A DNA stretch of 64,000 bases from Candidatus Bathyarchaeota archaeon (GCA_963767735.1 CAVYES010000008.1:1-64000), one strand, 5' to 3'. Shown: positions 1-64,000, counted from the first letter of the stretch. Translations and numbers: made by a program. The notes: generated by a model from the sequence alone, not told the origin.

Positions 1-58
1 GAATCGTTACGGTGACGCCGACGGCAACACCTATAATTAGTTCAAAGGTTGAGATCAT
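1..58 (-). CDS. 5' end of a membrane or secreted protein running off the window edge (MISTFELIIGVAVGVTVTI...)
   Basis: Manual translation from the ATG at 58; hydrophobic N-terminus; purine-rich RBS-like sequence upstream. Confidence 0.4.
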   Translation of the reverse strand, partial: MISTFELIIGVAVGVTVTI

Positions 59-301
59 TTTGGTGCCTCACTCAAACTTTAGTAAATGAGAGCAAGCACT
101 TAGCTTTTTAGTATATGCGCCTTTAATGGGAGCTAATAGGTGTCTTTTGGAACTGAAATTTCAGGTTGCATCTTCGGAATTCAGATGTACCTTTACTTCG
201 CCTGATTTAACGAAGAACTCTTTGTGACATGTTTTCTTAATGCTTATTAAACCAAACGAACAGTACCTTAACTGCTGTCTATAATATGTATAGCGATCAA
301 C

Positions 302-1086
302 ATGGTAATCTTGGTAGTTTCTGATGTTCATTTAGGCTATTCGCAGTCAAACGTTGATGAGTTTGATGCGTTCCTTCAAACTGCGATTGATAGAGCTGAC
401 GTTGATACATTGGTGATCTTGGGCGACTTCATCGACATGTGGCGAAGAGACATAATCGGTCTATTTCTTGAAAACCATCAAATCTTGCAATCTCTTCTTA
501 CACTGCAACAGAAAAAGACACTCTACTACGTTGCAGGCAACCATGATTATCATCTGCTAAAATTAGTTGACCATAAATACCCTCTCGAATTTAAACGGGA
601 CCTTACATTGCAAGGAAAAGATGTCACCTACGTGTTTAAACATGGATATGAATTCGATTCTGATCAATGGCCACCCATTATGGAATTACTATGCGACACC
701 ACAACTGATGAAGTCGGACAGGTAAGGTCTGACATATGGGACAGGCTTGTTTCAGCCGGTCAAACTTTGGCAAGTTCATAAAGTACCTCATTGAAATACT
801 GCATTATTGCAAAGAAAATTACGTGCAACATTTGCTTACACCACCAAAAGCTGCGGTTATCCACCACTTTTGGCGAGGTCGAACAAAAAGCAGCTCAGAG
901 TGTACAGAGACGGTCAGGTTTGCCATTGGTCACACTCATAGACCATTCGTTAGCCCCACTCAAAACTTGGTGAATACGGGATCGTGGGTCAAAGACGAAG
1001 AAACGTTTAACACTTATGCAGAGCTTAACGGAAAGAACATACAGATAATGCGGTATAGTCGGGGCAATATTACCGATATTTATTAG
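302..1086 (+). CDS. Calcineurin-like metallophosphoesterase (LpxH-like), frameshifted into 3 ORFs
   Basis: Motifs SDVHLG, LGDFID, GNHD and HG in 302..781; GHTH and NTGSW in 736..1086. Confidence 0.85.
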
Positions 1087-1465
1087 AGAAATGACGCGCA
1101 TCGTTTAACAAGAAACTTTGATTTTACTTTGTATATTCCTAATAATTCTTAGAATCTCTATTGCCCGATTCATCAATCTTCTCTCCTGTTCGCTTCTTAT
1201 TTGAGAAGAGAAAATTATTATTATTTGTAAAGGTTTTGAACCCTTTTGGGTATGGGGACGGGCAGCTTCAAATCTTGTAAGATTATGCGAAAAAGCTGAA
1301 ATAAGACTCTGGCCAGCGAGGACTCATACCATCGCGCTATCTGAATTCCCTGTGAATAAGCAATCTTTATATAAAGGCACAGTTTAAGAAGAAAAACATA
1401 TAAACCCGAAAATCGGGTAGAGAAAAATTTTTCTAACAAAATTTTATCCTATTGAAGGTTAAATC

Positions 1466-1899
1466 ATGATCTCAAACATTTCCAAAGGAACAGGAACAAA
1501 ACTCTCCAAAAACGCCATTATACTTGCCATAGTGATGATTGTGAACGTCGTGATAATCATCCTCTTAACTCCAATTGGCTTTGAGACTCGCCCGATATCC
1601 GCCTTGAAGATGCTCGGCTACATCGCGATTACTACTATTTTTGTTGGTCTCGCATTGGACCTGACGTCAATCGTCCTCCTTCTCTTCAAGAGAGCCAGAG
1701 TTAGATTAGCTTCGAGTCTGGCGATCATCAGCGTGGTCCTCTTCTTCCTGATCATTTCGATAGATCGAACCGGTTCCTTCTTTCGGTACCAACCCCTCCT
1801 GCAATTAACACCCTCGAATACCTCTTCACTGCTGTACTAATCGTAACTCTCATTATAGCGTCATTGGTTTATAGAGGGAGTAAACCCGCTTCAAACTAA
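1466..1899 (+). CDS. Small 4-TM membrane protein, frameshift near 1785
   Basis: Three hydrophobic helices in ORF 1466..1840; the alternate frame continues PTPPAINTLEYLFTAVLIVTLIIASLVYRGSKPASN* to 1899. Confidence 0.6.
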
Positions 1900-2587
1900 T
1901 GATTTCTGTCGAACCCAAACACAAAATGATGTTAGAGGAGATTTTTTTGTTAAGACCTATCGACGTAGTTCGTTGTTTTCATAATGCATTTCGTCGGGAC
2001 ATGTCCCAAATCGACACTTCAGTACTTAACATAGCACGTGAGGGTGGAGACATGGCTCCCATTTTTGACCGACTCCAAATCATAAGCGAAATCTTGGACT
2101 ATCATGCAAGAGGTGAGGAGGCAGCGGTTTTCCCAGCTGTCGACAACATCGCACCTCTTGTAGCCAAAGCCTACATCATGGATCACCGTGAACTTGACAA
2201 CATGGTTCACGGGTTAGAAGCAATCCGCAAAGCACCTGACCCTTTAACAACAGCTAGAGCAACAGCAGTCTTAAACTCGCATCTGCGAATTCATTTAGAC
2301 AAGGAAGACGCGCATCTCTATCCAATTCTCAGAGAACGAACAACAGATGACGAGCAGATCTCAATTGGTAAGATCATGGCGAGTAAAACGCCTCCAGAAC
2401 GGTCCCTATTCAGGTTCAATGGCTATTCCCTTTACTTGACCTTGATGACCAAGTGACAGTTACAAGATTATTGATGTCGATGATGCCTCCGCCAGTTTTC
2501 ACTATGGTCAAGCCACTCATAAAAAAGAGCGTTTCCGCAAACTGGGCTATGTTGACTCAGCAGATCCCAGAACTATCCGACAAGTAA
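1899..2587 (+). CDS. Hemerythrin HHE cation-binding domain protein, frameshift near 2400
   Basis: FHNAFRRD, HARGEE..FP, DH, HLRIHLDKEDAHLYP motifs; continuation in another frame to TAA 2587. Confidence 0.8.
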
Positions 2588-2617
2588 GCCTTCAAAACTC
2601 TCCAAGATTTAGGTAAG

Positions 2618-2644
2618 TGGTGGGGCCGCTGGGTGTCAAACCCA
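2618..2644 (-). other. Degenerate tRNA 3'-end fragment (T-arm + acceptor + CCA, Pro-like); possible relic att site
   Basis: Minus strand reads TGGG-TTTGACA-CCCA-GCGGCCCCACCA; no 5' tRNA half adjacent. Confidence 0.55.
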
Positions 2645-2647
2645 TTT

Positions 2648-2990
2648 CAGACTGTGTGAAAAGTCTCTTTCTGTGCTCGCTACTTACCGTTAAGCTTAAA
2701 GCTAGCTTTAGAACAACTGAAAAACCATGAGCGAACACGAAAACGGAACCCACAGAGACCAAACAGTGCTGTTCCCAGACACCATTGACAAATACGTTGA
2801 AAAAGAAAACCCTGTAAAGTTCATCGACGCATTCGTCGACAGCCTCAACTTGGAAAAGCTTGGTTTCAAGCACTCAGTACTGGCTGATACCGGCAGGCCT
2901 TCCTACAACCCTTCAGATTTGCTAAAGCTCTACATTTACGGCTACCTCAACCAAGTGAGACCCAGCAGAAAACTCGAACAAGAACGCCCT
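2648..2990 (+). mobile_element. Truncated IS1182-family element: left end plus N-terminal transposase fragment
   Basis: ORF 2727 begins ...NPVKFIDAFVDSL...GRPSYNPSDLLKLYIYGYLNQVRPSRKLE (DUF772/IS1182 signature), then similarity stops; CAGACTGTGTGAAAAGTC at 2648-2665 resembles IS1182-type ends. Confidence 0.85.
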
Positions 2991-3115
2991 CATCAATTAA
3001 GCCATAGTTTTCTGTGGACTCTAAAGTTTACTTTGCCACAAAAGAGGTTAAAAAGGGAGCATAAAAAAGCAAAAAATAAATCTTTGAAATCCATTTCTTT
3101 TAATGGCGAATTTTT

Positions 3116-3679
3116 ATGGCTGAAAAGAAAAAACCAGTCGAGAAAGAAGAAACTTCTAAAAAAACCGAAATAACAATTGCAAAAAAGAAGGTAGCCCCAA
3201 TACGCAAACCTCAGAGGGTACCCTATGTTTTAGCTCCAACTGTTCCTTCAGATCTTTACCAAGCGTTTGACGATACCTTTGAACGGTTCAGAAGCGATTT
3301 TGAAGACGTAATTTTTCCATCGTTCTGGGATAAAGCAATGACTTTACTTCCTGAAACGCGCATTCCAGCAATAGACTTGGAAGACAACGAAAAAGATTAT
3401 CGAATGAAGGCTGAAATGCCAGGCTTTAAAAAAGAAGACATCGAAATCGACGTTAGTGACACCTCTGTAGTTGTAACAGGCGCGGTAGGATGGAAATACG
3501 ACAAGAAAGAACACGAATACTTATGCAAAGAAAGAGCATGCAAAACATTCTACAGAGTAGTAGACCTACCCGAAGAGATAAAATCAGACGAAGTCACAGC
3601 CGACCTGACCGAGGGCGTTTTGCAAATTACGCTTCCCAAAAAAAACCCAAAACAAAAACGAAAAGTCAAAGTATCATAA
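3116..3679 (+). CDS. Hsp20/alpha-crystallin small heat-shock protein
   Basis: PAIDLED...AEMPGFKKEDIEI...FYRVVDLPEEI...A.L.EGVLQITLPK. Confidence 0.92.
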   Translation: MAEKKKPVEKEETSKKTEITIAKKKVAPIRKPQRVPYVLAPTVPSDLYQAFDDTFERFRSDFEDVIFPSFWDKAMTLLPETRIPAIDLEDNEKDYRMKAEMPGFKKEDIEIDVSDTSVVVTGAVGWKYDKKEHEYLCKERACKTFYRVVDLPEEIKSDEVTADLTEGVLQITLPKKNPKQKRKVKVS

Positions 3680-3872
3680 ACAACAAATTTTCCATTTTTT
3701 TTCAAAAAAGCAAAACTCCAATTTTCACACCAAAACCATAAATCAAGCCCCAAGCCTTCCATAAATGGGAAGAGGGCACTTTTTACAGGAATATTCCCGC
3801 TAAACTTCAGCTCAAAGAAATAAAACGAAAAATGCACAAGGAAGTAACTATTTTCATCCATGGCGTATCTTT

Positions 3873-4082
3873 TTAGAGAAGCTTTAATTTTTTTTCTATA
3901 AGTACGAATGCAACGTAATCAAGAATCCCTAGAATCACCAGAGTTAGGCCAAGAGGCTTGGATAGCTCAAATATTGAGTAAACTCCAAAAGCAAGAAGGA
4001 CAAGCCCTGCAATACCCATGATTCCAAGAAGAGTCAGCACTTTTCCGCTAACAGCTTCCTTTTGACTCGTTTGTTTAGTCAT
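3873..4082 (-). CDS. Small 2-TM hypothetical protein
   Basis: 69-aa ORF with two hydrophobic helices. Confidence 0.6.
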   Translation of the reverse strand: MTKQTSQKEAVSGKVLTLLGIMGIAGLVLLAFGVYSIFELSKPLGLTLVILGILDYVAFVLIEKKLKLL

Positions 4083-4249
4083 TTTTTAACTCTCTCAGCG
4101 CACCTTGGAATAAATGGGAATAAACTAATAATGGTTTTGAGTTCAGGAGCAAATTTTTTTACGTTCTGCATGCGCATACTCTTCTCCTTTGTAATCACCG
4201 CGCCCCACCAAAATAAAAACAAATAAAATATTACTTACTTTCCATAATA

Positions 4250-4489
4250 GTGTTCTTGGTGGCGAAAATGGTTGATTCAGATAACGCAGATTTTGGAATG
4301 CTAGTTGTATCCGTAGGAGTGATTTTAGCTATAATAGGCTTTATTTTGTTAGTATTTTTTGCCGTTGTTAATCCATCTGTCCAACCTGGCGCTACTCCAA
4401 TTCAAATTCAAAAAGTCTACACTTCAGTCGGATTCATCATTTTCGGTATCATTCTAGTACCAGTTGGGGATTTTATTTCAAAACGATAA
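4250..4489 (+). CDS. Small 2-TM hypothetical protein
   Basis: 79-aa ORF with two hydrophobic helices. Confidence 0.55.
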   Translation: MFLVAKMVDSDNADFGMLVVSVGVILAIIGFILLVFFAVVNPSVQPGATPIQIQKVYTSVGFIIFGIILVPVGDFISKR

Positions 4490-4691
4490 TTAAAAATTTA
4501 GATTTTAAGATTCCACGTTTTTGTTTTCTTTGTCTGGATAAATTGAAGGGGATTTTTGAGAGAGAGCGCTGCGCGCTACGGTGTTTCTTCTATTGCTCCA
4601 CAACTCCCTAAGCTATCTTTGAACAAAAAGGTTTTTCATAGCACTTCAATGAATGCTCGCATTATAAGATTTTTGAAGAAAAAAATTCCAA

Positions 4692-5855
4692 TTAAGGAGA
4701 ATTCCCATGGACTTTTTCCGCGCGCGTTATCCGCTTCTTTGCAATGATAACCGCAGACAAGACTGTGATCATAAAGACAACCAACGTAATTATTAGCAAT
4801 TGGGCTGGAAATTCTGGAATTGTAGGGGATGGGGAAGCAGTTGTCGCCGTGCTTATCACCGAAACCGAATTACTGCTAAAATTTGTAACATAGGCATACG
4901 CACCATTGGGCGTTACAGCCACACCTGTAGGCTCGCTTCCAACGGTTACCGTCGCCGTCACCGCATTCGTAGCCGTGCTAATCACCGAGACTGTGTTGCC
5001 CTCGTAATTTGCAACATAGGCGTATGCACCGTTGGGCGTTACAGCCACACCAACAGGAATGTTTCCAACGGTTACCGTTGCCGTCACCGCATTCGTAGCC
5101 GTGCTAATCACCGAAACCGAATTGTTACCGCTATTTGCGACATAAACATATGCACCGTTAGGCGTTACAGCCACACCGGCTGGATAGCCTCCTACAGGTA
5201 CCGTCGCCGTCACCGCATTCGTAGCCGTGCTAATCACCGAAACCGAATTACTGCCAAGATTTGCAACATAGGCATATGCACCGTTGGGCGTTACAGCCAC
5301 ACCGCCAGGCTCGTCTTCAACGGTTACCGTCGCCGTCACCGCATTCGTAGCCGTGCTAACCACCGAAACCGACTTGCTACCGTAATTTGTGACATAGGCA
5401 TATGCACCGTTGGGCGTTACAGCCACACCAACAGGCTCGCTTCCAACGGTTACCGTCGCCGTCACCGCATTCGTCGATGTGTCTACCACCGAGACTGTAG
5501 TGCCGCCGCTATTGGTTATATAGGCGTATGCGCCGTTGGGCGTTAGAGCCAAGTCCGCTGACAAAACTGTGCAGAGACTACCGGTAGGCTTGCTTCCAAC
5601 GGTTGCCGTCGCCGTCACCGCATTCGTAGCCGTGCTAACCACCGAGGCTGTGTTGTTCTCGTAATTTGCAACATAGGCGTATGCACCGTTGGGCGTTACA
5701 GCCACACCGCCAGGCTCGCTTCCAACAGGTACCGTCGCCGTCACCGTATTCGCAGCGTGAACTGGCTGAGGCAATAATGCGAAAGCACAGAATAAGAAGA
5801 AGATAGCGAGAAGGATGCAGCCAACTCTCAGGGTCTTTGTTGTCCCATGCGTCAT
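4692..5855 (-). CDS. Secreted YVTN/YncE-type 7-bladed beta-propeller with PEF-CTERM-like anchor
   Basis: Signal peptide; seven 42-aa repeats (GVAVTPNGAYAYV.N); C-terminal TIPEFP + TM + KKR. Confidence 0.92.
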   Translation of the reverse strand: MTHGTTKTLRVGCILLAIFFLFCAFALLPQPVHAANTVTATVPVGSEPGGVAVTPNGAYAYVANYENNTASVVSTATNAVTATATVGSKPTGSLCTVLSADLALTPNGAYAYITNSGGTTVSVVDTSTNAVTATVTVGSEPVGVAVTPNGAYAYVTNYGSKSVSVVSTATNAVTATVTVEDEPGGVAVTPNGAYAYVANLGSNSVSVISTATNAVTATVPVGGYPAGVAVTPNGAYVYVANSGNNSVSVISTATNAVTATVTVGNIPVGVAVTPNGAYAYVANYEGNTVSVISTATNAVTATVTVGSEPTGVAVTPNGAYAYVTNFSSNSVSVISTATTASPSPTIPEFPAQLLIITLVVFMITVLSAVIIAKKRITRAEKVHGNSP

Positions 5856-6630
5856 TCTTTCACCTCACCAGTCAAACCCTTCACTGATGTTAGCGGTATG
5901 CTTGCAGTGTAGGTGCACGTAAGAGCTTTAGATTGCATACCCGCTAATTCAGAAATTAATAACGAAAACGATATTGGAAATCTAATCATAAAAACTTTGG
6001 TTTTCTTCATGTTTTTTCATCCTTTCATGTTTCTTGTTAACTAAAATTTGTACTCATCAAATGAAAGTCGGCGAATCAGGCACGGTCCAGACGTAGAGCT
6101 TGAAAACAGAATATAAATCTATGTGATTGATAACGAACAGTAACAAATCGTAACACATAACTGCGAAGTCTCTATCGAAAGTTCAGAATCCGCTGATGAA
6201 ATTTGGTCTTTAGAGTGCAAGCGCTAGCCCATCGCGTGCGCCGCTTCTATGTGCATTCTCTTGCGGTACATAGTACTCCGATCTTCCTGACTGTAAATCC
6301 GTAATTTTGTATCGCTGCTCTACCTGATCGTCACGTTTTAACTGTGACGACAGTTTAAGGCTGAACAGACCCGAAAAAAGCAGATGCATCACCATGCTTG
6401 CGAGATAAGCAGAAATTAGCATAAAGAAATCGATTTAGCAACGAGCTGGCGCGCGGGCTTGTCCCGATATTATGTGTTGAAGAAAGTAGGTGAGACTCTT
6501 TGTCGTGTCTGCCGACGTTTTCTGCTGCTTCTGTTCAGAACAAAGCACAATATGCTGTACAAGGATTAGCATGCAACGTTTTCTAAGCTTCTGACTTTAT
6601 TCGTGGCATTTTAGGGACAAACAAGCGTGT

Positions 6631-6740
6631 TGTTGACTTTCCTTGACGTTTTTTGACTTTTCTTGCGTCTATTGACTTTCTTTGACTTTTGTTGACGCAA
6701 CCTGCAAACAATTCAAACCCTAAACCAAAAAAGCAACTTA
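6631..6740 (-). repeat. Leader + 10-bp array element, copy A (7 units, core GTCAA)
   Basis: Leader 6700-6736 is the exact reverse complement of 38444-38480; TTGAC at 6633, 6643, 6653, (6663 degenerate), 6672, 6682, 6692. Confidence 0.85.
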
Positions 6741-6776
6741 AAAAAAGAGCTTTGCAGAAAACCACTAAACGAAAGC

Positions 6777-7490
6777 CTACGAAAGTGCCAGTTTATGAGG
6801 GGTTCTTTTGCGCCAAACCAAAATTGCCACAATAACTGCTAAGGCAACCACTACTGCAACAACTATAAACTCATAAAACGCACTCGAATCTAACCCGAGA
6901 ATCTGCGGCTGCCAAATGTTAGTTCCAATCGTTTTTGTATAAACGGTGAATCCTTGACTTATTCCGAATCCAGTGTTAAAACCGACAGGAACCGATGAGG
7001 TTGCTTGGACAAGGATGCCTGTTTGCCTGTCCCAGTAATAGGTGCTGATATTTGTAGAGCCTGAAACAAGGGTTCGTTCATCACCTAAAACTGATCGCTG
7101 CTCCACGCTCGTTATGGTTACGTTTCCGCCTAGGAACTGATTATAGAACATATCGCCGGGATTAAGGTTTGAAGGTATAACGAAGCTGTCTCCGGGGCGC
7201 GTTTCCAAGTTCACAGTTATGTTTTCTATAAGTAAGCTTCCGTTTGTGAACCTGGTGAGGATGAAGAGGCCTATATTTTGGCCTTGAATGCTGGTGACAT
7301 TAATGCTTGCCCAAGTTACGTTGTATCGGGGAGGTGGACTTCCTGTTACTGTGACTTGATATTCCATCCAGTCGCCCTTCTTCACGCCGATTGAAATATT
7401 GGCAGAAGATATTGCAGCCGAAGCTACGGCGAATAAAGCAGTTACGACAAACACAGTTAAAACGACTGCAAGTAAGGACGATTTACGCAT
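6777..7490 (-). CDS. Secreted, C-terminally anchored hypothetical protein (GVKKGDWMEY...YYWDRQTGILV family)
   Basis: Signal peptide, beta-rich body, C-terminal TM + WRKR. Confidence 0.8.
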   Translation of the reverse strand: MRKSSLLAVVLTVFVVTALFAVASAAISSANISIGVKKGDWMEYQVTVTGSPPPRYNVTWASINVTSIQGQNIGLFILTRFTNGSLLIENITVNLETRPGDSFVIPSNLNPGDMFYNQFLGGNVTITSVEQRSVLGDERTLVSGSTNISTYYWDRQTGILVQATSSVPVGFNTGFGISQGFTVYTKTIGTNIWQPQILGLDSSAFYEFIVVAVVVALAVIVAILVWRKRTPHKLALS

Positions 7491-7694
7491 TTTAAGTCAA
7501 ATTGTAGCTGCTTTGCTTCTTTAAAAAGTTAGCGCGCTCGCGTCATAACACGATTAGAAGGGCTATCTGATACTTTGCTTTCTACAGGGATCTGCAATCT
7601 TCAAAACCTGTGTTGCTTGAAGATAAGATAGAAAAGTTTAAGGAAAGCTGATAGGGGTACCAAAAATTAAAAGTGGAAAAATGTTGAAAGCCGG

Positions 7695-8399
7695 CTATTG
7701 TTTTGGTCTTAGAAACGCTTCTTTGACATCCATTAAAAGCCAAGTACTCTTCCCAGACATGGACTTTTCCTTTATTACTTTCTTTTTAGACTTCCTAATT
7801 TCAATCGTGTTCTTGAATAATGGCGCGTCAATAACCATAGTGTGATAACCTTTTCCGTCTTCGCCGCTAACGTCTATTCCATGTTTGTCAGCCAACACTT
7901 TCAAATCCTTGATCGAAGCAGCATCAAGAACTTGCCCAAACCAGTCTTCACTAATGTAATTCAGATTTACGCAGTTAACGACCGGTTTTATGCCTGCGTT
8001 TATCTCCTCTTTTAGAACATCATAAGTGTCCTTAGACGAATTTTCAATAGGCATGATCAAACTCATACCCGCCTGCTCACACAGCATATTATAGTAAGTC
8101 TGGTGCATCTGCGCATCACTTGTACCAGCAATGTCACCTGTTACTATGCCTTCAATTCCCTCCTTCTTGTTCAAACGCATTAAAGTTGCAACCACATCCG
8201 AATCTTTTTTAATCTTAACCTTAAGCTGAATAACCCCCAAAGCCTTAGACTGCAACTCCATCACTGGAAAACTGTGAAAAATATGCGGCTTCTTATAATC
8301 ATACGAAAGAAAATAGGCAACTTCATGACCTTGTGCAATCGCCTTTTGATAAGCCAAGTAACTTTCTTTGCCCCCACTCCAGTGGACAACAACTTTCAT
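7695..8399 (-). CDS. Diphthine-ammonia ligase (Dph6)-like PP-loop ATP pyrophosphatase
   Basis: WSGGKES PP-loop; GIVTGDI; GEDG..YHT.V.DAPLFK. Confidence 0.8.
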   Translation of the reverse strand: MKVVVHWSGGKESYLAYQKAIAQGHEVAYFLSYDYKKPHIFHSFPVMELQSKALGVIQLKVKIKKDSDVVATLMRLNKKEGIEGIVTGDIAGTSDAQMHQTYYNMLCEQAGMSLIMPIENSSKDTYDVLKEEINAGIKPVVNCVNLNYISEDWFGQVLDAASIKDLKVLADKHGIDVSGEDGKGYHTMVIDAPLFKNTIEIRKSKKKVIKEKSMSGKSTWLLMDVKEAFLRPKQ

Positions 8400-8693
8400 T
8401 CAACCACGTCCATTATTCGGATGGGTTGACCAAAAGCCAATTATTAAGCATTCTGTTATTTCGACCCCACAAATCAAATCAAGAGATAAATTTACTTCCC
8501 TTTCAAATCTTCTTAATGAACTCGCAACACTTTTTCCGTTTTTGAATGAAACCGATTAATTTATCACAAAAAGCGGAATTAACCAAATTAGCCTGAACAA
8601 TCCCTCAATTTCACGTCTCGGCGCATTATCTAAAGTTTCATTTTTTACAGCGATTCTTTCAAAAAAATACCATGAGCTGCCTCTTGACTGATG

Positions 8694-10141
8694 TCACTTC
8701 ATAACTCTTATGTCCGATTTCGCGTACGAGTTTTCTTTGGTCAAATTACCGCGCTGAAGTTTTGATCTGATAGCTATGCGGAGATATGAGAAAGCTGTTA
8801 TTGTTGCCATTAAACCGTAACTGGGTCCTTTGGCGTACATGCGAAGAATGTAGGTTGGACGAAGATAGAAATGCCGGAAAGCCTTCTCGCGGATTTCCTC
8901 TAGCTCTTTCATGCTTAACCAAGGCGTTTCAAAGATAGGGGTTGTTATATCATATTTGTCGAAATCAGTTATCTTTAGCCACCCTTTCTCTTTAACCAAG
9001 TCATACATGGGTGTCCCTGGGAAAGGCGTAGCTACATCATAACAACATATGTAGTCAGGACTTATTTTTTCCGCGAACTTTATGGTCCTCCAAACGGTTT
9101 CCTTAGTTTCACCAGGGAAACCGAGGACCACGTTCGGAACTGGCATTAACCCAACCTCTCTTAACAAACCAAAGATCTTCATCGTTTGCCCAGGGGTGAT
9201 TCCTTTCCTCATTTCATCTAAAACCTGTTGCGTAGCCGGATTCAACTCCGAACCATACGGCCATGCAACCCGCATCCTTCATTGTGATGAGCAGCTCTTT
9301 TGTAATCATGTCTACACGGGTTCCGCAGCTCCATGTTATCTTCAGCTTTCGGTTTTTGATCTCCTTGCATATTTCTTCGGTTCTGACTTTATCGAGGGTG
9401 AATACGTCGTCGGCGAATGTAAATTGGGTCGCGCCGTAAGTTTCATGAAGAAACTCAAGCTCATCCACGACGTTTTTGGGGCTCCTCGCACGATATTTTC
9501 GCCCGTGCATTCTGACCGTTGAGCAGAATTCGCACCAGTAGGCGCAGCCACGGCTCGACATCAAGTAGAATATGTCCTCGTATTTTCGGATGCGCTCCAT
9601 AGGCCATAAATGAAGAGCTGGGAAAGGAAGTTCATCAAGATTCTCTATGGGCGGTCTATCTGGATTCCGCGTGATTTTTCCGTCTTTTCTGCAGGTGATT
9701 CCTATACACGTCATAGAAGCTTTTGCCTGCTTCAATTCTCTGCACCAGCTCCAACAGCGTATTTTCTCCCTCTCTCCTAACAACAACATCTAACTCAGGG
9801 CACTCCTCCAGAGCCTTGTCATCCCAGAAAGTGGCATGAATGCCCCCGAGAATGGTTAAGCAGTTAGGACACGCTTCCTTAGCGATTTTTGCTACGCGCA
9901 ATGCACATTTGTAGGTGAGTGTGGACGACGTTACTCCGACTATGTTGGGTTGGCGCTTGCTGATTTCGCTTCTAAAATCTTCATCTGAAAGCTTAAGTGC
10001 TGGGAAGTCAATCACGTCAACTTCATAGTGATTTTTCTCTAAAACAGCAGCCAAATACCCCAAACCTAACACGGCTAAGGGCAAATGCACCGCCGATCCC
10101 CTCGGGGAAGGCGGATTCACAAGGGTTACATGCGGCTTCAT
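8694..10141 (-). CDS. B12-binding-domain (class B) radical SAM protein, frameshifted into 3 ORFs
   Basis: LVNPP..LGLGYLAAVL, GGIHAT, VRREGE, SSRGCAYWCEFC, FGVESG, GFPGET, ATPFPGT across ORFs 9656..10177, 9214..9789 and 8694..9275. Confidence 0.88.
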
Positions 10142-10716
10142 TTTTCCTTCACTGATGTTTATTCTTCCAAAATACATGAGCCGATGCTTAAATGTTTCGC
10201 CAAGTGTCTACTCATGCAAGCATAAAAAAAGTTTGATGAAAAAACATGAAAGCGAACTCGAATTCTCTAACAGAAAAGGAAAAAGCGTTTCAGTAAGTGT
10301 ATTGAACATCACAAAAGTCATCCATATAATTACAATTTCTCGAATTTTTGGTCTCACATTACTTTGTTTGAAGTCTCCAACTCTTGTCAACGGTATTCTA
10401 TACTTGGTTGCTACAACAATAGCGTTGTTTTGCTTTGGGTGCTTTAATTATGCTGGTCTAATAACCTGTTTGTTACAATGGGGTGGTAGTTGCAGTCGTT
10501 GTTATTGTTGCCATAGTTGTTATTTTGCTGTTTCGAGATAGGCAGAAAGCTATGCCCAAAAACCCGTAGCCTAGTCAGAACTCTACTTTAGTTTTGGTCT
10601 ATCCCGCTCAAAACTTGTTGATTAGTTAATTAGGAAAAGCTTAAAATCCTCTTAGCTACATTACCTACGACTTATCGAAATCAGAATGATTAGTCATTCT
10701 AATAGTCTTTCAGGCA

Positions 10717-12132
10717 ATGTGTATCATAATGACGACAAATAAACCAAAGATTGCATTGGTTAATTCGCCACTCCTTCAAGGAGTCTCCCATCACCCAATG
10801 TTTCCGCCCCTTGGCTTGGCGTACATGGCGGCTGTACTGGAACAAAATGATTTTGAAGTAAAAATTTTTGATTGCCCAGTTTGCGAAATAAACCATGAAA
10901 AACTTAAGGCAGATTTGGAATCTTTCCAACCAACAATGATTGGAATCGGCTCATTTACTCCGACAATACAGTCAGCAATCAAATCTGCACATGTAGCAAA
11001 AGAAGCTTGTCCTGACGCCCAAGTTTTAATGGGAGGGCCCCACGCAACCTTTGCAGATAAACAAATCCTTACTGATGAAAAATCAGTCGACATTATCGTT
11101 AGGGGCGAAGGAGAAGAAACAATGTTAGAGTTGGCAAAGCAATCGCCCGAACTCCAGAAAATCAACGATATTAAAGGCATAACTTTCCGAAAGGATAATC
11201 AGATTATTCAGACACCTAACAGGGCTCGCATCCAAGACCTAGATGCACTGCCACGTCCAGCATACAAGTATCTTCCAGTTGAAAAATACAAGATTACCGG
11301 AAGGAAACTTCTTCCAATAATATCTAGTAGAGGCTGCCCCTTCCATTGCTCTTTCTGCGTTGCATCACAAATGTTTGGCGCAACAATCAGAGCAAGAAGC
11401 CCAAAAAACGTTCTAGATGAAATGGAATGGCTCAGAGACGAGTATGGAGCAGAAGGGATAGCGTTCCAAGATGACACTTTAACTGTCGATAAGAAAAGGG
11501 CAGTTGACATCTTCGACGGAATGATAGAGAGAAAAATAAATCTGCCATGGGGCTGCTTTTCCAGAGCAGACGTGGTTACAAAAGAAGTTTTAGCCAAGAT
11601 GAGTAAGGCGCACTGCAACGAGGTGGGCTTTGGAGTTGAGTCAGGCTGCCAAAAAATGCTCGACGCATTTCACAAGAAAGTTACAGTTGAACAGAGCGAA
11701 AACGCAATTAAATGGACCAAAGAAGCAGGCATATTTGTCGCTGCGTCGCTCATTATAGGGTATCCTGGCGAAACAAAGGAAACATTGCAGCAAACTCTTG
11801 ATTTAATCCGCAGAGTAGAACCTGACGACGTCTGGTTATGTCATGCCACACCTTATCTGGGAACTGAACTTCGCGATATAGTTGAGAGTAATGGGTGGAA
11901 AATGGTAGAGGACTGGACGCTATACAACACGATGAATCCAATCTTTGAAGACCCGCTTTTGCCAGCAAAAGAGATAGCTCAAATGAGGAAGACCTTCTAC
12001 AACAAGTTCTATGGACCAGGATATATTATGCGTCAAGCTGTCAAAGGATACTTGAAAGGCAACTTGTATAGCAAGATAATGACAAGAACAGCCGTAAACT
12101 ATAACCTCTGGCGAGTTAGATCCAGCCTCTAA
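10717..12132 (+). CDS. B12-binding-domain (class B) radical SAM protein
   Basis: PPLGLAYMAA, GGPHAT, SSRGCPFHCSFC (CxxxCxxC), GVESG, GYPGET. Confidence 0.93.
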   Translation: MCIIMTTNKPKIALVNSPLLQGVSHHPMFPPLGLAYMAAVLEQNDFEVKIFDCPVCEINHEKLKADLESFQPTMIGIGSFTPTIQSAIKSAHVAKEACPDAQVLMGGPHATFADKQILTDEKSVDIIVRGEGEETMLELAKQSPELQKINDIKGITFRKDNQIIQTPNRARIQDLDALPRPAYKYLPVEKYKITGRKLLPIISSRGCPFHCSFCVASQMFGATIRARSPKNVLDEMEWLRDEYGAEGIAFQDDTLTVDKKRAVDIFDGMIERKINLPWGCFSRADVVTKEVLAKMSKAHCNEVGFGVESGCQKMLDAFHKKVTVEQSENAIKWTKEAGIFVAASLIIGYPGETKETLQQTLDLIRRVEPDDVWLCHATPYLGTELRDIVESNGWKMVEDWTLYNTMNPIFEDPLLPAKEIAQMRKTFYNKFYGPGYIMRQAVKGYLKGNLYSKIMTRTAVNYNLWRVRSSL

Positions 12133-12543
12133 TTAGAAATTATTTAATTCAAACTCCATCCCTATTTTTTATTGACAAAGATTATCGCTTGGGAATCACC
12201 GCACTTACCAAACCTCGATACTTTCAAACCTCAACTGCACACAAAGTTTGTTTTAAAAAAACAGCCACTGTAGAGATACGCGTATTTTCAAAGCAAATCG
12301 CATCTGCCAAATTGTATCCTTTTTGATTAAGTTAACGGGCTAATAGATTTTCCCGTCCCAATTTGGCTCCGAGTTTTCGCTAGCAAAACTTGCTGACCCT
12401 TTCTGCCAGCTAAATGTGAGAGAAGTTTCGACAGTAACAGCAGGACTCTTATGCCAATATGGAGCAAAGCATGTAATTGAAACTGAAAATTAGGACCAGA
12501 AAGTGATTAAAAAAGAAAAGAAAGAAAAGAGATTGGCATTTTG

Positions 12544-13212
12544 TTAATGCCTCATTGGTTGAAGCCCATACCACGTCATTACTTTACCAATAACAGGAAC
12601 TATTACTCCTAAAGCAATGCTGGGGACGAATTGCAACACGAATCCATATAGTCCAGGTACTCCGAAGGTTTTGATCGCCCAATTTGCATGGTTCATCGAC
12701 ATCGCTGGCGAAAGTGAAAGACTATAGTTGAAATAAGCCTGAAGTGTCGCTGTTATAATCGCAGCTGTTAAGCCGGCGCCGAGCATTCGTTTGAAATTTG
12801 TAGATCTGTTGTTTAATGCTCCAGCCATATAGCCGATGACAATAGCGTTAACGAGATAGCCTAGCATGCTTAGATCGCCGAAAAAGTTGTAGTGTCCAGC
12901 AGTTTCATAGTAGCCTGTGTAGAGCCCTGCGCTTGCAATGTAATACATGCCGCCCATGATAAAGCCTGCTGCGCCACCAGCCCATTTATTCCACAATAAG
13001 CCTAGCACCAGTGGGATACCGAGAACGATCATTTGAGCAAAGCCAGAGGTTAGAATTACACCAATGGTGCCGAGTGTACCGGAAGTTCCGAGTACATGGT
13101 GAGGTCCGCTGACGTTAACATAGACTGCGAGTAAGTAGATAAGTAGCACTAAAACAAGTGGTATGATGACAGCATAGAATATATCAGATAGTTTAAATTT
13201 TTCTGTTTCCAA
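12544..13212 (-). CDS. Multi-pass membrane protein of unknown function (about 6 TM)
   Basis: 222-aa hydrophobic Gly-rich ORF; no family recognised. Confidence 0.75.
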   Translation of the reverse strand: METEKFKLSDIFYAVIIPLVLVLLIYLLAVYVNVSGPHHVLGTSGTLGTIGVILTSGFAQMIVLGIPLVLGLLWNKWAGGAAGFIMGGMYYIASAGLYTGYYETAGHYNFFGDLSMLGYLVNAIVIGYMAGALNNRSTNFKRMLGAGLTAAIITATLQAYFNYSLSLSPAMSMNHANWAIKTFGVPGLYGFVLQFVPSIALGVIVPVIGKVMTWYGLQPMRH

Positions 13213-13600
13213 TTTTTATCCCTTGACTTATTTTACGTGGGGGCGTGTTAATAAGCTTAATGCTTGCAAGCTTGATATGCAAAAGTTTTAACGACCAAAA
13301 TTTATAGCAACCGTTCATAGCCATTGCGTAAAAATCATTTTTTTAAGCATAAGTCTCTTTTAATTAAAGTGTTCGCGGGACAGCGATATTTTGGGCATTT
13401 TAAAAACTGAGAATTGAAATAGGTTGCGCGCCTTTCAATGTTGTTAGAGATTCAATGTTAGCTAGCAAAAAGTTATTAGTTAGCAAAAATTTAGAGCCGA
13501 AAAAGCGTTAAGAAAAAGAAGTCTTTGAAAAAAAATCTTTTCAATTGAATTTTTGTTAAAACCAAGAAATAAAGAAAAAGAAAGATAAAGGAACTGAAAT

Positions 13601-14965
13601 TTATTGTTGCTGTCGTAACATAGCTTTCGATCGAAGCACAGAGTTTCTCAGGTCAATTCTTGCCGGGCAAACGTAAGTACAGTGTCCGCAGCCAGTGCAA
13701 TAGTCCGCATGTAGCTTGATCATGGCGTCAATGTTCATTTTATCAAAAGCTTGTTTAATCAGTATTGGGCTGAGGTTGTGGCAGCATGCACGCATGCAAG
13801 AACCGCATCTCATGCATTGGTATTCTTTGACTTTTTCAGGGGCGAATGGTTGGCCTTTAGGCAGTTTAGGCTCTTTGCTTTCGGTGGTGGGTTTGAGCGT
13901 GCCAATTTTATCGAGCGCTGGTACAGTTAAGTTCATAATGAGTAGCGCTATAAAGGAGGCTCCGAAGAACTGCAAGTAGGTTATCATAAGTACGGTCAAT
14001 ATTGCAACGCCAGTTCCGAAAATTACCTGCCCTGTATAGGTCAGTGGGGTCGTTGCAGGATCTGTTGCCATGAAGAACGCTAAGAATATCGAGGCTCCGA
14101 TAAGCAGTAGGAACGTTAGTCGCACAAGGTAGTCTGTGTCGCCATAAGCAGCAGATAGAATCAGTGACATTACTGCAGTGACTACGAGGTAGCTGATAGT
14201 TATTCTCCATTTCACGTATTTGCGGGCTACAATAAAGAAGCCGATGCCAACGATGATAACTGCGAGAGCTGAGGCTCCGCCAGCCCAGTCGTGGAACTGC
14301 TCAAGAAACATGGCCATAAGCAAGTTGTTGTTCGTTACAGCGGGGACCGCATGATTGGCGTTTGAGAAGCAGCTGATCATATATGCACCAAATCCAGACA
14401 GACCATTGTGATTTACTGGATTTGCTAAGCCGATTGGACCCGCCAAAGAAGGCACACCAAGAGCAGAACTTTTCAAATGGTCAACTGCTATTAGCAACGA
14501 GTCGAGGAAAGGTATCATAACGACGAATTTTGCAGCTGCAGCAGGATTAACGTATTTTCTGCCAGAGACACCGACAAGTTTCTTGAAAACAACCAAGCCA
14601 ACGAGAGACATTGCGGCAACAAAAGCGAAACACTGAGGTGCCTCCAGTGGAAATAGCTCAACTGTACGCATAACGGGGACGCCAAGTGTGTAGCAGTCAG
14701 TGACGATTAAGCCGAAAACAGCGGCGGACATTAGGTTAAGTGGGCTATCGACGGCAACTTTGTGCAGAAACGCGTCAAGTCCTACGGCGATGCCCACAGA
14801 GATTAGGGCGCAGATGGCCACTGTAAGCCCCAAGTTCCAGCCTGAGGGGCTAGTTTCGGTTGACCAAATAGCAGCCGTGACTATAGTAAGTATGAGTACA
14901 GAAAGAAAAGTGTAAGTCATTAGTTTGTCTTTAGTCATCGATGAATATTCTTTTGGTTTAGACAT
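13601..14965 (-). CDS. RnfD/NqrB-family membrane protein fused to a C-terminal RnfC-like 2x[4Fe-4S] domain
   Basis: GRKYVNPAA, FFMATDPATTP, FIALLIMNLTVPALD; C-terminal CMRCGSCMRAC and CTGCGHCTYVCPARIDL. Confidence 0.85.
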   Translation of the reverse strand: MSKPKEYSSMTKDKLMTYTFLSVLILTIVTAAIWSTETSPSGWNLGLTVAICALISVGIAVGLDAFLHKVAVDSPLNLMSAAVFGLIVTDCYTLGVPVMRTVELFPLEAPQCFAFVAAMSLVGLVVFKKLVGVSGRKYVNPAAAAKFVVMIPFLDSLLIAVDHLKSSALGVPSLAGPIGLANPVNHNGLSGFGAYMISCFSNANHAVPAVTNNNLLMAMFLEQFHDWAGGASALAVIIVGIGFFIVARKYVKWRITISYLVVTAVMSLILSAAYGDTDYLVRLTFLLLIGASIFLAFFMATDPATTPLTYTGQVIFGTGVAILTVLMITYLQFFGASFIALLIMNLTVPALDKIGTLKPTTESKEPKLPKGQPFAPEKVKEYQCMRCGSCMRACCHNLSPILIKQAFDKMNIDAMIKLHADYCTGCGHCTYVCPARIDLRNSVLRSKAMLRQQQ

Positions 14966-15210
14966 TTTTTACTTTCTCCTTAAGTTCTACTTTCAATTTA
15001 GCGCGGGTTGGTTTTATAAGACTTTCCTAAAAGACTATGTATGTTTCTATATGTAAAAAGGAAAAATTGGAGTAAAAGTCAGCGTTTTCTTTGGCTGAGC
15101 AAAAATGGCTTACTTGATTACTTTCTGCAACTTCTGTCGCGAAATAGAAAGCCGCTTTTTAGGAGCAAGTTTTATATCGCATCAACTAATCTACTTTTAC
15201 TTCGTGATAT

Positions 15211-16293
15211 TTGATGGCTCCAAATAAGGCACCACTGTACATGGTGGTTTGGCGGTGTACAAGGAACTGTGTTGGCAATTGCATGTACTGCAGTTATACA
15301 AAAGACTATGCGGCAGACACTGAATTGGACACCAAAGGTGCCAAAAAAATGGTTGATGAAATTCATGACTTTGGTGCAGAATGGTTTGGCATTAGCGGCG
15401 GGGAACCTTTAGTTCGAAAAGATGTTTTTGATGTTATTGCCTATGCTGAAGAAAAGTACGACATGAAAGTTAGTCTCATCACAAGCGGGTTTGCGTTTGA
15501 TGAAGCACGGTTTGATAAGCTCAGAAAGTATAATGTTCACACTGCAATCAGCATTGATGGAAACAGGGAATCAAACGAAATTATTCGACGCAAAGGTAGC
15601 TATGACAAAGCGGTACATGCTATGAAGAAGCTCTCCGAAGTCGGATTGCTAGACTGCTTAGTCACAACCATGACTAAGTATAACATCAAGCACATGGCAC
15701 ATCCTGCAGCACTTGCAGAGGAATACAAAGCGCGTATGCTCGTCTACCATAACCTAGTTCCAGTCGGCAGAGCAGGAAGCAATATGCCTGATTTGGCACC
15801 GACACCTGAACAGTATGAGGAAGCTTTTAACGAAATATACGACATCCAAAGAAAACTTATGGGCAAAGTTAAAGTCAACGTTTACTCGCCTTTCTACGCC
15901 AGAATCGTCCGTCAGAAAAACCCAGTTGACTTCTGGGACTGGTATCATGAGGGCTATCTTGGCAGATGCACCATCGGCGGCAACTATGTGGGCATAACAG
16001 AAAACGGAGACTACCGAAGCTGCGGTTTCCACGAAGGCTACCGCTTAGGCAACATCAAAGAAAAGAAATTAACCAAGGTTTGGGATGACCTTCAACACAG
16101 CGAACTGCACCTGAAGTTGCGTGACAAGAGCAACATAAAGGGCAGATGCGGAGTTTGCGAGTATCGAGAAATCTGCGGTGGATGCAGAACACGCGCCGAA
16201 TTCTACACTGGTGACTTGTTCGAGTCAGACCCAGCCTGCAACTACGTACCAAAGTTGCTTCGGGAAGACCCAAAAGCCCTCAAAAAACAATAA
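15211..16293 (+). CDS. Radical SAM protein with SPASM domain (AhbC/AhbD/NirJ-like)
   Basis: CVGNCMYC, SGGEPL, SIDG, VPVGRA, C..G...GD..SC, CGVCEYREICGGCRTRA...DPAC. Confidence 0.88.
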   Translation: MMAPNKAPLYMVVWRCTRNCVGNCMYCSYTKDYAADTELDTKGAKKMVDEIHDFGAEWFGISGGEPLVRKDVFDVIAYAEEKYDMKVSLITSGFAFDEARFDKLRKYNVHTAISIDGNRESNEIIRRKGSYDKAVHAMKKLSEVGLLDCLVTTMTKYNIKHMAHPAALAEEYKARMLVYHNLVPVGRAGSNMPDLAPTPEQYEEAFNEIYDIQRKLMGKVKVNVYSPFYARIVRQKNPVDFWDWYHEGYLGRCTIGGNYVGITENGDYRSCGFHEGYRLGNIKEKKLTKVWDDLQHSELHLKLRDKSNIKGRCGVCEYREICGGCRTRAEFYTGDLFESDPACNYVPKLLREDPKALKKQ

Positions 16294-16441
16294 ACACGCG
16301 ATTTTTTTCTTCTTTCAATTCTGTGAACAATACTGAAGAAACTATCTGCAACTAAGAAAAAAGATATCAGTGCTGTTTTGAAATACATGGGATTCGTACA
16401 GAAAGTAGTTTCACCTGCTACCTTGACCGTCAATAGCTAGA

Positions 16442-17818
16442 TTAAAACCTCAAGAACCCAGCGCGCGGCGCGCGATTACAAAATTCAGCGCGAACACTTT
16501 TGATCGCAGGTTCTCGGCGTCTTTTTCTAAACTTTGAAGCTGTTACAACAACCGCAACTATAATGCATGCAACAGCCGCATAAAGGTAAACCGAAGTTGC
16601 GTAAAACAGCAAGGAATTGTCATTTTGAGGGTTAGGTGATGGCGTGGGTATAAGACTTGTGTTGTTCCAGTAGATTATCGAGTTGTATCCTGCAGATTCG
16701 AGCGTTTGTAATGGGTAAACTATGTCTAGGTAGGCGCCGTCCATTTGCAAGAGTGTGGCTACGCTCATGCTGATGTCAACGGTGAGATTATCTGCTGGCC
16801 ATAGCCCCCAGATTGTGTCATTTGGTCCGCGAAAGCCATAAGCATAATTTGCAGGAAGAACATAAGCGGTTCTATCGCTTACTGGAGTGATGATTCTGGG
16901 GTTGGCTTGAACATACTGCCAGAACTGCTTCATATAGGCAAGCTGGTTTAGTGTTAGGACGTTTTGAGTGTAGTTCGCGTTGCTATCAAAGACGATGATG
17001 TATTCTGCGCCGTTTTCATACGCCGAAATCATGTCGCTGTAGAGTTGTGTACCATTTTCCATGTAAGGCGGCTGACCGTAAGCCCAAGTTATCATGACGC
17101 CCCAGCTCTTGTTCTGAAGGGTAGCCGCTCCTCTGCAAAGAGCCATATTCAGTTGCTGGCTATCATTCGCCCAGCCGTTACGATAGCCAAACTCATCAAA
17201 AACCGTGTTATACCCCGCCTCATAATCGTACCAGTAAAACGCATAATCAGATGTGAACAATTGATATTCATTGGGGTAAGCAAAATTCTTGACAATAGCA
17301 TAATTTCCAGAGCGCAGCCACCAATTAAGCATGCCTACATAGCTTTCGTTCGCGTCACTGTAAGTATAGTTAGCCGCCTTTGTGACATTTGACTCTGGCA
17401 CAATTGGAAGGTCTGCCTGGTCTAGTTGTTTTCCGCCTTCTTCGTCATCATAATAAATTCCAAGAAAACTGTTGCCCCAATTGTTCTTGGCTTCTGCAAG
17501 CCATTGACTTGAGGGGTATCTGGGGTCATCTGAGTAAACTATGAAGCTCAATCCCTTGTCGTAAACGTACTGGCTGATTATGGTGAGTCTTGTTAGATTA
17601 TAGTTTCCAGTGCATCCTATTACAAAGAAATTCGTGTAAGAGCTAACATTATCGATTAATTGCTCTGTTACAGCTATGCTTCCGAAGGCGACATCTACGC
17701 CAAAGTATAAGCTGGGCGCAGTCTGCATGGTGACCGCTTTGGCTGTTAAGGTGCAGTTTAGGAAAAGCGGAAAACTTAGCAGAAAAATCAGTAGAATTGT
17801 CAGTAGCTTAAATTTCAT
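16442..17818 (-). CDS. Secreted, C-terminally anchored hypothetical protein (possible glycan-active barrel)
   Basis: Signal peptide; FLGIYYDDEEGG, FTSDY, WGVMITW; many NxS/T sites; C-terminal TM. Confidence 0.8.
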   Translation of the reverse strand: MKFKLLTILLIFLLSFPLFLNCTLTAKAVTMQTAPSLYFGVDVAFGSIAVTEQLIDNVSSYTNFFVIGCTGNYNLTRLTIISQYVYDKGLSFIVYSDDPRYPSSQWLAEAKNNWGNSFLGIYYDDEEGGKQLDQADLPIVPESNVTKAANYTYSDANESYVGMLNWWLRSGNYAIVKNFAYPNEYQLFTSDYAFYWYDYEAGYNTVFDEFGYRNGWANDSQQLNMALCRGAATLQNKSWGVMITWAYGQPPYMENGTQLYSDMISAYENGAEYIIVFDSNANYTQNVLTLNQLAYMKQFWQYVQANPRIITPVSDRTAYVLPANYAYGFRGPNDTIWGLWPADNLTVDISMSVATLLQMDGAYLDIVYPLQTLESAGYNSIIYWNNTSLIPTPSPNPQNDNSLLFYATSVYLYAAVACIIVAVVVTASKFRKRRREPAIKSVRAEFCNRAPRAGFLRF

Positions 17819-17995
17819 TTACTCTATACTGAAAATTCTATGAGCTAATAAGACTTTTCCAAAATTGTTACCTGAGAGATAAAATTGAATTTGAGCATTA
17901 TTTTTGAGAGGCCATTCTGAGCTTCGCCGTTTCTTACAATAGCACAGAGATGCCGAATGTTCCCCTACAAGTTGGAGCATAGCCGAGTCCGCCGC

Positions 17996-19005
17996 TTACG
18001 TGCCAATATTTGCTTTTTCAGGGTTCGCTTCCTGTCTGATAAGGTCTCTTAACTTAGTGATTAACGCTTTAAATTTGCCGTTTTTGATGCTCTTTTGATT
18101 GTATAGGACCGTTATTATTTCAAGTATGGTTAGTGAGGCTGATTGCATAAAGTGGAAGCCAATCATACAGGTACATCTGTGAGACTATTGAGGCATTAGT
18201 TTCTGCCTTCAAGAATGCAAAGCCTATACCGTAATAGAAAAAGAATGGGAGATTTGTAGCTGAAAGAAAAACAGCGGATCCCGCAATGAATGTCCATATC
18301 GAGTGTCTATTGTACCACAGTAGCAGGGGCACGGCAACAAGTGCGGCTCGTGGGTCGAAGGATCCGAACGCGAACAATAAAGCTGACAGCCATGGTTTTT
18401 TGGCGAACCCAAAATACAAAGCGCCAACCAATAGGACCGTTTGGAGGATGTGAGCGTTTGCTAAGAGATATCCACAGTAGTAACTTGGCGAGAAAGTCTG
18501 AATATGCAAGGCATAACATACGGGAATGAAGGGATTCAGCGGAAGAGTAACTTGCTGAAGGTGAAAAAAGCAACGGATCAACTAAAACAATTACTGCAAC
18601 TATAATGGCCAGAAAGAGATTTTTGTCTTTAACGAGCTGGTAGACAAAGAAAGCCAAAGCTAGAATTAAAAGAAATTGCATTATGTCAAAAGCGTTAAGC
18701 GCGTTCTGGTAGTTTAACATTAAAAATGGCGCAAAAAGGATCAAAAAGGAAGGAGTATACTTGAAAGGTTGCGCCTGTCCAATAATCCGATAGTCTCCCG
18801 GCTGAACGCTTCCGTTATAGATTTGGGTTGGATTATGAATTAATCGCCACGCCCCAACATAGTACGCAGAAAAATCTCTCGCGAGAGTAGGTGATTCCGG
18901 CTTAAACGTTTCAGGATACGCAAAACAAAAAATACTCAAGTTCAACAGTGCTGCTAAGAGAATAACTAAGATGATTGCCGTTTTTTTGGATAGCACTAGC
19001 TTCAT
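17996..19005 (-). CDS. GT87/DUF2029-like polyprenol-phosphate-sugar glycosyltransferase (GT-C), frameshifted
   Basis: RDFSAYY.GA...IY...FKYTP.FLILFAPF; multiple TM helices; pieces 18307..19005, 18120..18581 and a tail to TAA 17996. Confidence 0.75.
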
Positions 19006-19308
19006 TAGCTTTCTCCATATGATGCAGCGAAACCAATGGTGAGGAACTTGTTTTATGACGATTTATAGTTTGGGGTAAAAGCAACGATAAAATAAATTTT
19101 TGCAGATACGAATCGGTTATCTTAGGGGCACTACAATTAAGCATTTTATCAAAAGGGCATGAAGAACAAGCGGTTTTGAATTTAATGCATAGGCTTTTTC
19201 AGCTGAGCCCTAAGAAGTAGTTAGATAACACTTGCTTCGCTGATAGAAAGCTTTAATTACAAATAATTTCTGTTCGTTCTAATGCCTATTTAGGAGAAAA
19301 AAACTGGA

Positions 19309-19584
19309 ATGCCTACTTGTCCACATTGCGGCGCCACAGTTCCAGAAGGCGCAGTCGACTGCAGCACCTGTGGAGCAGCGATAAACTCCCCCGCAACATC
19401 GATATCTACCTCTCAACCAGATGTAACTTCACAAAGTTCACCTACTGGGCCAAACGCGTCAAGTAATGGCGACATGTCCGCGCGATTGGAAAAAGCGATG
19501 AGGCGAGCTGAATTGCTAGGTTATGCGGTAGCGGGTCTTGGAATAGCTATCCTTGTTGTTCTACTATTAATATCTCTATTGTAA
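19309..19584 (+). CDS. Zinc-ribbon protein with C-terminal TM
   Basis: CPHCG...CSTCG; terminal hydrophobic helix. Confidence 0.8.
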   Translation: MPTCPHCGATVPEGAVDCSTCGAAINSPATSISTSQPDVTSQSSPTGPNASSNGDMSARLEKAMRRAELLGYAVAGLGIAILVVLLLISLL

Positions 19585-19763
19585 GCATGGAGGAGAACGA
19601 AGAAAATAGCTCAGGGGCTTAAAGGAGGGTGATAAATAAATGGACGGCAATATTGAACGAACGGTTAAGAGAATAGAGCGATTGAATAAAATTCTTACTG
19701 CTGCACTTATCGTTGAGATTCTGATTCTGTTACTGTTTATTTAAGATCAAACTTTCATTGTTT

Positions 19764-19952
19764 TCATTTGTTTGTTAATAATAAATAATCTTTGATCATT
19801 TTGTCATGTTCAAACGCTAGCGGGTAAGGCAATTGTTTTAGGCTGAAAAGCGGGATTTCTTGGATTTCGCTCTCTTGCCTTTTTACTTCTCCACCAACGG
19901 CTTTAACAAGGAAACAGGTAGAATAATACACGTATTCCACACGCGCGCACAC
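19764..19952 (-). pseudogene. C-terminal remnant of a NUDIX hydrolase
   Basis: STCFLVK.VGGE.KRQESEI...LP.PLAFEHDKMIKDY resembles NUDIX C-termini; no Nudix box upstream. Confidence 0.55.
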
Positions 19953-20020
19953 ATACCTGCAAGATGCTGCTGAAAATAAAAACGTTTATTCTGGGCTTGA
20001 GGAAAAACACTTCTTTATTT

Positions 20021-22331
20021 TCAAGTTTGCGTTTGATTGTAATTGCTTAAGATTTTGAAGATGTCGTACCTGTCGTTTGAGTAAATTAGTTCTAAAAATG
20101 GGCAGCTGGCTATATTACTATTAAGTTGGTTTTTGTCATAAACGATGAATTCAATGTTATTTTCTGCGATGTAGTCTTTAAAGTCTGAGGTGGATACTGT
20201 AAATTGACTGGTTTTGAAATTGAAGAGGCTTTCCAGCTCGTTTGGCTGCAATGTTGGAAAACTGTTTTTTGAAAGGGCAAGAACTTGATACTGCCGTGTA
20301 ACTGTCTGGTTAACGTTGATTTCGTTGAATTGGTATTGAAACCGCACAGCATCTATTTGTCTATTTCCCAAGGCACCAACGTTTCCCCAATCGGGCAAAT
20401 CAGTAAAGTTAAAGGCGATATGCAAGTTGGTTTTTGTCATCATAGAGACCTATGTAATTATCCGTTAAGGTTGAATTTGTAAAACTAACAACCGCCCATT
20501 CGTTTCCGTCAGTGGTTTTTGAAGGTACATCCCACGGGTTAACCCAATTCATCAGTTGAGGTATCTGCGCCTCAGTAAAGTCAAATTGAAGATCAAAAGA
20601 AGTGGTTAGGTATAATGTTACATTTGAAATGTCGCTGCTTCAGCGGAGTCACAGCCCAAGAAACGTTGATTGGGTAACTGTCATTTTGAACAAGCATTGT
20701 CTGCGTTAATTCTACATAGTCATTGGAGTACAGGAACTCAACCTTTGCGGGGCAACTTTGTTCATCAAAAGATATCTCCATGCTTAAGTCAGAGAGGGGA
20801 AAGTTGTAATTCGTGCCATTTTGCGTGAATGAGATAAAATCGCCAGCGGTAGAAGAATACGATACTCGATACCAGATTTGATTTATGGAGACGTAATTTT
20901 CTTCGGCAATATCGCCATTTGCTTCGTAAGCCCTCAGCAAATTTTGCGGGTCCTGAATTGAGTACGATAGACTCAAAACGGACTGGGCAATTTCATTTGT
21001 TCCTTCGCCAGCGCTGGTTTGCTGAATTACGGTTTTGCCAGAAAAGATTGAAAACCAAAAGCCGGGAATTTGGGTATCCACTACTGTTGCGTCGCCGGGA
21101 TAGTTTTGTTCAAGCCACACTCCGGCATCATACGCTTTTATGTCGGTTGTCGAATAGAAAACGCTGGATTGCATGATTTTTCCATACACAACATTTGAAC
21201 GATAAACAAGCATTAAACACATTAATACAACTAAAGCAAACAGTAGCTATGGTTAACCAGTTTTTACGGAAACTTTTTTTGTTTTTGGCATAGTAAACTG
21301 TGAACTTTTCTTCTATAAAGACAAGGGAAACAGCCGCGAAAATTGCCATTGGAGGCGTCAAATAGTAAATAAACCATTGAAAGGGCATGTACAAACCAAA
21401 AATGTAAGATTCAGCGAAAAAAAGAGGAACAAAGAAAATAAGCATTAATATCGCATAAAAAATCAGCTTCTTTTGTCTTTTTAAAAGATAATATGAAATA
21501 AAAATGCCGCTTAAAGCAAAGAAAAATATGAAGCTGAAATTAGCCACGAAAGAATTAAAACTTGCTGCATGGAATCTGGGTAGCATAACTTTTTTCGGCA
21601 AAAAACACGTACTCGATGACAAGGCCAAGGTAAGGAAGCATAGCTTGGATATAATAGAGGAAGAACGCTATTCCTCCGCCTAATATTAACGCCACTACAA
21701 CTTTAAGGTAGGCACCTTTGGATTTTATTAGCATATAGAGCAGGATTGGAGGCAACATTATAACGGCAAGAAACGCAGCAAGCTGATGAGACAAAACAAC
21801 AGCAAAAGCCGCAAAAAAAGTGACTACAAGATACCCGAATTGCTCCATTGCTAAAGTTAAATAAAGAAATACCAAGAGAATAAACGTTATACCAAGCACT
21901 GTCGTATAGCCCCCCCACGCGTTGACCTCGTAGATAGGAAAACACATCAGCAACAAAACAGCGGCTACAGCGCCGATTTTTTTGTTAAAAAATTTTCTAC
22001 CAATCAAATAAACAGAGAGGAACAGCAGCCAATCAATTATTACCGCTAAAGCTTTTACTAAAAAAATCTGTTGCCCAATGCCAGTTGCACCACTAAAAGA
22101 AATAAGCATTGCAAGCAAAAGCTCGTAAAGCGGAGGGGTCCAGCCTAAGTTAACTAAAGGGATTTTTCCTGTTTGCAGGAAGATTTGGGCTTTTTCCAAA
22201 TGAACAGCAGGGTCATTTCCTAACACTACGCCATTCATTGATATGAGGGTGTAGAAAATGATGAAAATAAGCACAGAGAAAACAGTGATAAAGGCGATTT
22301 CAAGTTGTCTCTCTGTCAATTTACCCATCAA
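20021..22331 (-). CDS. Large GT-C-fold membrane glycosyltransferase-like protein (paralog 2), frameshifted into 4 ORFs
   Basis: GNDPAVH loop, many TM helices, WGGY, SHQ, then a soluble extracellular domain. Confidence 0.75.
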
Positions 22332-22340
22332 GGCGTCCAG

Positions 22341-24652
22341 CTATCCCCCGACTAGAGTGGCATTAGCTTTAACCTTAAAGATGGCAACTTCATTGTTAAT
22401 AAATACAAGGTTAAATGCGGGGTCATCAGCAAATTTGGGGTTTAATTCAAAATCGCGATTTGCAATATAGGAAACTGAATATTCTTGCATAGCTGCTTGG
22501 TAATCGAACGTGGTCATAGGCAAAGCGACAGTTGGTTTTTGGGCGGTTTGAACATTATCGGTTATTGTTTTGTTGAGGCTTGCTGGGTTTTGTAGGTCAG
22601 TTTCGGAAACTGGGTAGATTCCAACTAAAATTTGAATTTCTGCTGTAGTTTTGCCTTGTAAATTGTAGGATAATTCTGTAACGCATGGATTTTCTGAATT
22701 AAATGAGGAAATTTCTGGCTGATTTTCAACAAAAATTAATTGGCCACATTCCTTCATGCCAACATCTAACATTGCAACAGTATTTCCACTTGGTTGCAGA
22801 AATTCGCCTTGGGAGTTTAAAATGAAATTAACCCAATCCAAGGAAACATTCGGATTGTTACTCTGGATTGCTATAGTCATATTTGCGAAGGTAACTCCTT
22901 TTGAAACGGTTAAAATTTCTGAGTAATTGAAGTCGCTGTTTCCTTTGTTAACGATAATTGAGGGATTATCAGTTTGCGCGCCGACAAGTTGCATGTTAGT
23001 TACAGGTATCTGTGTTATGTCAGTGGATTGAACAGATCCACCATTCTGAGAAAGCAGAGTAATCTCGCTATCATTAAACTGAAAGAACGAGTAGGGAAAA
23101 GGGGTCCAGTTAAGGTCAGCTAAAAACTCAGGGTTATGTCTACCAATGTATCCGCCATCTTCCCTAACCTGAATGTAACCATTATCAATTATGTAATCCG
23201 TATCAAGCAGATTAGCAGCAACAGTGGCTACGGGCAACTCTTGGTCAACCGTTAAATATTGTGGGGAAACCGCGCTTAAAGTTGGTCGCTGAGCAAACCC
23301 GCCAAGCCACCACCCGTAAAGAGCATCTGAAACAAACACTGAGCCAACTGGCGTGTTTTGCTTAGCCCACTGTATTGCTTGATAGCCAGGGTTGTTCATA
23401 ACTTGGTAGAAACTTTGAATTGTGACGCCTTCCCAAGGAGTCAGAAAGAGCGGAAAGACGAAGAGCAGGATAAGCAAGAAGCCCAATAAAAAGGTAGAAT
23501 AAATTGTTTTATGGGTTATCCGAGTTGAGATTCTCGATCTTAGACTTGTTTACGCTCTTCTTTGTTTTCTGTATTTGGCTGGTTAAAGCACGGTAGGTAT
23601 CTATTGCTTGTGCAAAGTATCCTGAGGCGTGATCAATCATCACAGCGAAGAGTATTATGACTGGTAAAACTAGGAAGTATAGAAACCGATTATAATCCAC
23701 AAAAAGCCCAAACATGAACCCTTGTGTTAACACTAAAGGAACTAAAAGCCACATGATAAGGAGAAACACTGGAAGCGAAAAAAATCGTCCTTTGTATTTT
23801 TTCGATAACAGAAAATACGGCAAAAAACAAGCAAAAAGTGCTAACACTATATCAAGAGGAACTACTCGCGTTGCAAGCAATGCTTGGTTAATTTCAGTAA
23901 CTTCGGTAAATGATGAGTTGGCACTTAAATATGCGGGCACTGCATTTCGCTAGAAAAGGCGAAACAAGGACGGCTCCGCCAAATAGTGGCAGCAACCAAT
24001 AGAGGACATTTTTTCTTGATGTACCGAACGTTTTAGGTGAAACCATTACACATAGCACAGTGCCCACTGTTATACCTACGAAAACGGCCGCGCTTAAAGA
24101 GTGAGTTAAAAATATTGAGCCAGCTAAAATAGAGGTTGATACAAGAAAAGGCGTTAGCGAAAATCTGTCTCTTTGAAGAAACAGATAGAAAGTTACTGGA
24201 ATCAGAAGTAATGTGATTACGTTGGGGTAGCCTCCCCACATGAGCATTTCTACATCATAACTTGAGACTGCCACTAAAAACGCAACGATTAAAGCGGCTG
24301 ATTCACTCCATACAGTTCGAGTTATCAAGTAAGCGCACAAAACAATAAGCGAAGAGAATAAAGCCACAATAATCGTCTGCGCCAGATAATCAGGCATTCC
24401 AGTCATCAGTATTATTCCTGCAGCGAAAATGTGGTATCCTGGAAAAGTCAAGGACACGCCTCCGCCCATCTGGTAGAAATCCGTTAGGAAATTTGTGTTA
24501 CCTGACTGTGTAATTGAGTTGATGACGCTGGCGTGTAAGCCAATATCAGCGCCTGGCGGAAATGTTTGCCAAAGCATTAGAATTATACGGTAAATAAACG
24601 CGAAAGCAAAAATTAGCAATAGCAAGACATGCTTTTTGGTTGCTTTGAACAT
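22341..24652 (-). CDS. Large GT-C-fold membrane glycosyltransferase-like protein (paralog 1), frameshifted into 3 ORFs
   Basis: GADIGLH loop, WGGYPN, THS, RFLYFL; same architecture as the neighbouring gene. Confidence 0.75.
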
Positions 24653-24769
24653 TTACCCCCCGCCTTTCCGATTTTTATCCTTTCGCATTCGATGAAATTA
24701 TTAGTCAAGCTTAAATATGAAATTCGAGTATAAAAAGCCCAGAGTAATAAAAGGAAAAAAGGTGTTTAA

Positions 24770-25204
24770 ATGTCATGGCTTAAATCTATGATGGAAAAAG
24801 AGCCTCCAGAACCAGAGAACCCATTGGGGATAATTGTAATAGGCAACATTGAACCAGACATGCATGACACAGCAAAAGAAGCAGTCAGAAGGTCACTAAA
24901 ACGCGCAGGATTCAAAACAATTGACGTCGGAAAAAGCGTTGCACCGCAAGTTTTCGTTGATAAAGCAAGAGAAAACAATGCGAACATAATCGCAATTTCA
25001 GTAAACACAGTGCCTGCAAAAAACAATCTAGCAAAACTAGATGAAGCATTGAAGGCAGCCGGATTAAAAGGCAAAGTCGCAATAATCATGGGCGGCGCTG
25101 CAGTCAAAAAAGAAGACGCTGACGCATTAGGCGCACTATTCGGTAAGAACAAAGAAGAGGCACCCGAGTTAGCAAAGAAAGCTATGGGTATGATTAAGAA
25201 ATAA
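24770..25204 (+). CDS. Stand-alone cobalamin-binding (corrinoid) protein
   Basis: GNIEPDMHDTAK (DxHxxG variant), AGFKTIDVG..V, IIAIS, IMGGAAV. Confidence 0.88.
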   Translation: MSWLKSMMEKEPPEPENPLGIIVIGNIEPDMHDTAKEAVRRSLKRAGFKTIDVGKSVAPQVFVDKARENNANIIAISVNTVPAKNNLAKLDEALKAAGLKGKVAIIMGGAAVKKEDADALGALFGKNKEEAPELAKKAMGMIKK

Positions 25205-25215
25205 ATCCATCAGAT

Positions 25216-26137
25216 GTGGAAAAAATGTCCTTTAAATTCAATACGAAACAAAATATCTACACTGTAGGAAAAGCTAAAGTAGGCGGTCAGCCAGGGGAAT
25301 TACCCACTTTTCTGATTGGCTCTATCTTTTGGCTAGGCCAGAAAATGGTTCAAGATGCAAACAAAGGGATTTTTGATGCGAAAGAGGCAGAAAAAATAAT
25401 TAATACGATGCAAACTCAAAGTGACATTACTGGTGTACAATTCGCTTTCGACATTGTTGGAACAACTGATTTAGCTTTTGAGAAGTACATTGACTTCGTA
25501 TCAAAGCACAGTGATGCACCACTGATGCTTGATGCCATGAGCCCAAAGACACGTATGACGGCAGCTACAATGGCTAAAAAAATGGGTCTTTCAGACAGAT
25601 GCTTATACAACTCAGTGTACAAAGGCGTTACCGATGCTGAATTGGCGAATTTGAAGGAAAGCGGAGTCAAAATGTCTATAGTGCTCGCTGATAATCCAAA
25701 AGATAATACCCATCGAAGGAAAGATGGCTGTTATAGAAGAAGCATTAGCATTGGCTGCAAAAGGTGGAATCACAAAGCCTCTAATCGACACAGGAATTCC
25801 CGCATTCGCTCCAGACATGGGCACTGCAGTAAGAACCATACCCATAATGAAAGAGAAGTATGGTCACCCAGTAGGATTAGGCAGCGGAAACGTTGTCACA
25901 ACCATGGGTTGGGTTAAAGCGAACTTTGCCAAAGAATTCCGCCCCGGATGCAGAACCGCAACCAACGCAATAATGCAAACAGTAGGCGCAAACTGGCTAA
26001 TGATCGGACCCGCAGAACAGGCAGAATGGGTATTCCCAGCAGTTGCAGTAACTGACACATACATCGCATCAGCCGCAGGCGACCTTGGAACAAGACCAAT
26101 AGAAGAAACTCATCCAATCTACAAAGCCTTCATGTAA
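25216..26137 (+). CDS. mtrH: MtrH-family methyl-pterin:corrinoid methyltransferase, frameshift near 25712
   Basis: KVGGQPGELPTFLIGSIF, PLMLD, LYNS, PLIDTG, GHPVGLGSGN, GANWLMIGP. Confidence 0.88.
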
Positions 26138-26234
26138 ACTTCTTCCTTTATTTTTTATTTTAAAACGTTTGAAGTGTTAAAAACTGAAACCAGTCAGATG
26201 GCTCGAAATTATCGTTGTTTTCACAGCTTTAACC

Positions 26235-26576
26235 TTGCTATTAACTTATTTTATACCGGGCAACTCGTTGTTTGCTGTTTTTCGCTATGTTTTCGGTTTT
26301 GTTTTTGTCGCGTTTTTGCCCGGTTACTGTTTAGTTAACATTCTGTTTATGAATAGAAACAAGCTTGATTTAGTAGAAGAAATGGTATTGTCGGTTGCGT
26401 TAAGCTTTGGCTTAGATGGGCTTGTAGGTTTATTTTTAGGTCTCTCACCAATCGGGATTAACTTCACTTCAATAACAATTTCGCTTAGTGCTGTGGTTTT
26501 AGTTTTTGCGGCAGTTGTTTTTATTAGAAGGGTAAGAGAGCTTCATGCGCAAACGCTTCAGCAAGTAAGCGCCTGA
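26235..26576 (+). CDS. DUF1616-type membrane protein (N-terminus may extend to about 26175)
   Basis: FVAFLPGY.L..ILF.....LD.VE..VLSVALS. Confidence 0.75.
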   Translation: MLLTYFIPGNSLFAVFRYVFGFVFVAFLPGYCLVNILFMNRNKLDLVEEMVLSVALSFGLDGLVGLFLGLSPIGINFTSITISLSAVVLVFAAVVFIRRVRELHAQTLQQVSA

Positions 26577-26801
26577 GGTTTTATGGAGAAATATTCCAAA
26601 AGTTAAAGCTGAAGTTTGTCAGTTGCGGCGATCTGCTTCAAGCTACAACCTGTTTCTGTTGCCTCCGTTGATAGGATTGGAAATTGGTGTTTCAACATTT
26701 TTTTGTCTCTAAACTTCTTAACCCTGTTTTTCCTGCCAGCTAAGAAAACATTATATTGTATTCAAACGTAGAAATCCATCTGCAGAAGGGCATACTTCAA
26801 C

Positions 26802-28188
26802 ATGAAAATTACGCTAGTTAATCCTCCTTATCCGCTAAGCGTACATTCACATCCACCATTCATTCCGCTGGGCCTTGCGTATTTAGGTGCGGTTGCAGAA
26901 AAAGCAGGCCACGACGTCACAGTTATCGATTGTCAAGCAGAAAAACTCAGCTACGATGCCTTTCGCCAAAGAATCAGCAAAATTCCATCAGACATTATCG
27001 GGGTAACAGCCACAACCTTACTCTATAAATCTGCAATGCAGTTAATCAATATAGCCAGAGAAGCCCATCCGAATGCTGTAACGATGCTTGGCGGTTCACA
27101 TGGCACCTTCTGGGATGAAAATGCGCTCAATGAATATCCGAGCTTAGATATAGTTGTGCGCAGGGAAGGCGAAGCAACCTTCATAGAACTCCTTGAAGAG
27201 CTTCGAACGGAAAGCAGCTTAGATAAAGTTTTAGGCATTACTTTTCGCAACAAAGAAGGCAAAGTCAACCGGACCCCAGACAGACCTTTCCTTGAAGATT
27301 TAGATGCCCTTCCTTTTCCAGCACACCATCTTCTGCCGCTTGACTCATTGAAACGAATGGGCAAAATACTTTTCCCGCTGATCACAAGCCGAGGCTGCGT
27401 TTACTGGTGTGACTTCTGCAGCACCGTCCGCATGTTCGGCAGAGGATACCGCATGCGCAGCCCCAAAAACGTGGTGGACGAGATGGAGTTAGTTCACAAG
27501 AAGTATGGTATAAACCAAGTCACCTTTTACGATGATGCCTTCACAGTCAACCGAGAACGAGTTGTGAAAATCTGCGAAGAGCTACACCAGAGAAAACTGG
27601 ATATGATGTGGGACTGCGGAACACGTGTGGACATGGTTGATCGCGAACTCCTCGAAACCATGCGTGGCGCGGGTTGCATAGCGGTTTGGCTAGGAGTTGA
27701 ATCAGGCTCTGAAGCTATCTTAGGCGCCATGAACAAACGCATAAAACTCAACCAGACACGCTTAGCCTACAAAACCGCCCATGACGTTGGATTAATGACC
27801 ATAGCCAACGTTGTACTGGGTTTCCCAGGCGAAACAGAGCAAACCGCCCGAAAAACCATAAACTTCGTTAAAGAATTGAATCCTGATGATGTAGGCTTCT
27901 ATGTCGCGACACCTTACCCTGGCACGCCAATGTACGAGCAGGTTATCAAGAACGGCTGGTTAAGAGTCACTGACTTCAACAAATACGACACCGCCACACC
28001 AACCTTCGAAACACCGTCGCTTAGCATAAAGAAACTAGGCAGAAATCCGCTACAAGGCATACCAAGAATTTTACCTGCGGCCAGGCTACGTTCTGAAGAT
28101 GATGCGAAGAGGCGGAACCTACGGCATCTCAGCCGTCAAAACATCAGCTGCCTACGGACTCAGAGCCATGCACATCAAACTCTCATAA
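26802..28188 (+). CDS. B12-binding-domain (class B) radical SAM protein, frameshift near 28040
   Basis: LVNPP, PLGLAYL, TSRGCVYWCDFC, GVESG, ATPYPGT; alternate frame gives EFYLRPGYVLKM... ending at TAA 28188, matching paralog 8694. Confidence 0.92.
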
Positions 28189-28539
28189 CTTTCAAAATTT
28201 TTAATTTTATGAAAGCATTTGTGTGGCTGGTTTTTGCCACAAATATTAGGGGTACCCTGTAGGTAGCAGCGCTTGTGTGTGCACAAGCCCACCCTCCGGT
28301 CTACTAGATGATCCTATTAGACGCCAAACATGATTCAAAATAGTTCAACATAGACGCGAGGTCCCGCACTTTCAACATAAAATGGTTCTTTTCTATGTAC
28401 AATTTGGCCCAATCAACATAGACTTACCGTAGGATAGTTTGTTATTAGGTTGACCTATTTTTGATTAAGAGAAAGTATTGCTAGATAAAATATCTGTTTG
28501 ATTAGAGCAAAAAAACTCAAATACGAAAAAGTGTGGATG

Positions 28540-29445
28540 CTATGCTTTTAGCATCTTTTCCCATCGGTTGAAGAGTTCTAAGACTTCGTCGCCGTTGTGG
28601 TCTTTGAGGAACTCACGTTTCTCTTTGTTGGCAACGCATTTCTTTTGGAACTCGCGGATGTAGTCAGCTTTCTCTGCTAGGAAGATTATGCCGTCGACTC
28701 CTTGCCTTGCAACGCGTGTGGCAACCGTCATGATTTGATCTGCCGGTGCAACAGTGTCCCATGTTTCGTTTGGACCGCGTACATAAAAGTTCACCATGAC
28801 TGGTTTCTTTAGGAAGCTCTTGTAGCCTCTTGCAATAGTTTCCCAATACCACGGAGTTGGGTAAGCCTTACTGAACATCGGGATAACGAAGTAATCAGCG
28901 TATTGTGCCATGGCTTCAAAGTCATAGCCAAAGCGTTCTTTGCCCATCAAAGGATCAGGGAGACAGTTAACGAAGAGAGGTTTACCTGAAACTACTTCTT
29001 TGACTTCGGCAAGGAAGTCAGTCACTGTTTTTGCGCGCCACGCAACCCAGCTCAAACCGCTCTTCGCCTGCTCTTTGACGCATCTTGGGCAGGTGCAAAA
29101 GCCTTGGTCTGCGAAGTGTTGGCTGCTGATGCTTATGCCAGGGGTGACTTTGGCGCTTTCAGCGATGATCTTTAAGTTGTATTCCCTTGCTTCCGGGTTA
29201 GTCATGCATACGACGTCCCAGCGAAGGTTAAACCTTTTATTGGTGCGGAGCGATGGACCCCAGGAGCTCACGGAAACCCAATCGGGGCGTTTTGCCGCCA
29301 TGAAGTTGTCGCCGAAGCATGCGATGTTAGTGTACATTTCAGGGTTAGGTTTTCCAACGATTCCAGACTCTGATTTTAAACGGTAAAAGTTGTAGTCGAC
29401 GCCTTCAACAGGCTCGGGTTGATAAAGAAATACGCCGAATTTCAA
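28540..29445 (-). CDS. Uncharacterised barrel-like protein with CxCxxC motif (paralog of 30849..31733)
   Basis: WDVVCMTNP, HFADQGFCTCPRC, WVAWRAKTVTDF, PDP..KERFG.D. Confidence 0.8.
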   Translation of the reverse strand: MKFGVFLYQPEPVEGVDYNFYRLKSESGIVGKPNPEMYTNIACFGDNFMAAKRPDWVSVSSWGPSLRTNKRFNLRWDVVCMTNPEAREYNLKIIAESAKVTPGISISSQHFADQGFCTCPRCVKEQAKSGLSWVAWRAKTVTDFLAEVKEVVSGKPLFVNCLPDPLMGKERFGYDFEAMAQYADYFVIPMFSKAYPTPWYWETIARGYKSFLKKPVMVNFYVRGPNETWDTVAPADQIMTVATRVARQGVDGIIFLAEKADYIREFQKKCVANKEKREFLKDHNGDEVLELFNRWEKMLKA

Positions 29446-29500
29446 GTTTTAAATTCCCCATTATAGCTTGTTTTACCTACCGAATAAAATCGCAAGTTAT

Positions 29501-30553
29501 TTAAGTCTTTTCAGTTTTAACCTCAGTAAAAGCTTCCCTAACAATCTTGATTAACACCTGTTTTAGAAAAGGCGGCAAATCAACTGAATCATACCCAAGC
29601 GACTTAGAGCCACCCTCGGTGCTTAAGGCTGAGTTGCCAAAGCACCTGCTTAGGTCAGAAGCTTCCCCAAGTTCGACCGGCAACAGGTTCTTTTCTACGT
29701 CGTCATCAAGCTTAGCAGCCGCCAACAGATAAGTCAAAGCAAGCGGTTTATTCTTCAAAATTTCAGACAACTTCTCAGCGTCAACAGCTAAGCCATCGAC
29801 TTTAGATATCTCAACTGCTAGCTTTTCCAGAGGAAGATGTCTCTCTTTAAGTCTATCCAGCACTGTTCGGTTAGCCCAAATTGGCTCCTGTTTCAAGAGG
29901 GCTTCTGTAACGGCTTTTCTTGTGCAGTATCCTACGGCTTTGCCGAGTTTTGACGCTGGTCCGCCATAATAGATGACTTTGCCTTTGCATGGTGAAGCTA
30001 CCGTAACGCTGTCAGTTATTGAGCCGGTGGCTGAGTCTCCAGTGTAGAGGCTGCGGACATCTAAATCTCTGAGTGCCGCCGACTTTGCTTCGGTGGCTGT
30101 AATCAGTGAAGCCACCATGCAGCTGTCGGTCGGGTTCGCGTCGATTAGTACTATAATGTTTATTGTGCCGCGGATTTCTTGAACATCCATCTCTTCGCCT
30201 GAGGATTCTCCATGTTTGCAGCCTGCAGTTGCGGCAACGCTGACTGAAAAATCGTCTAGCTTTCTGGTTATGAGGCTGTAGTTTTGGATTTTTGCGGCAG
30301 TTACCATCGCAAGATAGTCTTTTGTGAACCCTAGCTTTGCTGCCGATGAAGTGATTAATTCAAGTGGGTCAAGGTGCAGGGAACGGTCATTGTACCCTTC
30401 CGGCACGCCTACATTGAGGACAGCTTTAACCTGTTTGAACCCACCATTATAAAATGCTGAACTTACGGTTTTTAAAGCACTATCACAAAATACGGCTAGC
30501 ACATTGTCTTTGATAATTAATTTAGTGTTATCTGCGAGGTTAAACTGTTTCAT
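29501..30553 (-). CDS. cbiZ: Adenosylcobinamide amidohydrolase with C-terminal helical extension
   Basis: SSAFYNGG, MVTAA, ATAG, GTINII, ITATEAKSAAL, ATGSITD. Confidence 0.88.
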   Translation of the reverse strand: MKQFNLADNTKLIIKDNVLAVFCDSALKTVSSAFYNGGFKQVKAVLNVGVPEGYNDRSLHLDPLELITSSAAKLGFTKDYLAMVTAAKIQNYSLITRKLDDFSVSVAATAGCKHGESSGEEMDVQEIRGTINIIVLIDANPTDSCMVASLITATEAKSAALRDLDVRSLYTGDSATGSITDSVTVASPCKGKVIYYGGPASKLGKAVGYCTRKAVTEALLKQEPIWANRTVLDRLKERHLPLEKLAVEISKVDGLAVDAEKLSEILKNKPLALTYLLAAAKLDDDVEKNLLPVELGEASDLSRCFGNSALSTEGGSKSLGYDSVDLPPFLKQVLIKIVREAFTEVKTEKT

Positions 30554-30578
30554 GCCAGCCTGCCTTCTAAGCAGTCTC

Positions 30579-30788
30579 TTAGGGCTTGCTTATAGTAATG
30601 GCTTTTGCTGGGCACAGATTTACGCAAACACCACACTTCGTGCACTGAACGACATCAATGACTTGGGGCTTTCGATTTTTTCCTTCTTCAAGCGCACCTT
30701 GCGGACAAACACCGATACAGATGAGCCCTGCACAGGAACTACATTTAGCCAAGTCAATCAGAATAGATGATTTCTGCTGCTTGCCCAT
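30579..30788 (-). CDS. 2x[4Fe-4S] ferredoxin
   Basis: CSSCAGLICIGVCP and CTKCGVCVNLCP. Confidence 0.9.
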   Translation of the reverse strand: MGKQQKSSILIDLAKCSSCAGLICIGVCPQGALEEGKNRKPQVIDVVQCTKCGVCVNLCPAKAITISKP

Positions 30789-30848
30789 GCGAATCAAATC
30801 TTAGTGAAGCGCCAAGAATATATTGTTTGCGCGCACAGAATAAAGACC

Positions 30849-31733
30849 ATGCAGATAGGCTTAGTTACATACAAGCCCGAGAAAGTTGAGGGCTATGAGT
30901 TCAACGTTTACTACTCAAAATGGGCAGACGGCCAAGCTTTTCCAGCAGCAAAAGACATGCAAAACGACGTAACTGTCTTCTGCGACGCTAAAGCAATACG
31001 CGAAGACCCAAGCATCGTTGCCCTCTCAAACTTTGGTCCAGCACTTAGAAAGAATAGGCGGTCCAATTTTCCTTTTGATTATGTCTGCCCGACTCATCCA
31101 GAGTACAGAGCGAAAGTTTTGAGTTATATTGGCAGCTTAAGCAAAGAACACATTACGGGCGTAACATTAAATCTTTATCATTTTCCTGACCAAGAATACT
31201 GCGTTTGTCCCAGATGCACTGAGCAGTGGAAGAAAAGTGGCTTAACTTGGACAGAGTGGAGAGCCCAGACGGTAACTAAATTTGTCTCTGACGCTAAGGC
31301 GCTTGTGAAGGGCAAGTTCGCAGTTGAAATTTATCCGGACCCTGTGCTTTCAAAGGAAAGGTTCGGTTTAGACCTAGAAGCCATTGGCGACCTTGTAGAT
31401 TATTTCCATGTGCCTCTTTCATCAAGAGATTACTTTACTAATTACTGGGCAGTCACGTTGGCAAGAGACTTTGTAGCCCTGCTAAAGAAGCCTGTAGTTT
31501 TAGAATTAAGCGCGGAAATGCCAACCGACGAAAAGCTCGATGCATTGCTAAAGACGGTGGCATATGTTTCAAGGCTCAAGCTGGATGCCGTATTGCTGCT
31601 GGTGCATGATTCCGAGAACGCCCGGCAGGTTTGCAGTTATGCGGTTCAGAACCGTGACTTAAGAGACTGGTTTGAGAAGTACTGTTTTGAAGAAATGACT
31701 CGAATAGTGGATGGATGGGCTAAACTCTACTAA
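30849..31733 (+). CDS. Uncharacterised barrel-like protein with CxCxxC motif (paralog of 28540..29445)
   Basis: FDYVCPTHP, HFPDQEYCVCPRC, WTEWRAQTVTKF, PDP..KERFG.D; start placed at the ATG 30849 by paralog alignment. Confidence 0.8.
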   Translation: MQIGLVTYKPEKVEGYEFNVYYSKWADGQAFPAAKDMQNDVTVFCDAKAIREDPSIVALSNFGPALRKNRRSNFPFDYVCPTHPEYRAKVLSYIGSLSKEHITGVTLNLYHFPDQEYCVCPRCTEQWKKSGLTWTEWRAQTVTKFVSDAKALVKGKFAVEIYPDPVLSKERFGLDLEAIGDLVDYFHVPLSSRDYFTNYWAVTLARDFVALLKKPVVLELSAEMPTDEKLDALLKTVAYVSRLKLDAVLLLVHDSENARQVCSYAVQNRDLRDWFEKYCFEEMTRIVDGWAKLY

Positions 31734-31747
31734 GAAAAGGTTAGCCG

Positions 31748-32437
31748 CTATTTGATACAGTAAAAGCCTGCTTGCATGTAGGAGCACCAAAGCATCTCGA
31801 CGGTTGAGAAACCCGCTTTTCTTAGTAGCGAAAGATGTTCTTCTATTGTTATCGGATGATATTCAACATCGAATCTTTCCAAGTGCTTTTGAACGGCTGC
31901 CAAGTCTTTTCCTTTTGAAAGCTGAAAGTTTTTCCAATTTTCTTTGCCTATTTTGACGCCCTCAGTCGTGAAAGGACGGATGTTTTCAAAGGTAACGTAA
32001 ACGCCTCTTGGTGTGAGTAATTCAAAGCAGACGTCAGTAGCTCTAATTCGTTCCTTAGGGGAAATGTAATGGTGGGATTGTATAGCGGTGATAACATCAG
32101 GACTTACCATATTCTTGGGCAAGTCTTGGGTGCTTGATGGTTCCAAGAATTGAACCCTGCCGTTTGGAGCGTTTGCCAGCTTTTTCTTGGCATTGTTTAG
32201 CATTTCTTGTGATGGGTCAGCAAGAAGGAAGTTGGTGCCTAAAAATATAGAGAGAGCCTTTTGTGCAAGTGTGCCAGTTCCGCAACCAGTATCCAACCAG
32301 TTTTCGGGCTCAAAACGCATGGCTTTTATCAAGTTGATGGTTTCTTGATGAAAAACATCGTAATAAGGAATTGTGTTGCGGACTTGTGAGTCGTAATCGC
32401 CTGCTGGGTGGGGAGTAGAATTATCTAACTTTACCAT
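31748..32437 (-). CDS. Class I SAM-dependent methyltransferase (CmoA-like)
   Basis: YD..VRNTIPYY, WLDTGCGTG, DPSQEML, SHHY, LRKAGF. Confidence 0.88.
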   Translation of the reverse strand: MVKLDNSTPHPAGDYDSQVRNTIPYYDVFHQETINLIKAMRFEPENWLDTGCGTGTLAQKALSIFLGTNFLLADPSQEMLNNAKKKLANAPNGRVQFLEPSSTQDLPKNMVSPDVITAIQSHHYISPKERIRATDVCFELLTPRGVYVTFENIRPFTTEGVKIGKENWKNFQLSKGKDLAAVQKHLERFDVEYHPITIEEHLSLLRKAGFSTVEMLWCSYMQAGFYCIK

Positions 32438-32516
32438 ATGCTCTCTTTCCCAGTAAGAGATGAATTGCTTTTCGTTTTAACTTTTACGCTCGTAACTTAA
32501 CAAAAGAGTGCAGAGC

Positions 32517-33278
32517 TTATTTTCTGATTATTTTTTTCAGGGTTTTTCTGTATTCTCTTAGCCGCCGCATGTCTAGGTATCGTGTCAAAATCGAGTCTTC
32601 TGGCGCATCGGTTACTTCACCAAGTATGCCCCATGGAGCAATAATTGCGCTTCTTCCACCTCTCATGCTGGAGCACACGTTTCCCACCTTAAGCAGAAAC
32701 AAGCCATAATCGCGTGCAATCTGCTCAGTTAACGGGTGACCTTTCACTGTTGGGTGGGTGCCCATTGCTGCAACGGGTAGAGAAAGAATTTCCGCGCCCA
32801 AGTCGGCTGTGCGTTTTACAAGGTCGGGGTCAAATGTGTCAGCACACACCAGTAATCCAATTTTGCCGATTTCCGTGTCGACTACAAGAGGTTGAGTGCC
32901 TTTGGCAACGCCAGCTTTGATTTCAGCTTGAATAGGATTTATTTTTTTGTACTTAGCTAAAAGAGAACCGTTCTTCCAAAATGTGCTTGTGTTATAATAT
33001 TTCCCATTATCTTCTTCAAGCACTGAACCGCCCAACAAGTAAATATCGGGGATTTCCTTAGAAATTTCAGTCAGAAAATTCAGAGTTTCTTTGCAGGTTT
33101 CCTTGGAAATGCGTGATGCATCAGTGAAGTCTGCCATGCAATTTGGAACGGTGAAGTATTCAGGCAGAGCGATTAAGGCTGGCTTTTGCTTGGCGGCTTT
33201 TTGGATAGATGTTTTGGCTGCTGCTATATTTTCTTGAAGTGAGTTTCGTATTTTCATGTGAAGTAGGCTTGTCTTCAA
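32517..33278 (-). CDS. Carbon-nitrogen hydrolase (nitrilase/amidase family)
   Basis: Catalytic triad contexts LPEY, YKKI, VCAD; GRSAIIAPWG. Confidence 0.9.
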   Translation of the reverse strand: MKTSLLHMKIRNSLQENIAAAKTSIQKAAKQKPALIALPEYFTVPNCMADFTDASRISKETCKETLNFLTEISKEIPDIYLLGGSVLEEDNGKYYNTSTFWKNGSLLAKYKKINPIQAEIKAGVAKGTQPLVVDTEIGKIGLLVCADTFDPDLVKRTADLGAEILSLPVAAMGTHPTVKGHPLTEQIARDYGLFLLKVGNVCSSMRGGRSAIIAPWGILGEVTDAPEDSILTRYLDMRRLREYRKTLKKIIRK

Positions 33279-33454
33279 TGTGGATCCCTAGGTATGTTAG
33301 TTTGGTTGTGTTATTGAGTTTGAGTTTTGTTCTTTTAAATGTGCTGTTTGCAGGCTAATGAATTATCTGCTGTTTGTGTAAGACTGCGTCTGTTCAGTAT
33401 TTTGCCCACTTTCAACACATATGTTTATTATTTTTTTGCTTTTGTTTGCATATG

Positions 33455-33469
33455 GAGAAACCTTAAATA
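33455..33469 (+). promoter_or_regulatory. Archaeal BRE/TATA-like promoter upstream of 33509
   Basis: GAGAAACCTTAAATA about 40 bp before the start; similar purine-run + TTAA motifs precede 10717, 19309, 24770 and 34569. Confidence 0.5.
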
Positions 33470-33508
33470 CTGGATATAGGACAAACAATGTATTACGAGG
33501 CTTAAGAA

Positions 33509-34492
33509 ATGACTCTAGACCCATCCGAAGTCACTAAACTTTTACCAGAAGTTAGAACTTTAGTAAACAAAGTTGTTAAGAAAAACATGGCTGACGGCTT
33601 CTTGTTTTCAGCTGGAACAGACACCCAGATAATCGCATATGAAGCAGTGAAATACAAACCCGACATCCCATGTCTCACTTTAGCTTTTAAACATGGAACC
33701 CCCAAAGACACCGAATATGTCAAGAAAATGGTAGAGCTCCTGCACCTGAAACAGGAGACTTATCAATTCGGCAAAGAAGATGTACTGAAATTTTACCCAA
33801 AAGTCGTGGAAGCTCTCAAAAAATACGACCCTATGGAAATTAGAAACAGCCTACCCGTCTACATCGGCTTAACCCTTTTCAAACCAAAAGGAATAAAGAG
33901 TGTATTCACGGGCGACGCACTAGACGAGCTTTTCGGTTACCCATGGCAATTCCACTTAACTGAAGCTGAATTTGCAAAGAAACAAGAGGAAATGTGGGCA
34001 GAAATGGGCTTCTCCTCAGTACCTATGGCAGAATCTCTTGGAATGGAAATCAAGTCACCCTACAGGGACCCAGCCTTCATGAAGTGGGCAATGAAGCTAC
34101 CTATCAAATATAAGATAAACATGTATAACGGCGTAAAATACAGCAAATGGATAATGCGCAAAGCCTACGAAGACGTAATACCTAAAGACATCATTTGGAG
34201 ACCAAAAGCGCCACTTGAAGCAGGAACCGGAACAGAAACGCTCCGAACATACTTCAATGACATGGTCACCGACAAAGACTTCGCAGAGAAAAAGGCAGCC
34301 ATCAAAAAAGCAGATGACGTCGAAATCCAAGACAAAGAACAGTTGCTTTACTATGAAGTTTTCCGCAAAAAATTCGGTAAGCCAAAAGACGTGTTCCCCA
34401 AGGTTGCAGGCGGCGTCGAATGTCCAAAATGCCACAGCTACATCAAAACTAAAATACAGTTCTGCAAAACCTGCGGAGCTTACCCAATCTAA
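33509..34492 (+). CDS. Asparagine-synthetase-like ATP pyrophosphatase (synthetase domain only) with C-terminal zinc ribbon
   Basis: FSAGTDT PP-loop variant, TGDALDELFGY, SPY.D, KWIMRKAYE..IP..I.WRPK.P; CPKC...CKTCG. Confidence 0.85.
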   Translation: MTLDPSEVTKLLPEVRTLVNKVVKKNMADGFLFSAGTDTQIIAYEAVKYKPDIPCLTLAFKHGTPKDTEYVKKMVELLHLKQETYQFGKEDVLKFYPKVVEALKKYDPMEIRNSLPVYIGLTLFKPKGIKSVFTGDALDELFGYPWQFHLTEAEFAKKQEEMWAEMGFSSVPMAESLGMEIKSPYRDPAFMKWAMKLPIKYKINMYNGVKYSKWIMRKAYEDVIPKDIIWRPKAPLEAGTGTETLRTYFNDMVTDKDFAEKKAAIKKADDVEIQDKEQLLYYEVFRKKFGKPKDVFPKVAGGVECPKCHSYIKTKIQFCKTCGAYPI

Positions 34493-34568
34493 ACTTTCTT
34501 TCTATTATTTTTTTGAAATTTCTTGGCTTCTATTATTTTGAGAAAGACTTAATTCTTTAATTTAGTAC

Positions 34569-35661
34569 TTGTGGGCGTTAACGAGAGGGTTAAAGTTGGC
34601 TAGTCTTTCACAATTAAAGTGGGCAATGGCAACTTCAATTTTCTTAGCCGCCTTCATATTTGGTCTTCTCGTTTTTGCAATTGTTTACTTCTTGCAATTA
34701 GATGTTTTCATTGGGTTACTTGTCGCTTTAGCTGGTACCGCACTCTTCATACTGTTTGAGTATGCGATAGGTCCAGTTATGGTTAAAGCTTCAACAAAGC
34801 TGCGTTACCTAAAGCCTGGCGAGAACCCCTGGCTTGAAAAAACAGTTAAAGATTTAGCAGACAAAAGCGGTTTACCAATGCCCAAGTTGGCTATAGTTCC
34901 AAACAGTACTCCCAACGCGTTTACTTTTGGCAGATCCCAAAGCAGCGCCACTTTAGCGGTGCATGAAGGTCTTCTGAGAAGTTTGAAGGAAGATGAAATT
35001 AGAGGCGTAATAGCTCACGAGTTAGGTCACATTAAACATAAAGATTACATTGTGATGACTGTTCTCTCCGCGCTGCCGTTAATTGCCTACATAATTGCAG
35101 AAGTAGCGTTGATATCAGGCGCGTTTAGCGGCGGCGGAAGCACCAGTGGCGGAAGAGGAGGAAAAAACCAGGGCAATGCAGGTTTAATATTAATCTTAAT
35201 CGGAGTAATCTCGTTTATAGTGTACATACTAACATTTTTGATCGTTATGAGGCTTAGTCGTCTCCGGGAACATTTTGCTGACTCATACTCCGCTTACGTG
35301 ACAGGTTCGCCTCAGAGAATTAGAAAGCGCCTTGGCAAAAATCACTTATGGCTTATCCATTTCGCCCAAGCCACCTGAGGGAGCAAGAGCGTTCTACATT
35401 GCAGACCCGGCAACGGCGAAGCAGGAAGTTAAAGAAGTCATGGAGAAAAAAGACGAGTACGATTTAGATCATGATGGGGTTTTGGATGAGCGCGAGTTGG
35501 AATTGGCAATGGAGAAAGAGTCCAAAAGCACATGGCACCAAATTAACAGCTTGTTTTCGACTCACCCGCCGACGTTTAAGCGCATTTTGCTTTTGCGCGA
35601 AATTGAACAGGAAATGGACACGGGAAAATACAATAGCGACAAAATATACACCCATGTCTAA
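34569..35661 (+). CDS. htpX: M48 zinc metalloprotease HtpX, frameshift near 35315
   Basis: PNAFTFG, AHELGHIKH.D, SRLREHFAD, FSTHPP. Confidence 0.9.
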
Positions 35662-35759
35662 AATCGCGCCCATCTTTTGGTTAAAATTAATTAAAGCGAT
35701 GCGAAGACTAATATTTCTCCAGAAACGATTTAGTATAAAACCTAAAAGAGAAACCTAAA

Positions 35760-35966
35760 ATGACGATTTATTGTCCTGAATGCGGCGGAGAATGCCATTA
35801 CGAAATAGGCACCAAACGTTATATCTGCAAAAGCTGCGGGTTATCAATGACACAGCAAGAACTCAATGATTTGCGAGACAAGAACAGGCCAAACGAGGAA
35901 ACAGCAGAGGAAGAGAGAGAAAACCGCCGAAAAGAATACCTCAAATGGTACCTTAGCAAAAAGTAA
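35760..35966 (+). CDS. Small zinc-ribbon protein
   Basis: CPECGG...YICKSCG; C-terminal EYLKWYLSKK. Confidence 0.8.
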   Translation: MTIYCPECGGECHYEIGTKRYICKSCGLSMTQQELNDLRDKNRPNEETAEEERENRRKEYLKWYLSKK

Positions 35967-36033
35967 AACGGCACAGCCAAGTAAGGTTTAACCGTTTAGC
36001 TAGCAAACACTATAAAATATACTTTTTAGTTAC

Positions 36034-36867
36034 GTGGACTATCGAGTGAAGGCTATGACGGTGAACATTGAAATAATCTGTGTAGGCAACGAGTTACTGA
36101 TTGGCAAAGTAATTAACACAAACGCTCATTGGCTCGGTAAACAAGTAACAAATCTCGGAGCCAACGTTAAGCGCATAACAGTAGTAGAGGATACTGTAGA
36201 TGAAATAGCCAAGGTTATTTGCGAAACCATAAAGCGAAAACCGCAGTTCATAATTACTACAGGCGGGCTGGGTCCGACTTTTGACGATAAAACTTTGCAG
36301 GGCATAGCCCAAGCGTTAAACCGCAAATTAGAAATCAACCAGAAGGCGTTAGCGATTGTTAAGGAAAAATGCGAAGAATACGCCAGAAAAAGGCAGCTCT
36401 CAACAACAATTGAATTAACACCGCCTAGAGTAAAAATGGCAACTTTACCGGAAAAAACAGAGTCAATCATCAACCCAATCGGCACTGCACCTGGAGTGCG
36501 CGTAGATCTGGAGGGAACTGTTCTGTTTGCCCTGCCCGGTGTGCCTTCAGAGATGGAAGCGATTTTTACGGAGACGATAGCGCCACTGCTAAAAAAAGCC
36601 ATAGGTGACAGGGTTTTTTGTGAAAAAAGCATGTTTCTAAGTAACATAATGGAGTCGAATTTGGCTCCGTTAATTGACAAAGTCATGATTTCCAATAAGG
36701 GAGTTTACATAAAGTCTCATCCGATGGGTGTAGAAAATAAGCCGCATATAGAAATTCATTTAACAATTGCAGCCAAAGCTGAAGAAGAGCCAATGAAAAT
36801 TCTTGAGAAATCCATGAAGCAACTTTCAATTTTGGTTGAAGAGAACGGCGGAAAAGCCGTCTTCTAA
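36034..36867 (+). CDS. CinA N-terminal/MoeA-like (NMN-deamidase-related) protein
   Basis: VGNELLIG...NTNA.WL, TGGLGPTFDDKT, NPIGTAPG, LPGVPSEM, YIKSHP. Confidence 0.88.
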   Translation: MDYRVKAMTVNIEIICVGNELLIGKVINTNAHWLGKQVTNLGANVKRITVVEDTVDEIAKVICETIKRKPQFIITTGGLGPTFDDKTLQGIAQALNRKLEINQKALAIVKEKCEEYARKRQLSTTIELTPPRVKMATLPEKTESIINPIGTAPGVRVDLEGTVLFALPGVPSEMEAIFTETIAPLLKKAIGDRVFCEKSMFLSNIMESNLAPLIDKVMISNKGVYIKSHPMGVENKPHIEIHLTIAAKAEEEPMKILEKSMKQLSILVEENGGKAVF

Positions 36868-37092
36868 GCTTATTTCGCAGTCGTAGACCAAATTTTTCGT
36901 CGGGTAGCGGGAGGGTAGGTCAATTTTGCTGGTGGAAATTAGCAGCTAAATTTGGGGTGAAAGGGGTAATCAGTAGAATTGTCGATCAAGGAAGAGTTTT
37001 AACTTTCGGTCGGGGCATCCTCAAAAAGTGTGATATGTTGATGGCTGTAAGCGAAAAATGAAAAAAGGAAATAAAGTTAAGAAGGGGAAAGT

Positions 37093-38271
37093 TTATGCTT
37101 TTTTGGCTTTTTCTAGTTCTTTGCGAAGCACTTCTGCCTTGTCTGTTTGTTCCCAGGTGAATTCTGGTTCTTCTCTTCCGAAGTGGCCGAACACTGCTGT
37201 TTTCTTGTATATTGGTCTTAGCAAGTTTAGTTGATCAATGATTGCTTTAGGCCTCATGTCGAAATGCTTTTTCACTAAGTCGAGAATTTGGTCATCTGTC
37301 AGTTTCCCAGTTTCAGAAGTATTTACCAGCACAGAGATTGGTTGCGCTACCCCGATTGCGTAGGAGATTTGGATTTCACATTGGTCAGCTAAGCCAGCGG
37401 CGACAATGTTTTTGGCGATGTACCTTGCCATGTAACAGCCTGAACGGTCAACTTTTGAGGGGTCTTTACCGCTGAAGCATCCGCCACCGTGACTTCCAAC
37501 TCCGCCGTAAGTGTCAACAATGATTTTTCTGCCGGTTAATCCTGAATCTGCGAGGGTTCCGCCGATTACGAATCTGCCTGTGCCGTTTATAACGTATTTT
37601 ATGTCTTCAGCAATCATGTCTGCGGGTATAACGTTCTTGATTACTTTTTCAATAATATCTTTTTTTAATGTTGCATCGTCAACTGACCCGTTATTTTGTG
37701 CGGCAATAACAACAGCTTTAACACATCTTGTTTTGCATCCGTCATATTCCACTGTTACTTGAGATTTGCAGTCGGGACGCAGATAAGGCATAAGTTTTGT
37801 TTTTCTGCATTCAGCTAAACGCTTAACAAGCTTATGCGCCAGCATGATCGGTAGGGGCATGAGCTCTTTTGTCTCGTTTGTTGCGTAGCCGAAAACCATT
37901 CCTTGGTCGCCAGCGCCCTGCTCATGGCCTTCGGATTCCGTGACACCCATAGAAATGTCTTTAGACTGCTCAGTAATTGAAGTCAAGATGCCGCATGTTT
38001 CCCAGTCTAAGCCATCTTTAGCATTGTCGAACCCGATTTCTTTTAGGGTTTGGCGAACAATTTTCGGGATGTTTACGTAGGTGCATGTGGTTATTTGCCC
38101 CGTAATCATTACGGTTCCCTGCATAACGAGGGTTTCGCAGTCAACTCTTGCTTTGGGGTCTGTGCTGAATATTGCGTCTAAAACGCTGTCGGATATTTGG
38201 TCTGCCACCTTATCTGGGTGACCTTCTCCAACTGACTCTGAAGTGAACAAGTATTTTCCAGTTTTTTTCAT
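37093..38271 (-). CDS. metK: S-adenosylmethionine synthetase, bacterial/eukaryotic type
   Basis: [54 protein letters not shown]; start set at the ATG 38271. Confidence 0.95.
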
Positions 38272-38443
38272 AAGAATCGTTCCGTTCAGTTGCAATAAGA
38301 AACTAACATACTTTGCATTTTTCTTAAAAGGTTTTCTGTTAAAAATATTCCGCCGAGAAATATCAAGCCTCCAATTTTGGTACACTGTTAGTTTCTGGGA
38401 ACAACTCTATGTTATTTGCCATTTTTGAAACAGTTGTTTTGGT

Positions 38444-38540
38444 TTGCTTTTTTGGTTTAGGGTTTGAATTGTTTGCAGGTAGAATCGCAAATAATCGTGA
38501 ATAATCGCGTTTAATCGCAAATAATCGTGAATAATCGCGT
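38444..38540 (+). repeat. Leader + 10-bp array element, copy B (6 units, core AATCG)
   Basis: Leader 38444-38480; AATCG at 38483, 38493, 38503, 38513, 38523, 38533. Confidence 0.85.
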
Positions 38541-38753
38541 AGAGGAATGCATATGCGATTACAAGAAAAGTCAGTTTCAAATCGACTGCGGTTAACCAAG
38601 TTGAAGTAATGGCAAGATCATAACTCAAATGACCTCTAACCTAACAGCAATAGCGAAAAATTTTTCGAGGCAGAGCTGATGAGAAATATCAATATACTTC
38701 CTCTTGCAAAAGTGATTTTAACTGCAAATGACACAGACAGGAAGATGAATAAC

Positions 38754-39131
38754 ATGAAGGCAACTGTATTTACTGAGAAAGCGCCAAAACCGGTAGGTCC
38801 ATACAATCAAGCGGTGAGGGCAGGCAAATTCCTATTTGTTTCAGGGCAACTGGCAATCGATCCAAAGGAAGGTAAAATCGTTGCCAAAACCGTGACGCTC
38901 CAGACAAAGCAGGTTATGGAGAACATAAAAGCCATCTTGGAAGCTGCGGGTGTTAGTTTGAAAGATATTGTTCAATCCAACGTGTTCCTTTCTTCTATGG
39001 CCTCGTTTGATGAGTTCAACAGCAAATACGCCGAGTACTTTGATGAGGAATTTCCTGCTCGCGCCACAGTCGGCACAGAATTAAGGGCAGATGCTCTTGT
39101 TGAGGTTTCAGTTGTTGCTTACAAAGACTAA
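38754..39131 (+). CDS. RidA/YjgF family enamine deaminase
   Basis: APKPVGPYNQAV, FVSGQL, FPARATV, VEV. Confidence 0.9.
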   Translation: MKATVFTEKAPKPVGPYNQAVRAGKFLFVSGQLAIDPKEGKIVAKTVTLQTKQVMENIKAILEAAGVSLKDIVQSNVFLSSMASFDEFNSKYAEYFDEEFPARATVGTELRADALVEVSVVAYKD

Positions 39132-39194
39132 TCCGCATGGTTCTTTGACAAATTATAAAAACTTAACCAACAATTAGTTAGGGCAGGGCAAAAT

Positions 39195-39821
39195 ATGGCT
39201 GTATCGCTAAAAAAGTTTATACAAGAAATAGCTGGGAAAAAAGCTCCCGGGCCATCAACTACCTTTACGGTATTCCATGTCTTCTATGCTTTAGAGCTTA
39301 TGTCGCGGGAACCTCTTGGCAGAAATAAGCTGGCTAAGAAACTCAACGTTGGCGACGGAGCAGTCCGCACAATAATAAGCAGACTTAGAAATGCTGGTCT
39401 AATTGAAACCTCAAAAGAAGGCTGCAGTTTAACGAAGATGGGTTTAGAGGTTTGGGGGCAGTTTGAACAAGTTTTTCCTAAACGCGTTGAGATTCCGAAA
39501 AATGAATTGATTGAATCTGAATTTGTTTTTGCTTTTTTGGTGAAAAACAGCGGGCAAAAAGTTCGATCAGGAATAGATCAGCGCGATGCGGCTATCATAG
39601 CGGGTGCACGTAAAGCCCTAGTTATCGTTTTTAAAGACGGTCATTTGTGCATTGAATCAGTCAGTGAATGTATCGAGAAGGATTATCCGAAGGCAGCATG
39701 CGAAATTCTCAGGGAATTCGCGCCTCAGGACAACGACGCAATTGTTATTGCTGGTGCTGATTCAGCTCTGAGAGCTAAGCGTGGGGCTTTTGCAGCGAGT
39801 TGGTCGCTGATTAGCGCTTAA
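39195..39821 (+). CDS. Winged-helix + DUF4443 domain protein
   Basis: LGRNKLAKKL.VGDGAVRT HTH; GIDQRDAAI.AGA. Confidence 0.75.
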   Translation: MAVSLKKFIQEIAGKKAPGPSTTFTVFHVFYALELMSREPLGRNKLAKKLNVGDGAVRTIISRLRNAGLIETSKEGCSLTKMGLEVWGQFEQVFPKRVEIPKNELIESEFVFAFLVKNSGQKVRSGIDQRDAAIIAGARKALVIVFKDGHLCIESVSECIEKDYPKAACEILREFAPQDNDAIVIAGADSALRAKRGAFAASWSLISA

Positions 39822-39825
39822 CTTT

Positions 39826-40587
39826 TTAAGTTGTGTATTTTTCTCCTTCGTTTAAGATTCTCTCAAGGACTGTGTTAATGTTTGTCATGCCTTCGTTTGT
39901 TTTGGATGAAAGGGGCATGAGCAAAAATTGTAATCCGAGCTTGTTGATGGCTTGCATCATGTTGCGGCTGAACAGACGTTTTGTGCCTTCAAGTTTCTCT
40001 TCAATTGCGTCTTCCAACGCTCTTGTGTTAGCTGACCAAGTTGCAATTGCTTGCACATCCTTTTTTGGTAGCAAATCGATTTTGGAGAGAACATGCAGTT
40101 GCGGCTGGAAGAAACGATTGTAAACTGCGGCGGAAAGAAACATGTTTGAAACATAGTTCATCGGATTAGCTGAGAATACAGCGTCAAAGAGGTAAATTAA
40201 CGCTTTAGGCTCCTTTGTTAACTCATCAACAATGTATGGTCCGCTCGCCCGGAAAGCAAACAGCTCCATCTGCCCAGGAGTATCAACCAAAACGATGTCA
40301 GCGTGGGCTTCTTCGATGTCGCGTGTCAAATTTTCGATTTCATCAGCAATTAAATCTGCAGCCATAATCAAAGCGCCATTTGGACCTAAACCATACTTCT
40401 CCATTATATCGCCGACATCGACATAGTTGCGCACATCAACATCCGGCGAGTAAGGCAACTTCAACGCACCAGGATCCAAATTAACAACGGCGACATCCTG
40501 CTTAGACATTTTTAGCCATTCACTAAAAGCTGCAGTGAACAAAGATTTACCAGAACCAGCTGTTCCAATAACAAACGCGAGGGGCAC
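39826..40587 (-). CDS. GPN-loop GTPase
   Basis: GTAGSGKS, NLDPG, YGLGPNGA, DTPGQME, SKID. Confidence 0.93.
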   Translation of the reverse strand: MPLAFVIGTAGSGKSLFTAAFSEWLKMSKQDVAVVNLDPGALKLPYSPDVDVRNYVDVGDIMEKYGLGPNGALIMAADLIADEIENLTRDIEEAHADIVLVDTPGQMELFAFRASGPYIVDELTKEPKALIYLFDAVFSANPMNYVSNMFLSAAVYNRFFQPQLHVLSKIDLLPKKDVQAIATWSANTRALEDAIEEKLEGTKRLFSRNMMQAINKLGLQFLLMPLSSKTNEGMTNINTVLERILNEGEKYTT

Positions 40588-40699
40588 CTTTTTTTCTCTC
40601 CGCTAACGTGTGAATGAAACTAAAAGTAATAACCTTTCTGTATCAAGCGCCCAGCACTAAATAGCGAAAACCACACAAAATTGAACAGACTGATTCGGG

Positions 40700-40797
40700 T
40701 TGTTTTTTTAATTTGGGCTTGGTTTTGTTTGCAGGTTGTGTGCTTTTTTGTGCTTTTTTGTGTTGAATTGTGCGGATTTGTGTGGAATTGTGCCGGA
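40700..40797 (+). repeat. Leader + 10-bp array element, copy C (6 units, core TTGTG)
   Basis: Leader 40700-40736 matches copy B at 29/37 ungapped; (T)TGTG at 40738, 40748, 40758, 40768, 40778, 40788. Confidence 0.8.
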
Positions 40798-40854
40798 TTA
40801 TTGAAGAGTCACTCTGAGTTGTTTAGCGGCAAATTTTGAACAAGCCGTTCTAAG

Positions 40855-40952
40855 TTGCTTTTTTGGTTTAGAACTCGATTCGTTTGCAGGTTGAGTAAAG
40901 AAAAGTAACAGAAAGTAAGGAAACGTAAGGAAAAGTAAAGGAAAGTAACAGA
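40855..40952 (+). repeat. Leader + 10-bp array element, copy D (6 units, core AAGTAA)
   Basis: Leader 40855-40891 matches copy B at 31/37; GTAA at 40895, 40905, 40915, 40925, 40935, 40945. Confidence 0.85.
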
Positions 40953-41178
40953 AAATTTCCGTATGCATAGGCAAATTTTCGTGGCTTGAACAGTTTTGAT
41001 CCGCAGAGATAGTCGAATTTGATTGCATTATTTTAGGGATGCGTGGATTACTTTTTGGAGGTGTAGATGAAATATATCGCCGGATAAAGTTAAGCAAGCA
41101 TACTAACAGTATTGATACTAATAAGACGATAGAAGAGAAAACAAACCTTGAATGCACTCGGTAATAGCCCTAACTTAT

Positions 41179-41529
41179 TCAAGTAGAAGGCACTAAATTC
41201 TCTGTGAATGTGGTTATTCCTGATGGGACGTAAAATGACTTGTAAACGTTTTCTTGATATGCATATGGTGGAAGGTTAAATACATTGTATGATTGTCCAC
41301 CTGTCAGCAAAACGCTGTATTGACCATTAACAACATTTGCACTTGTGTTAAATGTTCCACTTAAACTTTCGAAATAAAGAATACTAGCATTGTGAGGAGA
41401 AACCGTACCAGATACTTGCACTACGTTGTTCAATTCAGTTGGCAACTTAATAACTGCACCAATCCATATTCCTAACACTAAAACAACCACTAAACCAACT
41501 GCAATACCAATGATTACTTTACTAGCCAT
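41179..41529 (-). CDS. Small N-terminally anchored protein with a carboxypeptidase-regulatory-like beta domain
   Basis: N-terminal TM; VQVSGTV...NGQYSVLL.GGQSYNV. Confidence 0.7.
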   Translation of the reverse strand: MASKVIIGIAVGLVVVLVLGIWIGAVIKLPTELNNVVQVSGTVSPHNASILYFESLSGTFNTSANVVNGQYSVLLTGGQSYNVFNLPPYAYQENVYKSFYVPSGITTFTENLVPST

Positions 41530-41799
41530 TCTGCTAATCTCCTTTTTTTATTTAGCTTATTCTGAGAATTGAAGATTTAAGACTTATCTACTCTGTAATA
41601 GCGAAGTTCCTAACCCTCGAATATACTCTTGGTAATAGCCCTAAAAATGAAAATATCGCTTTACTCCCTTACTGAGAAAGTGGGCAATACAAAATGCTGA
41701 ATAGACGATTGGTCCAATAATCTCAAAATAAAAGCCTTCTGAAATGCGGTTCTGTGAAGTCCTCGGTTGAAATGGGGTTCATGTGAAAATTCGGTTGAT

Positions 41800-42138
41800 T
41801 TACACGTATTTATTCTCGTTATTACAATACCATCGCTTGTATTGTTCTATGTATGTTAGGGGTTGTCCACATGAACTACAATAAATTTTTTGTTGAGGGC
41901 TTGACATGGAACTGGGCACTGAATATAATCTAATAATTCTCTGTTCAGCCTGAGCGAATCCCCCTGCAAATCCAACACCGAAACCAATCATCGACATTCC
42001 AGCTATGCCACTATCCAAAAGACTGTATGCTCCAAAAATTGCTGAGAAAGTTATAGCGAGTCCAGCGATGATTAGACCCACTGAAATTATTGAGACAACT
42101 CTATTATACTTCTTGATTTTTATTTCTTTTTCATCCAT
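41800..42138 (-). CDS. Small 2-TM protein with C-terminal zinc-ribbon-like motif
   Basis: CSSCGQPLTYIEQYKRWYC. Confidence 0.7.
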   Translation of the reverse strand: MDEKEIKIKKYNRVVSIISVGLIIAGLAITFSAIFGAYSLLDSGIAGMSMIGFGVGFAGGFAQAEQRIIRLYSVPSSMSSPQQKIYCSSCGQPLTYIEQYKRWYCNNENKYV

Positions 42139-42280
42139 GTTAGCCTATTTCTACACTATGCGAATTTAACACTTATCACCATAGAAACTATAGGACAAAA
42201 AACTTGATGTACCAAGAAAGAAAATGCTCGTTAATAGCCCTAACCATTAATGTACTTTGCAGAATATTGGAATTAACATT

Positions 42281-42523
42281 TCAAGACAAAGATGTGCGAA
42301 TCACTTTTTGATAGACGTAAAGGAAGTAGAAGGCTGTAAAGACCGTCAGGGTAATTTCAAGAAGGAGGATGGTGGGGTTTGTCTCTACAGCGCGGAAATA
42401 TCCTTGCAAGAAGATGTCTGAGAACACGAGGATTTGGAGGAAGATTGCGCCGCCCAAGCAGCTTAAGCCTAGGCTGTGTAATACTAGGCGGATTCTGTGG
42501 TTTAGTTTTGGATCTATGGTCAT
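42281..42523 (-). CDS. Small 2-TM hypothetical protein
   Basis: 80-aa ORF with two TM helices. Confidence 0.65.
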   Translation of the reverse strand: MTIDPKLNHRIRLVLHSLGLSCLGGAIFLQILVFSDIFLQGYFRAVETNPTILLLEITLTVFTAFYFLYVYQKVIRTSLS

Positions 42524-42611
42524 CGTTTACCCCCAAAACTGTACTATTAGCAGTAAGACTTAAGATTTATGAAAACGCAAACAGAATTTTCAATAAGCAA
42601 ATACTTTCAGA

Positions 42612-43367
42612 CTAACCGAACTGGCCAGTAATATAGTTGTGAGTCAACTCGCTTTTTGGGTTTTCAAAAAGGATTTTCGTGTCGTTATATTCTACTAGTT
42701 CGCCCACATACATGAAAGCGGTAAAATCCGACACTCTTGCCGCCTGCTGCAAATTATGTGTTACAATAATGACCGTGTATTTCTCTTTAAGGACTCCGAC
42801 AAGGGATTCGATGCGGGATGTTGCTGCTGGATCTAACGCGCTGCAGGGTTCATCCATGAGAATCAGTTCAGGCTCTACAGCCAACGCACGTGCTATGCAA
42901 AGTCTTTGTTGTTGCCCCCCTGAAAGGGAAAGGGCACTTTCATTTAGCCGGTCTTTAACTTCGTCCCATAACGCCGCTCCCCTAAGACTATTTTCGACAA
43001 CTTCTTTGAGCTTTTCGCCTTTTGCGGTATTATGGATGTGTGGACCGAAAGCCACGTTTTCGAATATTGATTTGGGGAATGGGTTAGGCTTTTGAAATAC
43101 CATGCCTATTCTTCGTCTCAAGTCATAAACGCTGTTGCTACCCTCGCCATAGATATTTTGTCCATCAAGCGTTATCTCTCCTGATGTGCGGCAGCCGATG
43201 ATGAGGTCATTCATCCGATTGATTGACCGCAGAAGAGTTGATTTGCCACATCCTGAAGGACCCATAATGGCTGTAACAGCGTTTTCTTTAACTTGAAAGT
43301 CGATGTCTTTTAGGATATGATTGCTCTTAAACCACAGATTAAATTTTTTAGTTTCGACTTTTCCCAA
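42612..43367 (-). CDS. pstB: Phosphate ABC transporter ATP-binding subunit
   Basis: [49 protein letters not shown]; probable TTG start at about 43367. Confidence 0.95.
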
Positions 43368-43611
43368 GTTTTTCTTCTCCTGCGTTAAGGTAGAGTGTTT
43401 AATTATGGTTATACAGGCTTGTGCTGAGAATGCTGAAAGGCAAAGCGGCTGTTCTCCATGGGAAGTCATTGTGGAGATGTGTGTGTTATACGTTTCCTCA
43501 ATAGCCGACATAGACTATAATATAATATATAATTTGTTTAGATAAGGAATTTATTATATAAACCGCCCTAGGAAATTGTTGCTTATTGGCTAGAAGGAAA
43601 GGAGAGATTTA

Positions 43612-44652
43612 TTGTTGTGGCAGGGAAAATGGGAGGAAGAAACAAGAAAAGTGCAATTTACTGGCGGGTCTACCTACATAATATCGTTACCTAAAAGGTG
43701 GATCGCCGAAAACCAAGTAAAAAAGGGAAGTTTCATAAAACTCCGCACCGATGAAGGCGGATTATTAACGATTGTTCCCCCGACCTCTACGATGCAGAAA
43801 AGGCTCGATGAAGCTGCAATTATGGTTTCTGAAAATAATGATACTGACATGATTGTACGAAAGATTGTGTCCGCTTACTTGGCAGGATATAATTCAATCC
43901 ATATAAAAGCAGATAAGCATCAATTATCCACAAAGCAAAGGCACGATATTAAGATTTTTGTTCGGCGCATGTTGATTGGAACTGAAATCGTGACTGACAC
44001 TGCATCTCAATTAACTCTACAAGTTCTTTTAAGCTACCCTGAATTGACAGTTCAAAGCGCTTTAAGAAGAATGACCATAATCACAACATCCATGCATAAG
44101 GACGCAATATTGGGGTTAACAGCAAGCGATAATTCACTGGCGAAAGATGTAATAACAACTGACAACGAGGTAGATCGATTCAATCTCTACGTGACCAGAC
44201 TATTAAGAGCAGCAATACAGAATCCCCGAATAACCAAAGAAATTGGTCTTGCAAGCGGCAAGGACTGCTTAGGCTACCGCCTAGTAATTAAGTCGGTCGA
44301 ACGGACAGCAGATCACGCTGTAAACATAGCGGAGAATGTGTTGACGCTTAAACGCAAGGTGAATAATGATACTGCGGAAAAAATTGAGAACATGAGCGGT
44401 ATTGCCATTAAAATGTTTGACACTGCCATGGAATCACTGTTTAGGCAAGACTACAACGCAGCCGAAAATATTATAGAAAGCATTAAAGAAATCGCTACCT
44501 TGGAGAGAGAGGCGATCGAGTCAGCTCAACTGGACACTCAAGATGATGCCACTTCGCGTTTAATTATTGAAAGCGTTAGAAGAACAGCCGAATACGCCTG
44601 TGACATCGCTGAAATTGTACTCAATTTGACTGTGGATTCAATACTTGTGTGA
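43612..44652 (+). CDS. phoU: Archaeal phosphate uptake regulator (AbrB-like N-terminus + PhoU repeats)
   Basis: RKVQFTGGSTYIISLPK.W; DNEVDRF; ERTADHAVNIAE; RRTAEYACDIAE. Confidence 0.92.
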   Translation: MLWQGKWEEETRKVQFTGGSTYIISLPKRWIAENQVKKGSFIKLRTDEGGLLTIVPPTSTMQKRLDEAAIMVSENNDTDMIVRKIVSAYLAGYNSIHIKADKHQLSTKQRHDIKIFVRRMLIGTEIVTDTASQLTLQVLLSYPELTVQSALRRMTIITTSMHKDAILGLTASDNSLAKDVITTDNEVDRFNLYVTRLLRAAIQNPRITKEIGLASGKDCLGYRLVIKSVERTADHAVNIAENVLTLKRKVNNDTAEKIENMSGIAIKMFDTAMESLFRQDYNAAENIIESIKEIATLEREAIESAQLDTQDDATSRLIIESVRRTAEYACDIAEIVLNLTVDSILV

Positions 44653-45224
44653 AAAAAATGTTAGGAGAAGTCAAAGGTTATTTATCGAAAATCAACAACT
44701 ACATACTAAAATTTAAAAATTACATAGATGATCGAGCTCTAATCACCGATCTACTAACTAAGATCATCATTACATTTGGAGTAATTCTGATTATTGGCGG
44801 GCTTTATTTAATGACTATCGATCCAAGCGCTTCAACTCAAGTCGCACAAACAAATTCAGCTACCCAGTCATCTGCATCCATTGTCAATTGGATTCCAGGA
44901 ATTCCATTTTACATTGGCGCTCTTACTAGTGGTGGCATTGCAATCATTGGTTTAGTTTCTTGGATTTTGGGTTTAGACTTCCTTCTAATCGGCTTAGGTT
45001 TTTGGGTAAGAAACGAACTTGCTCGTTTTGCTGGATTAATGACATTTGGATTAGCTTTTTTTTTCCAGTTTGTACAGTTCCTGTTAAATGGGATTATAGG
45101 TTCGCCAGTATCAGTTTTAGAGTTATGCGTGGATGGAATTTTTGTTTATTTTCTTTTCGCAAAGTTTGATTCACAAAAAAAGACCCTAATAAGCAGTCTA
45201 AGCAGTCAATCGATCAAAGCTTAA
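44649..45224 (+). CDS. 4-TM membrane protein overlapping the phoU stop
   Basis: GTGA start/stop overlap; four hydrophobic helices. Confidence 0.7.
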   Translation: MKKMLGEVKGYLSKINNYILKFKNYIDDRALITDLLTKIIITFGVILIIGGLYLMTIDPSASTQVAQTNSATQSSASIVNWIPGIPFYIGALTSGGIAIIGLVSWILGLDFLLIGLGFWVRNELARFAGLMTFGLAFFFQFVQFLLNGIIGSPVSVLELCVDGIFVYFLFAKFDSQKKTLISSLSSQSIKA

Positions 45225-45358
45225 TCTCACAAACGTTCATTCGTTCATTAATGCAACTTAGCTAAAGGCAAATAGAATTGACATTCAGAAGCTGAGTTTC
45301 TTTGCTGATTTTTCGTTTCTCTGTCTGGTTTATGGTAGGGGTTTGGGGTCGGCGTTGG

Positions 45359-48300
45359 TTATGGAGTTGGAGTTGGAGAAGTCCTGCTGGCTGGACCGTA
45401 GGTGGCGACAAGGGCTGCGTTGTAGTCCTGTAGGAATAGCACTATATCTTGATAGTCCATTGTCCCACTATGGTCTAGTGCACATGCTGAATTAAGGGCG
45501 CCTGTTTGATAGTACCCGATGTAGCCATCAAGGAAGTATATTTCGTCGCTAAAGCCAACTGTGCCAGTATGGTAGAAATCAACTGGTGAAAACTGTTGTG
45601 CACTGTTAACGGTTAATTGAGTAGTTCCTGAAATGCCGGTGCTGCTGGCTGTGACAGTCCAACTGCCTGTGTTTAACGAAGTATATACGTTTCCAGTCCA
45701 GGAGCCGCCAGCGCCAGCACTCGTGAGCCAACTAACAGAGTTTGTTACATCCCACGAGTTACCCTCAGAATCATATGCCGTTGCAGTGCAAGATTGACTG
45801 GAACCAGAATTGATTGAAGCTGAGGCTGGACTTACAACAATACTTGAGACTACACCGTGGTTAATAGTCAAGGATGCTCTGACGAGTATGCCGTCAAGTA
45901 CACCTGTAACAATCCAGTTTCCTGAGTTAGCGGAAGTAAAAACGTTGGCACTCCATGAACCGCCAGCGCCTGAATCAATAATCCAAACTGTTGAACTTGA
46001 AACATCCCATAAATTACCGTACGCATCAGATGCCGTTGCTGTAAATGTTTGAGTGGATCCTGCGACGATTGTTTGTGTCTCTGGCGATATTACGAGGCTT
46101 GTTGGGGAGCCATGAATAACTGTGACGGGAGCTGTTGCAGAAAAGCCGCTCCATGTGGCGGTGATGGTCCATGTGCCTGCGTCGGCTGGAGTGTAGATGT
46201 TGGCTGACCATGAGCCGCCGGCACCCGAGGTTATGCTATAACTGGCCAAACCGGTAACGTCCCAGGTATTACCAAAAGTGTCAACTGCGATGGTACTGAA
46301 GGCTTCATTTGAGCCAGCTGCAATGGTCGCACTGTAGGGAGTAACCTGTATGCCTAATGCAGAAGCATGGGTTACCGTTAAAAAGACTGACTTACTCAAG
46401 CTGCCAAATGTGCCTGTAACGCTCCAGACACCAGCGAGTTGAGATGTGTAGACATTGCCTGAAAATGAGCCGCCAGCGCCCGCGTCAATAGTCCAAACTG
46501 TTGAAGGTGTAACGTCCCATGTGTTTCCGTAAACGTCAGCAGCGGTTGCTATGAAAGTTTCTGTTGAGCCAGCTATGATAGAGCCTGAGGTTGGTCCTAC
46601 CGTAATACTGGCAGCTGGCGCGTGATTTACCGTTACGGAAGCTGTGCTTGATAGACCTGAGTAAATGCCCATAACAGTCCAGCTTCCGGCATTGTTAGAG
46701 GTGTAAGTATTGCCAACCCAGGAGCCGCCAGCACCGACATCAATACTCCAACTTGTGGAGCTGGTTTCGTCCCAGCTGTTGCCGTTAGAGTCTGTCGCCG
46801 TTGCGGTAAAAGTCTGAGGTGAGCCAGCTGTAAGTGCAGCTGATGATGGACTTACTGTAATGCTAAGAGCTGCACCATGGTTAACTGTTAAAGAGGCTGT
46901 ATCGGATAATCCTGAGTAAATGCCGGTTACCTGCCAAGTGCCAGCCGTAATAGAACTATAAACGTTGCCGCTCCATGAACCGCCAGCGCCTGAATCAATA
47001 ATCCAATTTGTTGAAGGGGTAGCATCCCAAACATTATTGTAGTCATCGGTTGCTGTAGCTGTGAAGGCTTCGTTTGAACCTGTTGTGATAGTGGCAGTGC
47101 TAGGGGAGATGATGAGGGTAACGGCTGAGGCGTGATTTACGGTTAAGTAAGCATAGTTCGATAGCCTTGTGTATGTACCGGTGACAATCCAGTTTCCTGC
47201 AATAGCGGAGGTATACTGATTGTTAGCCCAAGAACCTCCAGCGCCGGAACTGACACTCCATTCTGTTAAGGCGGTAACATCCCATACGTTACCGTAGCTA
47301 TCGGATGCTGTAGCGGTGAAAGCTTGGCTGGAACCAGCAGTAATTGAAGCGGAATTTGGATCCACAGTAATGCTGACAGGTGAAGCATGAGTGACAATCA
47401 AAGTAGCTGTACCAGACAAACCTAAGCCCATGACAGTCACCGTCCATGTTCCTGCATTAGCAGAAGTATAAACATTATCAGATAAAGAACCGCCGGCATT
47501 TACGTCAACACTGAAACTGGTCGAACTAGTGATATCCCAACTGTTACCAAAGTAGTCGAATGCGGTTGCCGTGAAAGTTTGTGTTGAACCAGCCACTATA
47601 GTCGAGGTGCTGGGATTTACTTCAATTTTAACTGGATATCCGGGATTAACGGTTAAAGAAGCTATATTGGATAATCCTCCATAAGCACCAGTTATTGTCC
47701 ATGTGCCTGCTATAGCAGAAGTGTAAACACCTCTTGACCAAGAGCCGCCAGCGCCAGTGCTTGTACTCCAAGTTGCCGAATCAGTGACGCCCCAACTGTT
47801 ACCATAAACATCAGAGGCTACTGCCGAGTAAGACTGACTGAAACCAGCAGCCAAACTTGATGTTTGAGGAGATACTGTTAGGCTGATAGGTACGGCAGGG
47901 GTAACGGTGAGAGAAGCTTTATCAGATAATTCCCCATAAACGCCGGTTATTGTCCAAGTGCCAGCTTTGTCAGAAGTATAAACGTTACCGCTCCAAGAAC
48001 CTCCAGCGCCAGAATCAATAATCCAAACCGTTGAACCAGTGGCATCCCACGTATTGCCAAAACTGTCTATAGCTGTGGTCGTGTAAACTACAATTGTTCC
48101 AGCTGTGACTGAAGTTAAAGTCGAGCCCACCGCTATGTTAACAGCCGTACCATGATTAACAGTCAAAGAAGCAGTATCAGATACACCTGAATATGAACCT
48201 GTGACAATCCACTGGCCAGAAACTGCAGAAGTATACGTATTGCCTGACCAAGAGCCGCCGGCACCCGAGCTTATACTCCAATCAACTGAACTGGTAATAC

Positions 48301-49635
48301 TCCATGTGTTACCAAAGACGTCGGTAGCAGTGGCTGTAAAGGTTTGTGAAGAACCAGCCGACAAAGTTGCTGTTGCTGGAGAAATCACGATGCTAGAAAC
48401 AGGACCGTCGTCAACGGTTAAGGAAGCTGTACCTAATAATCCGTCATAAACACCGTAAACAGTCCATGTGCCAGCTTTGTCAGAAGTATAAACGTTACCG
48501 CTCCAAGATCCCCCTGCACCAGAATCAATAATCCAAACCGTTGAACTGCTAACGTCCCATGTGTTGCCATCGCTGTCACTGGCAGTAGCCGTAAAGGTTT
48601 GGCTGTGGCCTGCAACAACTGCTGGGTTTTGGGGAGATATGGTTATGCTAACGGCTGGACCATCTTCTTCAGTCAACATGGCTGTGGATGATAGGCTTCC
48701 CATTTTAGCCGTGACGACCACGGTGCCAGCTTTATTGGAAGTGTAAACATTGTTTGACCAAGAGCCGCAGGCGCCAGAGCTGGCACTCCAAGTTGCCAAA
48801 TTAGTAACATCCCAACTGTTACCGTAAACATCAGAAGCTAAAGCCGTGTAAGTCTCATGAGAACCAGTTTTGACAGAGGCTGAATTGGGGTTTATAGTAA
48901 TACTGGTGGCTGTTGCATGATTTACGGTCAGAGAGGCTGTGTCGTATAGACCTAAATAGCCGCCAGTTATGGTCCAGGTTCCGGTTGTTGCGGAAGTGTA
49001 GACGTTGCCCGACCAAGAACCGCCTGCGCCTGCAGTTATGCTCCAACTTGTTAGTGCTGTCACGCTCCACGAGTTGCCATAAAAGTCTGTTGCAGTAGCT
49101 GTATACGCTTGGTTAGAACCCGCGGTAACTGTCGCTGTTGTAGGAGAGATTTGAATACTGATCGGGGTTGCAGGATTTACCGTTATCACACTAGTTGCTG
49201 CCGAGATTGACCCGCTGGTTACTGTTATAGTTTGAGAGCCAGCGGTTGCAAGAATGAAACCTGAAAAGGTATGGACGCCCTTATCGCCCTTGCTACCTGT
49301 TGTAAAGGTGTACTCGCTCTGAGAAGTATAAGGCAAAGTAGCCTTGGGATCGGTTGAAGTGAAATAGATTGTACCCTTAAAGCTAGTTGCCACTTTGCCA
49401 TTAAATTATAAACAGTAACTGTTAAGCCGCTAAAACTTTGCCCTGCAGTGGTCGAAGATGGATAGCCGGTTATGGTGAAATATTGGGTAGGTGAACCATT
49501 AACAAAGAGAGTTTGAGAGGTTGATATTGTATACAATTCGGCAGCACCTAGCGTTGAAATCAGCATTATGATTATCAATAGCAAAGCTGGTATGGCATTA
49601 CCTCTAACTAGCCTTCTCATGTTTAACTTCTCCAA
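45359..49635 (-). CDS. Large secreted protein: 14 tandem ~85-aa Ig-like (Big_2-like) repeats + C-terminal dockerin-like domain; frameshift near 49400
   Basis: 14 copies of (F/Y)TATA.D.YGN.WDVT...W....GAGGSW.GN.YTS..AG.W; signal peptide in ORF 49225..49635; C-terminal DFYHTGTVGFSD / ALDHSGTMDYQD pair. Confidence 0.88.
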
Positions 49636-49771
49636 CTATTTTTATGCGCCCTAAAAGTATTTACCGTTTGTCGTTATAGTTTCAATAGTTTTAATTGGGA
49701 CTAAGTATTAACTTGTTTAAGAAAGGAGTAGTCTAGAGTTTATTTAGAACCTATAGTTTTTTTGGTTTATT

Positions 49772-51112
49772 TTATGGTAAAATTTGGAAGTTAGCAGCTG
49801 TTTCCGGGGCTAATGCTGTGCCATTTGCTGTTAATAGGCACATGTATGCTGTGGCTTGGCCGGTGAATGCCCATTGGGGAATGGAAATTGTGAGGTCAAC
49901 GACTGTGAAGTTTTGCAGTTGCATGGTGTTTCTGTAGGTAAATGATCCTATTGGAACATTGGCGTGGTCAAATACTGTTATGTCCAATTCTGAAGATGGG
50001 GTTGAAAACAATCCGTTATCGATTGTCAGCTCAATTGGGAGAGTTTGCCCTAAATTAACGCTGGCAGGCATTTGTATGCTTTCTATGTTGCTTAAGTAGT
50101 TAAAAGTAAAGGATGTTGAGTTGGTCAGCGTAGACGAGGAAAGGTTTATCGAAGCGGTTATATTCCATATGCCAAAAACAATTTCGGTTGCATTCGGGTT
50201 TGGAGCAGGCAACCTGTATTGGACATTTGCAATTCCCGTTTGATTTGTTAATCCGTCACCAACGGCTATTACGGTTCCGTTGGGGTTTTGCAGTGAAAAT
50301 GATACAGTTTGGTCAGGAACTGAAACATTCTGGGAGGTTACTAATCCATAAATTTGCAACAGGTCTTGGGGCCCGTAGGTGCCGCCGTTGCTGGAGCCTC
50401 TGCTGCCTCTGCCTGTGAATACTTGAAGAGTTGCACTGGATAAATTACTGGTTGTGGTGTTTGAGACGGTGACAGTTGCGCTATCACAAGTAACATCGTT
50501 GTGAGGGGCGGTAATAACGCTTGTAGCTACCACATACCCACTGCTGATTGTTATTGGACTAACACCGTAGTTCGTTATGTTAAAAGTTAACGTTGCTAAC
50601 ACGCCAGAAGGTTCAGTTGATACATCCGCACCTTCAATTCCTCCAGCTAAACCGCCTAGGATCTGCCCATTTACATTGTCGAATAAGGAACTTTGGCTTC
50701 CAGTAAATTCGGGTGTGTCATCTCCGGGAGCGTTGTTTGCTAGGAATGGACCTCCCGTAGCTTTTATCAGCTGTAGCACTGTTGCATTCCAAGAAACCGT
50801 AGGCAAAAACCAACCCCAAATGCCAGGTGAATTATCAATTCTAATATCAATCATAACGGTCGTGTAAATAGGATTTGGTTTGGGACCCAACGTAATACTT
50901 GAAGTGCTCATGGTACCCGATTGTACGGCGCTAATAGTTGGAGCCGGAGTGCTAGCTATGCTTACATGCGAGATTGTAAGTGGTATTGCGATAAGTAAGA
51001 TAATTGCTAATGCCACGATTATCTGTTTTCTTGGTTTCAGCTTTTGTGCACCGTCCGATTTTATCGTATTGATGTTTTGGGTGATGGTATTTTGCGTTTT
51101 TGAGCGTTTCAA
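49772..51112 (-). CDS. Secreted cohesin-domain protein (1 cohesin + GPQ domain + IP.WA.G domain)
   Basis: IDIRI...WGW...W...LQL....GPFL...SGVLATLTF...G.SPI; YGPQDL; IPQWAFTGQA. Confidence 0.8.
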   Translation of the reverse strand: MKRSKTQNTITQNINTIKSDGAQKLKPRKQIIVALAIILLIAIPLTISHVSIASTPAPTISAVQSGTMSTSSITLGPKPNPIYTTVMIDIRIDNSPGIWGWFLPTVSWNATVLQLIKATGGPFLANNAPGDDTPEFTGSQSSLFDNVNGQILGGLAGGIEGADVSTEPSGVLATLTFNITNYGVSPITISSGYVVATSVITAPHNDVTCDSATVTVSNTTTSNLSSATLQVFTGRGSRGSSNGGTYGPQDLLQIYGLVTSQNVSVPDQTVSFSLQNPNGTVIAVGDGLTNQTGIANVQYRLPAPNPNATEIVFGIWNITASINLSSSTLTNSTSFTFNYLSNIESIQMPASVNLGQTLPIELTIDNGLFSTPSSELDITVFDHANVPIGSFTYRNTMQLQNFTVVDLTISIPQWAFTGQATAYMCLLTANGTALAPETAANFQILP

Positions 51113-51114
51113 AT

Positions 51115-53286
51115 TTAAGACAGGATTTGGAAGGTACCAGTTTCTTGAGGACAGAGTGGGATTCCGCCGGCTGTGGGAAGACCAGTCATGACGTCAACGT
51201 AAACGGTTGCTGTTCCTACATAAGCCCATGAAGGAATTGTGATGCTTACTGGAACAGTGGCGGCACCTCCTCCTGATGCGGGGGAAATGTTAACTGTGTA
51301 ACAGTCTATTGGGACGTCTTGTGAGTCACAAACCGTAACTGCTAGCAATGAAGTTGATTTTAAGTTTTCCACAATCACATCAAAGCTCAAAGTGCCGGAC
51401 CTGTCCACGCTTGTGGGCAGTTGGATTCCTGTGATAGTGACAAGGTTGCTAACGCAGGTGAAGTTACATGTATCAGTTATGACAACAGATCCAACCTCAG
51501 TTAAGCCAACTATGGACCACATCCCTAATACTGAGTTAGGGTTGGGGCTGGGTAAAGGTATCCTAAATTCGAAGTAGGCATAGCCAGTTGTGTTTGTCGG
51601 GTCTACATTAAGAGCGGCAACTGTTCCATTTGGATAAGAAATCTCGAAGCCTACTAGATTGTCGGCTAAAGGCGCGTCCTTATAATCTACCAGTGCGTAC
51701 ACTTGAACTAGATCTTGCGGATTGTAGGTGCCGCCGTTAACATCATGGCCTATGCCGCCTTTATTAGTGAAAACGTCGATACTGGCAAGTTGCTGAGCAG
51801 TTTCAATTTGTATCCAAGCAACTTTTGTTGCCGTATCTATGTAACTTGAAGAGGGAGACGGATTCGTATCGGGCGCAGTCACGATTAGAGTTATTTTAAG
51901 ATAACCGACACTTGTAGCCTCAAAAGAAATTATTTGTCCATTAAAGGATCCAAAGATTGTAGAATTCTCAAATTCCACTAACCAAACATAGCTGGTTATG
52001 GGGCAAGTTTGCTTATCGTAGCCAGGCGTTGAAGCGCTTGCATCCATCAAAACTGTATCTCCTACCACATATATCGTTCCGTTGGGAGGAGTAAATTCTG
52101 CCACTGGACTATAGACGCTTGATGAACTGGGGGTAGGGGTGGGCGAGGGGGTAGGAGAAGATGAAGGGGTAGGAGTGGGACTGGTTGATGGAGTAGGAGT
52201 GGGACCGGTTGGTGATACAGCAGTAACAGTTGCACTATTACACGTAACAGTGGTTTCAGGGGCGCCTACGGTGCTGGTCGGTATCACGTATCCTCCGCTG
52301 ATCGTTACTGGACTGGTGCCGTAGCCGACCACTGTGAACGTCAAAGTAACAAGTACACCTGAAGGATCAGTTGATACATCCGCACCTTGAATAGCTTGAG
52401 CTAAACCACCGTCAATCTTTCCTGGATTGTCTGTGTTGTCAAATAAGCTGCTTGAGGTTCCAGTGGTTAATACTGCATCTCCTCCTGGTGTGTTATCTGA
52501 CAGGAATGGACCTGCCGCAACATGAGTCAGTTGTAGCACTGTAGAGTCCCATGTCACGGTGGGTATAGCCCAGCCCCAAAAGCCAACAGTGACATCGTCG
52601 ACTCTGATATCGATTTTGAACGTTGTACCCATTGGATCAGGACTGGGACCCAAAGTAATACTGGAGGTGGTTGTGGTTCCAGACGAAACCGCACTAAAAT
52701 AAGCGGTTGAAAGACTGCTAGCTGCGTCTGCTGCTGCTAATTCCGTCGGCTGATTATAGGTAAAAACTGCGTTTGTTTGTGTTGAAGATATTTGGGGATT
52801 TAAACTGGCAGAGCTTGTTGCGGGTCCGAGCAGTTCAATGTTGGTAAATTCTATCGGGCTTGATCCGTAACCGACGATTTGGAACGTGAACGAGACCAAG
52901 TTTCCTGAACCTGAAACGCCATTTTGCAAGATTAAAACATCATTTATGTTTGAAATTACTCCATCAGTATTGTCTATTGGCGAAGCTGTGAGCGATGTTT
53001 GTCCTGCAGAGTCAAGGAAGGATCCTTCGCTGAAACGCGTCATTTGCAGGATTGAAGGATTCCATGATAAGCCTAAACTCCAACCCCACAGATTAGTAAC
53101 ATCAGAAATATTGGCTGTGACTATGAAGGTTCCGCCAATCCCCAATGATTGACCGGAGATCGACGGCGGGTTTAGGCTGACACCCGCAGTTACATTAGCG
53201 TAGGTATTTCTTGAAATTAAAATCGCAGAAAAAATAATGCTTAAAATTATCACTACGCAAAGTATAGCTTTGATTTTTGTATTCAT
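51115..53286 (-). CDS. Secreted scaffoldin-like protein (2 cohesins + PT linker + PKD-like + GPQ + IP.WA.G domains)
   Basis: Two LWGW/FWGW...EGSFL/GPFL...SG.L.TF modules; PTPTP linker; DASAS.PG. Confidence 0.82.
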   Translation of the reverse strand: MNTKIKAILCVVIILSIIFSAILISRNTYANVTAGVSLNPPSISGQSLGIGGTFIVTANISDVTNLWGWSLGLSWNPSILQMTRFSEGSFLDSAGQTSLTASPIDNTDGVISNINDVLILQNGVSGSGNLVSFTFQIVGYGSSPIEFTNIELLGPATSSASLNPQISSTQTNAVFTYNQPTELAAADAASSLSTAYFSAVSSGTTTTSSITLGPSPDPMGTTFKIDIRVDDVTVGFWGWAIPTVTWDSTVLQLTHVAAGPFLSDNTPGGDAVLTTGTSSSLFDNTDNPGKIDGGLAQAIQGADVSTDPSGVLVTLTFTVVGYGTSPVTISGGYVIPTSTVGAPETTVTCNSATVTAVSPTGPTPTPSTSPTPTPSSSPTPSPTPTPSSSSVYSPVAEFTPPNGTIYVVGDTVLMDASASTPGYDKQTCPITSYVWLVEFENSTIFGSFNGQIISFEATSVGYLKITLIVTAPDTNPSPSSSYIDTATKVAWIQIETAQQLASIDVFTNKGGIGHDVNGGTYNPQDLVQVYALVDYKDAPLADNLVGFEISYPNGTVAALNVDPTNTTGYAYFEFRIPLPSPNPNSVLGMWSIVGLTEVGSVVITDTCNFTCVSNLVTITGIQLPTSVDRSGTLSFDVIVENLKSTSLLAVTVCDSQDVPIDCYTVNISPASGGGAATVPVSITIPSWAYVGTATVYVDVMTGLPTAGGIPLCPQETGTFQILS

Positions 53287-53579
53287 TTACGAATCCTCCT
53301 TTCAATTAACATTTACTCAATTAAATTTTGTTAGGCTTAAGTTTGGGCCTTCTCTTTCCCTAAGTATACAATTTTGCTCCAAGTTATTCTGTCTTTGTTA
53401 AATAAAGTATTTAGAGATAAATAGTTTTATTGAAGTTTAAATAGAATAAATAGTTAGCTAACGAAATTGCTCTATGCAGATGTTTTGCACGCAGAAGATT
53501 TGTCACAACATAGTAGTAATGACCGAGTTGGTTTGGGTGTAAGAGAAATGAAAATGGATTGATTTTGCGGTGATGTCTC

Positions 53580-54240
53580 TTAAGGTGTTATTGCACCTAT
53601 GTCTACATTGCCATTTACTATCGTGGTGCCAATTGCTTCATGAAGTCCTTCTTCTAACATAGTCTCGTTTAGTACATATTGGTTGTATAAGTCTGCGCTT
53701 GATATATTGATTGGCGATGTCCCAGCGGCAACCACTCTAAACGTTAGGGTTGCAAGAGTTCCGCTGCCGCTTACAGTGATATTTTCATTAAATGCGTCAT
53801 CTACGCTTGGAAGGACACCTTGCTGGACCATAGGCACGCTGGCTGTGGATATAAAGAAAGTCGGTCCAGCAGATTTTAAGAAGGGACCTTCCGTAACATG
53901 TGTGAGGTTTAGAACAGCAGAGTTGAACGTTAGGTCAGCAATATCCCAACCCCAAAGGTCATGGACGCCACTCACGGTGACGTTTATTTCTATTGTTTGT
54001 CCGATATTTGCCGTCTGCAACTGTAAATTGGTTGGCTCTATGGCTAAGAGTTGCGTTAGGATATATTACAGGAAGGGGTGTCGCTGAAGGTGTCGGCGAG
54101 GGTGTTGAAGATGGCGATGCGGTTGTTGATGATGAAAAATGCACATAGGCAAATATGGCAACAGTTAAGATGATAATTGCGACTAAACCAACGATGATCT
54201 TGCTCTTCATTCCCTTTTTTCCTATTCTCTTTTTCTTCAT
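53580..54240 (-). CDS. N-terminally anchored single-cohesin protein, frameshift near 54040
   Basis: TM + S/T/P linker in 53959..54240; cohesin LWGW...EGPFL...SGSGTLATLTF..GTSPI in 53580..54020. Confidence 0.8.
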
Positions 54241-54265
54241 ATGTTTCGACCTGTCATTTAGTTAT

Positions 54266-55117
54266 TCAAATTATGCCATATCGTTTAGAAAGAGCATTCA
54301 ACCGGTTGGAAGCCTCATTACGGTTTTTTTTACTCCAGATGATTGCAGGCACCGCAAAAATCGTAATTATGATTAGGATTATTGGCACGATTATCCCTAA
54401 GGGAAATTCTGGCGCTGAAGGATTAGTTGAATGTACTACGATTGTTGCATCATTGCATGTAACGTTGACGCTGGATGAATCACTGCTGTTTGGTATTAAG
54501 TTGCCCCCTACAATGTTTATAGTACTACTGCCTGAGCCTGTAACCAGAAAAGTTAAAGTTGCCAACACACCAGAAGCATCCGTCGACGTGTCCACTCCCA
54601 AAATGCCCTCCGCTAAACCGCCGCCAAGTGTACCCTTTGTGTTATCCCAAAGTTGGCTTGCGCTTCCAACAAAGTCCGTTGTATCTCCTCCGGTGTTAGC
54701 TGAGAGGAAGGGACCTTGTTGAACTTGGGTCAGGTTCATGACTTTATGATTCCAAGTTACCGTGGGTATCTCCCAGCCCCAAAAACCAACAGCAACATCA
54801 TCAATCCTAATATCTACGCTTACATTAGTACCAACAGGATTCGGACTTGGACCCAACGTAATAGTTGAAGTACTCGCAGTCCCAGATTGAACCGCACTAA
54901 TAACAGCAGTTGAAAGACTAGGGGTATTGCTCATAGGTTCCAACTGCAATACGTTAGCCGGGTTTACGAGCGGCTCTATTGATGGGACAGATGCCGAGGG
55001 CCCGTTTAAATTAGCGACGGTGCACTCGCCCCTACCGATTCCAGAAACACAGACTAAAGTCAATATGATAAGGGTGCTCAGAACAATTGAAGCGATCAGG
55101 TTTCTCTTTATTTTCAC
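54266..55117 (-). CDS. Cohesin protein with PEF-CTERM-like anchor (tandem paralog 2)
   Basis: Signal peptide, cohesin, APEFP + TM + KKNR. Confidence 0.85.
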   Translation of the reverse strand: MKIKRNLIASIVLSTLIILTLVCVSGIGRGECTVANLNGPSASVPSIEPLVNPANVLQLEPMSNTPSLSTAVISAVQSGTASTSTITLGPSPNPVGTNVSVDIRIDDVAVGFWGWEIPTVTWNHKVMNLTQVQQGPFLSANTGGDTTDFVGSASQLWDNTKGTLGGGLAEGILGVDTSTDASGVLATLTFLVTGSGSSTINIVGGNLIPNSSDSSSVNVTCNDATIVVHSTNPSAPEFPLGIIVPIILIIITIFAVPAIIWSKKNRNEASNRLNALSKRYGII

Positions 55118-55147
55118 TTTCTTGACCTCATTTAATTGATAGTTTAT

Positions 55148-56065
55148 TCAAATTATACTGTATAGTTTAAAGAGAGCATTCAACCGGTTGGAAGCCTCAT
55201 TACGGTTTTTTTTACTCCAGATGATTGCAGGCACCGCAAAAATCGTAATTATGATTAGGATTATTGGCACGATTATCCCTAAGGGAAATTCTGGCGCTGA
55301 AGGGAGCGGTGTGGGTGAAGGGGATTGCGTGGGAGCCGAGGTAGGTGTCGTTGTCGACTTTGGGGTTGGTGTAGGCGACGGGGATGAAGTTGGAGTAGGA
55401 GAGGGGCTTGTAGAGGAGGAGGGGGTAGGAGTGGGACTTGGAGAAGAGGTTGGTGTAGGTGAAGGATTATTTGCAAGTACTATAATTGTTGCATTGTTGC
55501 AGGTAACGGTGACGTTGGATGTTGGGTTACTAAAGTTCGGTATTAAGCATCCTCCTGCGATGTCTATCGTACTACTGCCTGTGTCTGTAATGAGAAAAGT
55601 TAAAGTTGCCAATACACCGGAAGTATCCGTCAACGTGTCGTCTCCATAAATGGCCTCCGATAAACCGCCGCGAAGTGTGCCACCTGTGTTATTCCAGAGT
55701 TGACTGGAGCCGCCAATAAAATCCGTTGTATCTCCTCCAGTGTTAGCTGAAAGGAAAGGACCTTGTTGAACCTGGGTTAGGTTCATAACTGCAGGATTCC
55801 AAGTTACCGTGGGTGTAGCCCAGCCCCAAAAACCAACAGCAACATCATCAATCCTAATATCTACGCTTACATTAGTACCAACAGGATTCGGACTTGGACC
55901 CAACGTAATAGTTGAAGTACTCGCAGTCCCAGATTGAACCGCACTAATAACAGCAGTTGAAAGACTAGCCGCATCGCCCCTACCGATTCCAGAAACACAG
56001 ACTAAAGTCAATATGATAAGGGTGCTCAGAACAATTGAAGCGATCAGGTTTCTCTTTATTTTCAC
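55148..56065 (-). CDS. Cohesin protein with P/T/S linker and PEF-CTERM-like anchor (tandem paralog 1)
   Basis: Signal peptide, cohesin, ~55-aa PTPS linker, APEFP + TM. Confidence 0.85.
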   Translation of the reverse strand: MKIKRNLIASIVLSTLIILTLVCVSGIGRGDAASLSTAVISAVQSGTASTSTITLGPSPNPVGTNVSVDIRIDDVAVGFWGWATPTVTWNPAVMNLTQVQQGPFLSANTGGDTTDFIGGSSQLWNNTGGTLRGGLSEAIYGDDTLTDTSGVLATLTFLITDTGSSTIDIAGGCLIPNFSNPTSNVTVTCNNATIIVLANNPSPTPTSSPSPTPTPSSSTSPSPTPTSSPSPTPTPKSTTTPTSAPTQSPSPTPLPSAPEFPLGIIVPIILIIITIFAVPAIIWSKKNRNEASNRLNALFKLYSII

Positions 56066-56491
56066 TTTCTTTAACCTCGTTTAATTAATGTTACACGGTA
56101 ATAGTCAAATTAGCTTAAGTGAGTGCAAGCATACACTTAGCATCATTTGGTAGAACATTGCATGAATGGTTATTCTATGTTGAGTAAGTAAATTATTTAG
56201 AAATCAATAGGTTTTGTCTAATCTATATATTTGGATTCTTAGCGTTTGAAATGGCTTCAAAAACTCATTGTTTTCTTAATAAAGTGATAAACTTAGTCTG
56301 GGAACTAAGAGAATAATTTATTGATGCGTTTATACTCGCAATTTTGTTTATCAAAACGCCTCTATATCTGGAGGTATTATTGAAAGAGGCTGATTTCCAT
56401 GTTATAAGGTTCGTTGTCGAGGCATCTGCGAGGAATAGAAGAGTACTTATAAACGGAAAAGAGCGGTTATGATTTTGTTTTCATTGCTGCA

Positions 56492-58739
56492 CTAACTGCC
56501 GTAGTAAATGTATAGCGGAGCTTGTTGTTGTGGAGAGAAAGCTATTCCGCTGTTTGCTGGGGTGCCGTTGAGGATGTCGACGTCAGACATATGCTGGACC
56601 TACGTATGCCCATGTTGGAATGGTTAGGCTTAAGGTGTATGTTTGTGTGTTGCTGCTTGTCGCAAGATTTCCTGTTGCTGCTGGTGCTGTTTCCGCAAGT
56701 ATTTGGAATGCAACAGGTACGGTGTTAGTGTCGAAAACTGTTGCCGTCAGATAGAATGGTGTTGGAGTCCAGTTTGTGCTGTTAACGGTTGCTGTAAGGG
56801 TTATAACGTTGAGTCCTGCATAGTTTGGAAAGAAGACTGGACCTACACCGTTGGTGTCGTAAACGCCGTTGTTTATTGTTACGCCTTGCAGGTTAAGTTG
56901 GTATCCGTAGTAGAATTGGCATGTATCGTTTAATGTAACTTGAGATAGGTCAACTGTTCCTTTCACGGTAACCACACCGAAATAATCTGTCGGATCGCTG
57001 CCTTGCCATGGGAATCTGTAGGAGGTGGTTGCGTATCCCGTCGAGTTGGTTGATGCTTCTGCGTAGTCGATGTATTGGCCGTTGTCGTAGATATCAAAGG
57101 TAACTTCTTTGCCGACGACTGGGGCATTGTTGAAAGTTACGTAGCCTATGAGGTTAACTAACTGTTGAGGTCCGAATGCAGATGCGTCAGCACCAGCTCC
57201 TTGACCTCCGTTTTGAGTCCATATGTCAAGGGCACTTTCCGATTGAAGAACCTGTATGGTTAATGTTGTTGTGCCAGTTTCGCTATATCCCGGTGCAGGA
57301 GTATTGGTTGGTGAGAGTGCCGTTACAGTTAAAGTTGCAACTATTGTGCCAGGTGCCGACCCGACTTGAGCTGCTGACAGACTTACTGCTGAAGCACTTG
57401 AGGTCAATACTGCCCCGTCCACGAGAGTAATGCTCCAGCTGTATTTAGTAATAGGGCAAATCTGGTACGGGGGCACCATGTTGATGCCAGGCATCGATTG
57501 TGAACCATTAAGGATTAAAGCGAAGTCTGTTAAAGTCTGGTCGCTGCCAGTACCGAATGGGCCGCCCGAAGCAATTATGACTGCTTGTGGACCGGTTGCT
57601 GGTGCGGGAGTCCAGCTGTATGCTGCATTGTTTAATTGGACTGGGGTTATCGCTTGGTGTGGGGAAGCGTCATTTTGCAGAGTTGGTGTTCCTGTTATTA
57701 GGCCGAGGGCAGAGTCACTGTAGGTAACAATTTGGAAAGTTAATGTTGTCAAAACACCTGATGAAGCACTCGCACTCATAGCAGAGGTGTACTCGTCACT
57801 GATTCCGTCATCCACTTTACCCAAATAATTATCTATGAATCCTGGTGAGAACGATGTTTTGCCGCTCTGACTAAGATATGGACCTTCAGTAACGCTGGTA
57901 CATTTAACCACGTTTGGATCCCATGTAACGTCAACGCTCCAGCCCCAAACACCAGCCGCGCCGGTGATGTACAGGTTAATACTAAAGGTTGCGCCGATTG
58001 GATCTTGTAGAGATGGAAATTGAATGTTTGCGTTTGTGGTTGACCCACTTTGGTATATGCTGATGGAGGTTACTGTTGACTGTACTGCAGCGACTGATGC
58101 GCTATTACATGGTGCACTGATTTTGGGGGTGCCCACGGCGGCTGACCCCAGCAGGTAACCTTGATTGATGGTTATTGGACTGCTGCCGTAGCCCACAATG
58201 GTGAATGTTAGAGTAGCAACTACACCTGATGGATCAGTTGATACATCTGCAGCTGTGATAGCTTGTGCTAAACCGCCTGAAATGCTTCCTGGATTGACAG
58301 TGTTGTCAAATAAGCTGCTTGAGGTTCCAGTGGTAGATACTGTATCGCCGCCAGTATTGTCTGCTAGGAATGGACCTGCTACAACTTTTGTCAAGTGGAC
58401 CACTGCAGTATTCCAAGTTACTGTGGGTACAGCCCAGCCCCAAATGTCTGCTGCGCCGCTGATGTAGATGTCGAACTTTACTGTCGTGCCGATTGGATTC
58501 GGACTTGAAGGCACACTAACGCTATTAATGTTAGTCGTGCCTCCAGTGCCTAATTCCACTGTACTAAAGGTGCCGCTGGTAGCGGGTTGTGCACCCACCA
58601 TATTTAATGCAAAGAACATGGACGCAGTCATGATAAAAACTAGCGCTAATGCGACGTAGGGTTTTTTGTTTTTTAGGTTTAAAGGCGAAAAGAGTTTGCT
58701 GATTACAGCTACTATATAAGGTATATTTCTCCTTTCCAT
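56492..58739 (-). CDS. Secreted scaffoldin-like protein (2 cohesins + PKD-like + GPQ + IP.WA.G domains), frameshift near 56585
   Basis: Collinear with 61132..63357; alternate frame gives DVDILNGTPANSGIAFSPQQQAPLYIYYGS* ending at 56492. Confidence 0.85.
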
Positions 58740-59055
58740 TCCTCTCCTACACCGTCCTCTGTCTAGTATAGTGTATGAAGGGTCAATGCCCGAGTGAACT
58801 TCGGTGAGCGCCTTGGATACACTTCACTTTTCGCGCTTTAATAGAATCTATGTGAGGAGGATTATTCTGTCTTCAGTAAGTAAAATATGTAGAACCAAAT
58901 AGATTCCGTTTTGACATCATACTTGTCAATGTACTATGGAGCTTAACAAGCAATCAAGCCACCTCGTTGTTGGCATTTTTAGTTTTGGGAAGATGAAGAG
59001 TGAAGAGTTTGATTTAGGTGGAAAAAGAAAAGCGGTGGATTGCGTGGTTTTTTGT

Positions 59056-60120
59056 TTATGTTCGTTTTCTGAGCCAGATAAATGATCCGGCGAGAACGAA
59101 TACTGTTAGGATAACGAGGATTCCTGTTATTGTTGGGGGCACGTTGAATGATCCTGTGTTTGCTGTTGCCGCGGAGGTAGAATCTGGAGTGGTAGTTGTT
59201 GTTGGGGTTGAGGTTGAGTCGGTGTTAGGCGTCGCGGTAGCGGTTGGGGTGGGTGTTGCTGGTTTGCCTGTGACGCTTATTATTACTGTGCTGTTGTCGG
59301 TTCCAAGTGAATCTGTCACCGTTAACGTTACGGTGTAATTTCCTGGATTATTGAAAGTGTATGTTGCTGTCTTGCCTGTGAGGGTTTGTGGTGTGACATC
59401 GGTGAAAGTCCAAGTGTAGTTTGTGTTGGTTCCAGTTGAAACGGATTGTGATGCATTAAAGACTACCGGTGTACCTACGGGCACAGTTTGGTCTTCGCCT
59501 GCATTAGCGGTTGGAGCCCCAGCAATTTCAAGGGAAACTATGCTTGTTGAAAAGTAAGAGGCCGGAACTATTTGAGGGTGAGCTGTACCGGTTGTATCAA
59601 TCGATGGGTTAGGTCCTTCAAGAAGTACGACGCCGAGAGCTATTGGAGTTGATCCAGTTTGCCTCATTATTTGGAAGGTCATGCTTGCAAGAACGCCGCT
59701 TCCGCTTACAGAGTTGTCTTCCCCATTTGAAAATGTGTCAATAGCGCAACTTAAATACGCTTCCTTATAAGTATCCGTAGCAATTGCACCTGCAACATCA
59801 ACGATTGGGGAAGGCGTAAAAAGTGTTTGGTATTGGCTGTTCAGGAAACTTCCTTCTTGTTTGCTTATTAAGGTTAGGTAATTGGTGTCCCATGTAACGT
59901 TAAGCGCCCATCCCCAGAGGTTTTGAACATTTGAAATGTCGATGTTAATGGTGAATTGTTCGTTAAGTGTGGTCGCGTTGTATGTCGCAGGATCTAAAAA
60001 AACGGAGGGGGATTGTGAAGCCTGTGCGTTTACTGTGCGTGCATATGGAATTGCCGGAATTGCTGGGATTATCATGGCTGCAATCAGTATTAGGAGTAGA
60101 TAACCGATTGTTTTTTTCAA
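59056..60120 (-). CDS. Cohesin + PKD domain protein with C-terminal TM anchor
   Basis: LWGW.L.V.WD..EGSFL...SGSGVLA.MTF; PTANAGEDQ..FNASQS...YTWTF...YTF..PGNYTVTLTVTD; TM + RKR; probable TTG start at 60120. Confidence 0.88.
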   Translation of the reverse strand: MKKTIGYLLLILIAAMIIPAIPAIPYARTVNAQASQSPSVFLDPATYNATTLNEQFTINIDISNVQNLWGWALNVTWDTNYLTLISKQEGSFLNSQYQTLFTPSPIVDVAGAIATDTYKEAYLSCAIDTFSNGEDNSVSGSGVLASMTFQIMRQTGSTPIALGVVLLEGPNPSIDTTGTAHPQIVPASYFSTSIVSLEIAGAPTANAGEDQTVPVGTPVVFNASQSVSTGTNTNYTWTFTDVTPQTLTGKTATYTFNNPGNYTVTLTVTDSLGTDNSTVIISVTGKPATPTPTATATPNTDSTSTPTTTTTPDSTSAATANTGSFNVPPTITGILVILTVFVLAGSFIWLRKRT

Positions 60121-60127
60121 GGTGCTT

Positions 60128-61126
60128 TTAGCTGCTCCAGTACAGTATGTAGTAAGATAGGAAGAGGAAGAAGTCGGCTGCATTTATTTTACCATAACCA
60201 CCGAGGTCACATGCAGTATTATAAGATTGTCTCAGGTTGGATGAGATGTATGCGCTCAGGAAAATGAAGAAGTCCGTGGAGGTTACTGAGCCGGCTCCGG
60301 TAAAGTCGTCTAGTAACTGGACGTTGAACGACGTGGTGGCTGTGCCAAAATAGCCTGACCAGGTTCCGGAAGCATATACTTGGTAGGTGCCACTTGGGGC
60401 ATTGTCTTGTATTTGTGGGAGTGTGAATGTCATGCTGTAAACTCCTGCGCTGCCGCTGTTGCTTGGTGCTGAACCTGCAGCGGGGTTGCTTCCTACGATT
60501 GTGAATGTGAAGGGATATTCTTGGGCGAGCGGATATCCGCCGTTCTGTGGGAAATCGGTGTACACATCTGCGTAACCATACGCTGTTCCTGAGTGTGCAG
60601 TGGTTGGTATCGGAATGCTTCCTGTTTCTGTCTGAGATGCGTCCGCCCCGACTGAAACTTGTGCAGTATATACTCCAAGCGGAACCCCGTTGCCATCGTA
60701 AATGCTGATTGCAATTAAGGTCGTCCACAATTGGTCGTCTTGGTTCGCGACTACCATAGAGAAGTCGCCATCCGTGCCGCTATAGAAAGAGGGCGGTACA
60801 GGATTTCCGTCTGCGTCAGAAGTGTAAGCCGAAGTGATTTTTTCTGGCTCACTAAATTCTGTTGCCGTACCTGTTTGGATCGTTCTTAAAACTATGGGAA
60901 CCCCTCCACTTGGAAATTGTACTTGTATTCCGACCAGACCGTCGCTCGGATTCTCTCCGTTATACGAAAGCGCTCCATTGAGAGTGATGGGAGAATAGAA
61001 ATCGTATGTTGTTGTCTGGTTTGTTGTTACTGTAAGATTTACTGTTGGTGATTGAGCATGTACTAATGCGAAACTTGATATAATTAATATAAAAAGAAAA
61101 GAAAGGGAGATGATTTTTGTTTTCAT
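60128..61126 (-). CDS. Secreted protein with IP..A..G domain and C-terminal dockerin-like domain
   Basis: Start MKTKIISL at 61126; DFTGAGSVTSTDFFIF...YNTACDLGGYGKINAADFFLF. Confidence 0.82.
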   Translation of the reverse strand: MKTKIISLSFLFILIISSFALVHAQSPTVNLTVTTNQTTTYDFYSPITLNGALSYNGENPSDGLVGIQVQFPSGGVPIVLRTIQTGTATEFSEPEKITSAYTSDADGNPVPPSFYSGTDGDFSMVVANQDDQLWTTLIAISIYDGNGVPLGVYTAQVSVGADASQTETGSIPIPTTAHSGTAYGYADVYTDFPQNGGYPLAQEYPFTFTIVGSNPAAGSAPSNSGSAGVYSMTFTLPQIQDNAPSGTYQVYASGTWSGYFGTATTSFNVQLLDDFTGAGSVTSTDFFIFLSAYISSNLRQSYNTACDLGGYGKINAADFFLFLSYYILYWSS

Positions 61127-61131
61127 GGCTA

Positions 61132-63357
61132 TCACAAACTTGTGTTGTATATGTATAGCGAAGCTTGTTGCTGTGGACTGAATGCTAGTCCGTTGTTTGC
61201 TGGTGTGTTGTTGAGTATGTTGACATCGACATATGCTGGTCCTGCGAATGCCCATGTTGGAATAGTCAAGCTTATGGTGTACGTCTGTCCGATATTGCCG
61301 CCTGCAACGTTTGGTGCTGCTGGTGCAGTTTCCATAGTTACTGTGCATGCGACTGGTACGGTATTAGCGTCGAAGACTGTTGCTGTCAGGTAGAATGTTG
61401 TTGGGGTCCAGTTGAAGCTGTAGACTGGTACTGTAAGGGTTACAACGTTTTGTCCTGGATAGTTTCTGAAGAAGACTGGTCCTACGCCAGCGCTGTAAAC
61501 GCCGTTGGTGATTGTTATGGGCTGTAGGCTAAGTTGGTATCCGTAGTAGAATTGGCATGTGTCAGTTAATGTTACTTGAGATACGTCTACTGATCCTGTC
61601 ACTGTGACTGTGCCGAAGTAACTTGTTGGGTTGGTGTCTTGCCAAGGTAGTCTGTATGAGGCGTATGCATATCCGGTAGAGTCTGTTGATGCGGTGACTA
61701 CGTCAATGTAGACGCCGTTTAGGTATATGTCGAAGGTAACTGTCTTGTCTACTACTGGGGCGCCGTTGAATGTTACGTATGCCGTGAGGTCAACTAACTG
61801 TTGGGGACCGAATGCTGATGCGGGTGCGTTTAATCCTTGTCCGCCGTTTTGTGTCCAGATGTCTAGAACGCCGTTTGACCAGTTATTCCAGCCTGCTGGG
61901 AGTGGTAGAATAACTTGAACGCTCTGGGTTGTGGTGCTAGTTTCAGTGTATGTTGGTGCTGGGGTGTCGGTTGGTGAGGGTGCTGTAACGGTTAAGATTG
62001 CAGTTATTGTTCCAGGGGTCAAGCCTACTTGAGCTGCTGATAGGGCAACTGTTTCGGTATTAGCTGTCACTATTGTGCCGCCAACTAGAGTTATGCTCCA
62101 GCTGTATGTTGTGATTGGGCAGTTTTGCATTGGTGGGATCGTGTTTGTGCCTGCTTGTGAGGGCGTACCGTCAAAGGTTAAAGCGTAACCTGTTACAGTC
62201 TGGGAGTTGTCTGTGCCGAATGGGCTGCCTTCGTTGGTTATGATTGCTACTGGTCCTGTTGCGGTTGCTGGGGTCCATGAGTATGTTGCTCCGGTTAGGA
62301 TTGGTGCTGGTGTTATTACTTGAGCTGGGAGATTGTCGTTTACTAGAGTTCCTGGGGTTCCTGCTGTTAGACCGATGTTAGAGTCGCCGTAGCTGAGGAT
62401 TTGGAACGTTAATGTGCATAATACGCCTGATGTGGCACTGTCGCTTATTTGAGAGCTGTATGCGTCGCTGATTCCTGCGTCAACTTGTCCTAGATAGTTG
62501 TCTATGAATCCTGGTGCGAACAATGTTGCCCCGCCTGAACTTAGGTATGAGCCTTCGGTGACACCTGTGCATTCGAGTACGCTTGGATTCCATGTAACGC
62601 CTATGCTCCATCCCCAAACATTGGCAGGAGCGTTGCTGATGTATGCATCAACGCTGAATGTTGCGCCGATTGGGTCGCTTGCAGATGGCCAGGTAATGGC
62701 TGCATTTGTGGTTGATCCGTGTTGATACAAGCTGATGGAATTTGGTTTTTGAACTAAGAGTGATCCGCTGTTGGCTGATGTTGGGAGATGTGGAGAGCCT
62801 ACTGTGCTGGTTGCGATCAAGTATGCGCCGCTGATGGTTATTGCACTGCTGCCGTAGCCAACTATAGTGAAAGTCATAGTAATGACTACGCCTGCTGCGT
62901 CAGTTGATTGATCTGCAGCTGTGATAGCTTGTGCTAAACCGCCTGAAATGGTTCCTGGATTGTCTGTGTTGTCAAATAAGCTGCTTGAGGTTCCGGTGGT
63001 AGATACTGAATCTCCGCCAGGCGCATTGTCTGATAGGAATGGACCTGCTACAACTTTTGTCAATTGTATCACATTGGTATTCCAATTAACGGTGGGTATT
63101 GCCCAGCCCCAAATGTCTGATGCGCCGCTGATGTAGATGTCGTACTTTACCGTAGTGCCTATTGGACTAGGGCTTGAAGGCACTGTAATACTGCTGGTTT
63201 GACCAGCTGTGCCTCCAGTGCCTGATGCCACTACGCTAAAGGTGCCAGTGGTTGCTTGCGCGTGCACTACACCCATTGCAAAGAACATTGACGCTAACAT
63301 GAAAAAAACTAGCGCAAATGCTCCAATGCTCTTCTTGTTTTTAAAGTTTAAGTTCAT
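61132..63357 (-). CDS. Secreted scaffoldin-like protein (2 cohesins + PKD-like + GPQ + IP.WA.G domains)
   Basis: IWGW..GPFL and VWGW..EGSYL modules; DIWTQNGGQG..FGPQQLV; IPTWAFAGPA. Confidence 0.85.
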   Translation of the reverse strand: MNLNFKNKKSIGAFALVFFMLASMFFAMGVVHAQATTGTFSVVASGTGGTAGQTSSITVPSSPSPIGTTVKYDIYISGASDIWGWAIPTVNWNTNVIQLTKVVAGPFLSDNAPGGDSVSTTGTSSSLFDNTDNPGTISGGLAQAITAADQSTDAAGVVITMTFTIVGYGSSAITISGAYLIATSTVGSPHLPTSANSGSLLVQKPNSISLYQHGSTTNAAITWPSASDPIGATFSVDAYISNAPANVWGWSIGVTWNPSVLECTGVTEGSYLSSGGATLFAPGFIDNYLGQVDAGISDAYSSQISDSATSGVLCTLTFQILSYGDSNIGLTAGTPGTLVNDNLPAQVITPAPILTGATYSWTPATATGPVAIITNEGSPFGTDNSQTVTGYALTFDGTPSQAGTNTIPPMQNCPITTYSWSITLVGGTIVTANTETVALSAAQVGLTPGTITAILTVTAPSPTDTPAPTYTETSTTTQSVQVILPLPAGWNNWSNGVLDIWTQNGGQGLNAPASAFGPQQLVDLTAYVTFNGAPVVDKTVTFDIYLNGVYIDVVTASTDSTGYAYASYRLPWQDTNPTSYFGTVTVTGSVDVSQVTLTDTCQFYYGYQLSLQPITITNGVYSAGVGPVFFRNYPGQNVVTLTVPVYSFNWTPTTFYLTATVFDANTVPVACTVTMETAPAAPNVAGGNIGQTYTISLTIPTWAFAGPAYVDVNILNNTPANNGLAFSPQQQASLYIYNTSL

Positions 63358-63415
63358 TGTTTTTTTTCTCCTTTCTGATTTTTTTTTATCATAAAAAAAA
63401 TATAGGGCCCACTGT

Positions 63416-64000
63416 TTAGTGGGTTGGAGCGTAGACTGTGTAGTAATAGACGTATTCGCTTAGGAATGCTAAGAAGCTGCCGCCGTTGATTGTGCCTTGG
63501 GCTGTAATGTCTGCGTATGGGTTGTAAATGTGGTTCGCGTAGTATGCGATGTATGCATCAGTGAAGTAGAAGAAGTCGTTTGCATCAACAACCAATCTTG
63601 GGACAGTCTGAGTCTGGCCTGCGAGTGGTGTATAGCCTCCAAGAGCTGAGTTTAGAACTGGTCCGCCTGCCATTGCTGCGCGTGGCATAACCATGTAGTT
63701 GTTGTCTGAGACGAAGTTAGGATTCGGTGAACCAGTGCTGTACGGTGCCGTGGTAATTATGCCTGCATCGAGTTTCATGTATGCGATCCATACTCCTTCT
63801 GCCAGGTTCGGGCCTGTAGTTGGAATAGTATTTGGTGTTACTTCCCAGAGCCATCTGAATGGTGTGTATGTGCCTGCGATAACGTTAGCTTGTGATGGTG
63901 CAAAGTAGCCTGCTACTGCTGGTGATGGAGGACTTGCATTGTATATGCTTAGTGGGATCATGACTGCCTCGTTAGATATGTAGTAGCCTAGTGAAATGAA
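63416..64000 (-). CDS. 3' end of a larger protein (frame open to the window edge) with a C-terminal dockerin-like domain
   Basis: No stop between 63961 and 64000; VDANDFFYF..AY...YNPYADITAQGTINGGSFLAF. Confidence 0.75.
   Translation of the reverse strand, partial: FISLGYYISNEAVMIPLSIYNASPPSPAVAGYFAPSQANVIAGTYTPFRWLWEVTPNTIPTTGPNLAEGVWIAYMKLDAGIITTAPYSTGSPNPNFVSDNNYMVMPRAAMAGGPVLNSALGGYTPLAGQTQTVPRLVVDANDFFYFTDAYIAYYANHIYNPYADITAQGTINGGSFLAFLSEYVYYYTVYAPTH

Follow-up and report, generated by a model that had tools for sequence, protein, structure and literature searches.

A cohesin–dockerin cluster within a Pst transporter locus of a Bathyarchaeota archaeon: a probable non-cellulosomal surface-display system and putative tether for PstS

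Introduction

Cohesins and dockerins of known fold occur in the bacterial cellulosomes of Clostridium thermocellum, Acetivibrio cellulolyticus and Ruminococcus flavefaciens, which also possess single-cohesin anchoring proteins, held by SLH domains or sortase, and adaptors that join a cohesin to a dockerin. A non-cellulosomal cohesin and dockerin have been described from Archaeoglobus fulgidus (Bayer et al., 1999; Haimovitz et al., 2008; both as cited in PMC9012536), in the form of a few isolated genes with no transporter link and no division into anchored and unanchored roles. Dockerin-tagged binding proteins as such are already known from ANME archaea, in which ABC-transporter binding proteins are common dockerin proteins, according to the parts of Chadwick et al. 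(2022; PMC9012536) on which we draw. In archaea and Gram-positive bacteria, a lipid or transmembrane anchor plus linker can serve to retain binding proteins at the membrane.

Here we describe a cohesin–dockerin cluster in Candidatus Bathyarchaeota archaeon, a soil archaeon with a genome of 3.04 Mb. Like the ANME proteins, as far as the same parts of PMC9012536 describe them (a genomic observation only), it is archaeal and non-cellulolytic, with dockerin-tagged ABC binding proteins, scaffold-like multi-cohesin proteins and surface attachment as the proposed function. The binding proteins reported there are of the NikA/OppA and TroA types and belong to Halobacteriota, whereas those found here are PstS proteins of Bathyarchaeia; moreover, the pstS-dockerin gene lies in a conserved operon-like unit with permease and cohesin genes, an arrangement that these parts of PMC9012536 do not describe for ANME. 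With cellulosomes the locus shares the two folds, the single-cohesin anchoring proteins (ending here in a transmembrane helix or PEF tail) and the adaptors. It differs in having no enzymes or carbohydrate-binding modules (CBMs), at most two cohesins per protein, dockerins rich in F and Y, and a cargo consisting of a transport binding protein and Ig or propeller proteins. On balance, and with moderate confidence, we read it as a non-cellulosomal surface-display system in a Pst ABC-transporter locus, in which the dockerin bond would serve as a putative tether for PstS.

Results

The ORF listing gave 11 consecutive minus-strand genes, G1–G11, running from 45359 to the end of the window (the whole stretch of 64 000 nucleotides analysed). 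Eight of the encoded proteins contain cohesins (11 modules in total) and three, G1, G9 and G11, end in a dockerin; all 11 have an N-terminal signal or anchor segment and are predicted to be exported. An earlier note on this DNA had proposed this gene run, the eight cohesin proteins with about 11 modules and the three proteins ending in paired dockerin motifs, and all of this was borne out. The limits it had set for the cluster were too narrow at both ends: on the contig the cluster reaches ~78.5 kb, which adds three dockerin proteins. It had also overlooked the Pst phosphate-transporter locus around the cluster. pstB and a PhoU-like gene lie at 42.6–44.7 kb, and pstC and pstA just past the window end, divergent from the pstS-dockerin gene (G11) and 180 bp away from it; pstB is 20 kb off, across the cohesin cluster. 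The products of pstB and pstA pass their NCBIfam cut-offs, and that of pstC comes close to its own. The features are as follows.

pstB, 42612..43511, minus strand: ATP-binding subunit of a phosphate ABC transporter, flanking the cluster (NCBIfam TIGR00972, 383 bits; cut-off 343.2)
PhoU-domain regulator, 43612..44652, plus strand: N-terminal AbrB/MazE-type DNA-binding domain (Pfam PhoU, 8e-22; MazE_antitoxin, 2e-9; TIGR02135, 77.9 bits, below cut-off)
191-aa membrane protein, 44649..45224, plus strand: no known family; a homologue adjoins pstB in the compact related locus L015
G1, 45359..49635, minus strand: signal peptide, 14 Big_2-like Ig repeats of 85 aa (45599-49168), C-terminal dockerin (45404-45631)
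G2, 49772..51112, minus strand: N-terminal hydrophobic segment, one class-A cohesin (50462-50911), MG2-like Ig domains
G3, 51115..53286, minus strand: signal peptide, cohesins 52759-53184 and 52216-52674, Pro/Thr/Ser linker, C-terminal Ig/MG-like domains
G4, 53580..54240, minus strand: N-terminal hydrophobic anchor, Pro/Thr linker, one class-C cohesin (53616-54020)
G5, 54266..55117, minus strand: signal peptide, class-A cohesin (54431-54877), C-terminal sorting-type tail of PEF, transmembrane and basic parts
G6, 55148..56065, minus strand: tandem paralogue of G5; cohesin 55475-55924, Pro/Thr/Ser linker of ~60 aa, PEF and transmembrane tail like that of G5
G7, 56492..58739, minus strand: paralogue of G10; cohesins 58083-58538 and 57615-58040, MG-like C-terminal domains
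G8, 59056..60183, minus strand: signal peptide, class-C cohesin (59569-59991), PKD domain (Pfam 2.5e-19), Ser/Thr linker, C-terminal transmembrane anchor
G9, 60128..61126, minus strand: signal peptide, ~250 aa of beta-rich domains of no known family, C-terminal dockerin (60131-60343)
G10, 61132..63357, minus strand: signal peptide, cohesin dyad 62749-63204 and 62311-62712, Ig-like middle, MG-like C-terminal domains
G11, 63416..64000 in the window (whole gene 63416-64807 on the contig), minus strand: signal peptide, PstS-type phosphate-binding protein, C-terminal dockerin (63419-63658)

Three genes are defective as assembled. The frame of G1 is broken near 49403 and that of G4 near 54046, so that the N-terminal hydrophobic segment and Pro/Thr linker of G4 are encoded in a different frame from its cohesin, and G7 has an early stop at 56583-56585. 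Independent short-read contigs over 18.7 kb show only three 1-base indels, all exactly at these defects: an insertion at 49403 in one short-read contig, and deletions at 54046 and at 56585, each in contigs of two runs. Most probably, therefore, assembly errors account for the defects, each correction being supported by one or two contigs at a depth of <5.

The Pfam Cohesin model (PF00963; curated cut-off 24.1 bits) confirmed modules in G3, G4, G6, G7 and G10, a check that the earlier note had suggested. Scores above the cut-off were obtained for G3 module 2 (29.4 bits), G4 (26.6–27.0), G6 (26.4–28.3), G7 module 2 (27.2), G10 module 2 (29.5–32.1) and a protein on contig C1 (33.5–36.1), and scores slightly below it for G5 (20.6–22.3), G8 (22.0) and G10 module 1 (18.5). 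Our own HMM, built from eight Pfam-detected modules and run on the genome ORFs, retrieved 13 modules, exactly 11 of them in the eight window proteins: one each in G2, G4, G5, G6 and G8, and two each in G3, G7 and G10. The five window modules outside the seed had E-values of 7e-21 to 4e-50; the next-best genome ORF had 0.3. The calls for G2, G3 module 1, G7 module 1 and a PQQ beta-propeller protein come from this HMM alone (E 2e-22 to 5e-50). When G8 was aligned with 13 orthologues, every module (14 of 14) matched Pfam Cohesin; the family profile matches type II cohesins in the PDB (5e-12).

G10, the only cohesin protein modelled (pLDDT 82), is predicted to consist of beta-sandwich domains throughout. 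Its modelled residues 203–364 superpose on solved cohesins with Z 15.8 and rmsd 2.2 Å over 137/143 residues (4uyq_A), the top 42 rows of the structure search being solved cohesins, including the non-cellulosomal A. fulgidus cohesin 2xdh (Z 14.4). In this model the module fits the nine-stranded cohesin beta-sandwich, the structural agreement that the earlier note had looked for; the cohesin dyad 3l8q_A covers residues 38–362, and residues 365–736 resemble the MG domains of complement C3 (Z 12).

Dockerins were harder to recognize singly. With Pfam Dockerin_1 (PF00404; cut-off 22.9 bits) only the PQQ protein passes in this genome (23.1–26.3 bits); G9 (18.5–22.2 bits) and a CARDB protein (16.0 bits) stay below, and G1, G11 and a second PstS-type protein, PstS2, give no match as single sequences. 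NCBIfam dockerin_GC scores 24.1 bits on G9. In the family alignment 32 of 40 members match Dockerin_1 (E ≤ 0.01, best 2.7e-11), and the family profile matches solved cellulosomal dockerins in the PDB. Most aligned dockerins have the duplicated D.N.DG.I...D plus helix pattern, orthologue dockerins have two canonical DxNxDGxIN..D loops, and the G11 model has two helices in its tail (409–425 and 442–459). The calcium loops of G11 and PstS2, read from sequence, are degenerate, the first lacking Asp/Asn ligands; together with the missing single-sequence Pfam matches, this means that these two dockerins could be weakened or bind differently. The dockerins of the locus are unusually rich in aromatic residues (F/Y). 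Collectively, these data support the cohesin and dockerin modules of this archaeon as genuine.

Both modules are concentrated at this locus (contig C8, 45–78.5 kb), which holds 12 of the 13 cohesin modules of the genome. Listing all dockerin proteins of the genome, as the earlier note had suggested, gave six, every one of them in the locus: two PstS-type proteins, G1, G9, a CARDB/BsuPI protein and the PQQ beta-propeller protein, which combines a dockerin and a cohesin in one chain. G1 bears out the 14-repeat Ig-like stalk noted earlier; its repeat profile matches the Ig-like domains of Leptospira LigA/LigB (E 2e-10). The absence of enzymes was likewise upheld. Pfam and NCBIfam detected no catalytic domain in the 10 complete window proteins, and a scan of 20 proteins yielded no glycoside hydrolase, CBM or other carbohydrate-active or catalytic family. 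The locus has neither the dockerin-bearing glycoside hydrolases nor the CBM-bearing scaffoldin by which a cellulosome is recognized; lacking glycoside hydrolases and CBMs, it is not a degradative cellulosome.

G11, left without a type in the earlier note, is a probable phosphate-binding protein of the PstS type with a dockerin, and PstS2 is its paralogue in the locus. The predicted structure (pLDDT 90.4) places G11 in the type II periplasmic-binding fold, with solved PstS proteins as its nearest matches: Foldseek ranks 1–49 are all phosphate-binding proteins (best E 5.8e-16), and so are ranks 1–13 of the wide VIA search, at Z 24.1–17.5 (4jwo at 24.1; next family 14.3). In the G11 profile, the motifs GSS(T), GSG, D and R...SGT, which by analogy with E. 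coli PstS may be ligand contacts, align with 1twy and other PstS structures. Since the match to TIGR02136 (PstS family; 61.2 bits, E 8.7e-17) is well below the cut-off of 206.6, the ligand could be an oxyanion other than phosphate. Pfam PBP_like_2 was not found in G11 itself; many of its homologues have PF12849 (precomputed) or are titled phosphate-transport binding protein, and 93 of 96 have the dockerin tail. The genome also encodes a second Pst system, on contig C5, whose PstS carries no dockerin and combines an N-terminal membrane helix with a Pro/Thr linker of ~60 aa, whereas in G11 the signal peptide leads directly into the binding fold.

The roles of the proteins appear to be divided, and our data support a split into anchored single-cohesin proteins, unanchored proteins with one or two cohesins, and dockerin-tagged partners. 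The four anchored proteins named in the earlier note proved to be G4, G5, G6 and G8. C-terminal hydrophobic anchors are present in G8 and, after a PEF motif, in G5 and G6; most G8 orthologues share its basic ...WLRKRT tail, and G8 is thus predicted from sequence to be the conserved membrane anchor of the system. Of the genome ORFs, 39 end in PEF plus a hydrophobic stretch and a basic tail, among them G5, G6 and the cohesin protein on contig C1, versus 0–12 for ten control tripeptides. The tails of G5 and G6 extend unusually far past the helix (23 aa), and the curated NCBIfam PEF-CTERM model does not match G5 (E ≤ 1) or G6 (E ≤ 0.1). The genome has one archaeosortase-family gene (C8:164544-165611), which scores 49.7 bits with the TIGR04178 signature (cut-off 23); its best specific model is thaumarchaeosortase (76.9 bits, below the cut-off of 250). 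No recognizable membrane anchor was found in G2, G3, G7 or G10, which counts against the reading favoured here.

To follow the locus in relatives, we used PstS as a query and retrieved 19 related loci, which come almost entirely from Bathyarchaeota/Bathyarchaeia MAGs. Sixteen show the same arrangement of pstA-pstC, pstS-dockerin and cohesin genes: in 16/19 pstC/pstA are divergent and within ≤ 1.5 kb, and in 16/19 a cohesin gene starts ≤ 1.5 kb downstream of pstS-dockerin, in most relatives immediately downstream and of the G10 dyad type. An MG2-transmembrane protein past pstA (15/19) and a G9-like gene (14/19) recur as well. Linkage to pstC/pstA and pstB/phoU persists at PstS identities from 85% to 29%. 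In L015, both cohesin genes lie between pstS-dockerin and pstB, and a 239-aa adaptor carries a cohesin and a dockerin, as the PQQ protein does here. PstS is the only cargo kept in all related loci, in part because the loci were found with a PstS query; none of the other dockerin cargo is a phosphatase, and it includes PQQ propellers, a NosD/beta-helix protein and MG2 proteins. Of 201 genomes sampled across the class, 22 were found to have the dockerin family, and within the archaeon's own genus only two of 11 further genomes did, a patchy distribution which implies that the system is dispensable for Pst function in general.

Discussion

Two of the six dockerin proteins are of the PstS type, pst genes bracket the cluster and this linkage is conserved in relatives, which ties the system to phosphate uptake. 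On the best reading, the conserved cargo is the Pst binding protein, and the system probably tethers PstS and other surface proteins to the cell. One set of cohesins would be fixed in the membrane, by the C-terminal helix of G8, the archaeosortase-type PEF tails of G5 and G6, and the N-terminal helix and linker of G4; in the other (G2, G3, G7 and G10), one or two cohesins are followed by MG/Ig-like domains. Dockerins plugged into the cohesins would retain the cargo on the cell surface. In the case of PstS, the bond may substitute for the lipid or transmembrane tether that a binding protein needs where there is no outer membrane, and may keep the protein close to the PstC/PstA permease. The task, membrane retention, would be that of the helix and linker of the genome's own C5 PstS, but the tether would be non-covalent, modular and encoded by separate genes. 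Beside the module identities, folds, gene order and its conservation observed here, we infer dockerin–cohesin binding within the locus, the choice of pairs and regulation by phosphate.

The earlier note had read the cluster as a structural or adhesive envelope system. Its modular, role-divided and non-degradative character stands; a purely structural or adhesive purpose does not fit the PstS cargo and the conserved pst linkage. We therefore consider it unlikely that the proteins form an envelope net showing Ig fibres and propellers to particles or partner cells, with the PstS link incidental or secondary, even though transport is not the business of four of the six dockerin proteins (G1 with its Big_2-like fibre, G9, the CARDB/BsuPI and the PQQ propeller proteins), the cargo listed above for relatives includes no phosphatase, and adhesion is proposed for ANME cohesin–dockerin proteins in the portion of Timmers et al. 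(2017; PMC5244752) used here. Against such a net stand PstS as the sole cargo kept in all loci, partly by design of the query, and a pst linkage that holds down to 29% PstS identity. The Ig-repeat and beta-propeller proteins may serve adhesion in addition.

A phosphate-starvation antenna, in which unanchored cohesin proteins array many PstS copies and other cargo out past the membrane so that more phosphate is captured, with the whole locus under Pho regulation, would suit the flanking PhoU-like regulator, pstB and pstC/pstA, the two PstS-dockerin paralogues and the dyad gene right after pstS-dockerin in most relatives. PstS, however, must get to the permease to deliver its ligand, and no scaffold has more than two cohesins; we give this arrangement only a slim chance. 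Tethering, too, meets the objection that a PstS carried far out on a scaffold would be unable to dock with the permease. Very improbable, finally, is a degradative complex of the cellulosome type with enzymes that have diverged beyond recognition. G9 and the central parts of G3, G7 and G10 contain domains without family match, and one relative has a weak polysaccharide-lyase-like match (3.8e-4, below cut-off), which leaves some room for it, but the 20 proteins scanned yielded no catalytic family and modelled G10 is built of beta-sandwiches only.

Returning to the tether that we favour, we tentatively propose, as a possibility rather than an expectation, that cohesin–dockerin pairing serves some Bathyarchaeia as a non-covalent tether of PstS to membrane-anchored cohesins, conceivably with a multi-copy antenna on secreted two-cohesin scaffolds. 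If true, this would be a modular and exchangeable way for a cell that lacks a periplasm to retain its binding proteins, and it would give an archaeal cohesin–dockerin system its first defined physiological role.

A cohesin-dockerin cluster embedded in a phosphate-transporter locus

The cohesin-dockerin cluster is real and better organised than the earlier note had seen. The 11 consecutive minus-strand genes described there, from 45359 to the window end, were recovered in the ORF listing (G1–G11). The window makes up the opening 64 kb of contig C8 (267.6 kb), one of 10 contigs in a 3.04 Mb genome that has an archaeal SSU rRNA. The note had overlooked the PstS-type cargo encoded by G11, which overruns the window. 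Genes of the Pst phosphate transporter were found on both flanks of the cluster, in a locus that continues past the window; the cohesin-dockerin genes thus form part of a phosphate-transporter locus, whose features are as follows.

Features of the C8 locus
42612-43511: pstB, on the flank of the cluster away from G11 (383 bits, above cut-off)
pstB flank: 191-aa membrane protein
pstB flank: PhoU-domain regulator
45359 to window end, minus strand: G1 to G11
63416-64807, minus strand: complete G11 gene, 463 aa
beyond the window, divergent from G11: pstC (178 bits, below the cut-off of 196) and pstA (201 bits, above cut-off)
67553-69145, plus strand (L001:7553-9145 in the locus scan): MG2-domain membrane protein
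beyond the window: PQQ beta-propeller membrane protein
beyond the window: PIG-V-like glycosyltransferase
beyond the window: second PstS-dockerin protein
beyond the window: CARDB-dockerin-BsuPI protein
beyond the window: protein with PQQ-propeller, Ig, cohesin and dockerin

The MG2-domain membrane protein consists of two MG2-like ectodomains, a single helix and, on the cytoplasmic side, a long tail that is coiled-coil or of low complexity. It adjoins pstA directly, in the usual place of pstB, and has ectodomains similar to the C-terminal domains of G2, G3, G7 and G10. Contig C5 encodes a second, conventional Pst system (514199-520505), made up of phoU, pstB, pstA, pstC, pstS and a gene for a PhoU-like regulator. 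The PstS of this system lacks a dockerin; it carries a membrane helix at the N-terminus and a Pro/Thr linker of some 60 aa, and is split into ORFs of 356 and 101 aa, probably by another assembly indel.

Elsewhere in the window (37093-38385, minus strand) lies a MetK-type (bacterial/eukaryotic) S-adenosylmethionine synthetase with three Pfam S-AdoMet_synt domains, which is unusual in an archaeon.

G11 is a PstS-type phosphate-binding protein

G11 had no Pfam match of its own, and searching PDB sequences with G11 by itself returned matches at chance level only; the NCBIfam PstS family matched it at 8.7e-17, below the family cut-off. Of its 96 homologues, 93 bear a dockerin tail, and many carry PF12849 or the name 'ABC-type phosphate transport system substrate-binding protein'. 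With the G11 model (pLDDT 90.4), Foldseek ranks 1-49 were taken solely by phosphate-binding proteins (best E 5.8e-16), and ranks 1-13 of a Foldseek-independent structure search were likewise all phosphate-binding proteins, at Z scores of 24.1-17.5 compared with 14.3 for the next family. These whole-model searches weigh the substrate-binding body, the dockerin tail being barely covered.

Cohesin modules

The earlier count of 11 cohesin modules in eight window proteins was reproduced exactly when the whole genome was searched with an HMM seeded on eight Pfam-detected modules. This search yielded 13 cohesin modules in 10 proteins, the next best ORF being at E 0.3. G2, G4, G5, G6 and G8 each have a single cohesin and G3, G7 and G10 a pair; of the two cohesins outside the window, one belongs to a protein encoded at C8:76305-78521 and the other to a small PEF-tailed protein of contig C1. 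Pfam Cohesin (curated cut-off 24.1 bits) detected modules of G3, G4, G6, G7 and G10 above cut-off, and G5, the first G10 module and the G8 module (22.0 bits) slightly below it. The G8 module and its 13 aligned orthologues all matched Pfam Cohesin at E ≤ 0.01 (14 of 14), and the profile of this family retrieved type II cohesins from the PDB (5e-12).

G10 was modelled with AlphaFold from a 17-row alignment (mean pLDDT 82.3). Residues 203-364 of the model adopt a cohesin fold: in the Foldseek-independent search they aligned with solved cohesins at Z 15.8 and an rmsd of 2.2 Å over 137 of 143 residues, and the top 42 rows were all cohesins, among them 2xdh of Archaeoglobus fulgidus (Z 14.4). The type II cohesin dyad 3l8q covers model residues 38-362, and the C-terminal half resembles MG domains of complement C3 (Z about 12). 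Foldseek with the whole 741-aa model returned mostly long Ig/MG strings (complement C3/C5, alpha-2-macroglobulin, an archaeal S-layer protein) with the first cohesin at rank 23; it was the other search that resolved the cohesin match. A module tree gave three groups.

Cohesin classes in the module tree
class A: G5, G6, G2, second module of G3, first modules of G7 and G10
class B: second modules of G7 and G10
class C (looser): G8, G4, first module of G3, the C1 protein

Dockerins

As the earlier note had it, three window proteins end in dockerins: G1, G9 and G11 each carry two tandem dockerin-type segments at the C-terminus. An HMM built from these tails found six dockerins in the genome, all in one locus, within 45-78.5 kb of C8, and the next best ORF was at E 0.37. 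The same locus held all three genome-wide matches to Pfam Dockerin_1 at E ≤ 1, only one of which was above cut-off. An alignment of 40 dockerins combined the six of this genome with 34 of related loci; 32 of the 40 matched Dockerin_1 at E ≤ 0.01 (best 2.7e-11). From the PDB, the profile retrieved cellulosomal dockerins (6kg9, 2y3n, 1daq, 1ohz and others) and also EF-hand proteins. The dockerins of orthologues have two canonical calcium loops, which are partly lost in the PstS dockerins of the window's genome. A predicted complex of the G8 cohesin with the G11 dockerin (residues 392-463), run without control pairs, scored 0.02 against a mark of 0.32 and is evidence neither way.

G1 is the 14-repeat Ig-like stalk of the earlier description, with repeats of 85 aa. 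The repeat profile matches the Ig-like (Big_2) domains of Leptospira LigA/LigB at 2e-10, and 9 of the 14 repeats match Invasin_D3 weakly.

Membrane anchors

The four membrane-anchored single-cohesin proteins proposed earlier were all found: G5, G6 and G8 have C-terminal helices, and G4 has an N-terminal helix with a Pro/Thr linker, in a frame that differs from that of its cohesin. In G8 orthologues a conserved C-terminal helix is followed by a basic tail, mostly ...WLRKRT. The other cohesin proteins of the window, G2, G3, G7 and G10, have no recognised anchor. The G5 and G6 tails start with PEF, and 39 ORFs across the genome (e.g. window 4692-5855, minus strand, and C1:26280-27014) end in ...PT(V/I)PEF, a hydrophobic helix and a basic tail, compared with 0-12 for ten control tripeptides. 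Judged by sequence, these ORFs constitute a putative genome-wide sorting-signal family. Curated PEF-CTERM models gave no match, and the single archaeosortase-family gene (C8:164544-165611) had thaumarchaeosortase as its best specific model, below cut-off. By analogy with ArtA/PGF-CTERM, the PEF tails would direct lipid anchoring.

Frame breaks and duplications

Short-read contigs from four public soil-metagenome runs (two studies) were compared with the assembly over 45300-64000. Across these 18.7 kb only three indels were seen.

Indels in short-read contigs
49403: one base inserted (one run), at the G1 frame break
54046: one base missing (two runs), at the G4 frame break
56585: one base missing (two runs), at the early stop of G7

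The alternative frame past 56585 gives G7 a G10-like tail. Because the three indels coincide exactly with the frame breaks and the stop, G1, G4 and G7 are most likely intact, each indel coming from contigs of depth < 5; their reading as pseudogenes was dropped. Three indels, all on frame breaks, suggest that this part of the assembly has roughly one indel error every 6 kb; further split ORFs of this genome may accordingly be artefacts as well.

G5 and G6 (54266-56065) are a recent tandem duplication: their first 30 amino acids are identical and their C-terminal tails nearly so. In one short-read contig, 55973 is joined back to 55026 through 98 letters of duplicated G5/G6 sequence, and another contig joins 56893 (G7) to 61530 (G10) through exactly 31 common letters. 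As 31 letters is the assembler's word length, the latter contig is probably chimeric; both may be chimeras rather than variants.

Conservation of the pst linkage

When prokaryotic genomes, one for each species, were scanned with the PstS-dockerin alignment, 19 loci emerged on 17 contigs: 17 loci from MAGs labelled Bathyarchaeota or Bathyarchaeia and two from MAGs labelled as bacterial. Divergent pstC/pstA lay ≤ 1.5 kb from pstS-dockerin in 16/19 loci; a cohesin gene started ≤ 1.5 kb downstream in 16/19, with cohesins downstream in 17/19. A G9-like dockerin gene was found in 14 loci and an MG2 membrane protein after pstA in 15. The misses include two second PstS paralogues whose contigs are already in the count. 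The two bacterially labelled loci, L014 (Limnocylindrales) and L015 (Acidoferrum), have the same archaeal-type gene order; mis-binning of these contigs or transfer of the locus could account for this.

The class was sampled with 201 genomes, of which 22 had the dockerin family and 39 Pfam Cohesin: both families in 14, dockerin only in eight and cohesin only in 25 (the genomes are related, and the counts not independent). Two of the 11 other genomes of the genus had the dockerin family.

The compact L015 locus reads phoU, pstA, pstC / pstS-dockerin, a cohesin-dockerin adaptor, a G8-like cohesin-PKD-TM anchor, a 191-aa protein and pstB. Its 239-aa adaptor (L015:11255-11974) combines a single cohesin with a type I dockerin that is canonical and non-aromatic, and some relatives therefore have two distinct dockerin types per locus; the window's genome yielded no canonical dockerin of this kind. 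In L018 (5744-8257), one 837-aa ORF runs from a PstS-like body through a dockerin (residues 516-588) into cohesins (Pfam Cohesin 634-756); it reflects either natural fusion of pstS-dockerin to the gene that follows or a stop codon lost in that assembly.

Discussion

The modules, their folds, their co-location and their conserved linkage to pst genes are observed features of this locus. In the arrangement that we propose, dockerins would bind cohesins, and this bond would hold PstS at the membrane near PstC/PstA. Tethering by the dockerin is supported because the C5 PstS has a helix and linker without a dockerin, whereas G11 is the reverse, passing from its signal peptide straight into the binding-protein fold and ending in a dockerin. 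The gene order of the compact loci L015 and L008 hints at a further conjecture, in which PstS-dockerin might bind the adaptor cohesin and the adaptor a G8-type anchor.

The purpose of archaeal cohesin-dockerin modules has been open since they were first sighted in Archaeoglobus. According to Chadwick et al. (2022, PMC9012536), the dockerin proteins of ANME archaea commonly include ABC-transporter binding proteins (NikA/OppA and TroA types); the same authors note up to five cohesins per protein and describe the cohesin-dockerin pairings as untested. Timmers et al. (2017, PMC5244752) proposed adhesion. A full-text literature search, whose coverage leaves out most subscription journals and supplements, returned nothing on PstS-dockerin proteins or on cohesin-dockerin systems of Bathyarchaeia.

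Here, cargo, anchors and transporter are encoded side by side, in an arrangement kept across many MAGs. With its small, defined set of parts (13 cohesins, six dockerins and one PstS/PstCAB system), the locus opens the question of function to direct binding assays, and its aromatic-rich dockerins may serve as orthogonal parts for designer scaffolds. It also suggests a general means of holding transport binding proteins in cells without an outer membrane.
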